Source: Asaia bogorensis (lineage in GTDB: Bacteria > Pseudomonadota > Alphaproteobacteria > Acetobacterales > Acetobacteraceae). Taken from it: DNA of 64,000 nt. Positions within the stretch are counted from its first letter, which is position 1. Every line of letters begins with the position of its first letter. This document shows positions 1-64,000 of the stretch, one piece after another. The position numbers and the translations under genes were made by a program. The notes under the pieces were generated by a model, which saw nothing but the letters and a program-made list of their open reading frames with translations, ran no database searches and was not told the DNA's origin. The stretch spans positions 1,923 through 65,922 of the forward strand of contig CAMCDA010000004.1 of NCBI GenBank assembly GCA_945873195.1, read 5' to 3'.

Positions 1-1251
1 GATGAAGTTGAAGTGGATCGCCGGATCGGCCAGCGGATCGGGGGATTTCAGCCGCACGCTGCCGCGCCCGTCCGGCCGCAGATGCACCGGGCTGATCGAA
101 ATGCCCGGGTGCGGATGGGAAATGACCCCCTGGCGCGTGCGGTCGATCGTGCTCCAGGCGGAGATGTTCAATTGCAGGTCCGGCCGCTCCAGGCTGGGAT
201 CGCTGCGGACCAGCGCGCCGACGTACAGCCCGTTGCCCGACATCGGTCCCGCCTTGAACAGGAAATACTTGGCCCCCGCCATCAGCCGAGCCCCGAGCGA
301 GTAATGCAGGGAGTTCAGGGACAGGTTCTTGGAGATGCGATAGGTGCAGGTTGAATTGAAATGATCCTGCAGGTTCGATCCGACGCCCGGCAGGTCGTGC
401 ACGATCGGCACGCCCATGTCCTGCAGATGCTGCGCCGGCCCGATGCCGGACAGTTGCAGCAAATGCGGCGATCCATAGGCACCGCCGGAGACGATCACCT
501 CCCGCGCCGCCTTGGCGGTTTCCCGGCCGCGCTGGGTCTGGAATTCGACGCCGACGGCGCGTCCGTTCTCCACCAGGACCTTGGTGGCGTGGGCGCGGGT
601 CTTGATGGTCAGGTTGGGGCGCTTCTTGGCCTCGGTCAGATAGGCGGCCGCGGTGCTCCAGCGGCGCTTGTCCTTTGTTGTGGTCTGGTAGTAGCCGCAG
701 CCTTCCTGGGTGGCGCCGTTGAAGTCCTCATTATACGGAATGCCGGCCTGCTTGCAGGCTTCGACCAGGGCCTCGGCGATTTCCCATTTGTAGGGCTGGT
801 TGGACACGCGCAGCGGGCCGCCGGAACCGTGGAATTCATCGGCGCCGCGTTCATTGTCCTCGGCCTTGCGGAAGTAGGGCAGAACGGAGTCGTAGTCCCA
901 GCCTTCGTTGCCCATCTGGCGCCACTGGTCGTAGTCCTTGGCGTGGCCGCGCATGTAGATCATGCCGTTGATCGACGACGTGCCGCCGAGGACCTTGCCG
1001 CGGGGCTGATACATCGTGCGGTTGTTGAGTTCGGCTTCTGGCTCGCTTTCGAACATCCAGTTCACGCGGGGATCGACGAAGGTCTTGGCATAGCCGATCG
1101 GGATGTGGATCCACATCGAGCGGTCCTCTCCGCCGGCTTCCAGCAGGAGGACCTTGTACTTGCCGGATTCCGACAGCCGGGCGGCGAGTACGCAGCCGGC
1201 CGAACCGGCGCCGGTGACGATGTAGTCGTAGGTGTCGGCGTCGTTGGCCAT
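1..1251 (-). CDS. GMC-family (choline dehydrogenase-like) FAD oxidoreductase, C-terminus runs off the window
   Basis: Manual translation from ATG at 1251: [28 protein letters not shown]...LLLEAG...[20 protein letters not shown]; the frame stays open to the window edge, so it is absent from the ORF track. Confidence 0.92.
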
Positions 1252-1401
1252 TTGGGTCCCCTCCGTTTCGGTGGTGGGAGCATCCGACAGGGCGGCGCCG
1301 CTGGCAATGCTTTCGTCGGGTGCCGTGGGGTATTGCCGGCGGTGCTTGCGAAAACGGCTTGATCCGGAAAAGCTGGTTCATTCATTGGTCCGGACCATGC
1401 G

Positions 1402-2850
1402 ATGATTCCCGACGACGCTGCCTCGGTCCCGCAAATTATCTTGCATTGGGCCCGGCTTACCCCCGATGCGCCGGCGGTTATGGAAGCCCGCCGGACCCTG
1501 AGCTACCGGACGCTTGGGGCGGGGATCGCCCGCCATGCCCGTGCGCTCCAGGCCAGCGGCGTCCAGCCCGGCACCTTCGTCGGCCTCCAGGCCCAGGACC
1601 GCCTGCTGGGCTTGTCGCTGATCGTCGCCTGTGATGTCATTGGCGCGGTTGCCGTCCCGCTTTCGCCCGCCGATCTGACGGGCCAACCGCATGTGCTGTC
1701 CCGCTGCGGCTTCCTGTGTACCGACATCGCCGCGTCAAACGCGCCCGCCGGCCTCGGGATCCTGCCGCTGGCGCCGGACTCGCTGCGCCGCATCGCGGGT
1801 ATTCCGGCCGATCTCTCCCTGCTGGACACGCGCGGGCCGGATGCGGCTCTGGTCAAGGTCGCCCGCACCTCCGGGTCCACCGGCGCACCCAAGCTGATCG
1901 GCATCAACCGGGGGCTTCTGCGCCGCCAGATCGCGCGTTCGGCGGTCGAACGGGATTTGCCAGGATACGTTCTGGACTCGATCGCGCTGTACAATTTCGT
2001 GCCGCACTGGGTCTACGTGGAGGCGGTGATGGCACTGCGCGCCGGGCGGACCGCGGTGATGTCGAGCTTTGAAACCATCCGCGAAGACATGGCGCGCTGT
2101 CCCGGTGGCCAGATGGGGCTGCACGCCGGTGACGCGGCCCGCCTGATCGCCGCCTGCCGCGATGACGCCCGCGGACCATGGCACGGCCTGCTGAACACCA
2201 AGGGTGGGGCGCTGCCGCCGCATCAGCGCGACACGCTGCGGCGGGAGATCGTGACAGGCCTGCATCCCACCTATGGCATCACCGAAACGTTTCGCGTCAG
2301 CGTCATCGATGACGACGGGATCGGCCGCCTCCGCCCCGACGCCCAGGCCCGCATCATCGGTCCCGACAACCGTCCGCTCGGCCTGCATGAAACCGGGGTG
2401 ATCGAGGTCCGCACGCCCTGTTTGGCGCAATCCTACCTGTGGGATGAGGCCGCAACGAAAGCCGCGTTCGTCGCTGGGTGGTACCGCACCAGCGATTTCG
2501 GCTTCATGCCGGCACCGAACCAACTCGTGCTGCTGGGCCGGGTGGATGACATGCTGAACCTGGGCGGGATCAAGGTCGCGCCCGATCCCTTGGAAGATCG
2601 CATCAGCGCGCTGGAAGGCGTGGCCGACGCGGCGGTGGTCACGCTGCCGAATGCCGAGGGCATCGAGGAACTGACCGTCGCCCTGTGCCTGCGACAAGGC
2701 GCGCCGCCCGAAGCCATCCACCAGCGCATCGCCCCCATCGTCGCCCCGCACGCGCCCTATTTCGTCGCACGTCATCTGCCATCCCTGCCGCGGACCGAGA
2801 CGGGCAAGCCCCAGCGCGCCGAAATCCGCCGCCTGTTGAGCCAGCCCTGA
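1402..2850 (+). CDS. Class I adenylate-forming (AMP-binding) enzyme / acyl-CoA synthetase-like
   Basis: TSGSTGAPK, YGITE, GWYRTSDFG, GRVDDMLNLGG and PRTETGK motifs. Confidence 0.8.
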   Translation: MIPDDAASVPQIILHWARLTPDAPAVMEARRTLSYRTLGAGIARHARALQASGVQPGTFVGLQAQDRLLGLSLIVACDVIGAVAVPLSPADLTGQPHVLSRCGFLCTDIAASNAPAGLGILPLAPDSLRRIAGIPADLSLLDTRGPDAALVKVARTSGSTGAPKLIGINRGLLRRQIARSAVERDLPGYVLDSIALYNFVPHWVYVEAVMALRAGRTAVMSSFETIREDMARCPGGQMGLHAGDAARLIAACRDDARGPWHGLLNTKGGALPPHQRDTLRREIVTGLHPTYGITETFRVSVIDDDGIGRLRPDAQARIIGPDNRPLGLHETGVIEVRTPCLAQSYLWDEAATKAAFVAGWYRTSDFGFMPAPNQLVLLGRVDDMLNLGGIKVAPDPLEDRISALEGVADAAVVTLPNAEGIEELTVALCLRQGAPPEAIHQRIAPIVAPHAPYFVARHLPSLPRTETGKPQRAEIRRLLSQP

Positions 2851-2886
2851 TTTCCCACCGGTCGCATGCTCGGCTAGACTTCCGCA

Positions 2887-3930
2887 ATGCAACATGATCC
2901 CGCGAACCCCGCTCTGGTCTATCCCTTCGCCAAGCCCCCCGCGCCCGGTGAGATCACCGAAGTCGCGCCCGGCGTGCTCTGGTTCCGTCTGAAACTGCCC
3001 TTCGCGCTCAACCACGTGAACATCTACCTGATCGAGGATGATGGCGGGTGGCTGGTGCTGGACACCGGGCTTGCGACCGACGACGGGCGCAACGGCTGGG
3101 ACGCGATCATGAACGGCCCGCTGGCCGGCCAGCGCCTGACCGCGATGCTGGTCACGCATTTCCACCCCGATCACGTGGGCCTGGCCGGATGGCTGGCGGA
3201 ACGCTTCGGGCTGCAACTGCGGATGACGCGGACCGAGTATCTGTTCCATCTGCAAGCCCGCCAGCCGGGCGGCGACATGCGCGGGGAAGCGCATCGCGAT
3301 TTCTACCGTCACCACGGCCTGGGCGAGGAAGTGACCGAACTGGTCATGACCCGCGGCCATGGCTATCTTCGCCGCACCACCCTGGCCCCACCGGTCTACA
3401 AGCGTATCCAACAGGGCGACCACCAGCGCGTCGGCGGGCGGGAGTTTGAAATCCTCACCGGCGGCGGCCACGCGGTCGAGCAGGCAATGCTGCACCGGCC
3501 GCAGGAGAAATTGTTCTTCGCGGCCGACCAGGTGATCGCGAAAATCTCTCCCAACGTCTCCGTCCACCCGATGGAGCCGGACCAGGACGCGCTCGGCACC
3601 TACCTCACCGACCTGGGCGCGCTGCGCGGGGCGGTGGGGCCGGACGTGCTGGTGCTGCCGGGGCACGGGCTGCCGTTCTATGGGCTGCACGCCCGTATCG
3701 ATGAACTGACCAGCCACCACGCCGAACGCTGCGGCCTGATCGCCAAGGCCTGCGGGCTGCATCCGATGACGGTCACCGACCTGCTGCCGCATGTCTTCGA
3801 CCGGGAGCTTGACCCCCACCAGATGGGCTTCGCGTTCGGGGAAGTGCTCGCGCATGTGAACTACATGCAGGGACGGGGCGAATTGCGGGAGGAACCCGGC
3901 AACGACGGCGTGATGCGGTTCCGGGTCTAA
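2887..3930 (+). CDS. MBL-fold metallo-hydrolase
   Basis: THFHPDHVG (HxHxDH), GGH, D and PGHG motifs. Confidence 0.9.
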   Translation: MQHDPANPALVYPFAKPPAPGEITEVAPGVLWFRLKLPFALNHVNIYLIEDDGGWLVLDTGLATDDGRNGWDAIMNGPLAGQRLTAMLVTHFHPDHVGLAGWLAERFGLQLRMTRTEYLFHLQARQPGGDMRGEAHRDFYRHHGLGEEVTELVMTRGHGYLRRTTLAPPVYKRIQQGDHQRVGGREFEILTGGGHAVEQAMLHRPQEKLFFAADQVIAKISPNVSVHPMEPDQDALGTYLTDLGALRGAVGPDVLVLPGHGLPFYGLHARIDELTSHHAERCGLIAKACGLHPMTVTDLLPHVFDRELDPHQMGFAFGEVLAHVNYMQGRGELREEPGNDGVMRFRV

Positions 3931-3944
3931 AGGCCGACGACAAA

Positions 3945-3974
3945 TCCCTCCCCCGCTGAACGGCGGGGGAGGGA
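3945..3974. terminator. Hairpin between convergent genes, probable bidirectional terminator
   Basis: tccctcccccgc-tgaacg-gcgggggaggga, a perfect 12-bp stem. Confidence 0.65.
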
Positions 3975-3981
3975 ACCCGTA

Positions 3982-4761
3982 TCAGTTAGCGACGTCGCCA
4001 CCCTCACGACGCGCCTGCGCCACGGCCTCGCGCGCCGCCTTGGCCATCAGTCCCGAGTCATTCGCGATCGTGGCAAGCTGGAAGCCCATCTTGAACATCC
4101 GCGCGGCATAGGACCCGGTGGCATTGTGCAGGCCCGCGAACTTGCCGTGCTTCTTGCAGGACGCCAGCAACTTCTCATAGATCGCGAGGATCACCGGTTC
4201 CTCTCGGTCCAGGGTCGGGATCATGCCCAGCGACAGCCCCATGTCGGACGGGCCGATATAGATGCCGCTGATCCCCGGGACCGACAGGATTTCGTCGATG
4301 TTGTCGATGCCGGCCTGTGTCTCGATCATCGGGATGATCAGGATCTCATCGTTCGCGGTCCGCTGGTAGCTGCTCGCTTCCCCATACATCGCCGCCCGGA
4401 TCGGCCCGTTGGAGCGCTTGCCCATCGGCGGATACAGGCACGCGTCGGCCAGCGCCTTCGCCTCGGCCGCGTTGTTCACCATTGGGCAGATGATGCCCAT
4501 CGCGCCGCCGTCGAGGCACTTGCCGATGATCCCAGGCTCATTCCACGGCACGCGGACCATCGGGGTGACCGGGTGCGCCTGCATCGCCTGGAAGCACTGC
4601 ACCATCGACTGGTAGTCCTGCACGCCGTGCTGGATGTCGACCGTCACGCTATCCCAGCCGCACTGCGCCATGACTTCGGCCGAGAACCCGGACGGGATCG
4701 CCAGCCAGGCGTTGACGGCGGCCTTGCCCGCCGACAGGCGAGCCTTGAGTTTATTGGACAT
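3982..4761 (-). CDS. HpcH/HpaI aldolase family protein
   Basis: WDSVTVDIQHG, MVRVPWN, IIPMIET, IYIGPSDM. Confidence 0.9.
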   Translation of the reverse strand: MSNKLKARLSAGKAAVNAWLAIPSGFSAEVMAQCGWDSVTVDIQHGVQDYQSMVQCFQAMQAHPVTPMVRVPWNEPGIIGKCLDGGAMGIICPMVNNAAEAKALADACLYPPMGKRSNGPIRAAMYGEASSYQRTANDEILIIPMIETQAGIDNIDEILSVPGISGIYIGPSDMGLSLGMIPTLDREEPVILAIYEKLLASCKKHGKFAGLHNATGSYAARMFKMGFQLATIANDSGLMAKAAREAVAQARREGGDVAN

Positions 4762-4979
4762 CTGGAGATTCCCCCGTTCAGATTGAAACGGCCGGCACGC
4801 TAGGCGCAGGGCTGGGCAGCGTCAACGCGGCAGGAATGACTGGCATGAGTACTTACCCTCAGATGTATTGAACGGCGATTTTTCTGTCCCAAATCATTGC
4901 GAACGCGGCAAGTCGGCCCGTCGCGGCGGTCAATGCTCAGGGGATATTGGGCTACGACCGCAGGTAAAGCCGGTCCCGC

Positions 4980-5258
4980 TTGGTATCCATGCATAAGGCA
5001 CGCAACATGAAAATCATCACTACGCTCATTCTGGCCGGCACACTCGGCCTCGTCGCCGCCTGTGGATCCAGTGAGCCCGGCCGCGTCCAGGGCGCCGCCG
5101 CGACAGGGGCCGCCACCGGCGCGACGGTCGGTCTGGTTGGCGGTCCCGTGGGCGTCGCCGCGGGGGCCGTGATAGGCGGCGGGGCCGGTGCCATAACCGG
5201 CGCCAGCACCACCCCCGCGCAGGTCGATCTGGGTAAGCCGGTTTGGGACAAGAAGTAA
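4980..5258 (+). CDS. Small glycine-zipper lipoprotein
   Basis: Lipobox LVAAC, then GAAATGAATGATVGLVGGPVGVAAGAVIGGGAG. Confidence 0.8.
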   Translation: MVSMHKARNMKIITTLILAGTLGLVAACGSSEPGRVQGAAATGAATGATVGLVGGPVGVAAGAVIGGGAGAITGASTTPAQVDLGKPVWDKK

Positions 5259-5390
5259 TACCCGGGCCGCAACCACCGTCACGGCGCCGTCCATCCGGGC
5301 GGCCCGTTTCGCTCGAAGCTTGATCATACCATCCGAAATTATATCGGTACGCATTCCCCGACCAACGCCATTGAAGGACACTCAGACATT

Positions 5391-5864
5391 ATGAATGAGG
5401 ACCGGACGACGCGGGCGAAAGTCGCCAAGCCGCACGCGCATTTTGAGGAGCCGGCGGATATCGTCATCGATCCCGCGCTCTCGAAGGACCAGAAGAAGAA
5501 GGCCCTCGATTCAATGGAACAGGATGCGCGCCAATTGCTGGACGCATCCTCGGAAGGCATGACCGGCGGCGAAATGAACAAGCTGCATGAGGTGCTGGAC
5601 GCCAAGGATGCGCTTGAGCTGCCACCGGTCGCCTTTGCCTATGATGTCGTGGTCAAGGATCTGCGTTCCACCTTGCGGACCGATGTCAGCCCGGCGGAAC
5701 GGAGCGATGTCGAACAGGCGCTGAACGCGCTCGACGCCGTGGCACGGGTTGGCGCCATCAAGACCGATCCGCGCGTCGTGACCGCCGAGGACGACGGCCT
5801 GCCACTGCCCGGCTCCGAAGCCGAAATGGACGATGAAATCGCCCGCGAGAAGCTTGATCCCTGA
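5391..5864 (+). CDS. Hypothetical acidic protein
   Basis: 157-aa ORF with coding-like codon use, co-oriented with its neighbours. Confidence 0.7.
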   Translation: MNEDRTTRAKVAKPHAHFEEPADIVIDPALSKDQKKKALDSMEQDARQLLDASSEGMTGGEMNKLHEVLDAKDALELPPVAFAYDVVVKDLRSTLRTDVSPAERSDVEQALNALDAVARVGAIKTDPRVVTAEDDGLPLPGSEAEMDDEIAREKLDP

Positions 5865-5901
5865 TCCCATCCGCCGATCAGTCACCATAAAGGAACACAC
5901 G

Positions 5902-6672
5902 ATGTTGTGGGATGCTTCGTCCATGAATGGCTATGCGATCGAGGCCACCGATGGCCGGATCGGCACCGTCAGCGATATGCTTTTTGACGACGTCGGCTGG
6001 GCGGTGCGTTGGCTGGTGGTCGATACCGGCGTTTGGCTCCCGGGTCGCAAGGTCCTGCTGCCGCTCTCGGTCCTGGGGCACCCGGACAAGGCGCTGCGGA
6101 CGTTTCCCGTCTCCCTGACCCAGAAACAGGTCGAGGACAGCCCCAACATCGATGCCGACCAGCCGGTGTCGCGGCAGACGGAAGGCCATCTTTACCGGCA
6201 TTATCGGCATGAGCCCTACTGGGGCGGCGGCATCTTCCCCGTCAGCGACGAAATGGCCACCCCGATGCTCACGCCGCTCGGCTTTCCCGACATGGGCGCG
6301 CGTGTGTGCGAAGACCTGTACGTCCCATCCAACCCCGGCGATCCGCATCTGCGCAGCATCTACGCGGTGACGGCGTATCACATCGCCGCGACCGACGGCG
6401 ACATCGGCCATGCCGAGGCGTTCCTGGTGGATGATGCCCACTGGACGATTCGTTACATTGTCGTGGACACCCAGAACTGGTGGGCGGGTGAGAAGGTGCT
6501 GATCTCGCCACCGATGGTGGAGCGTATCGATTGGCAGGAAAAGCGCGTTCACGTGAAGGCCGATCGCCAGAAGATCAAGGACGAGCCGCGCTATGACCCG
6601 ATGATCACGGTCGATGGCGCCTATGATGAAAGCTTTCTGACCTATTACGGAATTCGTTGGACCAAGGCCTGA
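5902..6672 (+). CDS. PRC-barrel domain protein (two PRC repeats)
   Basis: Two repeats of IxATDGxIG..xxxLxDD..WxxRxxVVDT..W..G.KVL; AGGA 5' of ATG 5902. Confidence 0.88.
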   Translation: MLWDASSMNGYAIEATDGRIGTVSDMLFDDVGWAVRWLVVDTGVWLPGRKVLLPLSVLGHPDKALRTFPVSLTQKQVEDSPNIDADQPVSRQTEGHLYRHYRHEPYWGGGIFPVSDEMATPMLTPLGFPDMGARVCEDLYVPSNPGDPHLRSIYAVTAYHIAATDGDIGHAEAFLVDDAHWTIRYIVVDTQNWWAGEKVLISPPMVERIDWQEKRVHVKADRQKIKDEPRYDPMITVDGAYDESFLTYYGIRWTKA

Positions 6673-6706
6673 GCCATCCCTCGGTCCGCGGGAAAGGAGA
6701 GATCCC

Positions 6707-6784
6707 ATGCGCTATGTTCTGATGTGGCTGGTCGGCATTCCAATTCCGATTCTGATCATCCTGTATCTACTCAACGTAATCTGA
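6707..6784 (+). CDS. 25-aa small membrane protein MRYVLMWLVGIPIPILIILYLLNVI
   Basis: AGGAG at 6695-6699, 7 nt before the ATG; a single hydrophobic helix; below the ORF-track length cutoff. Confidence 0.75.
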   Translation: MRYVLMWLVGIPIPILIILYLLNVI

Positions 6785-6797
6785 CGGGCCATCGCAG

Positions 6798-7292
6798 GTG
6801 ACCGCGGCGATGGATGAGCACTTCATGCGCCGAGCGATCGGGCTGGCGCGAGAGGCGGAGCGCAGGGTTGGGCTGGCGCCGGTCGGTTGCGTGATCGTAC
6901 TGAGCGGCGCGATCCTGGCCGAAGGCGCCAACGAAGTCCGCCTGCGCCACGACCCCACCGCGCATGCCGAGATCGTCGCGATCCGGCGGGCGACGGAAAG
7001 CGGCGCGACCGCCGATTTGCGCGGCGCGACGCTCTATTCGACGTTGCAACCCTGTGGGATGTGCACAATGGCCTCGATCTGGGCCAGGATGGGGCGGATC
7101 GTCTATGGCGCCGAACGGCACCAGGTCCACGCGATGTATTTCGACGCGCGCCACCTGGACACGATCGACTTCATCAGCGACGCGTTCCGCGCGGACCTGC
7201 CGGTCATGAGCGGCGTCCTCGGTGCGCAATGCGCCGAACTCTACTTCAAGCCCGGCGACATCGTGCCCGTGGCGGAACAGGGTAACATCTGA
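6798..7292 (+). CDS. Nucleoside/nucleobase deaminase (TadA/guanine deaminase-like, Zn)
   Basis: HAE...PCGMC zinc motif; start may be 6810. Confidence 0.88.
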   Translation: MTAAMDEHFMRRAIGLAREAERRVGLAPVGCVIVLSGAILAEGANEVRLRHDPTAHAEIVAIRRATESGATADLRGATLYSTLQPCGMCTMASIWARMGRIVYGAERHQVHAMYFDARHLDTIDFISDAFRADLPVMSGVLGAQCAELYFKPGDIVPVAEQGNI

Positions 7293-7294
7293 GC

Positions 7295-8521
7295 CTAGTT
7301 CGCCAATTCCAGCACCGCGTCCAGCAGCACCCGCGCGCCGAGGGCGATCTGCTCCTTGGTGGAATATTCCTTCGGATTATGGGTAATCCCGCCCACGCTC
7401 GGGATGAACAGCATGGCGCTGGGGCAATGCGGCGCGACCAGCACTGAGTCATGCCCCGCCGCTGCCGTCATGTCCCGCGTGGTCAATTGCCGCGTCTCGG
7501 CCTTGCGCCGCAGTAGCGCCCCCAGCGCTGGATCGAAATGGATCGGCCCGAACGTCGTGTAGGGATCGATGTCGATCTTCACCCCGCGCCGAGAGGCGAT
7601 GGCCGCCAGTTCGCCCCGCAGCGCCGCCTCCATCGCCACGGCCTGCGCCGCGTTGTCGTGGCGGACATCGCAGTGCAGCCGCGTGATGTTCGATACATTG
7701 CCGCGCGCGTTCGGATAATTCTCGATCCAGGACGCGGAAGCCCGCCCCCCCGGTTCCGCGGCCAGCGCGATCCGTTCCACGGCCAGGATCACCTCAGCCG
7801 CCGCCGCCAGACTATCCCTCCTCCGCTCCATCACCGTCGGCCCCACGTGGCTCGGCTCTCCGGTCACGACCAACTGGAAGTAGCGCGCGTGCATCGTGCC
7901 TGTAACGATGCCGATATCGGTGTTCGTGGCCTCCATCACGGGGCCTTGCTCGATATGGCCTTCCAGCCAGCAGGCCCAGTCGCGGGGGCCCGGAGGCAGG
8001 GGGCCGCCCTGGCCGCTGTCGCGCAAGGCCTGGGCGACCGAGACGCCATGGTCGTCGGTGGTGGCCAGCGCGGTTGCCAGCGGCAGGTCGCCCGCGAAGA
8101 CGCGGCTTCCCATCATGGCGGGGCGAAAGCGGCTGCCTTCCTCATTCATCCAATTGACCAGTTCCAGCGGCGCGCGCGTGGTCACGCCGGCGTCGTGCAG
8201 GGCGCGCAGCACCTCCAACCCCGCCAGCACGCCGAACACGCCATCGAAGCGGCCACCGGTCGGGACCGTATCCAGGTGGCTGCCGAACGCGATGGCCTTG
8301 GCGGTCGGGTCCGTCCCCGGCCGGCGGAGGAACATGTTGCCGATCGCATCCTGCTCCACGCGCAGGCCGAGCGGTTTGCACCAGTCCAGCAGGAGCGCGC
8401 GGGCGGCCGCGTCTTCGGAGGTCAGGGCCATGCGGTTGCTGCCGCCCTCGGGCGTGGGGCCGATTTCGGCGATGCGCATATGCGCGTCCCACAGGCGGTC
8501 GGCGTTGATATCGACGGTCAT
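7295..8521 (-). CDS. M20 Zn-dependent amidohydrolase (allantoate / N-carbamoyl-amino-acid hydrolase family)
   Basis: GSHLDTVPTGGRFDG, NEEGSRF, EGHIEQGP and AGHD motifs; start MTVDIN at 8521. Confidence 0.9.
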   Translation of the reverse strand: MTVDINADRLWDAHMRIAEIGPTPEGGSNRMALTSEDAAARALLLDWCKPLGLRVEQDAIGNMFLRRPGTDPTAKAIAFGSHLDTVPTGGRFDGVFGVLAGLEVLRALHDAGVTTRAPLELVNWMNEEGSRFRPAMMGSRVFAGDLPLATALATTDDHGVSVAQALRDSGQGGPLPPGPRDWACWLEGHIEQGPVMEATNTDIGIVTGTMHARYFQLVVTGEPSHVGPTVMERRRDSLAAAAEVILAVERIALAAEPGGRASASWIENYPNARGNVSNITRLHCDVRHDNAAQAVAMEAALRGELAAIASRRGVKIDIDPYTTFGPIHFDPALGALLRRKAETRQLTTRDMTAAAGHDSVLVAPHCPSAMLFIPSVGGITHNPKEYSTKEQIALGARVLLDAVLELAN

Positions 8522-8679
8522 GGCGGGTCCCTTGGCTGAGGTCCGAATCTTCGCGCGCCTTGCCGGTTGGTGTCGAGACCCGGGCCGTCCGTCACCGGAT
8601 TCGGCTCGGCGTCGGCGGGTTCGGGCGCGCGACCATGCAGGTCGAGACGAAGTTCCAGCTATCGAACCCGCATTCGGGC

Positions 8680-8708
8680 TTGAAAAGTGCGTTAAGTGCA
8701 CTTATTTT
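8680..8708 (+). promoter_or_regulatory. Putative sigma70 promoter with a 12-bp palindromic operator for the TA operon
   Basis: TTGAAA (8680-85), 17 nt, TATTTT (8703-08); TAAGTGCACTTA at 8693-8704 lies between them. Confidence 0.5.
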
Positions 8709-8731
8709 GCCCTTTACGGAAGGTCACAGCC

Positions 8732-9091
8732 ATGCTCGATACGATCGACGCCGTCTATGATCCCGTCCTGAAGGGCATTTCCCCCGAGCGGGTCGCCGCC
8801 ACGCTGCATATGCCGCTGGCAGACATTGCACGGGTGGTGGATGTCCATCGCAACACTTTGGCCCGGACGCCGACGTCCCCCAAGGTCCAGGCCGGGTTGG
8901 GGTCGATCATGCGTATCCTGACGGAGGCCGCCGATTTGATGGGCGGCGATCTCGGGCGCGCCGCGGTGTGGTTTCGTCACCAGCCGCTCTCGGGTTTCGA
9001 TCATCAGACCGCTGAGGAACTCGTGACCGCCGGCCATGCCCAGGCCGTGCTGAAGCATCTGGCCATGCTGCGGGACGGCGGCCACGCCTGA
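8732..9091 (+). CDS. Antitoxin Xre/MbcA/ParS family
   Basis: HTH-like N-terminus, then AAVWFRHQPLSGFDHQTAEELVTAG; directly upstream of a RES gene. Confidence 0.85.
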   Translation: MLDTIDAVYDPVLKGISPERVAATLHMPLADIARVVDVHRNTLARTPTSPKVQAGLGSIMRILTEAADLMGGDLGRAAVWFRHQPLSGFDHQTAEELVTAGHAQAVLKHLAMLRDGGHA

Positions 9092-9608
9092 CCTGCCGTT
9101 CCTTTCGGTCAAGGCCCGGTTCTGGCGAGTCCTCGCCCCGCGCTGGGCGCACCAACCGCTCAGCGGAGAGTGTGCCGCGCGCCATGCCGGCCGGTGGAAC
9201 CCGCCAGGGGTGAACACGCTCTATCTGTCCGCCGACCTGCCGACCGCCGTCGCCGAGTATGAACAGGATATCGGCATCCGGCCGGGCACGTTCTGTGCCT
9301 ATGACGTGGCGACCGACGGTGTCCTGGACCTTACCGATCCCGCCGTGCCGCCGGTGCTGGGCCTCCAACCCGAGGACTGTTTCGCGCCCTGGAAATCGAT
9401 CTTCCTGACCGAGCGCGGCACGCCGCCGGGTTGGGGGGTCGTGACGCGGGTTACCAAGGCGGGTGGGGCAGGGGTCATCGTGCCCTCGGCCCAGTTCAAG
9501 GGCGGCAGGAACCTGGTGTTGTGGCGCTGGGACGACGGCGTCGATCGGCGGATCACCGCGCTGGATCCGCAGACCGATCTGCCCAGGGATCAGGCGTCCT
9601 TGCGGTAG
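9084..9608 (+). CDS. RES-domain toxin; canonical start codon absent (ACG 9084 or CTG 9093)
   Basis: The frame upstream of ORF-track GTG 9210 encodes the RES N-terminus (FWRVLAPRWAHQPLSGECAARHAGRWNPPG), then LYLSAD...AVAEY...IVPSA...NLVLW. Confidence 0.8.
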   Translation, partial: TPDLPFLSVKARFWRVLAPRWAHQPLSGECAARHAGRWNPPGVNTLYLSADLPTAVAEYEQDIGIRPGTFCAYDVATDGVLDLTDPAVPPVLGLQPEDCFAPWKSIFLTERGTPPGWGVVTRVTKAGGAGVIVPSAQFKGGRNLVLWRWDDGVDRRITALDPQTDLPRDQASLR

Positions 9609-9609
9609 A

Positions 9610-10347
9610 CTATCCGACCGCCCCGGTGGCCAAGGCCTGCGCCCAGCGGGGAAACCCGTTGCGTTCGGCGCAGGCAGCCGCGTCGTCCCAGTCATATTCG
9701 AGGGCGAACAACTCCGCCCCCCAACGTCGGCCACGCCGTGTCAGGATTGCGTAGCGTGCGTGCGGGGAACGATGTTCCAGATGATCCGCGGTCGGCACAT
9801 CGGCGAAGGCCGGGCAACCCACGGTGCCGGGATTGACGATCAGGCAGCCGCCCGGAACCTGGGTCACGCTCTGCCGGTGGCTATGCCCGCAAAGCACGAC
9901 CGCGCGCCCAACTGCGTCGCCCAGCCGTTCCAGCACGACCCCGCGAGAGGCCGGCATCAGGCGGTTGTCGTGGGATTCCTCAGTGAGATAGGTGCTGTCG
10001 CTGGTTGGAGTCCCATGCACCGCCAGCACATCGCCATCAAGCAACAGCCTCGGTGGCAGATCATGCAGCGCCTGCCGCTGTGCCGCGTCCAGAGCCGCCT
10101 GGGCGAAGCGGCCGGCGGGCGGCATCTTCTCCGGCGGGCGGGTCAGCACCCAGCGGTCATGGTTGCCCCTGACCGTCGGCAGCGCCAGCGATTGCAGCAT
10201 CTCGAACGTCTCGCGTGGCCAGAGCGGGCCGGCCACGCAGTCGCCCAGATTGACCGTCGCATCGACATCCCGGTCGCGGATATGCGCCATCACGGCCTCC
10301 AACGCGCGGAGATTGCCGTGGATGTCGGAAATGACCGCGAGGCGCAT
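9610..10347 (-). CDS. Metallophosphoesterase (YfcE-like)
   Basis: ISDIHGN, LGDCV, GNHD, HG and GHSH motifs. Confidence 0.9.
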   Translation of the reverse strand: MRLAVISDIHGNLRALEAVMAHIRDRDVDATVNLGDCVAGPLWPRETFEMLQSLALPTVRGNHDRWVLTRPPEKMPPAGRFAQAALDAAQRQALHDLPPRLLLDGDVLAVHGTPTSDSTYLTEESHDNRLMPASRGVVLERLGDAVGRAVVLCGHSHRQSVTQVPGGCLIVNPGTVGCPAFADVPTADHLEHRSPHARYAILTRRGRRWGAELFALEYDWDDAAACAERNGFPRWAQALATGAVG

Positions 10348-10356
10348 GGTCCGGGT

Positions 10357-10785
10357 TCAGCCCGCGTCGGCGGTCAGGCCGGCAGCGACGATCCCCGCGA
10401 CCGCCGCGGCTTCGTCATTGTCGGAGGTATCGCCGGTCACGCCGACCGCGCCGATGATCTCGCCATCCGCCTTGATCAGCACGCCGCCAGGCACGGGGAT
10501 GAATGGGCCGCTGACGGACGCCGCGAGCGCGCCCACGAAATGCGGCCGCTGCTGCGCCATGCTCTCCAACCGGCGCGATCCGACGCCCATCGCCAGGCTG
10601 CCATTCGCCTTGCCGATCGCGACGACCGAGCGCTGCATCGACGTGCCGTCCTCGGCCGCGAAGGCCTTCAGCGCGCCGCGCGCGTCCAGCACCGCCACGC
10701 CCATCGGCGCGAACTTGCCCGTTCGGCAGTGTTCCAGGGCCACGCGGACGATGGTCTGCGCCTGGGCCAAGGTGAGTGTTGCCAT
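10357..10785 (-). CDS. GlcG/HbpS family heme-binding protein
   Basis: VAVLDARG...AIGKA...GGVLI...IGAVGVTG...DEAAA. Confidence 0.88.
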   Translation of the reverse strand: MATLTLAQAQTIVRVALEHCRTGKFAPMGVAVLDARGALKAFAAEDGTSMQRSVVAIGKANGSLAMGVGSRRLESMAQQRPHFVGALAASVSGPFIPVPGGVLIKADGEIIGAVGVTGDTSDNDEAAAVAGIVAAGLTADAG

Positions 10786-10807
10786 GATGATGCCTTCCCT
10801 TTGTTGA

Positions 10808-11989
10808 TTACAGGAACGACCCGTCCGGGTCGCCGTGGAACATGACCCGGCCGACCGCCTCGAAATGCGCGTCGCGGGCCTGGATTTGTTGGGACAGCGT
10901 GTGCATGTCGCGGAACCGCCGCTCGAACGGCGTGCCGAGGAAGATCGCCGACACGCCGGCGGCCTTGTAGACATAGTCCGCGATCTCGATCGCCGTGTTG
11001 ATGCCGTGGGCGCAGCCCAACCGCACCCGCATCCGCTCGTTGGTGCCGATCGGTTCGATGTCGTCGGCCGATTCCCAGATATCCTTCAGGATTTCCGTCA
11101 GATAGGCCCGCGCGGCGCCAACGTTGGCTTCCCGACGGGCGAGATCGGCCTGGACGATGGGGCTGTCGGACAGGCGGATATGGCCGCGTGGCACCTTGTC
11201 CTTTGCCAGGCTTGTGAAGGAATCCAGCATGGCGCGGGCGATGCCAAACGCGACGCCGGCGACGCCCACCGCGTACAGCCCCTGCATTGTGAAGGCATAG
11301 AGTGGCCCGCGATCCCGCCGCAGAGCCGGGTCCTCGCGTGTGCCGGTGAAACCCTCCGGCACGAACAGGTCGGTGACCGAATAGCCCTCGGACGCCGTGC
11401 CGCGCATGCCCAGCGTGTTCCAGTCATGGATCGGCGTCGCGTGGTGCTTGGGGAACAGCAGGGTCCGCACGGTCGGGCGGCCGAACCGGTTCAGGCGCAG
11501 CGAGCCATCGGGTTCCTGCACGTTGCAATGCGCGCCCATCCAGTTCGCCTGGCGCGACCCGCTGGCGAAATGCCACTGGCCGGAGACGCGGTAGCCACCC
11601 TCGACCGCGATGGCCCTGTATTGATTGGGCGGTCCCCAGGCGATCCAGCCGCGCTTGTCGCCGAAGATCGTCTGTGCCGCCGGCAGCGGAATGAACGGCG
11701 CGATCAGCGCGGCGCTGTTCGACACGAACAGGTTCCAGCCAACCGAGCCATCGTGGCGGGCGATTTCCTCGATCGCGCGCATATAGACCCACGGCTCCAC
11801 CTGGTCGCCGCCAACTGATCGGGGCAGCAGCATCCGCGGCAGGCGGGCGTCGTGGATCTGGGACAGGACGGGTTCGGGGATGGCCTGCGCCCGCTCGATC
11901 TCATCCGCGACCGCTGCGATGGCGGGGCCGACATCCCGCGCGCGGGCAACCGGGTCCACCCCGAGAGAAGACGCGCCGATATGGTTCAT
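10808..11989 (-). CDS. Acyl-CoA dehydrogenase-fold flavin monooxygenase (HsaA-like)
   Basis: VSGQWHFASG, WNTLGMRGTAS, ERRFRD. Confidence 0.88.
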   Translation of the reverse strand: MNHIGASSLGVDPVARARDVGPAIAAVADEIERAQAIPEPVLSQIHDARLPRMLLPRSVGGDQVEPWVYMRAIEEIARHDGSVGWNLFVSNSAALIAPFIPLPAAQTIFGDKRGWIAWGPPNQYRAIAVEGGYRVSGQWHFASGSRQANWMGAHCNVQEPDGSLRLNRFGRPTVRTLLFPKHHATPIHDWNTLGMRGTASEGYSVTDLFVPEGFTGTREDPALRRDRGPLYAFTMQGLYAVGVAGVAFGIARAMLDSFTSLAKDKVPRGHIRLSDSPIVQADLARREANVGAARAYLTEILKDIWESADDIEPIGTNERMRVRLGCAHGINTAIEIADYVYKAAGVSAIFLGTPFERRFRDMHTLSQQIQARDAHFEAVGRVMFHGDPDGSFL

Positions 11990-12083
11990 GGGGCCGTTCC
12001 GTCCGAGTTTCCGTGCTGATTACCGGCCCCGTTTGGCTGGATTGTCAACGGCCGGTGATATCCCAGCAAAACAATTCCCGCGT

Positions 12084-13259
12084 GTGCTTCATTGCTTCCC
12101 TACCCCGTCGTTCGTTAAGACGGGGCGTTACGTCAGGCGCGGCCGAACCAGCGGGAGATGGCGCATTTCGCTCAGGGTCATTCGACATGTTCGTGGGCCG
12201 CGCTCGGTTTGGCGGCGCATCCGCATCCCGGCGGTGCTGGCGTTGCTGTGCCTGGTTGGGGTGACGGTCTGGGCTGTCCGCGAACGGGCCTCCGCCCCGG
12301 CCAACCCGGTCGAGACCCGCGTCGAACCTGTGCGCCAGGCCCGTAATCCGCCGACCCGGATCGAGTCCCGGCAGGTCCCGCTGCCACCCGGGGACTGGCG
12401 CATGCTCGCGCGCATCCCGGCGGAGGGAGAGGAGTCCCAGGCGCCCCAGGCCAGCATGGTGCTGGTGCGGCTGAACGGGCGGGATGTCGATGCCGCCGTG
12501 CTGGTGCAGGTCAATCGGTTGGGCCATCGGGTGCATTGGGGCCTGCCGCCGGCCTGCGCGCGGGACGATTTCATCCCCCGCCGCGTGCTGTATGCCTCGG
12601 ATCACGACGGGTCCTGCGCCTATGCCGCCTTCGCCGATGGCACCGGGCCGCTGACCGGCGTGCCGATCGACCCAGCCTGGCAACGCGCGATGCGAGAGGC
12701 CGTGGATCGCGGCTGGAACGTGCCGGCGACATGGTTGGCGGTCGTGTTCCGCAAGACAGATCCGGAAGATGCGCTGCAGATCCGGTATCTGTTTCATCCC
12801 TGGCCGATCGAGCAATCGCAGCCGCCGATCTCGGCCGCATGGCGCCGGATTCAGGCGGATCGGCTGGCGTTGTGGATCGAGGCCACGGCGCCCCGGGTCA
12901 GCGCCGCGTTCCGCGACCGCCTGCGCACCGGGCTGGACGCGACACTGACCGACCCGGAACAGCCGGTCGGAAAGGACGGTGATCCGACCAAGGACCGCGA
13001 CGCCGCGGCTCTGGATGAGGCCAGCCGAACCAGCACCGCGCGGGCGATGTCCTATCGGATGTTCGCCTCGATGGCGGATTTCGGGGTGCTGTGGCTGTAT
13101 CTGGGCAATGCCGTGACGGCATCGACGCTGGCGACGCTGAAATTCGCCGCGCAGGGGGCGACGAGCGCCACGCATGAGTATGTGTGGTCGCTGTTGGCGC
13201 CGCCGATCGCACAGCATGACCTGCCGGGCGTGGGCGTGGAAACCCCGCTGCCGCGCTAG
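12084..13259 (+). CDS. Membrane-anchored protein: unknown Cys-containing domain plus C-terminal DUF2061-like hairpin (start uncertain)
   Basis: N-terminal TM (PAVLALLCLVGVTVWAV); QVPLPPGDWR...C...CAYA domain; C-terminal RAMSYRMFASMADFGVLWLYLGN...THEYVW. Confidence 0.7.
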   Translation: MLHCFPTPSFVKTGRYVRRGRTSGRWRISLRVIRHVRGPRSVWRRIRIPAVLALLCLVGVTVWAVRERASAPANPVETRVEPVRQARNPPTRIESRQVPLPPGDWRMLARIPAEGEESQAPQASMVLVRLNGRDVDAAVLVQVNRLGHRVHWGLPPACARDDFIPRRVLYASDHDGSCAYAAFADGTGPLTGVPIDPAWQRAMREAVDRGWNVPATWLAVVFRKTDPEDALQIRYLFHPWPIEQSQPPISAAWRRIQADRLALWIEATAPRVSAAFRDRLRTGLDATLTDPEQPVGKDGDPTKDRDAAALDEASRTSTARAMSYRMFASMADFGVLWLYLGNAVTASTLATLKFAAQGATSATHEYVWSLLAPPIAQHDLPGVGVETPLPR

Positions 13260-13296
13260 ATAGCGCCCCGGTCAGCGACCAGGGCGCGTCCCGTCG

Positions 13297-13587
13297 TCAG
13301 GACTTCGGCGTGGACCCGAGATTGACCTCGATCTGCCGGCCGCCGTACCACATATGCGCCAGGTAGCCGCCGAAGATGCCGCCGACGACGACGCCCAACT
13401 CGGTGGAGAACAAGGCTTCCCCAACAACGATCCCGCCGATGATTCCGACGCCGACCGCGACGATATGGGCGGGGCGAATGACGATCGTTGCTTCTGTCGG
13501 CGTGCCGGCGGCGGCTGGTTGCGCGAGCGCGGGTTGCATCGTGAACGCCATGGACACCGCGAACGCGGCGGGCAGAACTGACTTCAT
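13297..13587 (-). CDS. Small signal-peptide / Gly-zipper membrane protein (96 aa)
   Basis: MKSVLPAAFAVSMAFTMQPALA signal; two GxxxG-rich helices. Confidence 0.75.
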   Translation of the reverse strand: MKSVLPAAFAVSMAFTMQPALAQPAAAGTPTEATIVIRPAHIVAVGVGIIGGIVVGEALFSTELGVVVGGIFGGYLAHMWYGGRQIEVNLGSTPKS

Positions 13588-13841
13588 CTGGTGTGACCCC
13601 TTGGGTTGGCATTGCGCCGGCGGCTCAGGTCGCGCTGGCGTGTCTGGACGTTGAACCACTCCGTTCCGAATTTCAACCATGGGATGTGATCCGCGTGGCT
13701 TTGCCCCGACCTGTGACCAGATCGGCACGATGCCTGAATATGCGCGTGATCCGCTTGATTCTTCCGGGAGGTGGCCAGACATAGGAAGTATCGCCGGTTC
13801 GGCCGCTTTGCCGAACGGCTCCAACCGAGGCAGGTCTTGCC

Positions 13842-14495
13842 ATGCATCATTCGTTTCGTCCCTGGCGGTCCGGTCGGTTCCCCGGCCTGATGGCGGCTCT
13901 TCTGGCCACCGTGGCGCTTGCCGCCCCGGTCCGTGCCGCTGATCCGCCTCCCGCTGCCCCCCCGGTTGCCCCGGGCCAGGCCATGACAGCCGAGGACCTG
14001 GCGAAATCAGCCGAGGAAATGGCGCGTTCGGCCGGCGAAGTGGCGAAATCCGTCGGCGGGGCGGTCGGTGGCGCCATCGGCAGCCTGTGGAACGACGTGA
14101 CCAGCAAGATCGCCCCAGGCCCGCCGACCGATCATCTGCCCGCGCAGATCAGTGAGGAAGACAAGCAGTTCTTCGCGATCCTGGAAACGATCGGCCTGCA
14201 ATTGAAGGACGTGAACGTCAGCAAGGGCCTGATCCCCAGCGCGAGCTACCGCTTCGTCGCCGCGCGGGAACCCTTGGATACCGATATCGCCAAGGCCGAG
14301 GCCCTGCTGCGCGCCTATCGCGACGGTAACGACGGCATGCGCGCCCGCGCCAAGCAGCGGATCGCGCGTTCGACGCTGGATACGGTGGCGACCGCGGGGG
14401 TCGTGCTCAGCGGGATGGATGTGACGCTGTCACCCTGGCCGGACGCCAGCTACCAGATCGCCAACAAGCCCAAGGCCGAAGCGCCCAAGCCGTAA
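13842..14495 (+). CDS. Hypothetical exported protein
   Basis: Signal peptide ending APVRA-AD; GAVGGAIG segment. Confidence 0.75.
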   Translation: MHHSFRPWRSGRFPGLMAALLATVALAAPVRAADPPPAAPPVAPGQAMTAEDLAKSAEEMARSAGEVAKSVGGAVGGAIGSLWNDVTSKIAPGPPTDHLPAQISEEDKQFFAILETIGLQLKDVNVSKGLIPSASYRFVAAREPLDTDIAKAEALLRAYRDGNDGMRARAKQRIARSTLDTVATAGVVLSGMDVTLSPWPDASYQIANKPKAEAPKP

Positions 14496-14504
14496 GCGGG
14501 TTGC

Positions 14505-14774
14505 TTACGGCTGCACGCGGCTCGCGGTGCGGCGCTCCGGGATCACGATCTGCTGGGTGGAGAAGTCGCTGGAGGTGCGGAGCAATTCGTTGATCTGCGC
14601 TTCCTCCTTCGAAAGGTCGCGCATCGCCGGCGAGTCGTTGACACGATGGCTCCAGAACGCATCCGCATAAAACGTCTGATACCAGTCCTGCACCGCGTTG
14701 ACCGTGATATCAACCATCACGGTTCCCAGCAGCGCGCCGCCTGCGATCAAGGTCGTGACCGAGAATGGGCCCAT
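14505..14774 (-). CDS. Small hypothetical protein with an N-terminal hydrophobic helix; last gene of the RND operon
   Basis: Starts 14 nt after the RND stop; TLIAGGALLGTVMVDITV. Confidence 0.6.
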   Translation of the reverse strand: MGPFSVTTLIAGGALLGTVMVDITVNAVQDWYQTFYADAFWSHRVNDSPAMRDLSKEEAQINELLRTSSDFSTQQIVIPERRTASRVQP

Positions 14775-14788
14775 GACGCGTTACTCCG

Positions 14789-17700
14789 TCAGAAGGTTTC
14801 GTAAGCCAGCTTTTCGTTCGCCGCGATGACTTTACGCAAGGCTTTTTCGCCGAACAGTTGAAACAGCAACGGTGTTGTGAACGTATCCAATAGGGTAGAG
14901 CTGATCAATCCACCGAAAATTGCAACCGCAACGGGGTGCAAAATCTCCGTCCCGGCGCTGTCCGAGCTCCAGAGCAGCGGCGTCAACGCCAACCCTGCCG
15001 CCAGCGCGGTCATCAGAACCGGCATCAGCCGTTCCGCCGACCCGCGCATTACCAGGTCGCGACCCAGCGGCATACCTTCATGAAGGTGAAGGTTGATGAA
15101 GTGGCTGACCTTAAGCAGGGAATTCCGCACGGCCACGCCGGTCACCGCGATGAACCCGATCAGCGCCGCGAGGTCGAGGTCGAGCCCCGTGATCCATAGC
15201 GCCGCGACACTGCCGACCAGCGCCAGCGGGATGTTGCCCATGATGACCAGGCACAGCACGGCCGAACGGAACCGCTGGTGCAGCAGCATGAACATCAGGA
15301 ACAGCGCGACGGGGGACAGCAGGCCGAGCTTGACGCGGGCTTCCTCGCCCTGGCGGAAATCGCCGTCGAGTACGATGTGGTTCCCGGGCGGCAGCTTGGT
15401 CTTGGCGACGACCTCTCGGACCTTGGCGACGATCCCGGCCAGATCCGAGGTTCCATCCGAATTCGCCATCACCGCGATTCGCCGCTGCCCATCCTCATGC
15501 ATGATCCTGCTCGGCCCCACCGAGCTGGTGATGGTCGCGAACGACGACAGCGGCACCGGGCCGCCTGGCGTGTCGAAGCGCATCCGTTCCAGCGCCTGCG
15601 GATTGCGGTCTTCGTTCCGCAGCCGGATGGTGACATCGAACCGCCGGCCATTTTCAATCACCTGGGAGACAACCTGTCCGTTGGTCAGGGTACCGAGGCG
15701 GCCAATGATGTCGGCGGGAATGACCCCGAACAGGGCGGCGCGTTGGTAGTCGATGGAGATGCGCTGCTGCGGCACGAACGTCTGCTGCTCCACCGCCAGA
15801 TCGACCAGGCCGTGGATACGGCCCAGCTCCACCTTCAGCTTTTCCGCGATGATGCGGATCGTTGGCAGGTCGCGGCCGAACACCTTCAAAACGATATCGC
15901 CACGGACCATGTTGTCCTGCGATTGCATGCGTTCCAGGAGGAACTGCGTGACGTTGACCTCACCCGGGAAGATCGAGATGCGCCGGCGGACCTCGGCCAT
16001 CAGTTCCTTGAGCGAGCGTCCCTGGTCGAGCTTGATCTTCAGCGGCCATTCATTGTCGTTCACCGGATCGACGTCGGAATCCCCATCGTAGCGGCCGCTG
16101 CGCCGGGACATCGCCTTGACCTCGGGGATGTCCATCAGGAACTGCTCGGCGACATGGCCGATCCGGTAGGACTCGGCGATGGAGGTATCCGGCGCGAGCA
16201 GCAGCGTGACGTAGACATTCCCCTCATTCAGTTGCGGCAGGAACGACCGCGGTAGGAACGGCACCGAGAGCATTGAGACCGCGACGCACAGCCCGGCGAA
16301 AGCCAGCACGGGGCGCGGCCGGTCCAGCACCCAGCCCAGCGCTCGGCTGTTCAGGCGCTTCAGACGATGGACCAGCACGCCGCCGTGCTCCCGGTTCAGC
16401 GCCTTCATGTTCGGGATGAAATAGGAGCACAGCGCCGGCGTGACGGTGATCGACACGATCAGGCTGACGACGATCGACACCACAAAGGCGGTGGCCAGCG
16501 GCATGAACATGCGCCCGACCTGGCCCGGCATCGCCAGCAGGGGAATGAACACGATCAGCACCACGGCGGTCGCGTACAGAATGCCCGAGCGCACTTCCTG
16601 GGACGCGCGGGCGATCACGGCCATGGCGGGCTCCGGCCGTTCCCGCCGCCGGTTCTCGCCCAGGCGGCGCATGATGTTCTCGACGTCCACGACCGCGTCA
16701 TCGACCAGTACGCCAATGCCGATCGCGATCCCACCCAGGGTCATGGTGTTCAGCGACGTGCCCATCAAGTGGAACACGATCAGGCTACTGACCAGCGACA
16801 CCGGGATCGCGAGCAGGGAGATCACGGTCGGCTGTAGCGACCCCAGGAAGACGACCAGCACGATGGCGACGATGACCACGGCGTCGCGCAGCACCAACCC
16901 GACATTGCCGATCGCCTCCTTGATCATGTCGGCCTGGCTGAAGGAGATAAGGCCGAGCTTGATGGTGGGCGGCGCGCTGGTTTGGAGGTCGGCGAGGGCG
17001 GCTTCGATGCGATCGGTCACCTGGACCGTGTTCGCCTGGGGCTGCTTGACGATCGACAGATTGACGGACGGCTGGCCATTGAACGCGGCCTGTCCCTGGC
17101 GCACGGCCGGCGCGAAGGTGACCTCTCCGACCTGGCCCAGCAGCACCGGCACCCGATCGCGATAGGCCACGACGAGGGATCGCATGTCGTCCTGGCTGGT
17201 CGTGCGGCTGATGTTGCGCAATGCGTAGCTGGTGCCCTGCACATCGGCGACGCCGCCGCTCGTGTTGCTGGCAAACCGTTCGAGCGTCGTTTCCACATCG
17301 CTGAGCGTGACGCCGAAATACTGCATCAGGTCGAGGTTGGGCGTGAATTGATAGGTCCGAACCTGGCCGCCGATGGCGAAGACCTGCGAAACGCCCTCGA
17401 TCGCCAGCAGGCGGGGGCGCACCACCCAGTCCACGTACCCCCGCAGCGCCATCGGGCTTTCGCCGCCGATGACGCCCATGTGCATGATTAGCCCGGTTGC
17501 CGCCGACATCGGTGCCAGGTTTGGGATGACGCCATCGGGTAGTTGCGACCGCACCGACTGCATGCGTTCGGCGACGAACTGGCGGTTGCGGAAATTATCC
17601 GTGCCCCAGGCGAACACCACCTGGAAATAGGCGACCGAGGCGTTGGAACTGCTCCGCACGCTGGTGACGCCGGTCAGGCCGGTCAGCGCCTGCTCGATCG

Positions 17701-17902
17701 GCACGACGACAAGCTGCTCGACCTCCTCGGCCGTGAGCGTGCCGGATTCGGCGGTCAGCACGACGGATGGCGGGCGGGTTTCGGGCAGCAGGTCGATCGG
17801 CATGTCGCGCGCGATCAGGGTGCCCCAGACCAGCAGCACCGCGGTCACGATAAGGACCAGGACGCGATGGCGCAGGCTGGCCGAGACGATCGCCGCGAAC
17901 AT
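14789..17902 (-). CDS. CusA/CzcA (HME-type) RND efflux permease
   Basis: 1037 aa; MPIDLLPE, GIAIGIGVLVDDAVVDVEN, GFIAVTGVAVRN, PVLMTALAAGLALTPL. Confidence 0.93.
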   Translation of the reverse strand: MFAAIVSASLRHRVLVLIVTAVLLVWGTLIARDMPIDLLPETRPPSVVLTAESGTLTAEEVEQLVVVPIEQALTGLTGVTSVRSSSNASVAYFQVVFAWGTDNFRNRQFVAERMQSVRSQLPDGVIPNLAPMSAATGLIMHMGVIGGESPMALRGYVDWVVRPRLLAIEGVSQVFAIGGQVRTYQFTPNLDLMQYFGVTLSDVETTLERFASNTSGGVADVQGTSYALRNISRTTSQDDMRSLVVAYRDRVPVLLGQVGEVTFAPAVRQGQAAFNGQPSVNLSIVKQPQANTVQVTDRIEAALADLQTSAPPTIKLGLISFSQADMIKEAIGNVGLVLRDAVVIVAIVLVVFLGSLQPTVISLLAIPVSLVSSLIVFHLMGTSLNTMTLGGIAIGIGVLVDDAVVDVENIMRRLGENRRRERPEPAMAVIARASQEVRSGILYATAVVLIVFIPLLAMPGQVGRMFMPLATAFVVSIVVSLIVSITVTPALCSYFIPNMKALNREHGGVLVHRLKRLNSRALGWVLDRPRPVLAFAGLCVAVSMLSVPFLPRSFLPQLNEGNVYVTLLLAPDTSIAESYRIGHVAEQFLMDIPEVKAMSRRSGRYDGDSDVDPVNDNEWPLKIKLDQGRSLKELMAEVRRRISIFPGEVNVTQFLLERMQSQDNMVRGDIVLKVFGRDLPTIRIIAEKLKVELGRIHGLVDLAVEQQTFVPQQRISIDYQRAALFGVIPADIIGRLGTLTNGQVVSQVIENGRRFDVTIRLRNEDRNPQALERMRFDTPGGPVPLSSFATITSSVGPSRIMHEDGQRRIAVMANSDGTSDLAGIVAKVREVVAKTKLPPGNHIVLDGDFRQGEEARVKLGLLSPVALFLMFMLLHQRFRSAVLCLVIMGNIPLALVGSVAALWITGLDLDLAALIGFIAVTGVAVRNSLLKVSHFINLHLHEGMPLGRDLVMRGSAERLMPVLMTALAAGLALTPLLWSSDSAGTEILHPVAVAIFGGLISSTLLDTFTTPLLFQLFGEKALRKVIAANEKLAYETF

Positions 17903-18466
17903 CTAGATCGGCCGCAGCGCGGGCCGCTTCTGTCCGCGCCGGCGCACGATCATCGACCCGAGGAGGATGCCGATTCCGCCCGCCGCCAGGGCAATCAGGA
18001 CCTTGTCCCGGAACCCGCCGCCGTCGCCGGCGACCGCGCTTTCCGACGGGGGCGGATAGATGATCTCGGCTATCGCATCGCCCGTGCCGGCGGCCGCATT
18101 GACCGAGACCACGAAGGTATCCCGCAGCCGGCCATTCAGCGCGAAGGGGCCGACGAACAGGCCCTGGCTGACCTGGTTGAGCGTGACCGGCGTGCCCTCG
18201 GCCGTCGTGATGGTCAGCGTCGCGTCGTCGGCGGGGGCGTTGTTGTCCACCCGGTCGACGAAGGCGTGCAATTTGCCATCGGCCGCGATAAGCACGACCG
18301 CGACGCCGCCGATTTCCACCACCACGCGGGGGGCCACCGGGTTGCCGTCGTCATCATCGCCGGCGCGCGCGGGGGCGATGCCGAGCAGCAGCCCGAAGGC
18401 CAGGACGGCGGCGAACAGCCATACAGGAAGACAGCGCGTGCCCGACATTCTGGTTTCCGCCTTCAT
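17903..18466 (-). CDS. Exported accessory protein of the RND operon (signal peptide plus C-terminal TM)
   Basis: ATGA overlap with the MFP stop; TAG abuts the RND ATG; VLIAADGKLHAFVDRVDNNAP resembles N-terminal domains fused to some alphaproteobacterial MFPs. Confidence 0.72.
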   Translation of the reverse strand: MKAETRMSGTRCLPVWLFAAVLAFGLLLGIAPARAGDDDDGNPVAPRVVVEIGGVAVVLIAADGKLHAFVDRVDNNAPADDATLTITTAEGTPVTLNQVSQGLFVGPFALNGRLRDTFVVSVNAAAGTGDAIAEIIYPPPSESAVAGDGGGFRDKVLIALAAGGIGILLGSMIVRRRGQKRPALRPI

Positions 18467-19992
18467 TGCAGTTGCGCCATCAGGCGGGAGCCATTGATGA
18501 CGATGCGCGCGCCCGCGGCCACACCGTCCACCACCAGGATGGAGGTGCCGTCGATCACGCGGGTTCGCACCGGGTGCGGCACGAAGGTCTCGGCGGCGGT
18601 CTGTTCCCAGACTTCCTCGACGCCCGAACTGCCCTGGGTCACCGCGGACCGGTTCAGGAGGATGCCGCGCTGGCTCTGGCCGGTGTTGACGACGGTCACG
18701 CTGACCGGCCGGCCGACGCTCAGGCCGGCGGGCGGATTTTCGATCCGGTACATGATTGGCGTGGACTGCCGAGCAACCGAGAGGCCGGAGCCGACAAAGC
18801 GCAGGGTCAGGTTGATGCCTTCCGGGGTAGTGGCCGCGGCGACCGGCGTGCCGCGCGCGGCCTCGGCGATCGCGGGATTGGACGCGGTGGCCTCGATCCA
18901 CAGGCGGGTCGGATCGATGACCTCGAACATCACCTCTCCGGGCTGGACGATCCGGCCGTTGACGGCCGATGTCGTGGAGACGATCCCGTCGGTGAGCGCG
19001 CGCAGGGCTTCGCGCAATTCCAGCATCGGCAGCAGGGCATCGCGTTCGCGGCGGAGGCCGGACAGGCGCTGTTCGGCCTGGTAGATCTTGCCTTCGCGGA
19101 ACGGCACCCAGGTGAACTGGCGCAGGATTTCCAGCGCCTCGGTTTCCAGGCGGATGTCGGTGGTCAGGCGGGTGACATCGCGGCGGACCTGGCTGCGATC
19201 GACGACGCCGATGGATGGCGACACCCAGGCAAGCGTCTCGCCCTGCTTCACCGCCTGGCCCAGGGTCGGGAAGCCGGTATCGGGCGGTTCCAGCCGGCCG
19301 GGCACGCTGGGCTGCACCGTGCCGTGCAGCGACGGGTCGGGCACGATCCGGCCCGAGATCTGCCGGACATCCGGGACATCGATCACGCGGGCCTGCTCGG
19401 TGCGGACGTTGAACAGACGTTGCAGCGGTTTGGGCACGAAAAACGACCCGTCTTCCCGCCGGTTGCTGCGGTCGTAGACGAAATTGGCGATCAGGCCGGG
19501 ATCGACCTCATCCTGCGGGCCGATCGGCATGGTGGGGGAGGGCGGGATCGCCGGCTGCTCGGGCATCCGAGCGGCGGCGCGCAACGGTTCCATCACGGGC
19601 GGCGCGGACGCCGGCGTCGCGGCTGGCACGGGGCGTGGGCGAGGCGGCGGTTCGGCGGCGCGGGGCGGCAGGATCGGCGTGGAGTTGACCCCCAGCAGAT
19701 ACGACACCTCCCACAAGAACTGGCCTGTGCCGCCGGGGATATTGGCGATGCCGGTGGCGGTCCAGGCGATCGCGTCCAGCGTCGCGCCCACGGCGGAGCC
19801 CAGATAGGACCCGGTCGCGGCCGGTTTTGGCGGCGGCGGCGCGGGCTGGGCATGGGACCTCAGGGACGGATCTTCCTCCGGCACGCGGTCGGCGATGCTC
19901 CGGTCCTGCAAACCTTGCGCCGGCACGAGGCTGGTGGAGTAGGCGATCACCGCAACCGTCAGCGTGGCCAGGCGCCACGGCGCGCGCATCAT
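18463..19992 (-). CDS. RND periplasmic adaptor (MFP) with a long Pro-rich N-terminal extension
   Basis: ISGRIVPDP...VQPSVPGRL...LGQAVKQGETLA; LRALTDGIV...GRIVQPGEVMFEVIDPTRLWIEA. Confidence 0.9.
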   Translation of the reverse strand: MMRAPWRLATLTVAVIAYSTSLVPAQGLQDRSIADRVPEEDPSLRSHAQPAPPPPKPAATGSYLGSAVGATLDAIAWTATGIANIPGGTGQFLWEVSYLLGVNSTPILPPRAAEPPPRPRPVPAATPASAPPVMEPLRAAARMPEQPAIPPSPTMPIGPQDEVDPGLIANFVYDRSNRREDGSFFVPKPLQRLFNVRTEQARVIDVPDVRQISGRIVPDPSLHGTVQPSVPGRLEPPDTGFPTLGQAVKQGETLAWVSPSIGVVDRSQVRRDVTRLTTDIRLETEALEILRQFTWVPFREGKIYQAEQRLSGLRRERDALLPMLELREALRALTDGIVSTTSAVNGRIVQPGEVMFEVIDPTRLWIEATASNPAIAEAARGTPVAAATTPEGINLTLRFVGSGLSVARQSTPIMYRIENPPAGLSVGRPVSVTVVNTGQSQRGILLNRSAVTQGSSGVEEVWEQTAAETFVPHPVRTRVIDGTSILVVDGVAAGARIVINGSRLMAQLQ

Positions 19993-21086
19993 CGCGTTTC
20001 CGTCCCAGCTGTCTGTCGGGTCGCCTGGGCTTCGGTCACGGCATAGGCCGAGATGGCTTGCGCGGCGCGCGCGGCCTCGGTCCGTTCTCCCGCGCTTTTG
20101 ACCCAGGTTTCCGCCTGGCCGCGCCAGGGCGAATGGGTCAGCAGCGTCGCGACTTCAGCCATCCGCCCTTCGGCCGCCAGCAGCCGCAGCCGTTGCAGGA
20201 AGCTGGCCTGCGGATCATCGGCCCCGCCGAACAGCGCGCGCAGGCGGGACCAGCTTGATCCGTCCTGGCCGAGCGTGGCGGCGATGGATTGGTCGAGCGC
20301 CTCGAAGGCGATGGCGAGGTCGCGGATCGTGGCCACGCCTTCCGGCAGGTCGCGCAGCGTATCGACGGCCAGGGCGATCGGCTCGGGGTAGGGGCCGTTC
20401 AGGTCCATCAGCGCGACGCCCTCGCTCAGCGGCGACCCGGTATCGACATCGCGGCGCAGGCGGGTGGCGGCGGCAAGCAGGGCGGCGGCGCGCACCCGGG
20501 CGGCAAGCACCTGACCCGCGGCCTCGATCTGGGTCATGCGCTGGCCGGCGTCCTGCGCCGCGCGCGCGGCGCCCGCGAGCTCGGTGCGGTTTTCGCGCAC
20601 GGCCGAGCCGGTTTCGATCAGCCGCCGGTCGAGCTGGCGGATATCGAGGCGCAGCCGCAGCATCTCCGACTCGAGGCCGGCGACGCGGGGGATCAGGGCC
20701 GCGACGTCGCGGTCGGTCGGGTTTTCCGGGGTCAGGACCTCGGTCAGCTTGCCGGCGGCGTCAGTGCCCAGGACGGTTGGCGCGTGGGCGACCAGCACCG
20801 GGCGCAGCGACGGGGCGGCCAGCGCGATGCAGGCGGCGGCGAGCGCCACGGTCGCGAACAACCCGCTGGCCCAGGCGCCGCGCGCGCGCTGAGGGGGGGA
20901 GGGAACATCGGTCGCGGGATCGGGAACATCGGTCGCCAAGGGTCGCGCGTGGGTTGCAGGCGCGGGATCGTTATCGTTGCGAGACTCAGGCAGGGGGAGC
21001 GGCGGCGGTTCGGCCCGCGCGCGGTCGCCGCGATCCCGGATCAGAACGTTCAGCCCGCCCGGCAGTGCAACAGGTTCATCGGCCAC
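19989..21086 (-). CDS. Mitofilin/Mic60-like (COG4223-like) TM-coiled-coil protein, copy 1
   Basis: Pro-rich N-terminus, TM, heptad coiled coil, then LRRDVDTGSPL...EGVATIRDLAIAF...W...W..A..R..A pattern; ATGA overlap with the MFP. Confidence 0.65.
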   Translation of the reverse strand: MADEPVALPGGLNVLIRDRGDRARAEPPPLPLPESRNDNDPAPATHARPLATDVPDPATDVPSPPQRARGAWASGLFATVALAAACIALAAPSLRPVLVAHAPTVLGTDAAGKLTEVLTPENPTDRDVAALIPRVAGLESEMLRLRLDIRQLDRRLIETGSAVRENRTELAGAARAAQDAGQRMTQIEAAGQVLAARVRAAALLAAATRLRRDVDTGSPLSEGVALMDLNGPYPEPIALAVDTLRDLPEGVATIRDLAIAFEALDQSIAATLGQDGSSWSRLRALFGGADDPQASFLQRLRLLAAEGRMAEVATLLTHSPWRGQAETWVKSAGERTEAARAAQAISAYAVTEAQATRQTAGTETR

Positions 21087-21326
21087 GTTTGCGATCCATG
21101 TCAGGGAGGAGCGGCTTGGGTGGAACGCGGTTCAGGGTAGGGCGAGGTCGGTAACGCCACGCATTGAGTCCGCATATGCATGATCCTGCCGGGGCAGCCA
21201 TGTTTTCATGTATCAGGGTGACAGGCCGATCGGTTTCAGGCAACACTAAACATGCATACCGCCAATCAGTTTTACGTTGTGTTACAGTCGGAGAGTGTGT
21301 CCGGATGAAGCATCGGAGCGTGTGAG

Positions 21327-21734
21327 ATGTACGGCCAACCGCTCGGGATTCTTGTCCGCATGATGGCGGTCCTCATGCTCGTCGCCGCGACGTACAATCC
21401 CAGCGGATATTCCTGGTATCATTGGGTGGAACAGACGGGCACCGAGCACTGGATCGCGAAGCTTTTTACATTCTTTGTTTTGATTTCTGGATACATCGTC
21501 TGCGTCAACGCCACGATCCGCTCACTCGGCCTGATCCTGGGCATCCCGTTCGTGCTACTGATCGTGACCATGGTCTGGCTCGCCGCCGATCACGGCTGGA
21601 TCGATCTGTCCAACTGGCTGCACCGAACCCTGGTGATCCAGGGATCCCTGGTGCTGCTGCTGGGCACCGGAACGTCGTTTTCCATCATTCGCTACCGGCT
21701 CGCCGGACAAATGGATTCCCGCTCGCTGCAATGA
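21327..21734 (+). CDS. DUF6524-like membrane protein, copy 1
   Basis: LVAATYNPSGYSWYHWV followed by 3 TM helices (family recognised by motif, not searched). Confidence 0.7.
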   Translation: MYGQPLGILVRMMAVLMLVAATYNPSGYSWYHWVEQTGTEHWIAKLFTFFVLISGYIVCVNATIRSLGLILGIPFVLLIVTMVWLAADHGWIDLSNWLHRTLVIQGSLVLLLGTGTSFSIIRYRLAGQMDSRSLQ

Positions 21735-21787
21735 AGATGTATTTTTTACCCATACGTCATCTTGGAGCGTAACGAGATGGCATCCCC

Positions 21788-22186
21788 ATGAGCCCGGGTG
21801 GCCTCACCGCTCGGCTGCTCGCCTGTTTCGCCCTGGTGTTCGCCACCTGGAACCCGACCGGCGTGAATTTCATCGACTGGGTCACCGGCCCCGAGCCGCT
21901 CGCGCTCAAGGCGGTGGCGGCGGCGCTGCTCGTCTTGCTGCATACCCTGTTCGCCCGAATCACCTGGCTGTCCCTGGGACTGGAGGGCCTCGGGTTCCTG
22001 CTGGTGATGCTGTTCCTGGGCGTGTTCACGCTGTCGGAACTGGATGTGATCGACCTCAGCCGAGGGCGGACATGGGGGTATGTTTTCAATGCGGTGGCGG
22101 CGCTGACGCTGACAACCGGTGTCGCTTGGTCGGTGATGAAGCGGCGCGTGACGGGCCAGTCCAACTACCTCAATCCACCACCCTGA
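21788..22186 (+). CDS. DUF6524-like membrane protein, copy 2
   Basis: LVFATWNPTGVNFIDWV with the same TM layout as the upstream paralogue. Confidence 0.7.
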   Translation: MSPGGLTARLLACFALVFATWNPTGVNFIDWVTGPEPLALKAVAAALLVLLHTLFARITWLSLGLEGLGFLLVMLFLGVFTLSELDVIDLSRGRTWGYVFNAVAALTLTTGVAWSVMKRRVTGQSNYLNPPP

Positions 22187-22838
22187 TGATGTCGGCCTGC
22201 GGTTCATCCCGCTGCCGCCGCCCCGACAGGGCCGAGAGCATCCTGGGCAGCAACGGCGGCTCATTGTGGCGGTAGTCCTGGATCAGCAGCATCGCCACCA
22301 GGATGACCCAGAAATTGAGCTGGTTGATCGACCACAATGTCAGCGTCGCGAGATAGATGACGCCGTGAAAACTTGTGATGAAGACAAGGACCTCGGTGAT
22401 CAGCAGGGCGCGCGCGCGGCGGCCGCGGCGCTGTGCCAGTGAGGTGACGATTCGCAGCGCCCAGACCGCTAGCGCCAGCCCGCACCACGCCAGCAGGTTG
22501 GCGCGTTCGTCTTGCCCGGCGATGGCGGTGGCCAATTCCAGGGCGGCGCGCGCTTCGTAGCGCAGGGAGCGTTCCAGGAATTCAGTCAGGGACAGGTCCC
22601 ACACGCCGTTGGGCGTGACGATCGCGTCCCAGGTCAGGGCCATGGGGGGGATCAGCAAAGGCAGGGCGGCCAGGCCGATCATGCCGCCGCTGACGACGGT
22701 GGCGTCCCCGGCGCTGCTGCCGCCCCGGATGACGCGGGAGAATTGCACGATCCAGAGCCAAAGCAGCAGCGGCGCGCCCACGATGATGGCGCGGAACAGA
22801 TAGAACGCGGCCTCACCCAGGAAATCGAGCAGGTCCAT
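22170..22838 (-). CDS. Hypothetical polytopic membrane protein
   Basis: About 4-5 hydrophobic helices. Confidence 0.7.
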   Translation of the reverse strand: MDLLDFLGEAAFYLFRAIIVGAPLLLWLWIVQFSRVIRGGSSAGDATVVSGGMIGLAALPLLIPPMALTWDAIVTPNGVWDLSLTEFLERSLRYEARAALELATAIAGQDERANLLAWCGLALAVWALRIVTSLAQRRGRRARALLITEVLVFITSFHGVIYLATLTLWSINQLNFWVILVAMLLIQDYRHNEPPLLPRMLSALSGRRQRDEPQADIIRVVD

Positions 22839-22864
22839 CCGGCGTCACGCCACGCGCGGGGGGA

Positions 22865-23311
22865 TCAGGTCTCGATCGATCGATACCACCGGCGGGACCA
22901 GAACAGCCCGGCGCGCTTGGGGCGCCAGCCGTTGTCAGCCATCACGCGCTTGAGCTGCCGCCGAGCCTCGGCTTCCGTGATGGTGTTGGCGGAGAAATCG
23001 CGGAGGACCTGGGCCGTGCTGTTGAACTGCGCGCGAGACACGGAGCCGCGGCGGCCGGCGTGACGGGCCAGAACCTGCTGGATGCGGCGGGCGGTTTCGG
23101 TTTCGAACGTATAGCCAAGATCCTCGGCCACGCCGCGCAGGATGCCGCGGGCTTCGTCGAGGGGCAGGCCATAGCGCGTGACCCCTTCCTCCAGCAGCCG
23201 CTGTTCCTGGGCGCGGTCGATGAACTTGCTTTGCAGGCCTGACAGCTTCACCAGGTCGGCAAAGCGCCGGGCGGGGTCGTCGGCACCGCGCCTGACCATG
23301 TCATCTGCCAT
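22865..23311 (-). CDS. Hypothetical soluble helical protein
   Basis: FIDRAQEQRLLEEGVTRYGL...; basic aromatic C-tail (GLFWSRRWYRSI); start 23311 or 23323. Confidence 0.7.
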   Translation of the reverse strand: MADDMVRRGADDPARRFADLVKLSGLQSKFIDRAQEQRLLEEGVTRYGLPLDEARGILRGVAEDLGYTFETETARRIQQVLARHAGRRGSVSRAQFNSTAQVLRDFSANTITEAEARRQLKRVMADNGWRPKRAGLFWSRRWYRSIET

Positions 23312-23442
23312 TGTCAAGATCACATCCCCGCATCTGGTGAAGGCGGGGGTTATAGGTGGCCGGTCACGGGGCTGTAAAGCGCGCGCTGGGATGAAGTTGG
23401 CATGATGGTGTGGGCAAACGTGTTAATTCGTGCGGAAGTAGC

Positions 23443-23459
23443 CATAATGTGACATTATG
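23443..23459. promoter_or_regulatory. Perfect 8-1-8 inverted repeat, candidate operator in a divergent promoter
   Basis: CATAATGT-G-ACATTATG in an AT-rich intergenic region. Confidence 0.6.
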
Positions 23460-23603
23460 CCCCGATGGGTGGTATGTTACCGAAAAATTTCTCGCTTCGC
23501 GGGGCCTGTGTCATCTGATAGAGGCAACCACGCCCTGGTCGTTGCAATCAGGACGGCCGAACGGGGTGTTGGCTACCCTGGATTTTAATGGATTTCATCC
23601 GAC

Positions 23604-24779
23604 GTGTCCGTTGCACAGACCTGGAAAACGCTCCGTATCTTCGTCAATCGCCGCCTGTCCGCGCGGCGTGGGCGCATCAATCCCTGGCGCGATTGGGCCA
23701 CAAGCGCGGTGGTCCTCGCGATCGGCATCGGTGTCGGGGTGTCGTGTCTGCCGGGACACCCGACGCAGGGCCCCTCGGCCGCCACGCTGATCGATCCGCA
23801 GCCCAATGGCGGCGGCATCGCCCCCGCCGTCTTCGCGCTGCGTGACAGCGGCGCGGCGGTCCGTTTCGCGAATGCCGAGGCCCGGCCGAACGGCCAGATC
23901 CTTGTCGGCTTCTACAACGCCCTCGACCCGCTGCTCGCCACCGCCACCGAACCGGTTCTGCTTCCCGCCGATGCTCGGCTGCTGTGGCTGCTGGCATCAC
24001 CGGGGGAGCGTCAGTCGATCCGCGACCGCGCGGCGGCCCTGGTCGTGGCGCTGTCTTCGGGCGGGCGCGATATCGTCACGTCGCCGGAGTTCGCCGATCA
24101 CTACCGTGACCGTTTCCTGGAGGTGTTTCAGGTTGCCGCCCGTTCGGCCTGGGTGGTGACGCAGGAAAGCGGCGCCTGGCGCGCCTTGCTGCGCGGGCTG
24201 GAACCGGCGATGCGCGACCTCGGTGACCGCGACATCCGCCCGGTGGTCGAACGGCATTTTCGCGTGGTCCCCGGCCGGATGCTGCGCGCCAACGCCTTCG
24301 CGATGCTCGATCCCTTCACCGACCGACCCTGGAACATGACCCCGGTGGAGGACGCGCTGCGGTCCGCGCTGCTTGAACTGCGGGATCGGGAGGTGCCGGA
24401 GCGGATGGTCGCGCATCTGATGGCCTCCCCCCAGGCCGCGACCTTCCTGCGGCTGTATCAGGATGAGTTGGTGCGCCAGCTCGCCCATGATGGCGCGCTG
24501 CAAGGGCTGCTGGCCGAGATGGCCTTTGATGAGCGGTTTCGTCCCTATGCCAACGGCATAGTCGATCGCGCCAACGACCTGGCCCGCTTCGCGCCGCGTC
24601 TGCTGGTCAGCCTGCGCGGCAGCAAGGACCTGAACCTGGTGGCCGCCACCGTCATCCGGGCGACCATCGCCGGGCGGGGGGACCGTGTCGTTGTGTTCAT
24701 GAGCCGATCGCAACGGGATGAGCTGGCGGCGCTGGATCGGTACGCGGTGCAGCCGCTTGAGAGGAAGGGGCGCTCGTGA
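23604..24779 (+). CDS. Hypothetical single-TM/exported helical protein
   Basis: TM SAVVLAIGIGVGVSC; GTGA overlap with the ABC-MlaE gene. Confidence 0.72.
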   Translation: MSVAQTWKTLRIFVNRRLSARRGRINPWRDWATSAVVLAIGIGVGVSCLPGHPTQGPSAATLIDPQPNGGGIAPAVFALRDSGAAVRFANAEARPNGQILVGFYNALDPLLATATEPVLLPADARLLWLLASPGERQSIRDRAAALVVALSSGGRDIVTSPEFADHYRDRFLEVFQVAARSAWVVTQESGAWRALLRGLEPAMRDLGDRDIRPVVERHFRVVPGRMLRANAFAMLDPFTDRPWNMTPVEDALRSALLELRDREVPERMVAHLMASPQAATFLRLYQDELVRQLAHDGALQGLLAEMAFDERFRPYANGIVDRANDLARFAPRLLVSLRGSKDLNLVAATVIRATIAGRGDRVVVFMSRSQRDELAALDRYAVQPLERKGRS

Positions 24780-26323
24780 GCGACAGCCGGATGGCGGCGC
24801 GCGACGGGCTTGTCGCGACGGCGGCGCGCGACGGGCTTGTCGCGACCGGTCTTTCGATCACCCGCCCGGATGGCATTCCCATCCTGCGCGATACCGAGCT
24901 GCGGATCGGCGCGTCCGAGGTCGTGCTGCTGGTCGGCCCCAGCGGCTGCGGCAAATCGACCCTGCTGATGCTGTTGGGCGGGTTGCTGGATCGCGGCAAT
25001 GGCTGGCAGGTATCGGGGCAATTGTCGTGCGGCGACCTGCGGATCGACCTGGCCGAGGAACAGGCCGGCGTCGGCGGCGTGGTGTTCCAGAGCCATGCGC
25101 TGTTCGACGAACTGGATGCCGAGGCCAATCTGCGGATCGCGCGCGACCACGCGGCGGCGAATGTCGCGCCGTCGCTGGCCGCCGCCATGCTGCCGATGCT
25201 GGAGGATATCGACCCGCACCAGGCCGTCAGCGCCAGCAGCGGCGGGCAACGCCAGCGTTTGGCCATCGCGCGCACCGTGCTGACCGACCAACCGGTGCTG
25301 CTGTTCGATGAGCCGAATTCGGGGTTGGACATCATCTCCTCCCGCCGGCTGGTGGAACTGATCCGCGGCCTGTGCCGCACCATGGGCAAGCCGGCGCTGA
25401 TCGCGGTGCATCACGCCTCCGAACTGCTGCCGGTGGCCGATCGCGTGCTGGTGATGGACCCAATCCGCGCCACCTTGACCGAGGTTGCGCCGCGGATCGA
25501 GGCGTTGGAGGCCGGCCTCACCATCGCCACGCGGGCCGATCCGACCGAGGAACGGCCCCGTTCTCGGGGGCGCTGGCGGCTGGGCTCCTCGGCGGCGCCG
25601 AGGAACACGCGGCTGTATTGGTTCACCCATTACGTGCTGGGCTACATGTGGCTGCTCTGCGCGTCGCCGATCATGTTGATGTATATCGCGGCTGGGGCCT
25701 GCATTACCGGGTTTGTCACGATCTGGTTCGGGTTCAACTACTATTCCTATGGTGGATTGCTGAAATCACTGCTGCATGATGAGACCTTGGTGGGGCTGGG
25801 AACGGTGCAGGCGCGGGTGGCGCTGCCCTTGATCACGACGATTCTGTTCGTCGCGCGCAACAGCGCGGTGATCGCGGCGGATGTCGGTAACCGGGCGCTG
25901 ACCGCGCAGTTCCAGGCGATGGACAACCTGGGCATTCCAGGCCGGCTTTATGTGTTTTCGGGGATCATCATCAGCATGGGCGTTGGCTCGGTCGTGCTGA
26001 TCGTGCTGGCGGTGCTGCTGGGCGCCTGGGCCTCGCAGGAAACATGGATGGTACAGTTCCCCAACCAATATCGGGAGTTGTTTCGCAGCCTGTTCTTCCG
26101 TAATGTTATCTCGCCATCCGGTTGGCCGTCCTCGGCGATGGGTTGGGTGGTGGCCAAGGCGGCGATCAGTGGATTGCTGGCCTCGATCACGTCGATCATC
26201 ATCGCGCTGGGGCCCAAATCATCCAGCCTGGCGGTCAGCCGGTCGGTGGCCAACGCGATTGTCGTGGGCGTGATCGTGGCGCTTTTGGTGCATGCGGTGA
26301 TTTCGGCGCTGACAGCGGTCTGA
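24776..26323 (+). CDS. Fused ABC ATPase plus MlaE-like permease
   Basis: GPSGCGKST, SGGQRQRLAIAR, LLFDEPNSGLD; C-terminal LPLITTILFVARNSAVIAADVG...QFQAMDNLGI and AVSRSVANAIV match the MlaE pattern. Confidence 0.82.
   Translation: MSDSRMAARDGLVATAARDGLVATGLSITRPDGIPILRDTELRIGASEVVLLVGPSGCGKSTLLMLLGGLLDRGNGWQVSGQLSCGDLRIDLAEEQAGVGGVVFQSHALFDELDAEANLRIARDHAAANVAPSLAAAMLPMLEDIDPHQAVSASSGGQRQRLAIARTVLTDQPVLLFDEPNSGLDIISSRRLVELIRGLCRTMGKPALIAVHHASELLPVADRVLVMDPIRATLTEVAPRIEALEAGLTIATRADPTEERPRSRGRWRLGSSAAPRNTRLYWFTHYVLGYMWLLCASPIMLMYIAAGACITGFVTIWFGFNYYSYGGLLKSLLHDETLVGLGTVQARVALPLITTILFVARNSAVIAADVGNRALTAQFQAMDNLGIPGRLYVFSGIIISMGVGSVVLIVLAVLLGAWASQETWMVQFPNQYRELFRSLFFRNVISPSGWPSSAMGWVVAKAAISGLLASITSIIIALGPKSSSLAVSRSVANAIVVGVIVALLVHAVISALTAV
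24793..24846 (+). repeat. Perfect 27-bp tandem duplication (AARDGLVAT x2), in frame
   Basis: ggcggcgcgcgacgggcttgtcgcgac at 24793 and 24820. Confidence 0.95.
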
Positions 26324-26378
26324 CCGGACCCTACGATACTTTCACGGCGCGTATATCGGTTCTTGAGGAGTGACAGGC

Positions 26379-27161
26379 ATGGATCGGGATGACCAGGCAC
26401 ATGAGCGCGCGGCGACGATGCGATCGATGAAAATGCTGGCCGGGGCGGCGTTGATCGTCTCGCTGACCGGGCCGCTTTGGGTACCGAACATCCTCGCCAC
26501 TCTGAATTTCCGTTCCTCCGCCGATATCGCCGCCGAACGGAACCGGGACGACATCGTCCGGCTGGAGCAAGGCTCCGTCGGGTCCGAGCAGCGACTGAAG
26601 GCGGCCGAGGCCGCGGTGGCCAAGCTGCGGGAGGACCTGGGCCGCATGGAACAGCGGATGGCGGCGATGCGCGACGCGCTGGCCGCCGGCGCCGCGGCCG
26701 ATCTCGCGGCGGCGCTGCGCTCCGATGGCGGGTTCATGGCGGAACTGGCGGCGTTGCGCGCGGTTGCGACTCCCGCCCCCGATCTGACCGACATGCTGGC
26801 CATGATCACCCCCTTCGCGGAAACCGGGGTGCCGGGCGCGCGTGAAATCCGCCAGCGCTTCCTGCGGGAGATGGCGGGCGCGGGTTCGGCGCAGGGCGGT
26901 TCGCCGTTCGCCTGGCTTCGCCGGACGGTGCTGCTGGCGCCAGATCCGGTGGCTCAGGACGTGAACCCGCATTTGCTGGAAGCCGAGACCCTGCTGCGTG
27001 ACGACGACCTGCTGGGTGCGATGGCCGCGGCCCGCCGGATCGAGGCGCCGCGCCCCGACTGGCTGGGGGCCTGGCTCGCGGATGCCCAGGCGCGGTCCGC
27101 GGCGGATGCGCTATTGCCCCGGCTGGATCGCTGGACGGCCGTCGCCGCGCCCAAGCCATGA
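26379..27161 (+). CDS. Mitofilin/Mic60-like protein, copy 2
   Basis: GAGGAG RBS; TM; coiled coil; LAAALRSDGGFMAELAAL...FAETGVP...LLRDDDLLGAM...WLADAQARSAAD. Confidence 0.75.
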   Translation: MDRDDQAHERAATMRSMKMLAGAALIVSLTGPLWVPNILATLNFRSSADIAAERNRDDIVRLEQGSVGSEQRLKAAEAAVAKLREDLGRMEQRMAAMRDALAAGAAADLAAALRSDGGFMAELAALRAVATPAPDLTDMLAMITPFAETGVPGAREIRQRFLREMAGAGSAQGGSPFAWLRRTVLLAPDPVAQDVNPHLLEAETLLRDDDLLGAMAAARRIEAPRPDWLGAWLADAQARSAADALLPRLDRWTAVAAPKP

Positions 27162-27451
27162 GGCCGCGCCGGACGTTGGCCGGCCTGGCGCTGGGGGTGT
27201 CGCTGTTGGCCGGCGGGCCGGTGTCGGCACAGGTCGTTGTGGAACGCGACGTCATCGTCGTGCGCCAGGGCGGCGTGACCGAGGCGATGATCTCGGCCTG
27301 CGCCGGTGGCGCGGCGATCGGGGCGGTGATCGTCTGGGGCAGCGGGACGGGAGCGGTGTTGCCGACCGCCGGGTTGTTCTGTGGGCTGTCGGTGGCGGCG
27401 ACCATTTCGGCCTCGGTGGCGACTTATGCGTGGCGCTCGCTGCCTTGGTGA
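27158..27451 (+). CDS. Small signal-peptide / Gly-zipper membrane protein (97 aa)
   Basis: ATGA overlap; SACAGGAAIGAVIVWG...AGLFCG. Confidence 0.72.
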   Translation: MRPRRTLAGLALGVSLLAGGPVSAQVVVERDVIVVRQGGVTEAMISACAGGAAIGAVIVWGSGTGAVLPTAGLFCGLSVAATISASVATYAWRSLPW

Positions 27452-27529
27452 ATTGCGCGCGACCGTGACCGGGGCCTACGATGCGCCGAGCGTTTGCATA
27501 AGCATCGGCGGGCGGGGAAGGGGTTGTCC

Positions 27530-28216
27530 ATGCACACCGTGATGTTGGCCAAGCAGAAGGGCGGCGTGGGCGCGAGTACCATCGCGCGGGAGATCGGGGT
27601 GCTGGCCGCGCGCAACGGGCAGCGGGTTGTGTTCATCGACCTCGATCCGCAGGCGACTCTGTCGAAATGGTGGAACCGGCGCACGGCTGGCGCGAACGGC
27701 ACGCCGAACCCGGCGCTGGCTGCGGTGAAGCCAGACCAGTTGCTGACCGTGCTGGGGCAGTTGGCCGCCAGCGGCGGGGTGGATCTGGTGGTGATCGACG
27801 TGCCGCCCTCGATCCACAGCTTCATCCGGCGGGTGATGGACGCGGTCGATTTCGTGCTGGTGCCGGTGCGCCCGACCTCCGACGATTTCGAGGCCTTGCC
27901 GGAAATCGTTGAGATGATTGAGCAAGCGGGCCGGCGCTATGCCTTCGTCGTGACCCAGGCGCCGACGGGCCGGCGGATCCGCGCGGTGGATGAGGCGATT
28001 CCGATCCTGGCGCGCCAGGGCCGGGTGGCGGGCGTGCTGCGGTTCCGTTCGGCGTTCCCGGCGGCTGCCTCGGCGGCGCAGGTGACGACCGAGTTTGAAA
28101 CGACTGGCAAGGCCGCCGCCGAAATTCGGGAGCTTTGGGCTTTCGTGAAGGCTGAACTGCGGAAGATTGATCGGGCGGCCGCGGCGGCGGCGCCAGAACT
28201 GGCGAAGGCGTCCTGA
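27530..28216 (+). CDS. ParA-family ATPase with atypical Walker A (KGGVGAST)
   Basis: KQKGGVGASTIA, FIDLDPQA, VIDVPPS, VLVPVRPT; GGGGAAGGGG RBS. Confidence 0.88.
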   Translation: MHTVMLAKQKGGVGASTIAREIGVLAARNGQRVVFIDLDPQATLSKWWNRRTAGANGTPNPALAAVKPDQLLTVLGQLAASGGVDLVVIDVPPSIHSFIRRVMDAVDFVLVPVRPTSDDFEALPEIVEMIEQAGRRYAFVVTQAPTGRRIRAVDEAIPILARQGRVAGVLRFRSAFPAAASAAQVTTEFETTGKAAAEIRELWAFVKAELRKIDRAAAAAAPELAKAS

Positions 28217-28239
28217 GCGGCGGATGAGGAAAATTCAGG

Positions 28240-29670
28240 ATGGCCCGTAAATCGACGGTGAAGCTACCGGACGTGTTCGCCAAGCCCGGTCAGGCGCCGT
28301 CGCGCGGCACGCCGATCGAGGCCCTGCCGCGGGAGGGGGAACCGGAGCCGTCGGCGGCTGAACCCGTGCCTGCTTCGGCGGTTGCGGAGCCGGGTCCCGT
28401 GGCCAGCGCGGCGCCGGTCACCGGTGATGATTCACCGGCGTCCTGGGCGCTGGCATCTCGGCCGGCCCTGGTTGCCGGCGGGCCTGATCGCGGCCAGCCG
28501 CCCGTTGTCCCGCCGCGTCATGTCGTCGTGCCGGAAGCTGCCACCCCCGACGTGCCGGCATCGGAGTCCCCCCTGCCGAACCCTGTGAGCGGTTCGGCGG
28601 CCTCGGCTGATGCCGTGCCGACTCCGCCGGAAGCCGCCCCGGTTGCCGAGGCCTCCCCCGTTGGAGAGACCCCAAGCGCGCTGCCCCCCATTATCGCGGC
28701 ACCTACCGCCGCCCCGCTGGCGAGGCCCGTGGTTCCCCCGGCGGTCGTCGCTCCGCCTGTCCCGCCAGCGCCCACATCGACGGTTCCATCGGCGGTCCCC
28801 CCGACGGTCCCCCTGGCGGCCCCATCAACGCCCCCACCGTCCATGTCCCCGCCCGCAACGCCCTCGCGTCCGGCGCACGCCGAACCGCCGCGCCCCGCCG
28901 TCACCCTGCCATCTCCGCGCGGGCCAGCCTGGACCATCGCCATGCTCGCCCTCGGGGTCAGCCTGACGACCCCGTTCTGGTATGACGGCGCCCTCCGCCT
29001 CCTCGGCCTCACCACCACGGTCGGCCAGGCCCAGCAGGAAGACGCGCTCGCCATCTCGCGGCAGGAGCGCAAGCTCCGCGACGTCGAGCAGCGCCTGACC
29101 ACGACCGCGACCCAATTGACCAGGGCACAGGCCGACCTGACGCAGGCCGTCCGCAAGCAGGAGGAAACCGCGGCCTGGACCCGCGTCATGATCCTGGCCC
29201 GCCTCGGGGAAGCCTTGCGGCGCGGCACACCCTTCGGGCCCGAACTCGCGATGGCGCGCGGGGCGAGGGCCGCGACCGGTGACCTGACGCCGTTGCTGGA
29301 CCGGTTCGCGCCCTACGCGCCGATCGGCGTGCCGACCACCCAGGACCTCGGTCAGGATTTCCGCCGGGTCACCGACCCTGTGCTGCGGCCGGCCCGTGGG
29401 CTCAATCCCCTGGCCTGGGCCGCGACGGTCATCGCCTGGACCCCCTTCGGCCGGCCCGCGCCCGAGACCGACCCAGGCCGTCTGGCCCTGCGAGAGGCCG
29501 CGAGCCGCGTGCGCGACGGCGCCGTCACCGATGCGGCGACGATGCTGCGCCCCGTCACCGGCCCGGTCGCGGACCTGATGGCCGGCTGGCTCGCCGATGC
29601 CGACGCCCGGGCGGCGGCGGATGCGTTCAATCAGCGCATCGACGCCCTCCTGCGCGCCGGCCCCCGCTGA
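28240..29670 (+). CDS. Mitofilin/Mic60-like protein, copy 3, with a ~220-aa Pro/Ala-rich N-terminal region
   Basis: TM (WTIAMLALGVSLTTPFW), coiled coil, LGEALRRGTPFGPEL...GVPTTQDL...F...WLADADARAAAD. Confidence 0.78.
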   Translation: MARKSTVKLPDVFAKPGQAPSRGTPIEALPREGEPEPSAAEPVPASAVAEPGPVASAAPVTGDDSPASWALASRPALVAGGPDRGQPPVVPPRHVVVPEAATPDVPASESPLPNPVSGSAASADAVPTPPEAAPVAEASPVGETPSALPPIIAAPTAAPLARPVVPPAVVAPPVPPAPTSTVPSAVPPTVPLAAPSTPPPSMSPPATPSRPAHAEPPRPAVTLPSPRGPAWTIAMLALGVSLTTPFWYDGALRLLGLTTTVGQAQQEDALAISRQERKLRDVEQRLTTTATQLTRAQADLTQAVRKQEETAAWTRVMILARLGEALRRGTPFGPELAMARGARAATGDLTPLLDRFAPYAPIGVPTTQDLGQDFRRVTDPVLRPARGLNPLAWAATVIAWTPFGRPAPETDPGRLALREAASRVRDGAVTDAATMLRPVTGPVADLMAGWLADADARAAADAFNQRIDALLRAGPR

Positions 29671-29692
29671 TACGCCCCCGCTGATACGCCCC
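29661..29692 (+). repeat. Perfect 14-bp tandem duplication spanning the stop codon
   Basis: cccccgctgatacg at 29661 and 29675. Confidence 0.9.
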
Positions 29693-29703
29693 AGGTGATC
29701 TGA

Positions 29704-31715
29704 TCAGCGCGCCTCGGGGCCGATATCGGGGAAGCTGGCCGGCAGGAGGGCCGCCCGAGCGCCCCCCGCCCCCGCGCCGGCCCAGCCGATCTCATTTGCA
29801 TAGGCGATCATCGGCTTGATCACGGCATGGGCGTTGGCCAGCGTGAAGCTCTGCGCCGCATTGCCCGTCACCACCCAGGTCGTCGCGACCGTGTCCAGGT
29901 AGGCGGCGACGCGATAGGTGCCGACCTTCACCAGCGTCCGGCTCCAGAGCGACCAGCCTTGATGTTCCGGCTGCAACGCCGAGTCCTCGGCCGCCCGCGC
30001 CAGGCGATCATGGGTCTCGGCGTCGATCGCCCCGGCATCGCGGAGGCGATCAACCGGCGCGCGGGCCTGGCGAAGCAGCAGCCGGCGCGCGGTGTCGGCC
30101 GTATCCGGTGCCGGCAGCGCCGCGAGGCTCCCGGTCAGGGTCTCGGGCAATCGTCCCCGCGCGCCGAGTTCCAGCGGTTCCCGCAGCAAGCTGCTCCAGG
30201 TGACGATGGTGGCGGGATCGTCGGTGGAGTCGGGGAAATAATACCGCGCGTCCAGGAAGTTCTCCCGCGTCCTGGTCCGCCCGGTTGCCTCCAGCATGAT
30301 CGGCGGCACGACCACGCCCTCGGTCCGCAGCCGATCCCGCGCGGCGGCCCATAGCGGCTCGCCGCCGGGCTCGTCCCGCGGGATGACCCGCTTGACATAG
30401 GCGCAATACCCGTCGCGAGGCGTATCGAACGCGACCTGCACGGAAAGCAGGTCGGTGCGCCCGCATTCAGCCGGGGAGCCGATGATATTGGCCGTCGGCG
30501 CGCCATTGGCCCGCGCGATCACCAGCCCCCGCAGCGCGCCGGCCTCGATCCGCCCGAACACCGCGCCGGCCTGTTGCGGCGTGTCCTCCCGCGCCAGTTC
30601 CCGCCAGGTCCCGGGCGGCATCGGGATTTGCTTGCCGGCGACGACGGGAGTCGGTGCCGCGGCGATGCCCGGTGTGCCCATGGCCGGTGTGCCCATGCCC
30701 GGTGCGCCCATGCCCGGCGCATCCGAGGCCGGCGGCCCTGACCTGCCCGCCAGGGGGCCGGACAGGTTGATGATCGGCGTGGTGGGGGGCGTCTCCCACA
30801 CCAGTTCATTGACCATGAACACCGCGCTGTGCGTGACCATATTCCAGGTCTGCACCCAGGTGCCGGTGACCACGCTGCCAGTGACATAGCTGGCCAGGAC
30901 CAAGCCGATGGCGGTGTTCATCACGCGATAGCCGGCCAGCCGATACAAGCTCCGGGTCAGCGTGGTGGGCTCCTCGGCGTGCTCGTCTGCCCCATCCGCC
31001 GCGAACAGCAGGACCGGCATGGGCATTCTGGCATCGGGCGCGACCGGCGCGCGCATGGCGGCCAGCGTGGCGCGCCGAGCGGTCTGTGCCCAGTCGGAAA
31101 GGCGGCGGAGGGTCGCGGCGTGGGCGGTGTCGAGGCCCGCCGGACCCTCTGCCCAGGCCGCCGGGTCCGGTGAGGACGGGGACACGCCGAGGCGCATGTC
31201 GATCATGTCGCGCCGGTCGGAGACCCGGAACCCCGCGACAAGTGCCCAGGGCGGCAGCGTGCCTACGGCTTCGGCCGGCAAGGCGGGCAGCAGCGTGCCG
31301 ACGCGGTGCGGCCCGCGCGCGAAGGACACGAAGGCACAGCCCTCATGCAGGTCGCGCGATTCCGAGATCTGGGTAAAGAGCGTGCCCTCACAGGATGGCG
31401 ACGTCCCCCATCCGTCGCGGGCCGGCAGGGCATTGGTCTGGACCAGCAGGAAGGCGCGGTCGCGGGGTCGGGGCGGACCAGCAGCACGCCCGCGGTCACG
31501 CTGAGCAGGGTCCCGTTCGCGGCTTTCGCCGACCCGTGGCCGCTGGCCGCGATGCGCCAGGGGCCTTCGGGCAGGGGTATGGTCTTGCCGGCCAGGGTCA
31601 GACGCCCTGTGACGGTATCCCCGACAACGGGTGCATCGGCGGCCAAGGCGGGGCCGGCAACCATGGCGAGTAGCAGGGCGAACCATGGCACCAGAGCGAT
31701 GAGTTTGCGCGTCAT
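29704..31715 (-). pseudogene. Exported/membrane protein with two tandem [unknown Cys domain + DUF2061-like] units, interrupted by a 1-nt frameshift near 31465
   Basis: The signal peptide and TIPLPEGPWR are in one frame (ORF 31263..31751); the continuation DRAFLLVQTN...C...CAFV is in the other (ORF 29704..31686); RSLYRLAGYRV...NELVW and RTLVKVGTYRV...NEIGW are DUF2061-like. Confidence 0.7.
30665..30720 (-). repeat. 15-bp x ~3.7 tandem repeat encoding a Met/Gly/Pro linker (PGMGAPGMGTPAMGTPG)
   Basis: atg(c/g)ccggtg(t/c)gccc units at 30665, 30680, 30695 and 30710. Confidence 0.85.
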
Positions 31716-31892
31716 GACAGCTCCGACGGCGGGCGAGGGGGGCGTGAACACCGCGTCATGGTCATCATCCGATCCGGTCGTGGAATGTCAACGCGCATTC
31801 CGCCGCATCTTTTCATCATTTCCGACACTGTTTCGCCACTTGGCGGGGCGTTAACGGTATGGCAACACATCACCAGCCATAATTGCAGGATC

Positions 31893-33494
31893 ATGTCCGC
31901 AAGCGCACTGCTACCACCCGACCGCCCGTCAAACCCGTTGGCCGAACCGGCCGAACGCACCGAACACCCGCGTCTGCCGCGCTCGCTCGGCCCGATCGCC
32001 CTGGTGGTGCTGATCGGCGTGCTGGTCGTCGTCATGTTCACCGCCCTGCGTTCCCCGCTCAAGGACGACATCGCCTGGCTGCTGTATGTCGCCCGGCGCT
32101 GGATGGCCGGACGGGAGTTGTATGTCGATGTGGTGGAGGTCAATCCGCCGCTGATCGTCTGGATCTCCGTCCTGCCGATGGAATTGTCGCGCTGGTTCGG
32201 CGTGCCATCCCAGTACGTGGCGATGCCCGGCTTCATCGGCGCGGTTCTCGGCTGCGCCTGGTGGACCGCCGGTCTGCTGCGTCCGCAGGGGGGCCTGTTC
32301 GCCGACCGGCTGGTCACGTTCTCGGTGATCGGCATCATCCTGCTGGTGCTCCCGGCCGGAGAGGTCGGGCAGCGCGAGCATCTGCTGGTCGCCGCCATCC
32401 TGCCTTATCTGGCGCTGTTCGCGGGCGAATTGTCCGGGCATCGGCCCGAGCGCCGGGATGCGATCATCGCCGGCGTGCTGGCCGCGATCGGCTGCGCCAT
32501 GAAGCCACGCTATGTCGGCGTGGCCATCGCGCTGGAGGCGATTGCCCTGACCCAGGGGCTGCGGCCCTGGCGCCTGCTGCCCCTCGCCGGGGGCCTCAGC
32601 GTCGCGCTGTATGCCGGGGCGGTCGCGCTGTTCTCACCGGCCTATTTCAGCTGGGCGATACCGATGGCGCTCGCGCTGTATGGCGCGACCGACAGTTCGA
32701 TGTGGCAACTCTTTGCCGAGAGCGCCGCTCTCATCGGTGGCCAATTCGTCATGCTCGGCCTGCTGCTGCTGCGGTGGCGGCACCTGCAAGAACGCTGGGT
32801 GATCCTGTCGCTGATGGTGCTGGCGGTGGTCGGCAGCGTGATCTGCTTCCTCGATGGCAAGGACTGGTACTACCACCGCATTCCGGCGACGGTCGCGACC
32901 GTGCTGGCGCTGCTGTGCTGGGCCGGATCGGCCTTCGTCCACCGCGACCGGACCGCGCATCGCGCCCGCATGCCGCTGGCCATCGCCTGCCTGGTGCTGG
33001 TGATCCTGTTCTTCGGCTCCCTGCGCCGGTTTGAACCGCAGGTTGTCCAGGCGGTCGAGCCCGCCGCGACCACCGTTTCCCGGCTTGAGGCGATTGTCCG
33101 CAAGGAAAAGGCCCGCAGCTACCTGGCGTTCTCGGAATGGATCGCGCTGGGTTTCCCCGTGGTGAACAACACCGGGGTGGAATGGGCATCGCGGTTCGAT
33201 TCCATGTGGGCGTTGAAGGGGGAGCTGTGGCGCGCCCGCTTCGATCCCCAGACATCCCGCGACTGGCCGGTGGCGCGCTGGGTCGTGCATGACTTCCTGG
33301 CCGGCTGCCCGGATATCGCGGTCGTCGATACGCGCGAAGGCACGAACTACATCGGTGTGCTGAGCGAGGCGGATCCGGCCTTCGCGCGGGTCTGGTCGCG
33401 CTACCGGCCGATCGACTCCTTTGACGGGCTGGTCGTCTATCGCCGTGGCAAGGGCGGATGTATCGATCCCTGGATCGCGGCCGAGGGCAAATAA
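31893..33494 (+). CDS. Polytopic membrane protein, GT-C glycosyltransferase-like
   Basis: First-loop DDIAWLLYVARRW...LYVDVVEVNPPL, GQREHL, KP, WYYH; about 11-12 TM plus a C-terminal periplasmic domain. Confidence 0.6.
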   Translation: MSASALLPPDRPSNPLAEPAERTEHPRLPRSLGPIALVVLIGVLVVVMFTALRSPLKDDIAWLLYVARRWMAGRELYVDVVEVNPPLIVWISVLPMELSRWFGVPSQYVAMPGFIGAVLGCAWWTAGLLRPQGGLFADRLVTFSVIGIILLVLPAGEVGQREHLLVAAILPYLALFAGELSGHRPERRDAIIAGVLAAIGCAMKPRYVGVAIALEAIALTQGLRPWRLLPLAGGLSVALYAGAVALFSPAYFSWAIPMALALYGATDSSMWQLFAESAALIGGQFVMLGLLLLRWRHLQERWVILSLMVLAVVGSVICFLDGKDWYYHRIPATVATVLALLCWAGSAFVHRDRTAHRARMPLAIACLVLVILFFGSLRRFEPQVVQAVEPAATTVSRLEAIVRKEKARSYLAFSEWIALGFPVVNNTGVEWASRFDSMWALKGELWRARFDPQTSRDWPVARWVVHDFLAGCPDIAVVDTREGTNYIGVLSEADPAFARVWSRYRPIDSFDGLVVYRRGKGGCIDPWIAAEGK

Positions 33495-33567
33495 CCGCGG
33501 GACTCCCCACCGCGCCCCATCGGCGCTACGCATGGCGTTCCAAACCCGACCGGAAAGGAACGCCGGC

Positions 33568-34740
33568 ATGACCGTCCAGGGCACACACGAAAATTTCCTG
33601 ATTGATCGCATCATCTACGGCAAACCCGCCGCGCCCACCTTGGCGGCGGAGGCTGAACGGCTCGGCGCGAAACGGGTGTTCCTGCTGGTCAGCCGGACCC
33701 TGGATCGGGAAACCGATTGGGTCGATGCCATGCGCGCGGCGCTCGGCCCGCGCTACGCCGGGTCACATGACGGCATGCCCTCGCACACGCCGCGCGACGC
33801 GGTGCTGACCGCGACCGAGGCTGCGCGGGCCGTCGGCGCTGATCTGATCGTGACGTTCGGCGGCGGTTCCGGTACCGATGCCGGCAAGATGGTGCGGCTG
33901 GCGTTGAAGCATGACATTCGCGGCACGCAGGATTTCGACCGGTTCGTTGCCCGCGTCGGACCGGACGGAAAGCGAGTGATCCCGGTCTTCGACGGCCCGG
34001 ATATCCCGCAGATCGCCATCCCCACCACGCTGTCGGGCGGTGATTTCAACCTCTCGGCTGGCGCGACCGACACGCGGACGATGCTGAAGGAGATCTTCCG
34101 CCATTCGCTGATCGCCCCGCGCGTCATCATCCTCGATGCCGCGGTTACGGTGCGCACGCCGATGTGGCTATGGCTCTCGACCGGAATCCGCGCGCTGGAT
34201 CACGCGGTGGAGACGGTATGTTCCCAGTTCGCCGACAAGCGGTCCTACGCCGAGGCGCTGGAGGCGATCCGCCTGCTGGCCGTCGCCCTGCCGGCGACCA
34301 AGGCCGACCCCGACGCGCTGGCGCCGCGGCTGGATGCGCTGCTGGGGGTGTGGCTGTCGATGGAGCATAACCGCTTCAAGGTCCCGATGGGGGCGAGCCA
34401 TGGGATCGGCCATGTGCTGGGCGGCACCTGCGACGTGCCGCATGGATATACGTCCTGCATCATGCTGCCGACGGTCCTGCGATGGAACGAACCCGCGAAC
34501 GCCGACCGCCAGGCCCTGGTGGCGGAGGCGTTTGGCCAGGCCGGCCGGCGCGCCTGCGACGTGGTCCACGACTTCGTGGCCGGCCTCGGCCTGCCGCGGA
34601 CGTTGGCCGAGGTCGGCGTGACCCCGGACCGCTTCGACACCGTCGCGAAGGCCGCTTTGCTGGACCATTACCTGCACACCAATCCCCGCCCGGTGCACGG
34701 GGTCGATGACATCCTGGAGATGCTCCGCCTGGCGGCCTGA
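33568..34740 (+). CDS. Iron-containing alcohol dehydrogenase family
   Basis: GGGSGTDAGK, IPTTLSGGD, DHAVE, HGIGH and PHG motifs. Confidence 0.9.
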   Translation: MTVQGTHENFLIDRIIYGKPAAPTLAAEAERLGAKRVFLLVSRTLDRETDWVDAMRAALGPRYAGSHDGMPSHTPRDAVLTATEAARAVGADLIVTFGGGSGTDAGKMVRLALKHDIRGTQDFDRFVARVGPDGKRVIPVFDGPDIPQIAIPTTLSGGDFNLSAGATDTRTMLKEIFRHSLIAPRVIILDAAVTVRTPMWLWLSTGIRALDHAVETVCSQFADKRSYAEALEAIRLLAVALPATKADPDALAPRLDALLGVWLSMEHNRFKVPMGASHGIGHVLGGTCDVPHGYTSCIMLPTVLRWNEPANADRQALVAEAFGQAGRRACDVVHDFVAGLGLPRTLAEVGVTPDRFDTVAKAALLDHYLHTNPRPVHGVDDILEMLRLAA

Positions 34741-34749
34741 TCAGCCTGT

Positions 34750-35193
34750 TCAGGGTTGCTCCGCCGGTGTCTCCGGCGTCGGGGTCTGGACATCGTTACG
34801 CATCGGGCCTTGTACCGTGGTGGCGCTGGCCGCCGGTTCCTCGGCCGGCCCGCGCTGCACCGCGTGCCGCGGCCTAAGGGGATCGTTCAGGGTTGTCCGC
34901 GCCGCCTGACGGGCGTCACGCGCGGCCTTTTGCCAGGCGCGGACGTCCTCCAGCGTGACAAAGCCCTTGCCGGTCGCGTCGATCGTTTCAAAGGCCCGCG
35001 CGACGGTCTTGTAGCCCTGCTTGGCCTGCTCCAGCGTCAACTGCCCGTCGCGCGTGGTGTTGGCCTGCTCGAAGCGTTGTTCCGTTGTCATGCGCGGCCG
35101 TGGCGTCGCGGTGGTTGACTTGGCCGGTGGGTCGTTGGCGAGGGCGGGACTGATCCCGAGCAGGATGGCAAGCACAAGGGGCAGCAGACGCAT
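34750..35193 (-). CDS. Exported EF-hand protein
   Basis: Signal peptide; FEQANTTRDGQLTLEQ and FETIDATGKGFVTLED. Confidence 0.82.
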   Translation of the reverse strand: MRLLPLVLAILLGISPALANDPPAKSTTATPRPRMTTEQRFEQANTTRDGQLTLEQAKQGYKTVARAFETIDATGKGFVTLEDVRAWQKAARDARQAARTTLNDPLRPRHAVQRGPAEEPAASATTVQGPMRNDVQTPTPETPAEQP

Positions 35194-35342
35194 GACGGGC
35201 TCCAGGGTTCACGGACGCCCCCATTCTGCCTGCCGACATCCTAAGAATTGGTGAACGCGGGCATGGAATTCGGTGGTCGCGACCCCTTGAGCGAGGAGGG
35301 TGGCGCGCGCAAAGTGCCGCCAAGTCCAGAGGGAGGGAGACG

Positions 35343-35819
35343 ATGGCGATCAAGATGTCCGTGAACGGACAGGATGTCAGCGTGACGGCGGCACCGGACA
35401 CGCCGCTGCTGGACGTGCTGCGTAATCACCTCGATCTGAAGGCCACGCGCTATGGCTGCGGGCTGGAACAATGCGGCACCTGCATGGTTTTGATCGATGG
35501 GCAGGCCGAATACTCCTGCGCGCGGGAAGTCGGGTCCGTGGCGGGCCGTTCGATCACGACGCTGGAAGGGATGGGGACGCCGGAGCACTTGCATCCGCTG
35601 CAACGGGCGTTTCTGGAGGAGCAGGCGGGCCAGTGCGGGTTCTGCCTGTCGGGCATCCTGGTCTCGGCCAAGGCGCTGCTGGACCGCAATCCGTCGCCGA
35701 CCCGCGCTGATATCGTGGCCGCGTTGGACAAGCATCTGTGCCGCTGCGGCGCCCATCCGCGCATCCTGCGCGCGGTCGAAAAGGCCGCCGCGATGATCCG
35801 AGAGGGAGCCCCGGCATGA
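35343..35819 (+). CDS. (2Fe-2S)-binding small subunit of a Mo-hydroxylase
   Basis: GCGLEQCGTC...C and QCGFC...LCRC. Confidence 0.93.
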   Translation: MAIKMSVNGQDVSVTAAPDTPLLDVLRNHLDLKATRYGCGLEQCGTCMVLIDGQAEYSCAREVGSVAGRSITTLEGMGTPEHLHPLQRAFLEEQAGQCGFCLSGILVSAKALLDRNPSPTRADIVAALDKHLCRCGAHPRILRAVEKAAAMIREGAPA

Positions 35820-37927
35820 GCGACTCGCTGCCGCTGAGCCTGCAACAGAACCCCCGCCTGGAAACCTGGCTGCGGTTCGAACCGGACCAGACCGTCCGCC
35901 TGTCGGTGGGCAAGGTCGAGATCGGGCAGGGGGTGCTGACCGCCCTGACCCAGATCGCGGCCGAGGAATTGGACATCAACCTCGACCGCGTCACCATCCT
36001 CTCGGGCGACACGGCCGAGGCGCCGGATGAAGGCTCCACCGCCTCCAGCCTGTCGATCGAGATGTCAGGCCGCTCGGTTCGCATCGTGTCCTCCGAACTA
36101 AGGGCACGGGTGCTGCGGCGTTTGGCGCAGCGGCTGAACTGCGCGCCCGAGGAGCTGGTGGTGGAAGACGGCGCCTTCCTGCGCGGGGATCGGCCGACCG
36201 GGTTCCACTACTGGAATTTTGTGAGTGGCGTGGACTTCGCCGAGGACGTGACCGGGACGGCCACGCCGAAGCCAACCAGCGCCTACCGGATCGTGGGACA
36301 GCCGATCCCGCGCAAGGATCTGATCGCCAAGGTCACGACCGGCGGGTTCCTCCAGGACATCGTGCGGCCGGACATGCTGCATGCCCGCGTGCTCCGTCAG
36401 CCGGCGCGCGGCGCCCAACTGGCCGCGTTGGACGAGGCCGCGGTGCGACGGGCGGCGCGGGGCGATTTCCAGATCGTGCAGGTCGGCAACTTCGTGGCCT
36501 TTGTCGGAGAGGACGAGACGGTCGTTCACCGCGCCGCCACCGCCGCGCCGACCCATGCCCGCTGGGACAGTGTCCGCCAACTGACCCCGGCGCAGGGGGA
36601 GGCGGTCTGGTTCCGCTCCCAGCCCTCCGACGACCGGTTCGTGGGGGATGAAAACCCGCCGGCGGAGACAGGCAACGTGGCTGAGGCTACCTATTCCCGC
36701 CCCTATGTCGCCCATGCGGCGATCGCGCCGTCCTGCGGACTGGCGGAGTATCGTGGCGGGCACCTGTCCGTCTGGTCGCATACCCAGGGCGTCTATCCGC
36801 TGCGGAACAGCATCGCCGACATCATGGGCCTGAAGCGGTCGCAGGTGACGGTGCGGCATGCCCATGGCGCCGGCTGCTATGGCCATAATGGCGCCGATGA
36901 CGCGGCGATGGACGCGGCGGTGATCGCGCTCCAAATGCCGGACAAGTGCATCCGCGTGCAGTGGCGGCGGGAGGAGGAGTTCGGATTCGAACCCGTCTCC
37001 ACCGCCCACATGACCCGTATCCGCGCCGCGATGGACCCGGACGGCAAGCCCCTGGACTGGACGGTGGAGGTCTGGGCCGGATCGCATGTCCAGCGCCCGA
37101 TCTATGGCGGCAACATGCTGACGCATGAGGCGTTGCCGACTCCGCCCCCCGATCCGCGCCCGAACGATCCGCCCGAGGCGGCCGGCGGCGGCGGCACCCG
37201 CAATGGGACGCCTCTGTATGACTTCCCGGCCAAGCGGATCATCCATCATCTCGCGTTGAAGACGGCGGTCCGGACGTCGTCGCTGCGAGGCCTGGGCGCG
37301 CTGCCCAATGTCTTCGCGCTGGAATGCTTCATGGACGAGTTGGCTGACCGGGCCGGAGTCGATCCCCTGGCCTATCGCCTGTCGCTGCTGTCCGACCCGC
37401 GCGCCCGCAAGCTGCTGGAAAGCGTCGGTGAACGCAGCGACTGGGCCAATCGCGGACCGGCGGGGACGGGCAGGGGGCTGGGTCTGGCCTGGAGCCGCTA
37501 CAAGAACCGCGCCGCCTATGCCGCCGTCGCGATCGAACTGGAGGTGGACCAGGAAGTTCGTCTCCGCCGCGTATGGTGCGCCGTCGATGCCGGCCTGGTG
37601 ATCAACCCCGACGGGGCGAAGAACCAGGTCGAGGGCGGCATCATCCACGCCGCCAGCATGACGCTGAAGGAAGAAGTGAAGATGGAAGGCGACGGGATCA
37701 CGTCGCTGGATTGGGAGAGCTACCCGATCCTGAAATTCTCCGAGATCCCCGAGATCGACACCATCATCATGCACAACCCGGACATGCCCACGCTGGGCAT
37801 GGGTGAATGCACCTTCGGACCGACCGCCGCCGCCATCGGAAACGCCGTCGCGCATGCCCTGGGTACGCGCATCCGGGACATGCCGCTAAGCCGGGAACGG
37901 ATCGCGGCGGCGCTGCTGAAAGCCTGA
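35816..37927 (+). CDS. Molybdopterin-binding large subunit (nicotinate/isoquinoline/xanthine dehydrogenase family)
   Basis: GKVEIGQG, AGCYGHNG, NQVEGGIIH, GMGE; ATGA overlap. Confidence 0.9.
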   Translation: MSDSLPLSLQQNPRLETWLRFEPDQTVRLSVGKVEIGQGVLTALTQIAAEELDINLDRVTILSGDTAEAPDEGSTASSLSIEMSGRSVRIVSSELRARVLRRLAQRLNCAPEELVVEDGAFLRGDRPTGFHYWNFVSGVDFAEDVTGTATPKPTSAYRIVGQPIPRKDLIAKVTTGGFLQDIVRPDMLHARVLRQPARGAQLAALDEAAVRRAARGDFQIVQVGNFVAFVGEDETVVHRAATAAPTHARWDSVRQLTPAQGEAVWFRSQPSDDRFVGDENPPAETGNVAEATYSRPYVAHAAIAPSCGLAEYRGGHLSVWSHTQGVYPLRNSIADIMGLKRSQVTVRHAHGAGCYGHNGADDAAMDAAVIALQMPDKCIRVQWRREEEFGFEPVSTAHMTRIRAAMDPDGKPLDWTVEVWAGSHVQRPIYGGNMLTHEALPTPPPDPRPNDPPEAAGGGGTRNGTPLYDFPAKRIIHHLALKTAVRTSSLRGLGALPNVFALECFMDELADRAGVDPLAYRLSLLSDPRARKLLESVGERSDWANRGPAGTGRGLGLAWSRYKNRAAYAAVAIELEVDQEVRLRRVWCAVDAGLVINPDGAKNQVEGGIIHAASMTLKEEVKMEGDGITSLDWESYPILKFSEIPEIDTIIMHNPDMPTLGMGECTFGPTAAAIGNAVAHALGTRIRDMPLSRERIAAALLKA

Positions 37928-37928
37928 G

Positions 37929-38210
37929 CTACAGGAAAAGCCGCAGGGGGGTGACGGTGCCGGCCTGGTCCTTGACCAGGAACTCCTTGCCCCCCTCGGC
38001 TTCTTCAATGAGCGCTTCATACAGCCGCAGCGCGTTTTTCACGACCTCGGCGTACGAAGAGGCTTCGGTCTTCAGTTTCAACGCGTTCAGCCGGTCCATG
38101 GAGCGCGGGGTCAGGTCGAACTGCACCCGCATCTTGGCGACGCGAGCCTTGGCGTCCGACGCCTGCGTGGTCGAGCGGCCGTTGGTGGTGTCGAGCGTGA
38201 GCGTGCTCAT
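37929..38210 (-). CDS. Ribbon-helix-helix (CopG-like) DNA-binding protein
   Basis: RVQFDL beta-strand followed by SMDRLNALK...SYAEVVKNALRLY helices. Confidence 0.7.
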   Translation of the reverse strand: MSTLTLDTTNGRSTTQASDAKARVAKMRVQFDLTPRSMDRLNALKLKTEASSYAEVVKNALRLYEALIEEAEGGKEFLVKDQAGTVTPLRLFL

Positions 38211-38560
38211 GAGAAACCCTTTCGATGCGCGCCAAAGTAGTAACTGACCAAGGCCCCGACGATCGGACCGGTGACCGCCCAGACGGTGCTGATCGCCGTG
38301 GTGTCGCCGGTGATCAGCCCTTGCAGGCCGGTGACGGCGATCGCGGCGCTGGTGGCAAAGGCGAGTGCTCGTGCCACGAAAGCCCTTGTCCGAGCGTCCA
38401 CCACCACGGCATCCTCCAGCTCGAAGTCAGACCCGATAGCGGGCCGGAACGGCAGGTTGGGATGCATGCGGCGGTTCCGCCGTGGTTCCGAAGTCATCAC
38501 CCTGTCTCCGCATGGCGGGGCCGGCTGGCCCGAAATCCGAGCCTGATCCTGGACCGTCAA
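38207..38560 (-). CDS. Small two-TM hypothetical protein (start 38560 or about 38498)
   Basis: Hydrophobic hairpin ending GALVSYYFG; ATGA overlap with the RHH gene. Confidence 0.6.
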   Translation of the reverse strand: MTVQDQARISGQPAPPCGDRVMTSEPRRNRRMHPNLPFRPAIGSDFELEDAVVVDARTRAFVARALAFATSAAIAVTGLQGLITGDTTAISTVWAVTGPIVGALVSYYFGAHRKGFS

Positions 38561-38609
38561 TCGAAAACATAAGGTTAACGTAGCGAAGTTTTTTTTGAGG
38601 TCAATCGAA

Positions 38610-38632
38610 ATATGAGGGAATTAGCCTCATAT
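38610..38632. promoter_or_regulatory. 8-7-8 inverted repeat in the divergent promoter
   Basis: ATATGAGG-gaattag-CCTCATAT. Confidence 0.45.
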
Positions 38633-38689
38633 ATCCCGCCGCCCGGTGGCTTGCAATCCGCCGGACACGCCGCCATGGTCCGGCCCGCC

Positions 38690-39565
38690 ATGACCCATAT
38701 CCTGACCCTGATCGCCAATCGCGCAGACACAACACTGGACGCGGCAACCATCGATAGCGTGCGCGATGCCGTCGCCGCCGGCTCCGCGACCGTCTTGAGC
38801 CCTGGCGAAGCCGTGGATATCCCGCTGACCGCCGCACCCGACCTGGCGGTTGTGCGCGCGGCCCTCGGCGCCGCGCTGGTTGACGCCATCGTCTCCGAGG
38901 TCGCCACCCGTCGGAAAAGCCTGCTGATCGCCGACATGGACAGCACCATGATCACCGGGGAGACGTTGGATGAACTGGCGGATTTCGCCGGCCTCAAGGA
39001 CAAGATCGCCGCCATCACGGCGCGGGCGATGAACGGGGAACTCGACTTCAAGTCCGCGCTGCGGGAACGCGTGCTGATGCTCAAGGACCTGCCGGTGTCC
39101 ACCCTGGACCAGACCTGGGAACGCGTCCGCCTGACGGATGGGGCCCGGGAACTCGTCGCCACCATGCGGGCAAACGGAGCCTACACCGCCCTAGTTTCAG
39201 GCGGCTTCACCTTCTTCACCGCCCGCGTGGCCGCCCTGCTCGGCTTTCACATGCACAAGTCCAACCTGCTGCTGGATGACGGTGCGACGCTGACGGGGTT
39301 TGTGGCAGAGCCGATCCTGGACCGGGAGACAAAGCTGGCAACGCTGCGCGCCCTGGCGCAGGAGCGGAACCTGCCGCTGTCCGCTACCGTCGCGGTGGGC
39401 GACGGTGCGAATGATCTCGCTATGCTCGGCGCCGCCGGCCTAGGCGTCGCGTTCCACGCTAAACCGATCGTGGCGGCCGCGGCGCGGGCGCGGGTCGACC
39501 ATGCCAACCTGCGCGCCCTGCTGTTCGCGCAGGGCTACCGGGCGAGGGACTTCGTCACCGCCTAA
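38690..39565 (+). CDS. serB: Phosphoserine phosphatase
   Basis: ADMDSTMI...ETLDELA...ITARAMNGELDF...VSGGF...GDGANDL. Confidence 0.95.
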   Translation: MTHILTLIANRADTTLDAATIDSVRDAVAAGSATVLSPGEAVDIPLTAAPDLAVVRAALGAALVDAIVSEVATRRKSLLIADMDSTMITGETLDELADFAGLKDKIAAITARAMNGELDFKSALRERVLMLKDLPVSTLDQTWERVRLTDGARELVATMRANGAYTALVSGGFTFFTARVAALLGFHMHKSNLLLDDGATLTGFVAEPILDRETKLATLRALAQERNLPLSATVAVGDGANDLAMLGAAGLGVAFHAKPIVAAAARARVDHANLRALLFAQGYRARDFVTA

Positions 39566-39586
39566 CCGCCCGGGGGAGCCGGCCGT

Positions 39587-40396
39587 CTAGCGAACGGCCC
39601 GCTCCGGTGCATGGGCGTGATGGCCGCCATGTTCGGCCCACTCCCATGGACCATCCACGTCGATGCCCTTGGCGCGCAGCATCGGGATGTGGTCCTCGGC
39701 ATTGTCTTGCGGCTGGTAGCCCAGGAAGTCCCAATGGGTCTTTGCCACCTTCAGCCGCGTATTGGCCGAGTAGCCATTGACCACCAGGCACCCCGGATCG
39801 GGATGACGAAGCGACGCATCCACCAGTCGGGCCACGTCGCCAGGACTAAGCCAGGAGGCCAATGACCGCTGATCGATCGGCAGGGTCCGATAGGTCCCGA
39901 TCCGCATCGACACGCTGCGGATGCCCCAGCGGTCATAGTACATCCGCAGGACGTCCTCGAACGCCGCCTTGAACGCGCCGTACATGCTATCCGGACGGGT
40001 CGGCATCTCGGGCGACACCGGCACGTCGATCGGGTAGCAGCCGAAGGCGTGGTTGGAGGACGCGTAGAGGATCCGCTCCACCCCCGCGAGGCGGGCGGCC
40101 TCGAACACGTCCCAGACGCCCCGGCAATTGATGCGGAACAGTTCCTCCAAAGACGCGCCGTTGGGGGCACCGGTCATGTACACGACCGCCTTGACCCCCT
40201 GCATCATCTGGTCGATCGCCGCGCGGTCCGAGAGATCGGCCAGGACGAATTCCTCATTCGCCGTCTGCTCCTTGATCGGACGGATGTCCGTCAGGCGGAT
40301 GTGTTTCCACTCCGCCCGCAGGCCGTCGCGCAAGGCAGTCCCGATGGCCCCGGACGCGCCGGTGATCAGGACGGTATCCGTGGCCGGGTCGATCAT
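39587..40396 (-). CDS. NAD-dependent epimerase/dehydratase (uronate dehydrogenase-like)
   Basis: ITGASGAIG, ASSNHA, YGAFK. Confidence 0.88.
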   Translation of the reverse strand: MIDPATDTVLITGASGAIGTALRDGLRAEWKHIRLTDIRPIKEQTANEEFVLADLSDRAAIDQMMQGVKAVVYMTGAPNGASLEELFRINCRGVWDVFEAARLAGVERILYASSNHAFGCYPIDVPVSPEMPTRPDSMYGAFKAAFEDVLRMYYDRWGIRSVSMRIGTYRTLPIDQRSLASWLSPGDVARLVDASLRHPDPGCLVVNGYSANTRLKVAKTHWDFLGYQPQDNAEDHIPMLRAKGIDVDGPWEWAEHGGHHAHAPERAVR

Positions 40397-41256
40397 GTGT
40401 CGGCGAGCGCGGTCAGGATGTGGTCACGGGCGGCGATATCGCCCTCGGCATGCACGGGCTGGATCGCCACATGCGTGGCCCCGGCGGCGAAATGCGCCCG
40501 CAGCCCGGCCTTCACCTGGTCGGCCGAACCCCAGAGGCACATCTGGTCGATGAAGTCGTCCGATCCGCCGTTCTCCAGGTCCTTCTCGGTGAAGCCGATG
40601 CGGAGGAAATTGTTCCGGTAGTTGTCGAGCGTCATGTAACGCTCCAGTTCCTTGCGGCCGAGCGCGCGGGCTTTTACGGGGTCGGTTTCGATGGTGACTT
40701 TCTGCTCGATCGCCAGCCATTTGTTGGGGCCGAGGATCTTCGCGGCTTCCGCCGTGTGGCGCGGGTTGGTGTTGTAGGGGATGGCGCCCTGGGTCATGTC
40801 GCCCGACAACTTCATCATCAGCGGGCCAAGCGCGGCGACGCAGAGCGGCCATTCGGCGGCGCCCGGCTGGTCCTTGGTGATGCCGTTCAGATAGCGGCGC
40901 ATCGCCGGGATCGGCTTTTCATAGGTATGGCCGCGCAGGCCTTCGACCATCGGCGGATGGCTGACGCCCAGGCCCAGAATGAACCGCCCACCGAACAGAT
41001 CGTTCAGCGTGATCATCCCGCGCCGCGACGTGAAGGCGTCGCGCGCATAGATCGAAGCGATGGAACTGCCGATCTTCAGCTTCGTCGTCTGCGCCAGCAT
41101 ATAGGCGGCGACGGCAAAGGACTCGTTGCCGCGCGACTCCGGATACCAGAGCACGTCGTAGCCCAGACGCTCCACCGTGCCGACGAATTCGCGGATTTGC
41201 GCGGGGGAGGAGAGCTTGTCGGTGGAGTACCAGGCTCCGAGGCGGCCGAGTTTCAT
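40393..41256 (-). CDS. LLM-class oxidoreductase (TIGR03620-like, putative F420-dependent)
   Basis: GYDVLWYPE, GRFILGLGVSH, ALGPLMMKL. Confidence 0.82.
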   Translation of the reverse strand: MKLGRLGAWYSTDKLSSPAQIREFVGTVERLGYDVLWYPESRGNESFAVAAYMLAQTTKLKIGSSIASIYARDAFTSRRGMITLNDLFGGRFILGLGVSHPPMVEGLRGHTYEKPIPAMRRYLNGITKDQPGAAEWPLCVAALGPLMMKLSGDMTQGAIPYNTNPRHTAEAAKILGPNKWLAIEQKVTIETDPVKARALGRKELERYMTLDNYRNNFLRIGFTEKDLENGGSDDFIDQMCLWGSADQVKAGLRAHFAAGATHVAIQPVHAEGDIAARDHILTALADT

Positions 41257-41390
41257 GGGGCGGTGTTCCTGTTTGTCTGGGCGGGATCGTAGCAGGCGTT
41301 CGGCCCGGTGTCATGACGAGGCAAAACGGCACCCCCTGGCAATCCGGGCGTGTGCCGCTAATGTGCGGCCACGCAAGGACGGAGGAACGG

Positions 41391-42197
41391 ATGCTCAGCA
41401 TGGCCGGCAAGGTGGCGATCGTCACCGGCGCGGGATCGGTCGGTCCCGGATGGGGCAACGGCAAGGCCACGGCGACGTTGCTGGCGCGTCAGGGAGCCTC
41501 GGTCTTCCTGGTGGACGTCAAGCAGGACGCGGTGGACGAAACGAAGCGAATCATCGAATCCGAGGGCGGGACCTGCGCCACGCATCTCTGCAACATGATG
41601 GCGGCGGCCGAGGTGGCCGAGATGGTGCAGGCCTGCATCAACCGCTTCAAGAAGATCGACATCCTGGTCAACAACGTGGGCGGCTCCGCCCCCGGCGACC
41701 CGGTGTCCATGAGCGAGGAGGTCTGGGACCTTCAGATCGACTTCAACCTGAAGACCGCCTTCCTGGGCTGCAAGTATGCGATTCCCCTGATGCTTGAGAA
41801 CGGCAAGGGCGCGATCGTCAACATCGCCTCCGTCGCGGGCATGCGGAACGACTGGACCAGCGGGCGCAGCCATGTCGGCTACAGCGCGTCCAAGGCCGGC
41901 GTGATCCAGCTTTCCCGCTCGGTTGCCGGGACCTATGCCAAGCAGGGCATTCGGGTGAACACCGTCGTGCCGGGCCTGATGCACACCCCGCTGGTGGAAT
42001 TCCGCCTGGCGCGCACCGTCGCCGGGAACGACGCCCAGGCGCTGATCGATGCGCGCAATAAGGTCGTGCCGATGGGGCACATGGGCAATGCGTGGGATGT
42101 CGCGCACGCCGTGCTGTTCCTGGTCTCGGACGAAGCCCGCTTCATCACCGCGACCGAGATCGTCGTCGATGGCGGCAGCACAGCGACGATGCCCTGA
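41391..42197 (+). CDS. SDR family oxidoreductase
   Basis: TGAGSVGPGWGNG, NNVG, YSASK. Confidence 0.92.
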   Translation: MLSMAGKVAIVTGAGSVGPGWGNGKATATLLARQGASVFLVDVKQDAVDETKRIIESEGGTCATHLCNMMAAAEVAEMVQACINRFKKIDILVNNVGGSAPGDPVSMSEEVWDLQIDFNLKTAFLGCKYAIPLMLENGKGAIVNIASVAGMRNDWTSGRSHVGYSASKAGVIQLSRSVAGTYAKQGIRVNTVVPGLMHTPLVEFRLARTVAGNDAQALIDARNKVVPMGHMGNAWDVAHAVLFLVSDEARFITATEIVVDGGSTATMP

Positions 42198-42245
42198 CCC
42201 GCCTTACGCGGGATGCCCTGACCCGCCTAAGGCCAGGTGCCCTGA
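42188..42245 (+). repeat. 24-bp-period direct repeat (x2.5) spanning the SDR stop codon
   Basis: gatgccctgacccgcct at 42188 and 42212; degenerate ggtgccctga at 42236. Confidence 0.85.
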
Positions 42246-42291
42246 ACACCAGTAGCCCCCTACCCGAAACACAACTGGGAGTGAGTAGATC

Positions 42292-42855
42292 ATGAGTGAA
42301 AGCCGTTTTCCTGAACTGTCGCCTGAGTCCCTGACAGACGAGCAGCGCGCCGTCGTCGATTCGATCCAGTCCGGCCCGCGCGGCGCCGGCCTGCGCGGTC
42401 CCTTCAACGCCCTGCTGCGCAGCCCGCAACTGTGCGACCTGGTGCAGCGCGTCGGCGCCTATGTGCGCTTCGGCAGTTCGATTCCCGCGCCGCTGAACGA
42501 ACTCGCGATCTGCATGGCCGGCCGCAAGTGGGGCGCGCAGTATGAATTCTACGCCCATCGCCGTATCGGCATCGACGCGGGCCTGCCGCCGGCGATCCTG
42601 GACGCCGTGGCCGAGGGCCGCCGCCCCGACAACATGAGCGCCGATGAAGCCATGGTGTATAATTTCGCCGCCGAACTGCTGGGCACGGGCCAGGTGTCCG
42701 ACCCGACCTACCAGGCGGTGATCGACCGCTTCGGTGAGCGTGGCGCGATGGATCTGGTGGGTGGGATTGGCTACTACAGCCTGGTCTCGATGGTGCTGAA
42801 CGTCGCCCAGGTGCCGCTGCCCCCGGGTGAGACGCCGCCGCTGAAGCCGCTCTGA
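42292..42855 (+). CDS. Carboxymuconolactone decarboxylase / AhpD-like family
   Basis: GPFNALLRSP, ELAI...W..QYEFYAH. Confidence 0.85.
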   Translation: MSESRFPELSPESLTDEQRAVVDSIQSGPRGAGLRGPFNALLRSPQLCDLVQRVGAYVRFGSSIPAPLNELAICMAGRKWGAQYEFYAHRRIGIDAGLPPAILDAVAEGRRPDNMSADEAMVYNFAAELLGTGQVSDPTYQAVIDRFGERGAMDLVGGIGYYSLVSMVLNVAQVPLPPGETPPLKPL

Positions 42856-42872
42856 CCCTTACGGCTGGGTTC

Positions 42873-42906
42873 GGGCCGCCGCCTTCGGGTGGCGGCCCTT
42901 ATTTTG
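42873..42906 (+). terminator. Rho-independent terminator
   Basis: gggccgccgcc-TTCG-ggtggcggccc followed by ttatttt. Confidence 0.8.
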
Positions 42907-43076
42907 TACGGTGTGGACATTTTATGGGCGAATAAGGCTATAATTTGACCATTATTGGTCGTTATGGTCAATTTATCCTTGTGCGTCGCAGCAATGTGCC
43001 CTTTATTGCGGCATTTTCCTGTGTCAGATTTCGGTCATGGGGTTTCTCTCCGCTTCGCTCGCCGAAGCCGCGGTCC

Positions 43077-43163
43077 GGCCAATGAAGGCCACCGGCGCGA
43101 CCCCTCGCCCCTGACGCGGTCCAACGGCGGCCCGCTTCCTCTTCCCAGATTGATGGGCAGGAG
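43077..43163 (+). promoter_or_regulatory. Putative ANTAR (NasT/NasR-type) dual-hairpin RNA leader
   Basis: GGCC-AATGAA-GGCC and GCGGTCC-AACGGC-GGCCCGC: hexaloops with A1 and G4; a downstream hairpin could pair with the AGGAG RBS. Confidence 0.6.
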
Positions 43164-43173
43164 ACCCGCGCCG

Positions 43174-44457
43174 ATGACCTCCCTTTCCCCCACCCGCCGC
43201 TCTGTCCTGCGTGGCCTCGCCGGCTCCGCCTCCATCCTGGCGCTCGCCCGCGCCGCCTTCCCCTCCGGCGCCTTCGCCCAGGGCAAGGGGCCCGAGACGA
43301 CCAAAGCCCGCATCGGCTTCATCGCGCTGACCGACTCGGCGCCGCTGATGATCGCCAAGGAAAAGGGCCTGTTCGCCAAGTACGGCATGCCGGATGTCGA
43401 GGTGCTGAAGCAGGCCTCCTGGGGCGGCACGCGCGACAACCTGGTTCTTGGCGGCGGATCGGGCGGGATCGACGGGGCGCATATCCTGACCCCGATGCCC
43501 TATCTGATCCACACTGGCCGTATCGTGCAGAACAGCCAGCCCGTGCCGATGGCGATCCTCGCGCGCCTGAACACGAACGGGCAGGCGGTCAGCGTGTCCA
43601 AGGCGCTCATGCCGGCGGGGGCGAAGCTCGACTCCAGCCCTCTGAAGGCCGCCTTCGCCGCCAAGGGGAACAACAAGGTCGCCATGACCTTCCGCGGCGG
43701 CACCCATGACCTTTGGATCCGCTATTGGCTCGCCGCCGGTGGCATCGACCCGGAAAAGGACGTCGAGACGATCGTCGTCCCGCCGCCGCAGATGGTCGCC
43801 AACATGAAGGTCGGCACCATGGACGCGTTCTGCGTGGGTGAGCCCTGGAACGACCAGCTGGTGAACCAGGGCCTGGGCTACACGGCCTGCGTGACCGGTG
43901 AGATCTGGAAGGACCATCCCGAAAAGTCCTTCGCCATGCGCTCCGATTTCGTCGCCGCCAACCCGATCGCCGCCACCGCGCTCACCAGTGCCGTGATCGA
44001 GGCGCAGAAATGGTGCGATGTTGATGCGAACAAGGAAGAACTGGCGGGCATCCTGGGAAAGCGCGCCTGGTTCAACGTGCCGCCGGCCGATATCCTGCCG
44101 CGCTCCCTCGGCAACGTGAACTACGGCGACGGCCGGACGGTGGAGAAATCCCCGCTGCGGATGAAGTTCTTCGCCGACCACGCCTCCTACCCGTTCCGCT
44201 CCCACGAATTGTGGTTCCTGACCGAGGACCAGCGCTGGGGCATCATGCCCGCCGACCTCGACACCAAGGCGCTGATCGGCGCGGTCAACCGCGAAGACAT
44301 CTGGCGGACCGCGGCGGTGCAGGCCGGCGTATCAGCGGCCGAGATGCCGGTCGGCACGTCGCGCGGCAAGGAAACCTTCTTCGACGGCAAGGTCTTCGAC
44401 CCGGAAGCGCCGGCCGCCTATCTGGCGAGCCTAGCCATCAAGAAGATATCGGCCTGA
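43174..44457 (+). CDS. nrtA: Nitrate/cyanate ABC substrate-binding protein (CmpA/NrtA/NasF family), Tat signal
   Basis: TRRSVL Tat motif; GFIALTDSAPL, GGTHDLW, PPPQMVANM, CVGEPW. Confidence 0.85.
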   Translation: MTSLSPTRRSVLRGLAGSASILALARAAFPSGAFAQGKGPETTKARIGFIALTDSAPLMIAKEKGLFAKYGMPDVEVLKQASWGGTRDNLVLGGGSGGIDGAHILTPMPYLIHTGRIVQNSQPVPMAILARLNTNGQAVSVSKALMPAGAKLDSSPLKAAFAAKGNNKVAMTFRGGTHDLWIRYWLAAGGIDPEKDVETIVVPPPQMVANMKVGTMDAFCVGEPWNDQLVNQGLGYTACVTGEIWKDHPEKSFAMRSDFVAANPIAATALTSAVIEAQKWCDVDANKEELAGILGKRAWFNVPPADILPRSLGNVNYGDGRTVEKSPLRMKFFADHASYPFRSHELWFLTEDQRWGIMPADLDTKALIGAVNREDIWRTAAVQAGVSAAEMPVGTSRGKETFFDGKVFDPEAPAAYLASLAIKKISA

Positions 44458-44470
44458 GCGGGAGCGTGAC

Positions 44471-45346
44471 ATGTCCCTTTCGATGACCCGGCGGACCGAG
44501 AAAGTGTCCACGCCCATTCCCAGGCTGGATGGCGTGCGATCCGCCCTCATGACCCATGTCGTTCCCCGGCTGCGCGATTTCGCGGTGGCCGTGGTACCGC
44601 TTTTGATCATGCTGACGCTGCTGCTGGGGATCTGGCAGTTCGTGGCCGACAGCCCGACGTCGATGCTGCCGGCACCCTCGAAGATCTGGGCGGACAGCAA
44701 GGATCTGATCCTCCATCCGTTCTACGACAATGGCGGGCTGGATCGCGGCCTGGGCTGGCATCTTCTGGCCAGTCTCCAGCGCGTGGCCTTTGGCTTCTTG
44801 CTGGCCGCGATCGGCGGCATCGCGATGGGCATGCTGGTTGGCACCAGCGAACTGGCGATGCGCGGCCTGGACCCGATCTTCCAGGTGCTGCGCACCGTAC
44901 CGCCGTTGGCCTGGCTGCCGCTGTCGCTCGCGGCGTTCCGCGAAGCGCAGCCCAGCGCGATCTTCGTGATCTTCATCACCGCCGTCTGGCCGGTGATCAT
45001 CAATACCGCTGTTGGCGTCCGGAACGTGCCGCAGGATTACCGCAACGTCGCCGCCGTCATTCAACTGCGCGGCATCCGCTTCTTCACCCGCATCCTGCTG
45101 CCCGCCGCCGCGCCCTTCATCTTCACCGGCCTGCGCATCGGCATCGGCCTGTCCTGGCTGGCGATCGTCGCGGCCGAGATGCTGATCGGCGGCGTCGGCA
45201 TCGGCTTCTTCATCTGGGATGCGTGGAACAGCTCCAACATCTCCGACATCATCGTCGCCCTGATCTATGTCGGCCTGGTCGGCTTCGTGCTGGACCGGCT
45301 GGTCACCCTGGCCGGGCGCATCATCACCCGTGGCACATCGGCCTGA
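44471..45346 (+). CDS. nrtB: Nitrate ABC permease
   Basis: DPIFQVLRTVPPLAWLPL, GIGLSWLAIVAAEM, GIGFFIWDAWN. Confidence 0.85.
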   Translation: MSLSMTRRTEKVSTPIPRLDGVRSALMTHVVPRLRDFAVAVVPLLIMLTLLLGIWQFVADSPTSMLPAPSKIWADSKDLILHPFYDNGGLDRGLGWHLLASLQRVAFGFLLAAIGGIAMGMLVGTSELAMRGLDPIFQVLRTVPPLAWLPLSLAAFREAQPSAIFVIFITAVWPVIINTAVGVRNVPQDYRNVAAVIQLRGIRFFTRILLPAAAPFIFTGLRIGIGLSWLAIVAAEMLIGGVGIGFFIWDAWNSSNISDIIVALIYVGLVGFVLDRLVTLAGRIITRGTSA

Positions 45347-45358
45347 GGGAGAAACATC

Positions 45359-46150
45359 ATGTCGAGCGCTCTTGAAATCGATCATGTCGGCATGCGCTTC
45401 GCCGCGAACGGACCGGCGGTGCTGGAAAGCGTCAGCCTGAAGGTCGCGCCCGGTGAATATGTCTCGGTGATAGGTCATTCCGGTTGCGGCAAGTCCACGC
45501 TGCTGAACATCGTGGCCGGCCTGCTGAAGGCGACGTCGGGCGGGGTCGTGCTGGACGGGACCGAGGTGAACGAGCCTGGCCCCGACCGCGCGGTGGTGTT
45601 CCAGAACCACTCGCTGCTGCCCTGGCTGACGTGTCGGGAAAACGTGCGCCTGGCCGTCGACCAGGTGTTCGGGCGCAGAAAGTCCCGCGCGGAACGGGCG
45701 GAATGGGTGGATGAGAACCTGGCCCTGGTCCGCATGATGCCCGCCGCCGACAAGCGCCCGCACGAAATCAGCGGCGGCATGAAGCAGCGGATCGGCATCG
45801 CCCGGGCGCTGGCAATGCAGCCGCGGGTGCTGCTGCTGGATGAGCCCTTCGGCGCGCTGGACGCCCTCACCCGAGCCCATCTCCAGGACCAGGTCATGGA
45901 AATCCACGCTCGGCTGAAAACCACCGTGATGATGATCACGCACGACGTGGATGAGGCCGTCCTGCTGTCGGACCGGATCGTCATGATGACAAACGGCCCG
46001 GATGCGACGATCGGCGAGATCCTGACCATCGACCTGTCGCGCCCCCGGGATCGGTTGGTCCTGTCGCGCGACCCGGCCTTCGTGGCGGCACGCGCCCGGG
46101 TGATGGGGTTCCTGTATGATCGCCACCGCGCGCCGGCGGAAGCGGCGTAG
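45359..46150 (+). CDS. Nitrate ABC ATP-binding protein (NrtD/NasD-like)
   Basis: GHSGCGKST, ISGGMKQR, LLDEPFGALDALTR. Confidence 0.9.
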   Translation: MSSALEIDHVGMRFAANGPAVLESVSLKVAPGEYVSVIGHSGCGKSTLLNIVAGLLKATSGGVVLDGTEVNEPGPDRAVVFQNHSLLPWLTCRENVRLAVDQVFGRRKSRAERAEWVDENLALVRMMPAADKRPHEISGGMKQRIGIARALAMQPRVLLLDEPFGALDALTRAHLQDQVMEIHARLKTTVMMITHDVDEAVLLSDRIVMMTNGPDATIGEILTIDLSRPRDRLVLSRDPAFVAARARVMGFLYDRHRAPAEAA

Positions 46151-46153
46151 CGC

Positions 46154-46380
46154 TGGGGTTTCACCCCAGACCCCGTAAGGGGCTTTGCCCCTTAACCCCA
46201 CCAAAGGCCTAGGCCTTTGGAAACCACTCCGTTGGGAGGAATTGAGGAGGGGCCAACCGTGACCGTGCCAGGTCCGTGTTGGCCCCTCCTCAATTCCCCC
46301 CAATCCAATGGTTCCAAGGGCGAGCCCTTGGTGGGGGGCGAGGGGGCAAAGCCCCTCGCGGGGTTTGGGGCGGAGCCCCA
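46154..46380. mobile_element. 227-bp nested palindromic element (REPIN/MITE-like)
   Basis: ~70-bp imperfect terminal inverted repeats (tggggtttcaccccagacccc...ggggtttggggcggagcccca) plus an inner ~25-bp inverted pair (ttgggaggaattgaggagggccaac / gttggcccctcctcaattccccccaa). Confidence 0.65.
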
Positions 46381-46456
46381 TCGCTACCGCCATTGCCGCC
46401 GACGTGGGGTGCGGCCATTCTGGTGCCCTATGAACCCATAGGGATGCGTCCAGTCC

Positions 46457-47512
46457 ATGCCTGACAACATTGCGCTGATTGCCGGTGCCACCGGTGCCGC
46501 TGCCTCGCGCCTGACCGAGTTGATTGCCTTGACGCCTGGGTGGAAGGTGGTCGGCCTTTGTCGCAATCCGCCGGCCAATCCGCCGCCGGCGAATGTGCGC
46601 TACATCCGCACGGATCTCATGAGCCCGGAGTCCTGCAAAGCTGCCGTGGCCGCGGCGGGCGCTGTGACGCATGTCGTCTATGCCTCGCGCGCGCCGTTTG
46701 GAGAGGGCGGGGTTGAGGACGTGCCGCTGAACGTCGCGATGGTGCGGAATCTGCTGGATGCGGCGGAGACTCCGGCGCTGAAGCATGTGCATTTGCTGGA
46801 GGGGGGCAAGTGGTATGGGCTGCATCTCGGCCCGATGCTGAGCCCGACGCGGGAGGATGATCCGCGGCACATGCCGCCCAATTTCTACTATGACCAGCAG
46901 GATTTCCTTACGTCGCGCCGGGTTGGCAAGGCGTGGACCTGGTCGGCGAGCCGCCCGCAGTATCTGGTCGATGTGGAACCGGGGCGGCCGCGCAATCTGG
47001 TGACCGTTGTTGGCGCCTATGCCGCGATTTGCCGTGAGATGAACGCGGCGTTTGATTTTCCGGGGAAGTTGGCCTCGTATCATGCGCTGACCGAGGTCAC
47101 GGACTGCACGATGCTGGGGCGGTTCATCTTTTGGGCGATGACGGAACCGAAAGCCGCTGACCAGGCCTTCAACATCACCAATGGTGACACATTCCGGTGG
47201 AATCGGCTTTGGCCGCGGCTCGCTGATTATTTCGGTTTGAAGATGGGCATCGTGCGGACGGTGAAGCTGGAACGCTGGATGGCGGACAAGGGGCCGGTCT
47301 GGCAACGGATCGCCGAACGTCATGGGCTGCGGTACTCGAACATGGATGATGTCGCGCTGTGGCCTTATGGCGATTTCGTCTGGGGCATCGACTACGATAT
47401 CGTTTCCAGCATGAGTCGGGCGCGCGAAGCGGGGTTCACCGGATATGAAGACTCCGAGGATCAGTTCATCCGTCATATCGAGGCTTATCGTTCATTGAAG
47501 GTGCTGCCCTGA
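46457..47512 (+). CDS. PRISE-family SDR (progesterone 5-beta-reductase/iridoid synthase-like)
   Basis: GATGAAA, GGKWYG, PNFYYDQQD, FNITNGD.FRW. Confidence 0.8.
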   Translation: MPDNIALIAGATGAAASRLTELIALTPGWKVVGLCRNPPANPPPANVRYIRTDLMSPESCKAAVAAAGAVTHVVYASRAPFGEGGVEDVPLNVAMVRNLLDAAETPALKHVHLLEGGKWYGLHLGPMLSPTREDDPRHMPPNFYYDQQDFLTSRRVGKAWTWSASRPQYLVDVEPGRPRNLVTVVGAYAAICREMNAAFDFPGKLASYHALTEVTDCTMLGRFIFWAMTEPKAADQAFNITNGDTFRWNRLWPRLADYFGLKMGIVRTVKLERWMADKGPVWQRIAERHGLRYSNMDDVALWPYGDFVWGIDYDIVSSMSRAREAGFTGYEDSEDQFIRHIEAYRSLKVLP

Positions 47513-48180
47513 TGGCGCTTCTTGGCAAGGCGACGCTTGGCGTCTGGAACGAGGTTGATCCCGCGATCGAGGATTCTTTCAACGATTGGTACGTCCGCGA
47601 ACATATCCCCGAGCGCGTGTCGGTGCCTGGAATGCTGCGTGGGCGGCGGTATCGCGCGGATGTGGGAACGCCGCGGTACATGGCGTTGTATGAGGCCTCG
47701 ACGCTGGATGTTCTGACAACGGGACATTATCGTTGGCAACTGGATCATCCGACGCCCTGGACCAGCTATGTGATGCCCGGGTTCCGGGTGGCGCAGCGCG
47801 GGATTTGTGACGTGCTGGCGACGGCGGGGGACGGGATCGGGGGCGTGGCGACGGTCATCCATTTCTCGGCCGAGGATCGATTTCGGCCCTGGCTGGAACA
47901 GCGGGTTGCTGAACTACCGGGGATGCGGCAGGTGCTGGCGGCGCATGCCTGGGCGGGATCGTCGGGGGAGCCGAAAAGCCCCACCACGGAACTGGCGCTG
48001 CGCGCCGCGCCGGATCGCGGCATTGAATGGGTGCTGATGATCGAGGCGAGCGAGCCCTCCGCCATCGATGCCGCGCGGGAAGCCGTGCTGGCCGCCGATC
48101 CCAAGGCGCATGGGGCAACCGATATTCGTCCCTACCCGACGTATCGGCTGCTCTACACGTTGAATGGAACGCCGGCATGA
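47512..48180 (+). CDS. Hypothetical dimeric alpha/beta-barrel protein
   Basis: FNDWYVREHIPERVSVPG...YMALYE. Confidence 0.7.
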   Translation: MALLGKATLGVWNEVDPAIEDSFNDWYVREHIPERVSVPGMLRGRRYRADVGTPRYMALYEASTLDVLTTGHYRWQLDHPTPWTSYVMPGFRVAQRGICDVLATAGDGIGGVATVIHFSAEDRFRPWLEQRVAELPGMRQVLAAHAWAGSSGEPKSPTTELALRAAPDRGIEWVLMIEASEPSAIDAAREAVLAADPKAHGATDIRPYPTYRLLYTLNGTPA

Positions 48181-48881
48181 GCGTCGTTGATGAACTCAAG
48201 GCCAGCATCAAGGTCTGCATGTTCGACCAGTATGGGACGGTCGTGGATATGCAGGGCGGGTTGGTTGAATACGCGACGCCGTTTCTGAAGGAGAAGGGTT
48301 GGACGGGCAATCCGAACTCCTTCGTCACCTGGTGGCGGCGGACGCATTACGAGAACTCGATGATCGATGCGCTGCTGCATCGGGAGCACACGCCCTATCG
48401 GGAAATCGGCCACCGCGCCGTCGCGCATGTGATGAACCGCGCCGGTATCCAACACACGATGGACGAGGTCCGTGACCTGGTCGCCGCCATCGAACGCCTG
48501 CGCTGCTTTCCGGAGGTTCCGGCGGCGCTGACGACGTTGCAGACCCGGTTCAAGCTGGTGGTGCTGTCGAACGGCGATCCGGACATGCTGGAGACGGCCA
48601 AGCGGTATCACGGGTTTCCGTTCGACCGCGTGATCTCGGTGGCCGAGGCGAACTCGTTCAAGCCACATGTCGCGACCTACACCAAGGCCGCGGAATTGAT
48701 CGGTCTGCCGATGGAGCAGATCCTGTTCGTGGCGAACCATGAATTCGATTGCGTGGGCGCGAAGTCAGCGGGGATGCGGACAGCCTTCATCGACCGGCGG
48801 GAACGGCCGTTCGGAGCCGGGCCGCATCAGCCGGATATCATCGTGCGGACGATGACGCATCTGGCGGAGTTGTTGGTTTAG
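48177..48881 (+). CDS. Haloacid dehalogenase type II
   Basis: FDQYGTVVD, LSNG, FKPH...Y, FVANHEFD; ATGA overlap. Confidence 0.88.
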   Translation: MSVVDELKASIKVCMFDQYGTVVDMQGGLVEYATPFLKEKGWTGNPNSFVTWWRRTHYENSMIDALLHREHTPYREIGHRAVAHVMNRAGIQHTMDEVRDLVAAIERLRCFPEVPAALTTLQTRFKLVVLSNGDPDMLETAKRYHGFPFDRVISVAEANSFKPHVATYTKAAELIGLPMEQILFVANHEFDCVGAKSAGMRTAFIDRRERPFGAGPHQPDIIVRTMTHLAELLV

Positions 48882-48922
48882 TATCAAATGGTATCATAAT
48901 CGAGTCTCCGCCCCAACCACCC

Positions 48923-49071
48923 CGTCATGATGGCCCCCCGGGTCCGGCGAAGAGCCGGCCCGAGGACAGGCTCCGGGCCACCACCCACAACTTGCGTGTG
49001 CAGAACAGGGGGGAGTCGCGGGTGCCGGGCTGGAGCCTGCCCTCGGGCTGGACCCGAGGGCCCGGCACGAC
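48923..49071. repeat. Two oppositely oriented REP-like palindromes between convergent genes
   Basis: Shared core CCCGAGG(A/G)CAGGCTCC at 48959-74 (+) and 49031-46 (-), each set inside a longer hairpin. Confidence 0.65.
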
Positions 49072-49081
49072 GAAATTCAGG

Positions 49082-50002
49082 CTACAGCCCCACCAACCCC
49101 CGCGCAAAATCATTCGCGTCAAACGGCCGCAGGTCGGCGGCCTTCTCCCCCACGCCCACCGCATGCACCGGCAGCCCGAACGTCTCGGCCAGGGCAACCA
49201 CGATACCGCCGCGGGCGCTGCCATCCAGCTTGGTGACCACAAGCCCGGTCACGTCCACCATTTCCTTGAACACCTTCACCTGCTGCACGGCGTTCTGCCC
49301 CGTCGTCGCGTCCAGCACCAACAGCACCGTATGCGGAACGGTTTCATCCTGCTTGCGCAACACACGGATGATCTTCCGCAACTCCTCCATAAGCGCGTTC
49401 TTGTTGTGCAGCCGCCCCGCGGTATCGACCAGCAGCACATCCGCCTGGTCCGTCCGCGCCCGCGTCAGCGCATCGAACGCCAGCCCCGCCGAGTCCGCGT
49501 TCTGCCCGCCGGAGATCACCGGCGCACCCGTCCGTTCGCCCCAGATCTGCAACTGCTCCACGGCCGCGGCGCGGAATGTATCGCCGGCGCACAGGACGAC
49601 CCGCTTGCCCTCGTCCTTGTAGAGCTGAGCCAGCTTGCCGATCGTCGTGGTCTTGCCGGTGCCGTTGACGCCGACGACCAGCACGACATGCGGCTTCTTC
49701 GCCGGGTCCAGCACCAGGGGCAGCGCGACGGGGGTCAGGATCGCGGCAATTTCCTCGGACAGCGCCTGCTTGATTTCCTCGTCCGTGACCTCCTTGCCGA
49801 AGCGCGTGCGGCGGAACTCGGCGATCACACGCTTGGCCGCGTCGACGCCCAGATCTGCGCCGAGCAGGAGGTCTTCCAGTTCTTCGAGCGCCTCATCATC
49901 CAGGCGGCGCTTCTTGAAGACCGCGGTGATGCTTTCCGTGATCTTCGCGGTGCTGCGGGACAGGCCCTCCTTCAGCCGGGAGAAAAATCCACCAAGAGCC
50001 AT
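49082..50002 (-). CDS. ftsY: SRP receptor FtsY
   Basis: GVNGTGKTTT, DTFRAAA, DTAGRL, TKLDGSARGG. Confidence 0.97.
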   Translation of the reverse strand: MALGGFFSRLKEGLSRSTAKITESITAVFKKRRLDDEALEELEDLLLGADLGVDAAKRVIAEFRRTRFGKEVTDEEIKQALSEEIAAILTPVALPLVLDPAKKPHVVLVVGVNGTGKTTTIGKLAQLYKDEGKRVVLCAGDTFRAAAVEQLQIWGERTGAPVISGGQNADSAGLAFDALTRARTDQADVLLVDTAGRLHNKNALMEELRKIIRVLRKQDETVPHTVLLVLDATTGQNAVQQVKVFKEMVDVTGLVVTKLDGSARGGIVVALAETFGLPVHAVGVGEKAADLRPFDANDFARGLVGL

Positions 50003-51231
50003 CAGGCCGCCTCCGCCAACAAACCGTCGAGTGTGGCGCCGGTAACCCGGGCCGGAATCAGTCGTCCGGCCGCGACCGGCGCGGACAGGCGGACAGGGGC
50101 GAAATGCTCACTATGGCCGGTGTCACCGGTTTCGGTCAGCAACGAAACAACCCGGCCAAACTGCGCCGCGTAGAAACGTTCGGCGGAAAGCTGGCCCGCC
50201 GACCTCAGCAGCGCCGCCCGCGCCTTGCGATCGGGCTTGGGGATCGCCGGCATGCGCGCGGCGGGGGTGCCCGGACGCTCGCTATAGGGAAACACATGCA
50301 GGAACGGCAGGTCGGCTTCGGTCACGAAGGCGAGCGTCTCGGCAAACAAATCGTCCGTCTCGGTCGGGAAGCCGGCGATCAGGTCGGCGCCGATGGCGAT
50401 GCCAGGCCGCAGCGCTCGCGCCCGGTCGATCACCGCCCGCGCATCCGTCGTCAGATGCCGCCGCTTCATCCGCTTCAGGATCATGTCGCTGCCGGCCTGC
50501 AATGAAAGATGCAGATGCGGCATCAGCCGAGGCTCCGTCTCCAGCAGTCGCCAGATGTCATCGTCGATCGCGGCCGGGTCGATCGAGGACAGCCGTAACC
50601 GCGGCAACTCCGGCACCAAGGCCAGCATCCGCCGCGTCATCTGCCCAAGCGTCGGCCGCCCCGGCAGATCGGCGCCGTAGGAGGCGATATCGACGCCGGT
50701 CAGCACGACCTCCCGATAGCCGGAGGCCACCAGCGCCCGCACCTGCTCCACGATCATGCCCACGGGCACCGACCGGTTGGGGCCACGTCCGAATGGGATG
50801 ATGCAGAACGTACACCGATGATCGCATCCCTGCTGCACCTGAACGAAGGCCCGCGCTCGGCCAGCGAACTCGGTTACCAGATGCGGCGCCGTTTCCCGCG
50901 CCGCCATAATGTCGGACACCGCACTGGGCGCGCCGACCAGCCAGCTTTCCGGCTTCAGCTTGTCCTCGTTGCCCAGGACGCGGTCGACATTCGGCAAGGC
51001 GGACCACTTCGCCGGATCGATCTGCGCGGCGCAGCCGGTGACGACGATGCGCGCGTCCGGCCGTTCCCGCGCCAGCTTCCGGATCGCCTGGCGCGCCTGG
51101 CGCTCAGCCTCGCCGGTCACGGCGCAGGTATTGACGATGATCGTGTCGGTCAGGGCGGAGGCATGATCGCGCATGACCTCGCTCTCATAGGCGTTCAAAC
51201 GGCAGCCGAAGGTGAGGACCTCAACCGTCAT
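50002..51231 (-). CDS. mtaB: tRNA methylthiotransferase MtaB
   Basis: [25 protein letters not shown] radical-SAM motif; dapF-mtaB-ftsY synteny. Confidence 0.95.
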
Positions 51232-52058
51232 GCGGGGTAGTTGTCCAACTCGACCTCACCCGTGAAGGACGTGGCGACCGGGCCTGTCATCAGGACATGG
51301 CCGTCGTCACGCCATGCCATCTCCAGCTCGCCTCCATCCACCAGCACGGTCGCACGCCGTCCGGTCAGGCCGCGGCGGGCAGCGTTGACCATGGCCGCGC
51401 AGGCGCCGGAACCGCAGGCGAGCGTCAGCCCCGCACCCCGCTCCCAGACCCGCAGCCGGAACCGGTCGGGGGCGAGCACCTGCACGAACCCGATATTGGC
51501 CCTTTGCGGAAAGATCGGATCGGTCTCCAAAGACGGCCCGATCTCGGCAATCCTGACGGCGTCCATGTCGGGCACGAAGAAGGTCGCGTGCGGGTTGCCC
51601 ATGCTGGCCGCCGCCGGATCGCGCACGTCCCCGCGCGCCAGGTCCAGATGCAGCGTGTCCATCGGGCGGGCGAGCGGCACGTCCGCCCAGTCCAGCCGCA
51701 CCGCGCCCATGTCCACGCGGACGCGGCCGTCGGGCAGGAGTTCGGACGGCAGGTCGCCAGAGATCGTGCGGATGATTTGCGCCCGCCGGCCGGTTTCCGT
51801 GGCCAGCAGCCAGGCGACGCAGCGGGTGGCGTTGCCGCAGGCGCCGGCCTCGGTTCCATCCGGGTTGCGGATGCGCATGAAGGCGTCGGCGCCGGGGGGC
51901 GGAGGCTCGATCACGATGAACTGGTCGCAGCCGATGCCCGTCCAGCGATTCGCCAAGCCGGCGGCCCTCCGTTGGGTCAGGCCGAGCGGATGGGCGCGTT
52001 CGTCGAAGATGACGAAATCGTTCCCGCAGCCATGCATCTTGATAAAGCGCGCGCGCAT
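51228..52058 (-). CDS. dapF: Diaminopimelate epimerase
   Basis: [33 protein letters not shown]. Confidence 0.97.
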
Positions 52059-52185
52059 CAGGGGCATATAGGCGAGGGCGGGGCGGAATGCCATCGGGGC
52101 CTTGGACACGTCGATTGCCGCACATCCCCCGATGACAGCCCGCCCGATCCAGGGCACCTTTCAACGACACACAGGGAGCCGCCGG

Positions 52186-53097
52186 ATGGACCCGAATCTC
52201 GTGACCTACTCTCCGATCCTGAGCCGGCCGCAACTGCGCTGGCCGAATGGCGCGCGCGTCGCGGTCTGGATCGTGCCGAATATCGAGCACTACGAATACC
52301 AACCGAAATACCAGCGCATCCGCGATCCCTGGCCTCGGTCGCCGCATCCGGACGTGCTTGGCTATGCCCAGCGCGACTACGGGAACCGCGTCGGCCTGTG
52401 GCGCCTGTTCGACCTGACGGATGAATTCAACATCCCGTGCACCGTCAGCCTGTCGATGACGGTCATCCAGCATTACCCGGCGATCCTGGAGGCGATGGAA
52501 AAGCGCAACTGGGAACTGATGTCTCACGGCATCTACAACACGCGCTACCACTGGAACTTCACGCCCGACGAAGAACGGGCCGCCATGCTGGAAAGCCGGG
52601 AAATCCATCGCCGCCTGACCGGCCGGGAGCAGAAGGGCTGGTTCAGCCCCGCCATCACCAACACGATGAACACCTTCGAACTCGCGGCCGAATGCGGCTA
52701 CGAATACACGGCCGATCTGTATCACGATGACCAGCCGTTTCCGCTGAACGTGAAGTCCGGCAAGTTCGTCTCGATCCCGTATTCCGTCGACAACAACGAC
52801 GTGATCCTGCATCGGCGCGGGGAGGAGACGGCCGACTTCGTCCGCCAGATCAAGGACCATTTCGACACGGTCTATGAGGAAGGCGCCGAACAGGGCCGGG
52901 TGATGTGCATCGCGCTGCATCCCTATTGGGTGGGCCAGCCGCATCGCATCCGGCTGTTCCGCCAGGCGCTGGAATACATCATGTCGCACTCGGGCGTCTG
53001 GGTAACGACCGGCGGGGCGATCGTCGATCACTTCAACACGCATCATCGCGCCGCGATCGACGCGCATCTCGCCGCGCGGGAGGCCGCCAATGGTTGA
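52186..53097 (+). CDS. Polysaccharide deacetylase / PuuE allantoinase-like, paralogue 1
   Basis: PNIEHYE, DYGNRVGLWR, SHG, ALHP...GQPHR. Confidence 0.85.
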   Translation: MDPNLVTYSPILSRPQLRWPNGARVAVWIVPNIEHYEYQPKYQRIRDPWPRSPHPDVLGYAQRDYGNRVGLWRLFDLTDEFNIPCTVSLSMTVIQHYPAILEAMEKRNWELMSHGIYNTRYHWNFTPDEERAAMLESREIHRRLTGREQKGWFSPAITNTMNTFELAAECGYEYTADLYHDDQPFPLNVKSGKFVSIPYSVDNNDVILHRRGEETADFVRQIKDHFDTVYEEGAEQGRVMCIALHPYWVGQPHRIRLFRQALEYIMSHSGVWVTTGGAIVDHFNTHHRAAIDAHLAAREAANG

Positions 53098-54022
53098 GTT
53101 CAAGACTACCAACATCCCGCCGGTTGATGAACGCCGCGATGCCGGCATGGATCACGACCATTACCCGTTCCGCACCCTGGTCGATGCCCCAAAGATGCAA
53201 TGGCCCGGCAAGGCGCGGATCGCCATGACGGTGACGCTGATGCTCGACTATTGGGAGCTCGATCCCCCCGCGGATGCCAGCCCCGATCCGCGCGTGGTCT
53301 CGCCGCTCGGCAAATTCCATCCCGACTGGCTGACCTGGAGCCAGCGTGAATACGGCAACCGCGTCGGTATCTTCCGCGTCCTGCGCGTGCTGGACCAGTT
53401 CGGCCTGGTGCCATCCGTGGCCTTGGGCACCGAGGCGGTGCGGCGCTATCCGGAACTGGTGGACGAACTGGTGCGGCGCGATGCGTGCTTCATGGCGCAC
53501 GGCGATTTCGCCACGCGCCGCCTGACCAGCCGGATGACGGCGGAGCAGGAGCGGTCGGTCATCATCGCCTCCCGCGATGCGATCGCCGCGGTTGCCGGCG
53601 CGCCTCCGGCTGGCTGGTGCGGGCAGGACCACAACGAATCCTGGGATACGCCCGCCTTCCTGACCGAGGCCGGCTTCACCTACACCGCCGACTGGTCGAA
53701 CGATGATCGCCCCTTCCTGCTCGGCCCCTATGGCGGGAAGTCCCTGGTGGCGCTGCCGGCCCAGGCGGAGTGGAACGACCTTGAATGCATGTGGCTGCGC
53801 CGCGTTACGGCGCCGGTCTGGTCGGACTGCCTGGTGGAGGCGTTTCAGGTGCTCCATGCCGAGGGCGGCGGGGTGTTCAACCTGACCCTGCACCCCTGGA
53901 TCACCGGACAGGCGCACCGCATCCGCTATCTGCGGGACGCGCTGCACCGGATCATGGGCACGCCCGGCCTATGGCGCGCGACCTCGGATCAGGTCGCGGC
54001 GGAGTCTCGGCCCCAGCTGTAA
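53090..54022 (+). CDS. Polysaccharide deacetylase / PuuE-like, paralogue 2
   Basis: EYGNRVGIFR, AHG, TLHPWITGQAHR; 8-nt overlap with paralogue 1. Confidence 0.82.
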   Translation: MVEFKTTNIPPVDERRDAGMDHDHYPFRTLVDAPKMQWPGKARIAMTVTLMLDYWELDPPADASPDPRVVSPLGKFHPDWLTWSQREYGNRVGIFRVLRVLDQFGLVPSVALGTEAVRRYPELVDELVRRDACFMAHGDFATRRLTSRMTAEQERSVIIASRDAIAAVAGAPPAGWCGQDHNESWDTPAFLTEAGFTYTADWSNDDRPFLLGPYGGKSLVALPAQAEWNDLECMWLRRVTAPVWSDCLVEAFQVLHAEGGGVFNLTLHPWITGQAHRIRYLRDALHRIMGTPGLWRATSDQVAAESRPQL

Positions 54023-54023
54023 T

Positions 54024-54428
54024 TCAGGGACGAGGAGGCGGGAGGCCGGACTTGGTCACCGCCTCGGCTTCCTTCTCATCCTTCGCCAGCATCCAGCCCA
54101 GGGTGTACATGCAATCGACCCGGGCCGCGCGCCGGCCCTCGGCGTTGTGGTCGATGGTCTGGAACAACGGCGGTACCCAATAGCCGCCGGTTGTCTGGCA
54201 TTGCGTCTGGTTGTTGACCGTGGAGCAGCGGCGCTGCGGCGGCACGAAATACTCGGGCCGGACCAGCACCTGCTGCAGCACGGGAGGGAACCGCGCATGG
54301 CTTTCCGCGTTGCAGCGGGCCAGCGTGGCATCCCGTTCGATCTGCGTGCCGCCCGGCTTCGCCCAGTGTTCGGCGCAGCCGGCCAGCGACAGTATCGCGA
54401 GCAGGGACAGCCCAGCCCGCCGGATCAC
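54024..54428 (-). CDS. Hypothetical lipoprotein
   Basis: Lipobox LAGC; Cys pairs. Confidence 0.7.
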   Translation of the reverse strand: MIRRAGLSLLAILSLAGCAEHWAKPGGTQIERDATLARCNAESHARFPPVLQQVLVRPEYFVPPQRRCSTVNNQTQCQTTGGYWVPPLFQTIDHNAEGRRAARVDCMYTLGWMLAKDEKEAEAVTKSGLPPPRP

Positions 54429-54441
54429 GAATGTCCCTTTG

Positions 54442-55446
54442 TCATTCCGCCTTCATGTTCAGTTTCTTGATCAATGCCGCGTATTGATCATTATCAGACC
54501 GCAATGTTTTTGCCAATTGCTCCGGGGAACTCGGGTTGGGCTTCAGCGCCAGCCTGCGGAACTGCGTGATCAGCTCCGGGTCCTCCGCGATCTTTGCCAT
54601 GGTCGCGGCCAGCTTCGCGATGATCGGATCCGGTGTGCCGGCCGGCGCGAACAGCCCGAACCAGGCGTAGAAGTCGATCTCGGGGTAGAATTCCTGCAAT
54701 AATGGCACATTCGGATAGTCGGGATGGCGTTGCCGATCCAGCACCGCCAACAGCTTGCCCTTGCCCGCCGCCAGATGCGGGAAGGTGTTGGCGTCGGCAT
54801 GGATCTGATGCACCCCCCCCAGGAAGTCCGAGAGGGATTCGGCACCGCCCTTATAGGGGACGTGCAGGATGTCCACACCGGCCGCGGCCTTGAACGCCTC
54901 ACACATCATGTGACCCTGCGAGCCGATGCCCGCGGTGCCCCAGCTCAGCTTGCCAGGATTGGCCTTGGCATAGGCCACCAGCTCGGGGATCGTGTTGGCC
55001 GGGATCGAGGGGTGCAGCGCGAACAGCAGCGTGCCGTCGGTAAAGCGCGACACCGGTTTCAGGTCAGTGAAGATGTCGATGGGCAGCTTGCGCAGATTGG
55101 GCAGGACCGTCACCGTCAGGGACGGCGTGGCAACGAAGGTGTAGCCATCGGGGGTGGAGCGTACCGCCGCCTCCAACCCCAGCGCGCCGGACGCGCCGCC
55201 GCGGTTGTCGATCACGAATTGCTGGCCCATCACCTTCGACAGCCGTTCGGCGAAGGGCCGCATGGCATTGTCCGTGGAACCACCAGGCGCGAAATTGACG
55301 ATGATCTTGACCACCTTGTTGGGCCAGGTGTCGGCGGACTGGGCTTGAACCCGGGCGAGCGGCGCCGTGGCGGCAGCGGCCGCCATCCCAGCCGTAACGG
55401 AACGACGTGATAGCAAATTAGCCTCCCTGGTTAGTGTCTGATGCAC
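54442..55446 (-). CDS. Bug/TctC tripartite tricarboxylate transporter substrate-binding protein
   Basis: WPNKVVKIIVNFAPGGSTD, NRGGASG, HVPYKGG, WFGLFAPAGTP. Confidence 0.92.
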   Translation of the reverse strand: MHQTLTREANLLSRRSVTAGMAAAAATAPLARVQAQSADTWPNKVVKIIVNFAPGGSTDNAMRPFAERLSKVMGQQFVIDNRGGASGALGLEAAVRSTPDGYTFVATPSLTVTVLPNLRKLPIDIFTDLKPVSRFTDGTLLFALHPSIPANTIPELVAYAKANPGKLSWGTAGIGSQGHMMCEAFKAAAGVDILHVPYKGGAESLSDFLGGVHQIHADANTFPHLAAGKGKLLAVLDRQRHPDYPNVPLLQEFYPEIDFYAWFGLFAPAGTPDPIIAKLAATMAKIAEDPELITQFRRLALKPNPSSPEQLAKTLRSDNDQYAALIKKLNMKAE

Positions 55447-55524
55447 TGGTTTCGCGGGTGTGTTCCGCGTCCGGGGAGGTTAGGGGACAGAATGGCGCCA
55501 TGTCACGAAGTTTGGCGCATCAGG

Positions 55525-56589
55525 TCAACGCATCGCTGGCAGCACCTCCGTCTCCAGCAGGCCCTTGGATATCGCCCCGTCCTCGGCCGAGGCGCCGCGC
55601 ATGCCGCCGCTGACGGAAATCTTGTCGAGGCCAAGGGCGCGGATGGCCTGGAGACGGGCGATGACGGTGTCGGGCGTGCCGGTGATGGCAAAGCGGTCGA
55701 TGAAGGCGGGCGTCAGCACCGCGGCCTGGCGGGAATTCGCCATCGTATGCGCCTTCATGTCGTAGGAATTGCGGAGTTCGTGCAGCACCGCGTCGTCGGA
55801 GGCCGAGACAGGCCCGCTCGTCTTGCCGTGCATGACCGAGAACCGGGCAAACGTCGTCAGCCCGCCCTTCACGAGATCCCGCGCCTTGGTCACGTCGGTG
55901 TGGCAGCCGACATTGATATAGGCGCCGAACTTGATGCCGTCCGGGTCCAGGCCGGCGTCGCGCCTCGCCTTGCGGGCGGTTTCGATGCCCCAGGAAATAC
56001 GTTCCAGGTCGGCGCCGAGGGCGAACATCACCCGGTCAGCCTGGCGCGCGGCGATGGCGATGACTCGCGGGCCGCTGGCCGCGACCTCCACCGGCACTTT
56101 GCGGCCCTGGGCGATCCAGTCGATGCGGCTGGCGGGCGGGGCATCGGCGAGTTCCAGGGCGGACATCGGCGGCGCGGTGTCGACAGGGATGTCGATGTCC
56201 TCGAAGGCCACGGATTCCCCGCGCAGATAGGTCTGCAACTGGCGCAGATAGCGTTCGAACGGGGCCAGCTTGCCGGGCGCGCGCCCCAGATGCGCCAATG
56301 CGCTGTCACCGCGCCCAATCCCCAGCACCGCTCGGCCTGACGACACGCGGTCCACGCTGGCGATCGAACAGGCGGTAACCGAGGCTTGGCGGGTGACCGA
56401 GTTCGACACGCCGGTACCAAGCCCGATCCGCTTCGTGGTCGTGGCCGCCATGGCGAGGGCGACGTAGGGGTCTCCGGACAGGTTCTGGGAGTCGACGACC
56501 AGGAACCCGTCCCAGCCGGCTTCCTCCAGTTGCTGGGCCGTGCGCGCCGAGGCCCGCGGTGACGCCACGCCCGTGATCCAGATTTCCAT
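55525..56589 (-). CDS. LLM-class flavin-dependent oxidoreductase
   Basis: DSQNLSGDP, GRAVLGIGRGD, AASGPR. Confidence 0.85.
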   Translation of the reverse strand: MEIWITGVASPRASARTAQQLEEAGWDGFLVVDSQNLSGDPYVALAMAATTTKRIGLGTGVSNSVTRQASVTACSIASVDRVSSGRAVLGIGRGDSALAHLGRAPGKLAPFERYLRQLQTYLRGESVAFEDIDIPVDTAPPMSALELADAPPASRIDWIAQGRKVPVEVAASGPRVIAIAARQADRVMFALGADLERISWGIETARKARRDAGLDPDGIKFGAYINVGCHTDVTKARDLVKGGLTTFARFSVMHGKTSGPVSASDDAVLHELRNSYDMKAHTMANSRQAAVLTPAFIDRFAITGTPDTVIARLQAIRALGLDKISVSGGMRGASAEDGAISKGLLETEVLPAMR

Positions 56590-56654
56590 CCGCCGTCTCC
56601 CCCATGTGGTCATTCCGGGTGATACTGAAGTGGAGAAGCGGAGGAGGAAACCCC

Positions 56655-57722
56655 ATGAAATTCGGCATCGCGATCCCGACGGACGCGGAATCCTGGCGGC
56701 TGGTGCGGCGGGCCGAGGAACTCGGCTTCGATCACGCCTGGTTCTATGACACGCAGATGCTCAGCGCCGATCCCTTCGTTGCGATGGCGGCCTGCGCGAT
56801 GAAGACAACGCGCATCCGGCTGGGGACGGGGGTGCTGATCCCGTCCAATCGCATCGCGGCGGTGGCGGCCAATGCCTTCGCGTCGCTGAACAAGCTGGCG
56901 CCGGGGCGGATTGATTTCGGCGTCGGCACCGGGTTCACCGGGCGGCGGGCGATGGGGCTCGGGGCGGTGAAGCTGGCCGACATGGAGGAATATATCCGCG
57001 TCGTGCGGGCCTTGTGGCGTGGGGAGACGGTGGAGAGCGTGGTGGAGGGCAAGCCTCGGCTGATCCGGCTGCTGAACCCTGATCTGGGGCTGATCAACAC
57101 GGACGGGGATTTGCCGGTTTCCATCGCCGCCTCCGGCCCCAAGGCGCGGGCGCTGACGGCGAAGATCGCGGCCGGTTGGATCGATGGGGCCCCGGGGGTG
57201 GCGCAGAGCACGGCGGCGCTGGCGTCCATGCGGGAGACCTGGGCGGCGGCGGGGCAGGCGCCCGAGGCGTTGAACGCCATCGCCTGGGCCGGCGGCTGCG
57301 TGCTGCGACCGGGGGAACCGGCGGACAGTCCCCGCGCCATCGCCCAGGCCGGGCCGCGGACCATGACGCTGCTGCACCGGGCGGCCGACGCGGTGCTGGG
57401 CGGCTATCCGCCGATCACCCTGCCGGCCGAGTTCGCCGATAAGGTCGCCGGCTATGTCGAGATGGCGCGGAACTACGGTCCCCAGGGCGCGCATTACCTG
57501 GACAATCACCGCGGCCACCTGATGTTCGTCCGCCCCGACGAACGACAGTTCCTGACCGGGGAGATGATCCGGCGGATGACCTGGACGGCACAGGAGGGCG
57601 AACTGACCGAACGGGTCGCGGCGCTGGAGGCGGCGGGGTTCAGCCAGATCGTGTTCTCGATCCTTCCGGGGCAGGAGAGCGCGGTGGAGGATTGGGGGCG
57701 CATCCGGGCGGTGTTCGCGTAG
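56655..57722 (+). CDS. LLM-class flavin-dependent oxidoreductase
   Basis: GFDHAWFYD, GRIDFGVGTG, AASGPK; GAGGAG RBS. Confidence 0.87.
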   Translation: MKFGIAIPTDAESWRLVRRAEELGFDHAWFYDTQMLSADPFVAMAACAMKTTRIRLGTGVLIPSNRIAAVAANAFASLNKLAPGRIDFGVGTGFTGRRAMGLGAVKLADMEEYIRVVRALWRGETVESVVEGKPRLIRLLNPDLGLINTDGDLPVSIAASGPKARALTAKIAAGWIDGAPGVAQSTAALASMRETWAAAGQAPEALNAIAWAGGCVLRPGEPADSPRAIAQAGPRTMTLLHRAADAVLGGYPPITLPAEFADKVAGYVEMARNYGPQGAHYLDNHRGHLMFVRPDERQFLTGEMIRRMTWTAQEGELTERVAALEAAGFSQIVFSILPGQESAVEDWGRIRAVFA

Positions 57723-57733
57723 GACTGACCATG

Positions 57734-57760
57734 GCCCCGGAGGGACGTATCCCCCGGGGC
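57734..57760 (+). terminator. GC-rich hairpin after the LLM gene
   Basis: gccccgg-a-ggga-cgta-tccc-ccggggc; no adjacent U-tract. Confidence 0.4.
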
Positions 57761-57910
57761 GGTATGGATCGGGGATCCGTTTCTTGGTTGCTGACCGAAT
57801 TCAACAGGTGATGCGCGTTTCCGTTCCGTTTCTGTGATCCACTTCACTCTCGCGGCATGCTCGGCTGTGCAATTCAGCCACGAGATGCAACGAAAGAAGG
57901 ATCAAGAACG

Positions 57911-59779
57911 ATGCCACGTAAGCTTAAGAACATCGAGCGTGATGTTGTCCGTATGGGAGAGCGTAAGGCAGGGGAGCCGATCCGGGCCCTGCCGGACGTG
58001 CCGGATATTCGGGATTTGCCATATCAGGCCAGCCTGTTGCCTTTGGCACCAAGGCTGGATGTGCCCGCCGGTCTGACGATCCTGGATCAGGGTCCTGACG
58101 GTGCCTGCACGGGCTTTGCCCTGGCGGCTGTCGTCAATCTCTTGTCGGACCGCGTCGCGGCTACCCACCGGCGAAAAGGGATGCGGCGGGTCAGCGCACA
58201 GATGCTCTACCGCATGGCCCGCCTGCACGATGAGTGGCCGGGCGAGGACTATGAAGGCTCCAGCCTGCGCGGTGCCTTGCGGGGGTTCTACAATAACGGT
58301 GCATGCCGGGATGACCTGTGGGACGTGTCGGCGACGGAGTTCACCTCCCTTGAGGCCGCGATGGATGCGCGGCGGACCAGCCTTGGCGCCTATTATCGGC
58401 TCCGGCCGGTCATATCGGATTACCATGCCGCGCTGAATGAGACAGGCGCGATTTACGTCTCGGCGGCGGTGCATCCTGGGTGGGACAAACCAGTGGGCGG
58501 CAAGATCAAGCCGCGTGCCGGCGGTCCTCTGCACGCGTTCGCGATTGTCGGCTATGACGAGACGGGCTTCTTTGTACAGAATTCCTGGGGTGCCAAATGG
58601 GGCAAGTCGGGCACGGCCCATTGGTCATATAATGACTGGGCGGCCAATGTTCAGGATTCCTGGGTATTGCAACTCGCGGTTGAAGCGCCGGATGCCTTTG
58701 GTCTGACTGTTCGTTCCGGTTCCACCAGGGGCACCACTTCGGGTCGGGATGTCCGCCGTACGCAGCCGAGCCGTACTGACATCGCGGGGCATTTTGTGCA
58801 TGTGCAAAATGGGGCGTACTCCAAGAAGCAACCTTACTGGAGTGACCAGGCCGATGTGGAAGCGACCGCCAACCTGGTTGCTACGAAGGACAAGCACCGT
58901 CACTTGCTGATCTACGCGCACGGAGGCCTCAACTCACCCGCCGACGCGGCGAGCAGAACCGCGGCGATGACGAATGTCTTCATGGAAAATGGCGTGTATC
59001 CCTATGCCATTTTCTACGACACTGGTCTGTTGGAAACGTTGAAGGACGTAATCACCGGCAAGGGCGCGGCAATAGCGGAACGCTCCGGCGGGTTGCTGGA
59101 CATGACGGATGTGCTGATTGAGAGTGCCATCGGCGATGTCGGCAAACGTCTGTGGACGGAGATGAAGGCTGATGCGACCTTGCCGTTCAAGCCTGGACGT
59201 GATGGAGAACGAGCGATCAAGGCCTTTGTTGACGCCTTGAGCATGGGAGGAACGGTGACGTCCTTGCATCTGGTCGGCCATAGCACGGGTGCCATCCTGC
59301 TGGGGAATCTGCTTGGATCATTGGACAACGTGGCACAGGGTGCGATCGCGGTCGAAACCTGCACATTGATGGCCCCGGCCTGCTCGATCGACTTCTACAA
59401 CCGGCATTTCAAACCGCGCCTTGGTGCCGCTGTCTCTCCAGGACAAACCAAGATCAACGAAATGACCGTATACAATCTGAATGATGAAGAGGAACAGGCG
59501 GATTCCGTTACGCCACTCTACAACAAGTCGTTGCTCTATCTCGTCTCGAATGCCTTTGAATCGCGCTCGCGCATGCCCTTGCTCGGCATGGAAGTGTTTG
59601 AAAGGCAGTTGAATGGTGATCCTGTCACGATTTGCCACGCAGGCGGCAACGACAAGCGGTCAGCCAGCACGACGCATGGTGGCTTTGATAACGATGTTGC
59701 GACGATGAACGATCTGTTGACTCGGGTTCTGAAGAAGAAGCCAAGCCGTAAGTTTACAGATCGCGACCTGGACTACTGA
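57911..59779 (+). CDS. C1 (papain-like) peptidase fused to an alpha/beta-hydrolase domain
   Basis: DQGPDGACTGF, HAFAIVGY, QNSWG; then HGGLN, GHSTG, HGGFDND; visibly more A/T-ending codons than the flanking genes. Confidence 0.85.
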   Translation: MPRKLKNIERDVVRMGERKAGEPIRALPDVPDIRDLPYQASLLPLAPRLDVPAGLTILDQGPDGACTGFALAAVVNLLSDRVAATHRRKGMRRVSAQMLYRMARLHDEWPGEDYEGSSLRGALRGFYNNGACRDDLWDVSATEFTSLEAAMDARRTSLGAYYRLRPVISDYHAALNETGAIYVSAAVHPGWDKPVGGKIKPRAGGPLHAFAIVGYDETGFFVQNSWGAKWGKSGTAHWSYNDWAANVQDSWVLQLAVEAPDAFGLTVRSGSTRGTTSGRDVRRTQPSRTDIAGHFVHVQNGAYSKKQPYWSDQADVEATANLVATKDKHRHLLIYAHGGLNSPADAASRTAAMTNVFMENGVYPYAIFYDTGLLETLKDVITGKGAAIAERSGGLLDMTDVLIESAIGDVGKRLWTEMKADATLPFKPGRDGERAIKAFVDALSMGGTVTSLHLVGHSTGAILLGNLLGSLDNVAQGAIAVETCTLMAPACSIDFYNRHFKPRLGAAVSPGQTKINEMTVYNLNDEEEQADSVTPLYNKSLLYLVSNAFESRSRMPLLGMEVFERQLNGDPVTICHAGGNDKRSASTTHGGFDNDVATMNDLLTRVLKKKPSRKFTDRDLDY

Positions 59780-59830
59780 GTAATCGCGTGATGCGGGCGT
59801 GCCATCCAGGCCCGCCCGCATCAGCAGCGA

Positions 59831-61408
59831 TCAAACCCGCTTGGCGCCCCAGAACAGCGGGAACCCGTCTGGGATCCCGTCGATCGTCTTCTGCCACGCC
59901 ACCGGCTGATACCAGATGCCCAGCGGGATATGCGGCACGTCGATCCAGCATTGTTCCTGGATGGCAACGGCGATCTTCTTCTGCGCTTCCATGGTCGGGG
60001 CATCGACCCAGGCGGAGCGCAATTCCTCGATCTTCGGGCTGTCGGTCCAGCCGAACCAGCCCTTGTCGCCGTTGGTGCGGAAGAAATGCAGCATCGGCGT
60101 CTGCACATCCAAACCGTTGGCGGTGGTGCACAAAGCGCTCCAGCCACCCTTGTCCACGGGCTGCTTGTTCTCCCGCCGCACGATCGCCGTGCCCCAGTCC
60201 AGCGACTGGACATCAAGGTTCAGGCCCACGTTCTTGAACATCTCGGCCGTCATGTCCGCCATCGCCTTGCGGTAATGCGGGTCGAACGGCGCCAGCAGCA
60301 CGGTGCGCTCGTTGTTGTAGCCGGCTTCCTTGATCATCGCCTTTACCCGAGCGGCGTCGCGCGGGCTGTTCAGCAGGTCCATCCCCGCGTCGTTCGCCAT
60401 GTCGGTGCCGGGTGTGAAGATGCCCACCTTGTCGCGCCACATCGCCCGATCCTCACCGGCGACCGCCGTCATGAAGTCGGCCTGGTCGACCGCGCGGATC
60501 ATCGCCCGCCGGATCGCCGGATTGTTGAAGGGCGGCTGGAGGTTGTTCATCTTCAGCATGCCCATCGTGCCGTTGCGATCCTTGATCGCCACGTTGATGC
60601 GGCCCGTCTGCTTTAGCACCGGCAGCAGATCGACGGTCGGCAGTTCCCACCAGTCCATCTCGCCCGAGCGCATCGACGCCGCCGATGTCCCGTCATCGGG
60701 GCTGGTGATCCACTCCACACGATTGAAATGCACAACCTTCGCCCCAGCCGTCCACCCGGTGCTCGGCTCGGACCTGGGCACGTATTTGTCGTTCTTCACA
60801 TACACGGCCCGCGCGCCGGACACCCATTCGTCGGCCTTGAACTTGAACGGGCCGCTGCCGACCATCTCGGAGATGCCCTTGAACGGGTCCATCATCGCGA
60901 ACCGCTCGGGCATCATCGCGCACATCGGGGTGGAGATTTTCCCCAGCGCGTAGGGCAGATGCGAGAACGGCCGTTTCAGGCGAAACTGGAACGTCCGGTC
61001 ATCGATCACCGACAGCTCATCCGTGCGCGCCATCAGCAGGCTGCCGACGCCATCGCGCCTGGCCCAGCGCTTGATGGAGGCGACGCAGTCCTTGGCCGTC
61101 ACGCGTTCGCCGTCATGCCACATCAGGCCTTCGCGCAGGCGCAACACCCAGCGCTTGTCGTCGTCTTCGAGCGACACGCGATCCAGCATCTGCGGCTGCA
61201 TGCGATAGTTGCTGTCCATGCCGAACAGCGTGTCGAACACCATGAAGCCGTGGTTGCGCGCGGTATAGACGGTCGTCACGATCGGGTCGAGGATCGTCAG
61301 GTCGGATTGCGGAATGAACTTCAGCGGCGCCACCGCCTGGCCCTTGCCGATCGATGGCGCGGCAAGGGTGGCGACGGCGGCGGCTGCGAAAGTACGGCGT
61401 GTCAGCAT
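59831..61408 (-). CDS. Family 5 (DppA/OppA-like) ABC substrate-binding protein, Tat signal
   Basis: TRRTF; LREGLMWHDG..VT..DCVAS..RW; GSGPFKF. Confidence 0.9.
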   Translation of the reverse strand: MLTRRTFAAAAVATLAAPSIGKGQAVAPLKFIPQSDLTILDPIVTTVYTARNHGFMVFDTLFGMDSNYRMQPQMLDRVSLEDDDKRWVLRLREGLMWHDGERVTAKDCVASIKRWARRDGVGSLLMARTDELSVIDDRTFQFRLKRPFSHLPYALGKISTPMCAMMPERFAMMDPFKGISEMVGSGPFKFKADEWVSGARAVYVKNDKYVPRSEPSTGWTAGAKVVHFNRVEWITSPDDGTSAASMRSGEMDWWELPTVDLLPVLKQTGRINVAIKDRNGTMGMLKMNNLQPPFNNPAIRRAMIRAVDQADFMTAVAGEDRAMWRDKVGIFTPGTDMANDAGMDLLNSPRDAARVKAMIKEAGYNNERTVLLAPFDPHYRKAMADMTAEMFKNVGLNLDVQSLDWGTAIVRRENKQPVDKGGWSALCTTANGLDVQTPMLHFFRTNGDKGWFGWTDSPKIEELRSAWVDAPTMEAQKKIAVAIQEQCWIDVPHIPLGIWYQPVAWQKTIDGIPDGFPLFWGAKRV

Positions 61409-61435
61409 GGTGCGTTGTTCCAGAACAAAGGGGGC

Positions 61436-62623
61436 TCAGATGACCTTGGCGGTGCGGAAGCCGCTGATCTGATCAGCGCTATAGCCGAGTTCGCCCAGGA
61501 TTTCGTCATTATGCTGGCCGAACATCGGCGGCGGGCGATCCACCGCCGGCCCACCGTGGGCGAACTTGAAGGCGGCGACGGGAACGGTGAACGACCCCGG
61601 CACGCCCGGCGCGTTTTCGTGCTTGTGCAGGATGCCGCGGCTGCCGAGCTGCGGGTCGGCGAGGGCTTCCCCCATGGTGCGGACGCGGGAGGCTGGGACG
61701 TGACGTGCCTGGAACCATTCCTCCCACTCGGCCGCGGTCTTGGCGAGCAGCAACTGGCCCAGGACCTGTTCCTCCTGCGCATGGTCGGCGTCGCGTTCGT
61801 CGTTGGTCTTCTTGGCCATGTCCGGCCGTTCCAGCGCGATCCACAGGCGCCGCTGCTGGCGCAGGTTGGAGGCGCCGATCATCACCATGCCCTCCTTGGT
61901 CGGATACGCCATGGAGGTCGCGTGGCCGGTGCTGTTGCCCGACGGCTTGGGGTGCTTGCCGTTGCGCATGTAGCCGGTGACGTGGCTCGCCATCAGCATC
62001 ATCGCGACATCCAGCATCGCCATGTCGATGCGCTGGCCCTGGCCCGTCCGCTCCCGCTGGAACAGCGCCGCCGACAACGCATAGGCACCCATCGTGCCCG
62101 TTGCGTAGTCGATCGCGGGAGCCCCAATCTTGATCGGGTTGGCTTCCGGCGTGCCGGTCATCGCCATGATGCCCGAGGTCGACTGTATGACGTGGTCATA
62201 GGCGGTGCGTTCCCGCTTGGGGCCGCCCTGGCCGTAGGCGGAGAACGAGGCATAGATCAGCTTCGGGTTGATCTTCCGCAGGTCCTCATAGCCCAGGCCC
62301 AATGCCTCAAACGCGCCGGGGCGGTAGTTTTCCACCAGCACATCCGCGGTGGCGACCAGCTTCTTGAGGATTTCCCGTCCCTGCTCGGATTTCAGGTTCA
62401 GGCTGATGGCGCGCTTGTTGGACCCCTGCGTGAGGAATCCCGTGCCCATCAGCGCATGGTTCAGGTCATTGTCGGAACCTGAATCGCGGCTCTGGTCGGG
62501 GTCGGACGGGTCTTCGACCTTGATGACATCGGCGCCCATGAGCCCAAGCTGATAGGCCGCGAAGGGGCCGGCGAGGACATGGGTGATGTCGATGATGCGG
62601 ATGCCTTCGAAGGGGCGGGGCAT
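61436..62623 (-). CDS. CaiB/BaiF class III CoA-transferase
   Basis: GADVIKVE, ADVLVENYRPG, AYD; GGAGG RBS. Confidence 0.92.
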   Translation of the reverse strand: MPRPFEGIRIIDITHVLAGPFAAYQLGLMGADVIKVEDPSDPDQSRDSGSDNDLNHALMGTGFLTQGSNKRAISLNLKSEQGREILKKLVATADVLVENYRPGAFEALGLGYEDLRKINPKLIYASFSAYGQGGPKRERTAYDHVIQSTSGIMAMTGTPEANPIKIGAPAIDYATGTMGAYALSAALFQRERTGQGQRIDMAMLDVAMMLMASHVTGYMRNGKHPKPSGNSTGHATSMAYPTKEGMVMIGASNLRQQRRLWIALERPDMAKKTNDERDADHAQEEQVLGQLLLAKTAAEWEEWFQARHVPASRVRTMGEALADPQLGSRGILHKHENAPGVPGSFTVPVAAFKFAHGGPAVDRPPPMFGQHNDEILGELGYSADQISGFRTAKVI

Positions 62624-63330
62624 GGCGGTTCCTCCGGGATTGATTTGTCTGGAGGGTGGGGGGTTGTCGGGTCGGCGTCAATCTCGGTGGTCGCGCCAGG
62701 CGGTGGCGGGGAGGGGGTCGTTTCTGTCTCAAGGAAACGTGGTTCGGGATCGTGTCCCTGGTTTTGAAACGCGTCCGCCTGCGTCTCGGCGGGTTCCGTC
62801 TCATGGACATGTGGGGTGGGACGATGTTCCGGATTTTGATCCGGTTGATCATTGCTGGTTTGATCCGATGGTGGCAAGGCCTTGGCCATCCATTGCGCGG
62901 CGGCGTATTCGATCCAGGCCGAGCTTTCCGCCGATGCGTCGGTTTCTTCGCGCTTGCGGCGTTCGGCTTGCATTAACCGGAGGATCCGCAACGCGCCCTG
63001 GGCGTGGCGCATCATGCCGCCGGCCTGTGCGGTGCATTGCAGCACCTGCTTGGGATCGGTGGCGGGGTCGTTGGCGAGGCCCATCGTGACCATGGCCTGG
63101 GCGTTCGCGGCGACGGCCTGGGCGGCGATGGCGGCCTCGGCCGCGTTGGCGGGGCAGAGGGCGGCGACCTGAGCTATGGCGGCGTAGTCTCGGGCGATCG
63201 CCGCTGTTGGGCCGGGCGGGGCAGGCGGGAGGTTCTGGCGCAGCGTGTGCATCAGGTGGTGGTAAGCGTGGCGCGGGAGGGTAGAGGTGTCCATGCCCGG
63301 TAGGGTGGGCATTGGGATGTGGTTGTTCAA
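62461..63330 (-). CDS. Hypothetical Ala-rich helical protein with a disordered tail overlapping the CaiB gene
   Basis: The N-terminal ~150 aa look coding; the tail is low complexity; 163-nt same-strand overlap. Confidence 0.5.
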   Translation of the reverse strand: MNNHIPMPTLPGMDTSTLPRHAYHHLMHTLRQNLPPAPPGPTAAIARDYAAIAQVAALCPANAAEAAIAAQAVAANAQAMVTMGLANDPATDPKQVLQCTAQAGGMMRHAQGALRILRLMQAERRKREETDASAESSAWIEYAAAQWMAKALPPSDQTSNDQPDQNPEHRPTPHVHETEPAETQADAFQNQGHDPEPRFLETETTPSPPPPGATTEIDADPTTPHPPDKSIPEEPPCPAPSKASASSTSPMSSPAPSRPISLGSWAPMSSRSKTRPTPTRAAIQVPTMT

Positions 63331-63419
63331 TATTTGTTCTCTACAATTTCCGCCACACTCAGCCTATTGGGGCTAAGGTATGCGCAGGGTTCGTCGGACC
63401 ATTGCAGAGAGCTGAGCTG

Positions 63420-64000
63420 ATGAATGAAAGTCGTGCGAAGCGTCACCACTACGTTCCAAAATTCTACTTAAGAATGTTTGCGGACCATGTGAACAAGAGT
63501 CGAGTGGGAGTCGTGGAGCGGCACCACGACATATTGGTGAAAGACCGAAAGTCAATCGATCGAATCGATTATGAGGACGCACTCTACGACTACACTGTTG
63601 CCGCCGTTCCAGGTTCGATCGAAACCGAGTTGAACCGCGTTATCGAGACGCCATTTTCGCGAAGCGACACTTGGCGAAAAATCTGTACCGGCAGCTATGC
63701 GAGCCTCGATGAGGCCGACAAAGTGGCGATATATGGCTTTGCGCGGCACCTGCAACTGCGAAACCTGGAAACCCTCCGGTTCATCGAAACGGAAAACACT
63801 CGGTTCCAAAGTGGCGCACTCGACGGGCATCTCACCAGGGAAGAGCGGGAGATGCACGAGTGGATTGCCGCATCACCTGACAACGCTCACGCAATTTTTC
63901 GGGATGGCGCTTTGGATACAAGTCTTCCACTGGACGTGGATATAGCAGGGCTGTTGAATTCTCTATGCCTCGGTGCTGAAAGAGTGAGTCTGCGCCGCAA
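63420..64000 (+). CDS. DUF4238 domain protein, partial (runs off the window)
   Basis: Manual translation MNESRAKRHHYVPKFYLRMF... is open to 64000; AT-richer sequence. Confidence 0.8.
   Translation, partial: MNESRAKRHHYVPKFYLRMFADHVNKSRVGVVERHHDILVKDRKSIDRIDYEDALYDYTVAAVPGSIETELNRVIETPFSRSDTWRKICTGSYASLDEADKVAIYGFARHLQLRNLETLRFIETENTRFQSGALDGHLTREEREMHEWIAASPDNAHAIFRDGALDTSLPLDVDIAGLLNSLCLGAERVSLRR

Follow-up and report, generated by a model that had tools for sequence, protein, structure and literature searches.

MlaE and MlaA are known for handling phospholipid. In alphaproteobacteria, the canonical Mic60 protein faces the periplasm, binds and bends membranes, and interacts with BamA, which it pulls down (10.1101/2022.06.14.496148). 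Lipid-transfer contact sites have been proposed for it by the same authors, and mic60 and orf52 paralogues in the magnetosome island of Magnetospirillum affect the size and number of magnetosomes (10.1101/2022.06.14.496148). In the window analyzed here, a 64,000-nucleotide stretch of Asaia bogorensis DNA, relatives of Mic60 are encoded together with an ABC transporter of the lipid-transporter type, and the cluster therefore allows a link of Mic60 to the traffic of lipids between the two membranes to be tested in bacteria. We found no paper describing this locus, a genuine cell-envelope gene cluster that is both rare and undescribed.

Frame analysis based on GC3 called 20 ORFs (g01 to g20) between positions 11880 and 33494, and families were assigned by Pfam and NCBIfam scans of all of them. 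The gene calls contain the four divergent junctions (13587/13842, 21086/21327, 23323/23604, and 31686/31758) and the coupled genes described in the original prediction, with 4-nt start/stop overlaps at g08/g07, g07/g06, g13/g14, and g15/g16; g06 abuts g05 without overlap. The original prediction had also regarded the block as one envelope gene cluster and had proposed a search of other genomes for conserved co-occurrence. That search was run, and the same families were found together in 24 loci drawn from Acetobacteraceae MAGs, metagenomes, and Azospirillum; the block is one co-conserved cluster. The cluster kept in these loci, shuffled gene order included, comprises 19 of the 20 ORFs (11880 to 31686). 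Of the extent first proposed (12084 to 33494), the part covering g01 to g19 holds and g20 falls away: this 578-aa polytopic membrane protein (31758..33494, plus strand), without family match in Pfam or NCBIfam, was found only in the closest relative, L003 (84%), and is therefore a neighbor outside the conserved set.

A search baited with g14 found 11 genome loci that hold g11 to g18 in unchanged order, and in L044 and L048 the RND, g03, g04, and g19 genes are reshuffled yet stay inside the cluster. Orphan families (g11, g12, g13, g01/g19, g02, g03, g04, and g06) travel jointly through the rearrangements, and their joint occurrence spans at least five genera of one family as well as Azospirillaceae, at 26 to 60% identity. 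Co-occurrence of the families far exceeds chance; they are together in 24 loci despite rearrangements. The cluster is rare, with carriers among 9/401 family genomes and 2/401 class genomes. Its conserved core is formed by g13, g14, g15, the two DUF6524 proteins, and the g12-g11 pair. Added to it in particular lineages are the RND/MFP operon, the ParA-like protein, Mic60 paralogues 2 and 3, and the DUF2061 proteins. The core persists in L044, L048, G056, and Azospirillum, all of which lack the ParA-like gene, g16, and the second Mic60 paralogue, and the RND operon is missing from several versions, including that of Azospirillum. The MFP is present in nearly all versions, and the most distant ones, L046 and L047, have no Mic60-like gene. 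Besides, some versions are accompanied by genes for a TPR protein, itself conserved, and for an alpha/beta-hydrolase lipoprotein.

The ABC-MlaE fusion named in the original prediction is g14 (24776..26323, plus strand), a single 515-aa chain in which an ABC ATPase (ABC_tran PF00005, 79.4 bits) is joined to an MlaE-type permease (MlaE PF02405, 38.2 bits; cut-off, 22.5). Its Walker A and B motifs, signature, and H-loop are all intact, its nucleotide-binding domain scored best with DevA/LolD-type extractor ATPases (NCBIfam), and its orthologues are 47 to 84% identical in 23 of the 24 related loci, the remaining locus ending at a contig edge. Translationally coupled to g14 is g13 (23604..24779, plus strand), an orphan bitopic protein with a TM segment, a small beta domain, and a helical domain, and the 4-nt overlap of the two genes is kept in Azospirillum. 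The g13 family amounts to 84 clusters among 5.8e9 proteins, every one "hypothetical," and to 103 representatives among 1.84e9 proteins; the AF2 model of g13, which is of low confidence (pLDDT 63), gave no fold match. No MCE domain (PF02470) was detected in the 20 ORFs, nor in 20 g13-family members at E<=10, and neither the MlaC carrier nor STAS MlaB had a Pfam or NCBIfam match among the 20 ORFs. MlaA is absent from the window's own cluster, and the only copy in the genome lies on contig C164. The core is linked to MlaA in three genomes, one of which is Azospirillum sp. B510 (plasmid pAB510b). The same core on pAB510b includes one gene annotated "MlaA family lipoprotein," two annotated "DUF6524 family protein," and four annotated "hypothetical." MlaA (99.9 bits) lies inside the distant version L046, and the G056 operon consists of g13-like, MlaFE, Mic60-like (PF09731, 23.9 bits), and MlaA (101 bits) genes.

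The two predicted DUF6524-like proteins were recovered as g09 (21327..21734, plus strand; PF20134, 110.6 bits) and its paralogue g10 (21788..22186, plus strand; 97.5 bits), each with four TM segments. The pair is kept in 19 of the 24 loci and in Azospirillum, and DUF6524 is also found alone, without other cluster genes, in other Pseudomonadota. The g11 product (22170..22838, minus strand), a 222-aa polytopic membrane protein with four hydrophobic segments, belongs to an orphan family without match in Pfam or NCBIfam and is kept in nearly all loci (30% in Azospirillum). The best-conserved small component of the cluster is g12 (22865..23323, minus strand), a 152-aa cytoplasmic, basic-tailed orphan protein with no relative in PDB or Pfam; its mean identity is 64% (alignment A2), and it reaches 59% in Azospirillum sp. 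B510.

The three proteins previously called mitofilin-like were compared, using hhalign, with the C-termini of 17 canonical alphaproteobacterial Mic60 proteins. Paralogue 1, g15 (26370..27161, plus strand), has a TM segment, one long coiled coil, and a mitofilin-like helical C-terminal domain, and it aligned over 181 columns (Prob 99.5%; E 1e-22). Paralogue 2, g18 (28240..29670, plus strand), in which a basic N-terminal peptide and a Pro/Ala-rich linker of ~220 aa are followed by a TM segment, a coiled coil, and a mitofilin-like domain, gave 99.3% (E 7e-21), and paralogue 3, g08 (19989..21086, minus strand), which heads the RND operon and combines a TM segment and a coiled coil with a divergent mitofilin-like C-terminus, gave 96.0% (E 3.9e-9). 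Furthermore, g18 matched the g15 family at 100% (E 2e-41) and g08 matched the g18 family at 95.8%; reversed and shuffled controls gave <1%. An HMM made solely from canonical Mic60 scored 49 bits on g15, 54 bits on g18, and 25 to 42 bits on g08 orthologues, and the window's own g08 had no match to it at E<=1e-3. Pfam Mitofilin (PF09731; gathering score, 27.4 bits) matched none of the three even at E<=10, a test that is insensitive for bacterial members because the genome's canonical Mic60 itself reaches only 26.3 bits. This canonical copy is found with a HemY-like neighbor on contig C18, and g08, g15, and g18, sited among transporter genes, showed no hemC, hemD, or orf52 linkage. Hydropathy indicated a TM segment in g08 and g15, and the g18 segment was below the threshold. 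In the AF2 model of g15 (pLDDT 83), a helix (6-36) and a long helix (50-117) precede a helical bundle. Foldseek found no PDB match to this model at E<=0.001, PDB having only short Mic60 fusion constructs, and a PDB profile search reached 7pv1 (a MIC60-MIC19 fusion) at E 0.22 only. Thus, the mitofilin-like calls failed in Pfam but stood against canonical Mic60 in hhalign, and on these profile alignments g08, g15, and g18 are homologous to the Mic60 C-terminal domain.

Between g15 and g18 lies g17 (27494..28216, plus strand), a ParA/MinD-family protein with the Walker A sequence KGGVGAST, in which the P-loop Lys is replaced by Ala. Its matches to AAA_31 (57 bits), CbiA (48 bits), and MipZ (39.5 bits) in Pfam were all above the cut-off, and that to NF041546 (127 bits) did not reach the cut-off of 180. 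The KGGVGAS stretch is invariant in 11/11 orthologues and departs from the deviant Walker A pattern KGGxGK[ST]; g17 is probably catalytically impaired. A ParA-family protein is therefore present as predicted, but the positioning logic attached to it was not upheld.

The RND permease g05 (14789..17902, minus strand; ACR_tran, 726 bits) is divergent, with CusA/CzcA nearest: TIGR00914 was its top NCBIfam family at 643.1 bits, although the cut-off of 701.45 was not reached, and its best PDB relatives were CusA (380 bits) and ZneA (364 bits). In the phmmer alignment to 3t51_A, the Cu(I)/Ag(I) residues M573/M623/M672 of CusA correspond to T/D/S in g05. Its TM4 is GVLVDDAVVDVEN, with a DD as in drug/amphiphile pumps. 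The MFP, or periplasmic adaptor, g07 (18463..19992, minus strand) has a long Pro-rich N-terminal region and matched HlyD_3 (42.7 bits) and HlyD_D23 (32.3 bits) in Pfam; its best NCBIfam profiles were CzcB-type, with RND_mfp and CzcB both below cut-off. Between the MFP and RND genes lies g06 (17903..18466, minus strand), whose 187-aa product has a signal peptide, a beta-rich domain, and, at its C-terminus, a TM segment; it is conserved at 39 to 49% in 12 loci. Downstream of the RND gene, g04 (14505..14774, minus strand) encodes an 89-aa membrane-anchored protein conserved in L007, L044, and L048, with g05 as its neighbor in every case. The secreted 217-aa protein g03 (13842..14495, plus strand), without family match in Pfam or NCBIfam, is conserved at 39% in L044 and L048, where it lies next to the RND gene. 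No OEP/TolC-type outer-membrane factor was matched in the cluster by Pfam or NCBIfam. Both the RND permease and the MFP of the original prediction are thus real, but the label HME was not established.

Three DUF2061-like modules had been predicted and are accounted for by g01 and both halves of g19. Although the g01 ORF extends from 11880, its initial ~47 codons lie antisense to the flanking gene, and g01 therefore starts later, near 12084 (12084..13259, plus strand). It encodes a single-pass TM segment, a Cys-pair domain without named family, and a C-terminal DUF2061-like hairpin (20.3 bits, below the Pfam cut-off); C66 and C86 are invariant among g01-type proteins (alignment A5), and L008-L012, L067, and L048 have orthologues next to the cluster. 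The g19 product (29704..31686, minus strand; DUF2061, 27.5 bits, above cut-off) is a tandem duplicate of this module, domain and hairpin occurring twice, and matched g01 at E 9e-15. Its N-terminal half, the third module and an internal duplicate, gave BLASTP E values of 2.7e-5 against its own C-terminal half and 3.6e-8 against g01. Orthologues align from residue ~76 only, and the true start of g19 is probably downstream of 31686. As for the three small Gly-zipper proteins predicted, two are clear, namely, the secreted g02 (13297..13587, minus strand; 96 aa by frame analysis and sequence) and g16 (27158..27451, plus strand; 97 aa), and the third (g04 or g06) is arguable. Orthologues of g02 (~40% identity) adjoin g01-type genes in L008-L012, L048, and L067, and g16 is found, singly or in duplicate, in 13 loci.

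We consider it somewhat probable, judging from homology and gene neighborhood, that the whole block acts as one accessory envelope system and that its most likely function is MCE-less, Mla-type trafficking of lipids or other hydrophobic molecules combined with inner-outer membrane contact sites. The core would be an unconventional Mla-type transporter, in which g14 is coupled to g13 and followed by g15, with the DUF6524 pair and g12-g11 alongside. In such a transporter, g14 might extract or insert phospholipid or another hydrophobic molecule at the inner membrane, and the Mic60-domain proteins, presumably anchored in the inner membrane and facing the periplasm, may take over, possibly with g13, the bridging or contact-site role of MCE-type proteins, which would keep the inner membrane in close apposition to the outer one for transfer. 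The Acetobacteraceae version in the window has added an RND/MFP pump operon without outer-membrane factor, headed by another Mic60 paralogue; a ParA-like protein, encoded beside the long-linker paralogue g18, whose role may be to cluster or position the machinery; and the DUF2061-module and Gly-zipper proteins. The contact-site and lipid reading gains independent support because distant core operons end in or adjoin MlaA. Published support comes from canonical alphaproteobacterial Mic60, with its periplasmic orientation, its BamA pull-down, and the proposed lipid-transfer contact sites (10.1101/2022.06.14.496148). Weighing against this reading are the lack of MlaA in the window cluster, the lack of a fold match for g13, and the RND permease being nearest to metal pumps; likewise, g15 had no Foldseek match to Mic60, and L046 and L047 have no Mic60-like gene. 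More tentatively, the Mic60-domain proteins could be dedicated periplasmic bridging or contact-site subunits of a hitherto unrecognized, MCE-less class of Mla-type lipid transporter (g13, MlaFE, Mic60L, and MlaA), with the Acetobacteraceae cluster as its expanded, ParA-organized multi-pump version. If this is true, lipid traffic between membranes would have been part of what the mitofilin domain did before mitochondria arose.

The original prediction had suggested a new compartment or a contact-site system, of which the contact-site and lipid-supply half agrees with the MlaA linkage in distant versions and the organelle half is not supported. An organelle-type cluster, in which Mic60 shapes membrane necks, ParA positions the structure, and transporters load lipid and ions, could be argued from the three Mic60-domain paralogues next to a ParA-family gene and from the precedent of mic60/orf52 paralogues in the Magnetospirillum magnetosome island (10.1101/2022.06.14.496148). 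However, the combination of curvature, positioning, and ion transport is not maintained, the ParA-like, second Mic60, and RND genes being missing in many versions, and the core persists without ParA, g16, and the second Mic60 in L044, L048, G056, and Azospirillum. Besides, the P-loop Lys of g17 is replaced; no cargo or biomineralization, shell, actin-like, CDF, or protease/PDZ genes were found among the 20 ORFs (Pfam and NCBIfam); and there is no link to phototrophy, pufLM being absent from the window's genome and present in 4 of 10 carriers. A magnetosome-like organelle is not supported, and we regard an organelle as very unlikely. Unrelated operons that are merely adjacent and have no joint function would fit the differing module content among genomes and the solitary DUF6524 genes, but the orphan families stay together through rearrangements in at least five genera and Azospirillaceae, which makes mere adjacency extremely improbable.

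It is also highly doubtful that the cluster is a resistance island for copper or another cation, in which the RND/MFP pair exports cations and the rest is accessory. The affinity of g05 to CusA/CzcA/ZneA and of the MFP to CzcB-type profiles points in that direction, as do the CopD and multicopper-oxidase genes abutting the distant L046 cluster and the Met-rich stretches of the L046 Gly-zipper proteins. Nevertheless, g05 remains under the TIGR00914 cut-off (643 versus 701), its Met triad is replaced at all three positions, its TM4 has a DD as do drug/amphiphile pumps, several versions, that of Azospirillum among them, lack the RND operon, and the core is Mla-type, with MlaA. Metal efflux is thus not supported, g05 being below the CusA/CzcA cut-off with the triad gone. 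Alternatively, the system might export or assemble another envelope component (for example, a lipoprotein, a glycolipid, a hopanoid, or an OMV cargo) instead of trafficking bulk phospholipid, with the Mic60-like proteins as scaffolds only. We consider this unlikely: the DevA/LolD-type affinity of the g14 ATPase domain, the TPR protein and alpha/beta-hydrolase lipoprotein of some versions, and the nearly constant MFP would agree with it, whereas the permease matches MlaE, the linked outer-membrane protein is MlaA, both being phospholipid handlers, and the cluster contains no biosynthetic genes.

Compared with known systems, the proposed Mla-type trafficking system shares the MlaE-type permease and ABC ATPase with Mla (MlaFEDB-MlaC-MlaA) and with the Brucella Mla-Pqi chimera MpcEFDA (PMC12436622), and MlaA outer-membrane lipoprotein genes are linked to it in relatives; like Mpc, it is an alphaproteobacterial non-canonical Mla variant. 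It differs from both in that ATPase and permease form one chain and in that MCE proteins (MlaD/PqiB), MlaC, and STAS MlaB are lacking, the orphan bitopic g13, Mic60-domain proteins, DUF6524 proteins, and g12/g11 being found instead. The Mic60-domain proteins have the N-terminal TM segment, coiled coil, and C-terminal mitofilin domain of alpha-Mic60/Orf52 and, like the magnetosome-island paralogues, are paralogues in a specialized envelope gene cluster (10.1101/2022.06.14.496148). Unlike canonical Mic60, they are encoded away from hemC/hemD/orf52, in operons with transporters, g15 is shorter (263 aa), and g18 has a long cytoplasmic linker; they also score below the Pfam Mitofilin threshold. The RND operon resembles the tripartite CusCBA/CzcCBA systems in pairing a permease, closest to CusA and ZneA, with a periplasmic adaptor, but it lacks an outer-membrane factor gene and the CusA Met triad, contains the extra g06 and g04, and is headed by a Mic60-like gene. 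Finally, g17 belongs to the same fold family as ParA, McdA, MipZ, and BcsQ, retains the signature Lys as well as Walker A' and Walker B, and, as in ParA/MinD-type systems, its gene is followed by that of a partner bearing a short basic N-terminal peptide. In contrast to those systems, all g17 orthologues read GAS at the GK[ST] of Walker A, the gene is missing from many cluster versions, and the partner is not a DNA-binding ParB or McdB but a membrane protein with a Mic60 domain.

By GC3-based frame analysis of the window (66% GC), we resolved 20 genes (g01 to g20) between positions 11880 and 33494, grouped around four divergent junctions as in the original prediction, and the translational coupling that it described was seen as 4-nt overlaps at g08/g07, g07/g06, g13/g14, and g15/g16. 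Searches against Pfam and NCBIfam identified an RND permease (g05; ACR_tran, 726 bits), an HlyD-type adaptor (g07), two DUF6524 proteins (g09 and g10), ABC_tran and MlaE domains in a single chain (g14), and a ParA-family protein (g17). Besides, g02 and g16 are clear cases of secreted Gly-zipper proteins, and a C-terminal DUF2061 was found in g19 (above the cut-off) and g01 (below it). The g01-type module is duplicated internally within g19, which accounts for the third of the three DUF2061-like modules predicted originally. The orphan components, including g11, g12, and g13, are all annotated as "hypothetical."

Several gene boundaries deserve comment. The first ~75 codons of g19 (29704 to 31686) are Arg-rich and have no counterpart in the orthologues, whose alignment begins at residue ~76, and its N-terminal module has neither the TM segment nor the GKQVPLPPGxW strand present in the other copies. 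In the long ORF of g01, the 5' end (11880 to 12020) overlaps an opposite-strand flanking gene (10808 to 11989); because this segment matches same-genus genomes solely as the antisense of that gene, the start of g01 as annotated would be wrong. At the other end, g20 (31758 to 33494) encodes a protein of 578 amino acids that has nine or more hydrophobic segments and matches nothing in Pfam or NCBIfam. Since it is common only to the closest relative (locus L003, 84%), we regard g20 as an orphan membrane protein adjoining the cluster, unrelated to it and outside the system. When the four divergent junctions were compared for common promoter motifs, just one 11-mer was obtained, present in two of them. 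PADLOC returned only generic ABC/P-loop matches for the cluster, which argues against a link to defence. PDB profile searches with g13, g12, and the g01/g19 domain gave no matches, nor did a Foldseek search with the AF2 model of g13 (pLDDT 63).

Using g14 as bait, we found 11 genome loci in Acetobacteraceae-type MAGs (63 to 84% identity) with an unchanged g11-g18 order, 8 of which additionally retain g05/g06-g10. The order is shuffled in a same-genus genome (G288, locus L048) and a metagenome contig (L044), where RND-g04-g03 has moved beside g19, a Mic60-like gene is followed by a TPR protein gene, and neither ParA, g16, nor the second Mic60 paralogue occurs; the families still form one cluster despite this reshuffling. 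Among the 24 loci that carry g13, g14 is present in 23, and g12, g11, the DUF6524 pair, and a Mic60-like gene are present in most, while ParA/g16/g18 and the TPR protein are found in 13 each. The families stay together in other genomes even when their order differs. Elsewhere in Pseudomonadota, DUF6524 is a solitary gene, and none of the orphan families was found near these lone copies. The TPR protein (~380 amino acids; L044:7541-8683, L046:12143-13312, and 11 other loci) is frequent in variant clusters, its L044 and L046 copies matching each other with an E value of 7e-25, and has no detectable relationship to Orf52/HemY. It does not occur in the window's cluster, in which g16-g17-g18 stand in its place.

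In a set of 5.8 billion proteins, the g13 family forms 84 clusters, each labeled "hypothetical" and devoid of Pfam domains; in a set of 1.84 billion, it has 103 representatives. At the genome level, it was found in 9 of 401 genomes from the taxonomic family (5 of 143 genera), 2 of the 5 genomes available for the window's genus, and 2 of 401 class-wide genomes. Because this distribution is patchy and the same-genus copy diverges more than copies from other genera, the cluster is probably an accessory trait that has moved horizontally. In a simple-insertion comparison with same-genus genomes lacking the cluster, the left flank was conserved, and the right-flank match was just 49% identical.

The original prediction had called g08, g15, and g18 mitofilin-like. 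Pfam Mitofilin matched none of them, even at an E value of ≤10, and pairwise BLASTP against the genome's canonical Mic60 was marginal (best E value, 0.05). That canonical protein (C18:3862-5259, L023/L024; 466 amino acids, followed by a HemY-like TPR gene) itself scores 26.3 bits against the Pfam cut-off of 27.4, and the model is insensitive here. We compared profiles with the C-termini of 17 canonical Mic60 proteins, collected from other families of alphaproteobacteria; hhalign reached 99.5% for the g15 family (E value, 1e-22; 181 columns), 99.3% for the g18 family (7e-21), and 96.0% for the g08 family (4e-9), versus at most 0.9% for reversed or column-shuffled control profiles; the g15 and g18 profiles matched each other at 100%. 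The canonical-only HMM scored 49 bits with g15, 54 bits with g18, and 25 to 42 bits with g08 orthologues, and did not match the window's own g08 at an E value of ≤1e-3. The AF2 model of g15 (pLDDT 83) consists of an N-terminal helix, a single long coiled-coil helix, and a C-terminal helical bundle, for which Foldseek returned only generic long-helix proteins from the PDB. Judged from these profiles, the Mic60 homology of the paralogues is solid: the mitofilin-like calls failed with Pfam and stood in the hhalign tests and, for g15, g18, and orthologues of g08, in the HMM test, and profile methods alone settle the relationship.

The distant versions tell most about the nature of the core. In genome G177 (L046), g14, g13, g12, three DUF6524 genes, a g11-like gene, an MFP, the TPR protein, and Gly-zipper proteins are accompanied by an MlaA lipoprotein (PF04333, 99.9 bits), and no Mic60-like gene was found in the cluster. 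A compact operon in G056, from another alphaproteobacterial family, contains a g13-like gene, an MlaFE fusion, a Mic60-like gene (PF09731, 23.9 bits; E value, 2.4e-5), and MlaA (101 bits), followed by an alpha/beta-hydrolase gene. Among 72,556 plasmid records, g12 was found in just one, plasmid pAB510b of Azospirillum sp. B510. This plasmid carries relatives of g12 (59% identity), g11, and g13, two annotated DUF6524 genes, the ABC fusion (55%), an annotated "MlaA family lipoprotein," and a Mic60-like protein that the canonical HMM scores at 74.5 bits; the 4-nt g13/g14 overlap is retained. MCE, MlaC, and a STAS protein were absent from every cluster version examined, and the single MlaA of the window's genome lies on another contig. 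The idea that g13 contains a hidden MCE domain was unsupported when its family was checked for MCE. In G177, the cluster adjoins CopD-cytochrome c and multicopper-oxidase genes (L046:91-7560), and two small Gly-zipper proteins contain Met-rich stretches (MGMGM and MPEMQMPM); there are hints of a copper connection in this lineage only.

Metal efflux by the cluster as a whole was weighed through g05, labeled an HME-RND in the original prediction. Its nearest relatives are CusA and ZneA, but it scores below the CusA/CzcA family cut-off, all three CusA Met triad residues are replaced, and its TM4 motif is DD, which we take not to be an HME motif; the label is thus unproven. The cluster contains no outer-membrane factor gene. 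With g05 failing these tests and a core that is Mla/MlaA, the metal-efflux reading is weakened.

An organelle-building system, with ParA positioning as in known organelle clusters, is weakened as well. The Walker A motif of g17 is KGGVGAST (27557 to 27580), and KGGVGAS replaces KGGxGK[ST] in 11 of 11 orthologues. Canonical ATP hydrolysis is therefore doubtful from the motif; because the P-loop Lys-to-Ala replacement is invariant, g17 is a conserved, probably non-hydrolysing ParA-like protein and not a decayed gene. Directly after it, g18 has a basic N-terminal peptide, a ~220-amino-acid Pro/Ala-rich linker, a TM segment, and a Mic60 domain, a layout compatible with a cytoplasmic g17 that would hold a periplasm-facing g18, as we infer. 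The versions differ in whether they have ParA, the RND pump, and additional Mic60 copies, and cargo genes are absent. Hence, the organelle logic of the original prediction lost ground, whereas its lipid or contact-site reading gained from the Mla-type core and the MlaA of relatives. A link to phototrophy or photosynthetic membranes was also rejected, since pufLM is present in just 4 of 10 cluster carriers with no association across them; in the small sample from the window's genus (n = 5), pufLM is absent from both carriers, G000 (the window's genome) and G288, and occurs in the cluster-free G199, G357, and G416.

The reading with the most support is a system of the Mla type that lacks MCE and would move phospholipid or another hydrophobic envelope molecule, with Mic60-domain proteins, perhaps together with g13, forming a periplasmic bridge or inner-outer membrane contact. 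We found no description of this cluster in the literature on Mic60/mitofilin and DUF6524. The cluster bears on the role of alphaproteobacterial Mic60 and on its inheritance by mitochondria, as a natural genetic link that joins proteins with a mitofilin domain to MlaA and an Mla-type ABC lipid extractor, and is of clear interest to envelope biology and the origin of MICOS. It also gives a context to g11, g12, g13, DUF6524, and the DUF2061-module proteins. Since Azospirillum sp. B510, which has the core on pAB510b, is a cultured strain, the idea is directly testable; the relevant genes there are AZL_RS21555, RS33575, RS21545, RS33570, RS21560/65, and RS21570/75.

The bridge or contact-site reading fits published pull-downs, in which periplasm-facing alphaproteobacterial Mic60 recovered BamA and its neighbour Orf52 recovered a TolC-family protein (10.1101/2022.06.14.496148). 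The authors of that study proposed contact sites for lipid transfer, which is still a proposal (10.1101/2022.06.14.496148). Mla-type transport itself is known, and the Mic60 domain is its unexpected partner here. Non-canonical Mla-type bridges do exist in alphaproteobacteria, as in Brucella Mpc (PMC12436622), and the cluster would give envelope lipid transport an MCE-independent design beside the known routes.

Follow-up and report, generated by a model that had tools for sequence, protein, structure and literature searches.

The window, a 64,000-nucleotide stretch of an Asaia bogorensis contig (CAMCDA010000004.1, positions 1,923 to 65,922), contains three Mic60-like ORFs, referred to here as A, B and C, which together cover 9.7 kb. 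A (19989–21086, minus strand) encodes a 365-aa protein and is the first gene of an RND operon, B (26379–27161, plus strand) encodes 260 aa, and C (28240–29670, plus strand) encodes 476 aa directly after a ParA gene. The earlier note had given these ORFs one common architecture, and all three were found so, on the strands given here. A GTG at 26370 would extend B to 263 aa; however, the family alignment begins MDRDDQ, and the ATG at 26379 is therefore the better start.

A has an N-terminus of about 75 aa, a transmembrane (TM) helix (residues ~76–94), a helical region and a divergent Mitofilin-type C-terminal domain. B consists of a short N-terminus (~20 aa), a TM helix, a long helix and a Mitofilin-type domain, and its AF2 model (pLDDT 78.5) was all-helical, with residues 47–117 forming one helix. 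The variable, Pro/Ala-rich N-terminus of C (~225 aa) comprises a conserved basic N-terminal peptide and a hypervariable linker, and is followed by a TM helix (residues ~231–247), a long helix and a Mitofilin-type domain modelled with a pLDDT of 91.9. The end of the hydrophobic helix proposed for all three proteins was present in B (SLTGPLW) and C (SLTTPFW), but A ends in ALAAPSLRP instead. The helical C-terminal domains of A, B and C carry a GVP/GVA...F...W...W..A.AR pattern. All three are predicted to be single-pass inner-membrane proteins with a cytoplasmic N-terminus and a periplasmic long helix and Mitofilin domain, like canonical alphaproteobacterial Mic60. An LBS1-type amphipathic helix was sought and not established.

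The operon of A lies entirely on the minus strand. The stop of A overlaps (ATGA) the start of a 509-aa membrane-fusion (periplasmic adaptor) protein, MFP, with a long N-terminal extension (18463–19992; Pfam HlyD_3 and HlyD_D23, with an NCBIfam RND_mfp match under the cut-off). The MFP stop in turn overlaps (ATGA) the start of an exported accessory protein of 187 aa (17903–18466) with a signal peptide and a C-terminal TM helix, which is kept in relatives; a longer 332-aa reading of this frame (17903–18901), containing the 187-aa ORF, gave no Pfam match. Its TAG stop directly abuts the ATG of a 1037-aa CusA/CzcA-like RND inner-membrane transporter (14789–17902; ACR_tran 726 bits), which scored under the CusA/CzcA family cut-off (TIGR00914, 643 bits vs 701). 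The last gene, an 89-aa ORF (14505–14774), starts 14 nt past the RND stop behind a GGAG motif and is kept in genomes G234 and G253. The cluster contained no outer-membrane factor gene.

Between A and B lie two tandem small DUF6524 membrane proteins of 135 and 132 aa (21327–22186, plus strand; PF20134 E = 6e-32 and 7e-28), a pair found in every cluster copy. They are followed on the minus strand by p222, a multi-TM protein (22170–22838), and p152, a soluble protein (22865–23323), neither with a Pfam or NCBIfam match. Conservation within the cluster is highest for p152, with 54–84% identity in relatives, where A shows only 36–67%. On the plus strand, p391 (23604–24779) has an N-terminal TM helix and a ~330-aa uncharacterised domain with no Pfam or NCBIfam family match, and its stop overlaps (GTGA) the start of a 515-aa single-chain fusion of an ABC ATPase and an MlaE-type permease (24776–26323; PF00005 E = 5e-22, PF02405 E = 1.6e-9). 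No MlaD/MCE gene was found nearby. B follows, and its stop overlaps (ATGA) the start of p97 (27158–27451, plus strand), giving the module order p391-ABC/MlaE-B-p97. p97 is small, either exported or membrane-bound, and is kept in four relatives; it carries a conserved glycine-rich hairpin (CAGGAxIGA...TAGLFCGLSVAA) and had no Pfam match even at E ≤ 10.

The gene before C encodes a ParA-family ATPase (27530–28216, plus strand) matching Pfam CbiA, AAA_31 and MipZ and scoring 127 bits with NF041546 ParA_partition (cut-off 180). In its Walker A motif, KGGVGAST, the P-loop Lys is replaced by Ala and the signature Lys is kept; KGG[VA]GAS was found in 5/5 ParA orthologues from three genera, across which the basic N-terminal peptide of C is also conserved. 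This variant ParA may be unable to cycle ATP as positioning models require. The ParA and C genes stay together both inside the cluster and away from it: they lie beside rho in locus L027 and on another contig in G117. In G253, ParA-C was not found, nor was a second B/C-type gene. Beyond C lies a 660-aa protein whose C-terminal part is a DUF2061 membrane hairpin (29704–31686, minus strand; PF09834 E = 4e-6), which recurs by ParA-C modules, with a homologue adjoining the pair in L056; another lies within the G253 cluster region.

The Mic60/mitofilin homology claimed in the earlier note was borne out for A, B and C by profile-level and transitive sequence tests, though not by the checks proposed there. 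Searches with PF09731 and NCBIfam gave no direct match for any of the three, and Foldseek against the PDB matched no Mic60 structure with either model (B and the C domain). A B+C profile run against 1.84 billion representatives returned 3,757 matches, and all ten long matches tested (E 1e-20 to 1e-27) were positive for Pfam Mitofilin, scoring 51–98 bits with a gathering cut-off of 27.4. Searched as a single sequence, B reached Mic60s from elsewhere in the Alphaproteobacteria, outside its own family (E 1e-7 to 1e-13); hemD, orf52 or both lay next to the gene in 10/11 cases. A broad Mitofilin HMM run on the 35,283 host ORFs found exactly four significant: C (2e-26), B (3e-23), the canonical Mic60 (5e-18) and A (8.6e-6, rank 4), with the next ORF at 0.21. 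Aligned with hhalign to the broad Mitofilin profile, the A family reached 97.0% (E = 8e-11) and B 99.4%. An HMM built solely from canonical Mic60 C-termini of the same family ranked C 2nd, B 8th and A 24th among the 35,283 ORFs, and C aligned with the canonical-family profile at 93.7% (E = 1.9e-7). In the reverse direction, family HMMs of B, C and A did not retrieve the host's own canonical Mic60. At the profile level, the sequences firmly place A, B and C within the bacterial Mic60 (Mitofilin-domain) family as divergent members, in addition to the housekeeping hemD-linked copy.

B and C are plainly homologous to each other: BLASTP linked them at E = 2e-12, and hhalign did so with 99.6% probability (E = 4e-24). 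A showed no significant BLASTP match to B or C and was linked to C at the profile level only (hhalign 87%, E = 3.7e-6; A-B just 7%), and A family HMMs detected neither B nor C in the host genome. B and C are sister subfamilies and A is a separate long branch, and the three are not products of one recent duplication. The host's canonical Mic60 lies on a separate contig (C18), where the gene order is hemC-hemD-mic60-orf52 ('hemY'), so the earlier placement of A, B and C outside the usual heme-biosynthesis locus was correct.

Together the genes make up a single accessory envelope cluster, conserved but rare: some Acetobacteraceae have it, and it was found in 5/251 species genomes. The order A-MFP-accessory-RND was kept in the G234, G117 and G253 loci and in L025, L028, L057, L061 and L062, with MFP always after the A-type gene in the loci compared. 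The p391-ABC/MlaE-B triad was kept in all of these loci and in G326, from another alphaproteobacterial family. The proposed coupling of each paralogue to a different module (RND, ABC-MlaE, ParA) is supported by this gene order, which is shared between genera and, for B, between families.

Canonical Mic60 (hemC-hemD-mic60-orf52; R. sphaeroides, R. palustris) likewise has an N-terminal TM anchor, a central helical or coiled-coil region and a C-terminal Mitofilin domain. It is near-universal and binds BamA, and Orf52 binds a TolC-family protein (bioRxiv 10.1101/2022.06.14.496148). In contrast, the cluster copies are rare accessory genes, not hem-linked, without an orf52 neighbour and coupled to transporters and ParA. 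Their homology to the canonical proteins lies under Pfam detection, at the profile level, and for B at the single-sequence level to other families. The coiled-coil region of B is shorter than in canonical Mic60, and C has in addition a long, predicted cytoplasmic extension that includes a conserved peptide. Magnetosome islands already provide examples of Mic60 paralogues: Mic60 and Orf52 paralogues occur in the Magnetospirillum island, and their loss alters magnetosome size and number (bioRxiv 10.1101/2022.06.14.496148). As described, these too are specialised extra copies off the hem locus in an alphaproteobacterial accessory membrane-related cluster. However, the present cluster differs in order and content, contains no magnetosome genes and no Orf52 paralogue by BLAST, and has three Mic60-type copies partnered with RND, ABC-MlaE and ParA.

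The eukaryotic MICOS core (Mic60, Mic10, Mic19; PDB 7PV1) shares the ancestry of the Mitofilin domain. B and C alone gave no direct sequence or Foldseek link to it, and neither B+C-only nor A-only profiles reached 7PV1; once bacterial canonical sequences were combined with B and C in one profile, it was matched across the mitofilin domain (E = 7.5e-7). The translational coupling of B to the glycine-rich hairpin protein p97 may recall Mic10 by analogy, but p97 has no Mic10 family match and no Mic19-like CHCH protein is present. The transporters resemble MlaFEDB, with an ABC ATPase and MlaE permease, and tripartite RND pumps, with an RND and a membrane-fusion protein. Here the ATPase and MlaE are fused and MlaD/MCE is absent, and the RND operon is without an outer-membrane factor; in both modules a Mic60-like single-pass, predicted periplasmic protein sits where a bridging part might be expected. 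As in ParA-adaptor systems (ParA-ParB, ParF-ParG, McdA-McdB), the gene directly after ParA encodes a partner whose N-terminus bears a short, basic, conserved peptide on a disordered linker. Unlike those DNA- or cargo-binding cytoplasmic partners, C is a membrane protein with a predicted periplasmic Mitofilin domain, and all ParA orthologues here carry the P-loop Lys to Ala change.

The observations cover homology, protein layout, coupling between genes and shared gene order; beyond them, we consider it reasonably probable that the paralogues are scaffold or contact-site proteins dedicated to the transporters and ParA. A, B and C are likely inner-membrane-anchored periplasmic scaffolds for the neighbouring transporters. 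They would oligomerise via the helical region; the Mitofilin domain would attach to or curve the membrane and make contact with the outer membrane in the way that canonical Mic60 does through BamA. A and B could then supply the periplasm-spanning or outer-membrane docking part absent from both transporters. The basic peptide of C, on its long flexible linker, may dock the variant ParA, and the cytoplasmic ATPase could thereby position or space envelope sites. Co-occurrence points to a candidate A+B+C complex, the MICOS-like hetero-oligomer suggested earlier. However, some genomes carry ParA-C away from the cluster and in G253 no second B/C-type gene was found, and therefore the three may not act as one complex. 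Three Mic60 relatives on three different machines offer a new handle on the role of Mic60 in bacteria.

There is only a very slight chance that the resemblance to Mitofilin is one of composition, with A, B and C being Ala/Arg-rich coiled-coil membrane proteins of other ancestry. High-GC, Ala-rich sequences do raise weak scores, and the direct Pfam, NCBIfam and Foldseek searches were blank, but column-shuffled and reversed profiles scored 14–21, the shuffled ones at most 20, compared with 35–57 observed, and the alignments were collinear over 150–200 columns that take in the invariant Trp and GVP motif. Chance resemblance is further contradicted by the four-ORF specificity and the Pfam-positive and hemD/orf52-linked matches. 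It is also improbable that the cluster builds or maintains an intracytoplasmic membrane compartment, with the Mic60 paralogues shaping its neck, the OMF-less RND and the ABC/MlaE loading metal or lipid cargo, and ParA-C spacing the compartments. The magnetosome island is a precedent, the absence of an outer-membrane factor for the RND pump fits, many uncharacterised small membrane proteins accompany the cluster (DUF6524 x2, DUF2061, p222 and p97), and ParA-type ATPases space carboxysomes and other cargo. However, the cluster carries no marker of a known compartment and no recognisable cytoskeletal or coat-like gene, and did not correlate with phototrophy and its membranes; the B module occurs alone in G326, and therefore a transporter accessory fits better than an organelle.

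Less improbable, though still unlikely, is that A, B and C kept Mic60 ancestry without membrane or contact-site action, mutual complex or MICOS-like function, each serving its neighbour alone, A and B as periplasmic accessories and C as a membrane anchor. The modules are indeed separable, as seen for ParA-C in L027, G117 and G253 and for the B module in G326, and A stands apart from B and C on its long branch and in the HMM searches. On the other hand, A-type and B-type genes co-occurred in every full cluster copy seen, and the TM helix, long helix and Mitofilin domain are retained in A, B and C, which suggests that the ancestral way of working was kept.

Three Mic60-like ORFs were confirmed in the window at the positions that the earlier note had assigned to them, namely ORF A (19989-21086, minus strand, 365 aa), ORF B (26379-27161, plus strand, 260 aa) and ORF C (28240-29670, plus strand, 476 aa). 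For B, the ATG at 26379 is a likelier start than 26370, which would give 263 aa; the B family alignment opens at MDRDDQ. The common architecture described for the three ORFs was also borne out, with an N-terminal TM anchor, a long helix and a helical domain at the end of each protein. Each has one hydrophobic helix, which ends SLTGPLW in B, SLTTPFW in C and ALAAPSLRP in A, and the N-terminus is variable. This is the architecture of Mic60, and the coiled-coil part is consistent with the long helix of the AF2 models and with coiled-coil PDB profile matches. No clear LBS1-like amphipathic helix was found in a hydrophobic-moment scan of A, B and C, a scan that is indecisive. All evidence on the three ORFs and on the gene cluster around them is computational.

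Direct tests did not detect the proposed kinship with mitofilin. A, B and C gave no PF09731 match, even at E<=10, and the Pfam and NCBIfam scans of these proteins returned only spurious sub-threshold coiled-coil matches. The canonical Mic60 of the host, its hemD-linked copy (C18:3859-5574), scored 26.3 bits against a gathering score of 27.4, so PF09731 is weak for this bacterial lineage. This sub-cut-off score, together with the approximately 3,700 representative clusters that match a profile built from the B and C families, shows how incompletely PF09731 detects bacterial Mitofilin proteins. Foldseek searches against the PDB returned no significant match and no Mic60 entry either for the full-length B model (pLDDT 78.5, best E=0.09) or for the C-domain model (pLDDT 91.9, pTM 0.83, best E=0.54). 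In view of the strong sequence evidence, and of the solved Mic60 pieces being short fusion constructs, we do not read this as refuting the homology.

Profile and transitive searches did bear out the homology. We took the C-termini of canonical Mic60s in 22 genomes of the host's family, built a profile from them and compared it with each of the A, B and C families; all three alignments were collinear (C family 93.7%, E=1.9e-7, 159 columns; B family 85.7%, E=5.5e-6; A family 40.9%, E=2.8e-4). The observed scores were 57 for C, 44 for B and 35 for A, versus 14 ± 2.5 (maximum 20) for column-shuffled controls and 14-21 for reversed controls. When an HMM of the canonical C-termini was run over 35,283 six-frame host ORFs, the canonical copy ranked first, C second (E=0.0018), B 8th and A 24th. 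A broad Mitofilin HMM, built from 70 canonical-type proteins, gave exactly four significant matches in the whole host genome (C 2e-26, B 3e-23, the canonical copy 5e-18 and A 8.6e-6), with the next at 0.21; this test is not circular for A because the training set was picked without A or the host canonical copy. Against the same broad profile hhalign gave 99.4% for B, 99.5% for C and 97.0% for the A family (E=8e-11, 184 columns).

The B+C profile matched 3,757 of 1.84 billion representative proteins at E<=1e-3. Among these were proteins of 400-800 aa matched at the extreme C-terminus with E-values of 1e-20 to 1e-27, and 10 out of 10 of them were PF09731 positive in the same region (51-98 bits). 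B alone matched long proteins of other alphaproteobacterial families (E 1e-7 to 1e-13), and 10 of 11 of these are flanked by hemD and/or orf52 and are therefore canonical Mic60s. A mixed profile of B, C and canonical bacterial sequences reached PDB entry 7PV1, a Mic60 mitofilin-Mic19 fusion (E=7.5e-7); B+C-only and A-only profiles run against PDB sequences did not reach it and gave generic coiled-coil matches. At the sequence level, the link of A, B and C to eukaryotic Mic60 is thus transitive. In reciprocal searches, the A, B and C family HMMs run over the host genome did not retrieve the canonical copy. Given the scores of the shuffled and reversed controls, we consider a mere chance resemblance to Mitofilin highly improbable. 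Judged on sequence, these tests are more sensitive than Pfam or Foldseek, and we take them as decisive for the Mitofilin homology of all three ORFs.

The three ORFs lie outside the usual heme locus, as the earlier note had it; they are on host contig C4, of which the window covers positions 1923-65922, while hemC-hemD-mic60-orf52 is on contig C18. BLAST found no Orf52 homologue among the cluster proteins, and the cluster lacks the hem linkage of the canonical group. Relative to the housekeeping Mic60, all three are paralogues and not orthologues. B and C are homologous to each other by BLASTP (E=2e-12) and by family profiles (99.6% probability, E=4e-24). A is much further removed, with no significant BLASTP match to B or C; its family profile aligned with that of C across the C-terminal domain (87%, E=3.7e-6) and gave 7% with that of B. 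The domain tree grouped B and C with about 33 other B/C-like representatives in a single clade (SH-aLRT 99) apart from the canonical proteins; within it, a C-type subclade (support 97) is separate from a B-type one. A fell on a long branch (0.90), and its position beside the family's canonical copies is unsupported (44). Since A is a long branch apart from the B/C clade, the three are not one recent triplication. Compared with the canonical Mic60 encoded in its own genome (BLASTP E=0.23), B was closer to the canonical proteins of other families of Alphaproteobacteria, with 35-39% identity.

The claim that each paralogue is coupled to a different module was supported by conserved synteny, with A beside an RND operon, B beside an ABC-MlaE fusion and C beside ParA. 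On the minus strand the order is A, the membrane-fusion protein (MFP), an exported accessory protein, the RND pump and an 89-aa ORF; ATGA overlaps join A to MFP and MFP to the accessory gene, whose TAG abuts the RND ATG. The pump is CusA/CzcA-like with a score under the family cut-off, and Pfam and NCBIfam scans of the window proteins found no outer-membrane factor gene in the cluster. Two DUF6524 genes on the plus strand and the unnamed genes p152 and p222 on the minus strand also belong to the block. The plus-strand order is then p391 (no family name), the ABC-MlaE fusion (GTGA overlap), B, the small ORF p97 (ATGA overlap), ParA and C, followed by a DUF2061 protein on the minus strand. ABC_tran and MlaE are fused in one chain, and no scanned cluster protein had an MCE/MlaD family match, so that the full MlaF, MlaE and MlaD set is not present.

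The p97 gene (27158-27451), whose start overlaps the B stop, is present wherever B is. Its product starts with a signal-like segment and contains a glycine-rich hairpin that is conserved, CAGGAxIGA...GxG...TAGLFCGLSVAA. We rejected its assignment as a Mic10 or glycine-zipper protein, which is resemblance only, with no Pfam match even at E<=10. The small soluble protein p152 (22865-23323) is the best conserved product of the cluster, with 54-84% identity versus 36-67% for A, and had no family match. Two large proteins with C-terminal DUF2061 hairpins (11880-13259 and 29704-31686) bracket the cluster, and homologues of such proteins occur together with the cluster or with ParA-C in the relative genomes G234, G148 and G253 and at locus L056.

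The ParA partner of C shows clear overall family similarity, under the equivalog cut-off. Its Walker A motif (27557-27580) reads KGGVGAST, in which Ala takes the place of the P-loop Lys but the signature Lys remains, and it thus lacks the second lysine of the deviant Walker A motif KGGxxK[ST]. The five ParA orthologues that are paired with a C-type gene, from three genera and 70-91% identical overall, all carry KGG[V/A]GAS; the substitution has the look of a variant that is being maintained rather than of decay. C-type proteins across genera have a common N-terminal peptide, MARKPxxxLPDVFAKPGxAPxRGTPIE(A/D)LP (28240-28330 in the window), separated from the TM helix by a hypervariable Pro/Ala-rich linker of 100-200 aa. 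ParA partners dock ParA through short basic N-terminal peptides. By analogy we infer that the peptide of C faces the cytoplasm and is a candidate docking peptide for ParA.

The block recurs in metagenome contigs L025/L026, L028, L057 and L062, in the named Acetobacteraceae MAG L061 and in genomes G117, G148, G234 and G253, which span three genera; the sole relative from a named genome collection is Acetobacteraceae bacterium UBA6159. It is sparse within the family (5 of 251 species genomes, 3 of 143 genera), which the source names of two relatives identify as Acetobacteraceae. The p391-ABC/MlaE-B triad stands alone in G326, a genome of another alphaproteobacterial family. ParA-C behaves as a semi-independent pair: in the window, in L028, G234 and G148 and on the P0057 contig it adjoins the block, whereas L027 has it at a different locus beside rho and G117 has it on a separate contig. 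In G253, a second gene of B/C type was not detected. A link to photosynthetic membranes was discarded, as reaction-centre genes were absent in the host, G253 and G117 and present in G176, where the search for B/C-type genes had no match. We also rejected a mobile-element or plasmid origin; metabolic genes of an ordinary kind flank the cluster, and we saw neither an integrase nor a transposase.

Canonical Mic60 faces the periplasm, bends membranes and interacts with BamA, and Orf52, its partner, interacts with a protein of the TolC family (bioRxiv 10.1101/2022.06.14.496148). By homology, we propose as the more probable reading that A, B and C are inner-membrane-anchored periplasmic scaffolds, which would supply the periplasm-spanning or outer-membrane docking role that is missing from RND/MFP and ABC-MlaE; ParA would place envelope sites via C. 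The analysis establishes the homology, the architecture, the gene coupling and the synteny, and predicts the topology, the scaffolding, the docking of ParA and any complex of A, B and C. The cluster as a whole might then be a MICOS-like envelope machine, in which the three paralogues, one with the Mic10-like p97, form contact sites between inner and outer membrane for lipid (ABC-MlaE) and other (RND) traffic, placed by the nucleotide-variant ParA docked on the cytoplasmic tail of C. We put this machine forward tentatively and regard it as unlikely as a complete scheme. The solitary triad in G326 and the detached ParA-C pairs would fit a reading in which A, B and C are each a private adaptor of their own module; the recurring joint block fits it less well, and we hold it unlikely. 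Additional Mic60 genes away from the hem locus have a known precedent in the magnetosome island of Magnetospirillum (bioRxiv 10.1101/2022.06.14.496148), on which the cluster could be an organelle island; we rate this as quite improbable.

If the MICOS-like machine is real, it would be the first ParA system to position a periplasmic or membrane structure via a transmembrane Mic60-family adaptor, and would mirror in bacteria what mitochondrial MICOS does in contact sites and lipid traffic. The Mic60 family has here diversified into three subfamilies missed by current domain models. Conserved synteny gives each of them a concrete partner, namely an RND pump that lacks an outer-membrane factor, an Mla-type ABC transporter that has no MlaD, or a ParA-type ATPase. 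In the literature covered by our search, we found no description of Mitofilin subfamilies tied to such modules, nor any report naming DUF6524 or this type of cluster. The role of Mic60 in alphaproteobacteria without intracytoplasmic membranes bears on the origin of mitochondrial cristae. The cluster offers directly testable links between a Mic60-type scaffold, envelope or lipid transport and spatial positioning, in line with the contact-site and lipid-traffic themes of mitochondrial MICOS, and is highly relevant to how MICOS evolved and to the biology of the bacterial envelope.

In L027 (6749-12477), ParA-C is bordered at one end by genes for a metallophosphoesterase and rho and at the other end by an acyl-CoA dehydrogenase gene. 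The same Pfam families occur on the far side of the cluster in the window (9610-11989), where the acyl-CoA dehydrogenase is 32% identical by tblastn and the metallophosphoesterase had no tblastn match in L027. The two sets of flanks hint at a rearrangement, or an insertion beside an older ParA-C locus. Variant clusters carry a TPR protein of about 380 aa 5' of the p391-like gene (L061 5213-6361; L062 484-1620). It was rejected as an Orf52 paralogue, with no BLAST similarity to host Orf52, and has host homologues of 36-48% identity at C62:9100-10293, C87:9245-10390 and C283:4257-5402.

Follow-up and report, generated by a model that had tools for sequence, protein, structure and literature searches.

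Among the residues of P-loop NTPases, the lysine of the GK[ST] motif is conserved most strongly, and the textbook approach to disabling ParA, Soj, and MinD is to mutate it. The WNK kinases serve as an analogue for a "with-no-lysine" P-loop with a relocated catalytic amine. Within the ParA family, the signature lysine of McdA is relocated to K151 (PMC6582323). TadZ from E. rectale has lost both lysines and keeps its ATPase activity via a lysine of an adjacent helix, as reported in PMC10482377 with reference to Xu 2012. BcsQ, with the P-loop G8VRGGVGTTT, binds ATP as a sandwich dimer, and its T15K variant, in which the lysine is restored, is stable, dimerization-competent, and catalytically inactive (PMC8892547). 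Lysine-less relatives can therefore be specialized slow or regulated ATPases, which lies nearer to the idea of a static landmark. [quoted passage not shown] A 2026 survey of the ParA clade gives N or S at the position two residues before the signature lysine (−2), plus a KGGVGR variant, and in the passages covered it contains no clade with a Lys-to-Ala exchange. A literature search on the Ala-type P-loop motif strings described below found no publication.

The ParA described here is encoded in a stretch of 64,000 nucleotides from Asaia bogorensis that was analyzed as a whole and is herein called the window. Its features are compiled in Table 1. The parA gene extends from an ATG start at 27530 to a TGA stop at 28216, and its 228-residue product begins with MHTVMLAKQKGGVGASTIARE. 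It consists of a single domain without an N-terminal HTH, and family HMM searches found no N-terminal receiver-like domain of the TadZ/CpaE type in it, in agreement with the description of an otherwise ParA-like protein devoid of a CpaE receiver-like domain in the earlier note. The Pfam profiles AAA_31 (57.5, cut-off 27), CbiA (47.9, cut-off 25.4), and MipZ (39.8, cut-off 20.7) all match above threshold. The NCBIfam profile ParA_partition (NF041546) matches over the full length with 127.7 bits, below its curated cut-off of 180. BcsQ (TIGR03371) is the second-best NCBIfam match with 60.4 bits versus a cut-off of 157.85, CpaE_hom_Actino matches only locally (38 bits), and the profile of the KGGVGR variant (NF047398) scores weakly (21.7 bits versus a cut-off of 90). 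The AF2 model has a pLDDT of 90.5 and matches the structures of ParF, Soj, and MinD with a probability of 1.00; its top match in the PDB is ParF 4E07 (TM 0.77/0.85, rmsd 2.5 Å).

Table 1. Features of the variant parA locus and its surroundings (positions within the window).
Feature	Positions	Strand	Basis or remark
391-aa protein, first gene of the conserved cluster	23604..24779	+	synteny
ABC ATPase–MlaE permease fusion	24776..26323	+	Pfam ABC_tran and MlaE
Tail-less partner paralogue, 263 aa (TM, coiled coil, same C-terminal domain)	26370..27161	+	BLASTP
Small 97-aa signal-peptide/membrane protein	27158..27451	+	between paralogue and parA; sequence
ParF-like (type Ib) ParA ATPase, Ala-type Walker A	27530..28216	+	228 aa; HMM and AF2
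Variant P-loop K8-Q-K10-G-G-V-G-A15-S-T17	27551..27580	+	alignments of relatives
R20-E21 on helix α1, clade-specific invariant pair	27587..27592	+	alignment conservation
Walker A′ DLDPQ (D37, D39), retained	27638..27652	+	invariant in Ala-type and Lys-type groups
Clade-specific insertion ANGTPNP, ending in P59-N60-P61	27692..27712	+	gap columns in Lys-type
Walker B VVID90VPPSIH96	27788..27817	+	D90 retained; S94 and H96 clade-specific
T116-S-D118-D119, start of helix α5	27875..27886	+	T116 and D118 clade-specific
Partner gene, 476 aa	28240..29670	+	starts 23 nt after parA
Conserved N-terminal tail of the partner, MARKSTVKLPDVFAKPGQAPSRGTPIEALP	28240..28329	+	putative ParA-binding/-activating peptide, invariant R22
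TM helix predicted in the partner (residues 229–254)	28924..29001	+	AF2/DSSP helix
C-terminal helical domain of the partner, residues 333–473	29236..29658	+	remote Mic60 mitofilin-domain homology

The codons at 27557–27580 (AAG GGC GGC GTG GGC GCG AGT ACC) encode K10-G-G-V-G-A15-S16-T17, with A15 specified by GCG at 27572–27574. In HMMER alignments to solved structures, the segment qkggvgast pairs column for column with qkggvgktt of Soj and pkggsgktt of ParF. Because of these matching columns, A15 is assigned to the canonical Walker A lysine position (K15 in ParF), as the earlier note had read from the codons; its statement that the other motifs are intact holds as well, since the signature lysine K10, DLDPQ with D37 and D39, and the Walker B motif VVIDVPP with D90 are all retained. 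The substitution is natural. The P-loop lysine is absent from all of the 120 closest homologues (53–100% identity), which carry Ala, or very rarely Ser, instead, in a P-loop that reads KGG.[GS]A[ST]T or deviates slightly from it, likewise with no lysine; it is likewise missing in more distant relatives, to ~30% identity, and the exchange is thus not specific to this strain. The protein identical to the window ParA represents a cluster of 15 member sequences. Among the relatives, A15 is encoded by GCG (11), GCC (7), or GCA (2) and K8 by AAG (17) or AAA (3), and a change from AAR to GCN takes two base changes. Judged by this conservation and codon variation, A15 and K8 are both shown to be under purifying selection. 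Apart from the prior expectation of a lysine in P-loop NTPases, nothing speaks for a strain-specific decay mutation or a sequencing error in an ordinary ParA, and with the ORF intact, two base changes needed, and the alanine kept to ~30% identity under synonymous codon variation, the probability of such an error is negligible.

The loss of the lysine at position 15 goes along with a new lysine, K8, at −2 relative to K10. The motif of the Ala-type proteins is K-x-K-G-G-x-G-A-[ST]-T, in which the first lysine is present in every Ala-type protein and in none of ~196 Lys-type relatives. The same partition is seen in a library of representatives at 50% identity, where the relatives compared at −2 are a part of ~10,600 matches: all Ala-type sequences have K(−2), and 124 of 124 Lys-type sequences have S, T, N, or A. 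Species-representative genomes contain 13 Ala-type loci with K(−2) as opposed to 65 Lys-type loci without it, and in an alignment of 155 sequences the frequency of K8 is 100% in the Ala-type versus 0% in the Lys-type group. In this alignment, K10, G11, G12, T17, D37, D39, and D90 are conserved to ~100% in both groups. At position 16, nearly all sequences have Ser or Thr. Further residues distinguish the Ala-type proteins, namely R20 (100% versus 18% elsewhere), E21 (100% versus 2%), H96 (96% versus 6%), and a PNP insertion that is present in 88–100% of them and whose columns are gaps in 96–98% of the Lys-type relatives.

A tree for which columns 8 and 15 were masked places all 24 Ala-type sequences in one clade (support 0.93) inside the Lys-type ParF-like ParAs. 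Because the clade is monophyletic, the association of K(−2) with Ala counts as a single evolutionary event; as far as the alignments tell, it shows a joint constraint and not an independently replicated compensation. The clade is rare, being present in 4 of 301 Acetobacteraceae genomes, and is so far almost only found in this family. When 401 alphaproteobacterial genomes were searched with the motif as a DNA pattern, only the genome of the window matched, and the same pattern had 12 matches in IMG/VR, none of them a ParA.

The clade-specific residues appear to line the presumed nucleotide pocket. D119 aligns with D111 of ParF (PMC7308502), and R20, E21, H96, D118 beside this ribose-contacting D119, and the PNP insertion would surround the site. 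Such a lining would also be expected if the pocket had been altered toward another ligand or cofactor geometry, e.g., toward a nucleotide other than ATP or with a monovalent cation substituting for the lysine amine, turning the protein into a specificity-shifted switch. The P-loop glycines, the Mg-binding threonine, and the aspartates of Walker A′ and Walker B are, however, those of an ATP-Mg site, and the structures nearest to the AF2 model are of ParF bound to an ATP analogue, which makes a shift in specificity quite improbable.

The deep members of the clade (P0101, P0136, P0140, P0154, L058, L065, L066, L069, and L086) have a different gene following parA, an ORF of ~100–130 aa. It matches Pfam Antitox_RHH in P0136, P0140, and P0154 and is RHH-like by reading in the others. 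RepA_C lies close by in two cases and TraG together with MobA in one. The palindrome AGCGTCCTAGGACGCT is located 5′ of parA in two plasmid-type loci that are independent of each other, and a palindromic operator/centromere or a replicon feature with its own rep is present in L015, L058, and L021. By gene content on draft contigs, on which the plasmid assignment is based, the deep members are shown to serve as ATPases in plasmid par cassettes, alongside RHH centromere-binding partners. A tblastn search of PLSDB for an Ala-type ParA on finished plasmids returned 117 records, all below 60% identity; no Ala-type ParA came up among those inspected, the best of which, a Rhodovastum plasmid with 43% identity, is Lys-type (TPKGGSGKST). 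Because the deep clade members occupy partition cassettes, a nucleotide cycle is most likely still possible with the variant P-loop.

The partner in the window comprises an N-terminal tail, a Pro-rich disordered linker, a TM helix, a coiled coil, and a Mic60-like helical domain. Across partners that are 42–92% identical overall, 21 of the 30 tail residues are invariant, and the next ~200 residues are hypervariable. The RHH partners of the plasmid-type relatives have a motif related to this tail. An extra N-terminus of ~225 aa, predicted to be cytoplasmic, precedes the TM helix, at which an SLTTPFW motif is conserved. The C-terminal domain aligns with the C-termini of Acetobacteraceae Mic60 over 117 columns (hhalign probability 94.9%, E 4.7e-8), whereas reversed and column-shuffled controls reach a probability of ≤0.2%. 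Among the partner–Mic60 comparisons, the signal comes from profile–profile alignment alone: Pfam Mitofilin (PF09731) does not match the partner even at E 10, and BLASTP gives no significant match between the partner and the Mic60 of the same genome. A Foldseek search of the PDB with the AF2 model of the partner gave nothing at E <1. The canonical Mic60 of the genome lies elsewhere, beside a HemY-like gene, and the partner locus is not the hem locus. A minus-strand ORF at 19989–21086 was considered as a third mitofilin-like protein and rejected (hhalign 12.9% only, BLASTP not significant). Family HMMs and the AF2 model reveal no RHH domain in the 476-aa partner. Going by these profile and model comparisons, the partner is one that has kept a ParG-like tail and in which the linker, the TM helix, and the Mic60-like domain have replaced the RHH domain.

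From the missing lysine, the earlier note had derived a possible low-turnover scaffold or static landmark. Such a pseudo-ATPase would have (nearly) lost hydrolysis and would anchor the membrane partner as a nucleotide-locked or nucleotide-free scaffold, a role that has been proposed for polar TadZ/CpaE and for the BcsRQ complex. A precedent is BcsQ, which also lacks the lysine and is held as an ATP-bound, hydrolysis-inhibited sandwich dimer in a cytosolic complex (PMC8892547), but BcsQ has a Cys where the clade has conserved its catalytic aspartate, and conserved water-activating and Mg-binding aspartates are unexpected in a dead enzyme. The comparison with TadZ that the note had drawn is fair; landmarks of this type are also without lysines, and E. 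rectale TadZ is reported to have lost both (PMC10482377). According to the literature, the lysine-deviant BcsQ, TadZ, and McdA nevertheless still bind or hydrolyze ATP. Against the absence of the canonical P-loop lysine stand the new invariant lysine adjoining the P-loop, which the derivation overlooked along with the co-conserved R20, E21, H96, D118, and PNP, and also K10, T17, D37, D39, and D90, which stay invariant in a clade diverging to ~30% identity. Finally, the partner in the window is a membrane protein and not a centromere-binding one, and the ParA_partition score is under its cut-off; against this, the deep clade members with their RHH partners reside in plasmid par cassettes, and the partner tail has an invariant arginine, as does the ATPase-stimulating tail of ParG. 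We hence find a static landmark unsupported and consider it unlikely.

Upstream of parA, the window contains further genes of a conserved cluster. The paralogue is 31% identical to the partner over 232 aa (BLASTP, E 3e-15) and is syntenic in L002, L053, L054, L055, and L057. In L002, a locus of the same genus, a similar small ORF separates the paralogue from parA. The 391-aa protein, for which Pfam and NCBIfam HMM searches gave no family, is 58–74% identical and syntenic in four loci. The ABC–MlaE fusion and the paralogue precede the ParA–partner pair in four related loci (L053, L054, L055, and L057), which bears out the link between the ParA and its cluster made in the earlier note, although not as a fixed one, since the pair also occurs without the ABC–MlaE cluster. 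No tad or bcs genes were found in the neighborhood of the window ParA, where the neighbors are ABC–MlaE and membrane proteins. The orthologues of the window ParA are located on contigs of 0.5–3.6 Mb. The region upstream of the window parA contains a single 9-nt direct repeat, and neither the palindrome of the clade nor operator/centromere repeats were found there. In terms of gene context, the copy in the window is a chromosomal derivative of a partition system, and the function of the chromosomal subclade may have come to differ from that of the plasmid members.

The reading that we favor, and regard as rather probable, is that of a rare clade of ParF-like ParAs with a rewired P-loop (A15 and K8) and a preserved ATP cycle, whose copy in the window positions a membrane partner. 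Herein, the GK[ST] lysine would have been exchanged for Ala and a lysine would have become fixed at −2, with the changes at R20, E21, H96, T116, and D118 and the PNP insertion accompanying this rewiring around the nucleotide pocket. The ParA would bind ATP and form a nucleotide-sandwich dimer, and the Arg-containing N-terminal tail of the partner would switch the ParA off. We infer that the lysine has been relocated to K8, which would supply the phosphate-contacting charge lost with A15, perhaps with assistance from R20, H96, or the arginine of the partner. The real compensator could also be R20, H96, or the partner's arginine, or there could be none. In a "with-no-lysine" variant, the cycle might strictly depend on the arginine tail of the partner. 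If this tail is cytoplasmic, the Mic60-like domain would face the periplasm. With such a partner, the window ParA would most likely position or space this membrane protein along the cell and not segregate DNA. The tail-less paralogue and the ABC–MlaE transporter may, in some genomes, be part of the same positioned assembly. Only tentatively do we go further and propose a natural P-loop NTPase that works via a relocated amine and whose chromosomal form is a motor for a Mic60-like protein tied to an MlaE-type transporter.

A clade that is without the GK[ST] lysine to ~30% identity, keeps its other catalytic residues, and has members in plasmid partition cassettes constitutes a natural experiment on how far parts of the P-loop can be dispensed with, and it also informs how charge can be re-sited in a P-loop. 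The clade further illustrates how a plasmid ParA/ParG module is turned into a chromosomal system, with an adaptor of which only the putative ATPase-binding tail is left, joined to a Mic60-like membrane protein. It thereby adds a candidate to the known ParA cargos and gives a handle on bacterial Mic60-like proteins; a Mic60-like membrane organizer with an MlaE-type lipid transporter would, if true, add a new class to the cargos of ParA. For annotation, genes with the motif K-x-K-G-G-x-G-A-[ST]-T look functional and are not to be flagged as degenerate.

Compared with the known systems, the window ParA is closest to ParF, its best match in the PDB in both sequence and fold. Both are small single-domain ParAs of ~200–230 aa with the same P-loop numbering, N8, K10, and K15 in ParF versus K8, K10, and A15 here, but ParF is without R20, E21, H96, D118, and the PNP insertion. 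The plasmid-type members of the clade have ParG-like partners, i.e., small RHH proteins with a flexible N-terminal tail, whereas the partner in the window is without RHH. Like the clade, McdA, the ParA for type 1 carboxysomes in cyanobacteria, is a natural ParA-family ATPase in which a hallmark lysine of the P-loop is missing and the other retained; its non-DNA cargo is positioned via an adaptor that bears an N-terminal peptide (PMC6582323). The losses are reversed: McdA lost the signature lysine and kept the GK[ST] lysine, and its substitute lysine is situated on a distant helix as opposed to the putative substitute two residues upstream in the clade. The pilus-localization ATPases TadZ/CpaE also naturally miss Walker A lysines, with ATP binding or ATPase activity reported as retained, but TadZ carries a receiver-like domain at its N-terminus and is encoded in tad loci, whereas the window ParA is a lone ParF-like domain. 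BcsQ, a regulator of cellulose synthase, is also a SIMIBI ParA/MinD-like protein without the P-loop lysine that works with a membrane machine; it differs in having Arg for the signature lysine, Cys for the catalytic Asp, and no lysine at −2. In the KGGVGR-variant ATPases (NF047398; the ConB2 immune ParA clade), the second Walker A lysine is likewise substituted and the substitution conserved, but the arginine keeps the charge in place, whereas the window clade combines Ala with a new lysine elsewhere. The partner, finally, resembles alphaproteobacterial Mic60 in its predicted TM helix, a long coiled coil, and a helical C-terminus ending in ...AGWLADA.AR..., and it differs from Mic60 by its N-terminal extension of ~225 aa with the putative ParA-binding tail.

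The window ParA has a GGAAGG-like ribosome-binding site a few bases 5' of its ATG, and its ORF carries the GCG alanine codon claimed in the earlier note. In HMMER alignments to solved structures, 'qkggvgast' aligns without gaps to the equivalent stretches of Thermus Soj ('qkggvgktt') and TP228 ParF ('pkggsgktt'); hence, Ala15 occupies the position of the canonical Walker A lysine (ParF K15). The protein exceeds the cut-offs of Pfam AAA_31, CbiA, and MipZ; its end-to-end match to NCBIfam ParA_partition reaches 127.7 bits, short of the 180 bits set for the equivalog. The AlphaFold2 model, computed from 42 homologues (pLDDT 90.5, pTM 0.88), has ParF structures as its top PDB matches (4E07: TM 0.77/0.85, rmsd 2.5 Å), which shows the predicted fold to be ParF-like.

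Coordinates of the features described in the window and in related loci
Feature	Position	Strand	Description
Conserved gene set 5' of parA	window 23604-27451		includes ABC-MlaE fusion and tail-less Mic60-like paralogue
Tail-less partner paralogue	window 26370-27161		no tail, no linker
ParA ORF	window ATG 27530 to TGA 28216	+	228 aa
ParA Walker A	window 27557-27580	+	AAG GGC GGC GTG GGC GCG AGT ACC = K10-G-G-V-G-A15-S-T17
Ala15 codon	window 27572-27574	+	GCG
Partner ORF	window 28240-29670	+	476 aa
Rejected Mic60-like candidate	window 19989-21086	-	ORF
Palindrome AGCGTCCTAGGACGCT	L015 5228-5283		5' of parA
Palindrome AGCGTCCTAGGACGCT	L058 5620-5643		5' of parA
Repeat related to AGCGTCCTAGGACGCT	L021 2812-2855		5' of parA
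Same-genus partner	L002 2-1417	-	repeat-rich linker
Apparently split partner	L014 8830-9856		two overlapping ORFs
Canonical Mic60	G000:C18:3862-5259 (L020/L023)		466 aa
Second ParA-like frame	G000:C256:3118-3744		in-frame TAG

Relatives are herein termed Ala-type if they lack the canonical P-loop lysine and Lys-type if they carry GK[ST]. The alanine is fully conserved among orthologues: the lysine is absent from all 120 best matches (53–100% identity) in a 5.8-billion-protein collection, which read KGG[VASC]GA[ST]T or, rarely, KGGSAATT or KGGAGSTT, and the few named organisms among them are Acetobacteraceae. Orthologues with lysine, which the earlier note had allowed for, did not appear in the homologue searches. 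In an exhaustive search of 50%-identity cluster representatives, Ala-type sequences are the top matches down to ~30–47% identity, and all matches beyond them carry GK[ST]; species-representative genomes contain 13 Ala-type versus 65 Lys-type loci. The alanine is encoded by GCG (11), GCC (7), or GCA (2) in 20 distinct Ala-type P-loop DNA stretches, and a change from AAR to GCN takes two substitutions. Orthologue conservation and codon data exclude decay or a sequencing error as the source of Ala15; the Lys-to-Ala change is genuine and ancient, defines the clade, and is maintained by selection.

The finding goes beyond one odd residue, as the sequences place Ala15 in a clade-wide pattern with a lysine (K8) two residues ahead of the signature lysine K10. 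Every Ala-type sequence reads K-[QELRY]-K-G-G, whereas Lys-type relatives have S, T, N, or A at this −2 position and none has Lys. In a 155-sequence alignment, K8 is present in 100% of the Ala group versus 0% of the Lys group, R20 in 100% versus 18%, E21 in 100% versus 2%, H96—directly past Walker B—in 96% versus 6%, and D118 in 96% versus 18%; T116 and an insertion ending in PNP (residues 55–61) are also specific to the Ala group. D118 adjoins D119, the counterpart of ParF D111, which lies in the nucleotide pocket and the ParG-tail cleft (PMC7308502). K10, G11, G12, T17, D37, D39, and D90 are ~100% conserved in both groups alike, and the signature lysine and aspartate motifs are thus as intact as the earlier note had them. 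Ala15 is therefore coupled to a fixed lysine at −2, with the remaining catalytic residues retained. Since a recent survey of the ParA clade (preprint 10.64898/2026.10.19.760177) describes the −2 position as a normally conserved Asn or Ser, Lys8 replaces a residue that is itself under constraint.

A tree built without columns 8 and 15 groups the 24 Ala-type sequences in one clade (SH-like support 0.93) that branches from within Lys-type ParF-like ParAs. Hence, Ala15 and K8 arose once and have stayed together since, and the pairing shows joint constraint from one event, not repeated co-variation. The window ParA belongs to a subclade (support 0.996) located on large chromosomal contigs of 0.5–3.6 Mb. 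The Ala-type clade is rare: an orthologue is found in 2 of 25 genomes of the window's genus, matches at E ≤ 1e-40 occur in at least 4 of 301 Acetobacteraceae species genomes and at least 3 of 143 genera, and the DNA pattern for K-x-K-G-G-x-G-A-[ST]-T is met in the window's own genome alone among 401 alphaproteobacterial genomes, with no true match in IMG/VR. In the literature library that was searched, the motif is not mentioned. The window's genome contains a second ParA-like frame (34% identity to the window ParA), possibly a pseudogene because of its in-frame TAG. Two Acetobacteraceae-type loci (L054 and L061; cluster or ParA, 74–79% identity) are filed under Nitrosovibrio sp. and uncultured Bifidobacterium sp. 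MAGs, labels that probably reflect binning contamination and not true hosts.

Members from each deep branch of the clade were inspected. P0101 (57% identity, KGGVGATT), on an Acidisoma silvae draft contig, is followed by a 125-aa RHH (ribbon-helix-helix)-like protein, with RepA_C, a TraG-type coupling protein, and a MobA relaxase nearby. The gene after each of P0136, P0140, and P0154 encodes a 100–123-aa protein matching Pfam Antitox_RHH, with RepA_C close to P0140, and contigs of Roseomonas populi CN29 and Acetobacter lambici/pomorum likewise pair ParA with an RHH-like protein. A perfect palindrome, AGCGTCCTAGGACGCT, lies directly 5' of parA at two plasmid-type loci that are independent of each other: L015, where it forms part of a longer perfect palindrome (56 bp), and L058. 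A related repeat occurs at a third, L021; these loci come from different organisms. The palindrome, absent from the window, is a candidate operator or centromere for the clade's RHH partners. By gene content, the clade's relatives thus sit in ordinary-looking type Ib plasmid par cassettes. This setting speaks against the main rival explanation, which follows the earlier note in taking Ala15 as the mark of a very slow or locked ATP-binding scaffold: an ATPase that cannot complete a nucleotide cycle would fit poorly there, and we consider that explanation rather unlikely.

In every relative of the window's subclade with downstream sequence, the gene 3' of parA encodes a protein like the window partner. 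An alignment of ten partners (42–92% identical) shows 21 invariant positions, R22 among them, in the N-terminal 30 residues (MARK...LPDVFA.PG.AP.RGT.IE.LP), followed by ~200 Pro/Ala-rich residues that are hypervariable in length and sequence. AlphaFold2 predicts disorder over residues 1–223, a helix at 229–254 that corresponds to the transmembrane segment and includes the conserved SLTTPFW motif, then a helix of 70 residues, and, with confidence, a helical bundle at 333–473. The tail resembles the N termini of plasmid-type RHH partners ('LLVRPGAAPTRSTPVEDLP', 'MAKPGQPASIGRGPELP', 'MARKPVLP...'). The ParG tail of TP228 docks in the cleft of the ParF dimer and, via an arginine-finger-like residue, stimulates hydrolysis (PMC7308502). 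The window partner is a membrane protein that has retained a ParG-like tail, for which domain replacement is the simplest reading of the sequences: the tail that engages the ATPase would have stayed, and a membrane protein would have taken the place of the DNA-binding RHH. No operator-like palindrome was found 5' of the window parA, consistent with RHH replacement. Partners range from 348 to 561 aa with widely differing linker lengths, and the same-genus L002 linker contains an extended tract of nearly perfect (A/S)P(P/S)VV-type repeats. In L014, on a 768-kb chromosomal contig, the partner appears split into overlapping ORFs of 314 and 143 aa in different frames; a frameshift or an error of assembly may have interrupted this pair, which is conserved in other respects. 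Two Kiloniellales MAG contigs (L067, L068) carry Lys-type ParF-like ParAs (33% identity) followed by ~420-aa proteins that start with MSQRSAAAASTGLFARKG... and by no small RHH; these may represent a separate instance in which a type Ib ParA is paired with a large partner lacking RHH.

The partner's C-terminal domain has no Pfam or PDB fold match, and BLASTP finds no significant similarity between the partner and the canonical Mic60 of the genome. A profile of 12 partner-family members aligns with a profile of 28 Acetobacteraceae Mic60 C termini at an hhalign probability of 94.9% (E 4.7e-8, 117 columns, including the ...AGWLADA.AR... end), and the reversed and five column-shuffled controls give ≤0.2%. 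On these profiles, remote homology to the mitofilin domain is likely, if not proven. The canonical Mic60 has many LEQ/LEK coiled-coil repeats, scores 26.3 bits against PF09731 (Mitofilin), just below the 27.4-bit cut-off, and lies directly 5' of a 447-aa ORF that reads as a HemY-type TPR protein. The tail-less ORF upstream of parA is a clear partner paralogue (31% identity, 232 aa, E 3e-15); a third Mic60-like family member, sought in a minus-strand ORF of the window, was not supported.

Four related loci (L053, L054, L055, L057; ParA identity 66–91%, one on a 1.3-Mb contig) share the window's gene order: a 391-aa protein of no recognised family, an ABC ATPase fused in one chain to an MlaE permease, the tail-less paralogue, ParA, and the partner. 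In L054 and L055, a relative of a DUF2061-containing gene follows on the opposite strand. The paralogue also lies 5' of parA in L002, and a 97-aa signal-peptide/membrane ORF between the two is recognised in the window and L002 only. No MCE/MlaD domain was detected in the window neighbours scanned. Because L013, L014, L017, and L056 carry only the ParA-partner pair, in unrelated genomic surroundings, the pair is the unit, and the transporter cluster a frequent, optional associate.

In the mechanism we favour, ParA would still bind ATP and form a sandwich dimer through K10, K8 would supply the phosphate-neutralising amine, and the partner's R22 tail would trigger hydrolysis. In the AlphaFold2 model, K8 lies just after strand β1 (residues 2–6) at the P-loop mouth, and the P-loop ends at residue 15, where helix α1 starts. 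In P-loops generally, the amine of the canonical lysine is positioned close to the main chain of the initial P-loop residues; with Ala at residue 15, a lysine reaching in from −2 is therefore sterically plausible. The chromosomal system may distribute or anchor the Mic60-like protein, perhaps together with the MlaE-type transporter, relative to the nucleoid or along the cell. Published systems show that ParA relatives without a canonical lysine can still function: McdA, which lacks the signature lysine, relies on K151 in its place (PMC6582323); Eubacterium rectale TadZ, according to PMC10482377 citing Xu 2012, has lost both lysines and is an active ATPase in which a lysine from an adjacent helix compensates; and BcsQ (GVRGGVGTTT) binds ATP in a sandwich dimer, its T15K 'repair' being inactive (PMC8892547).
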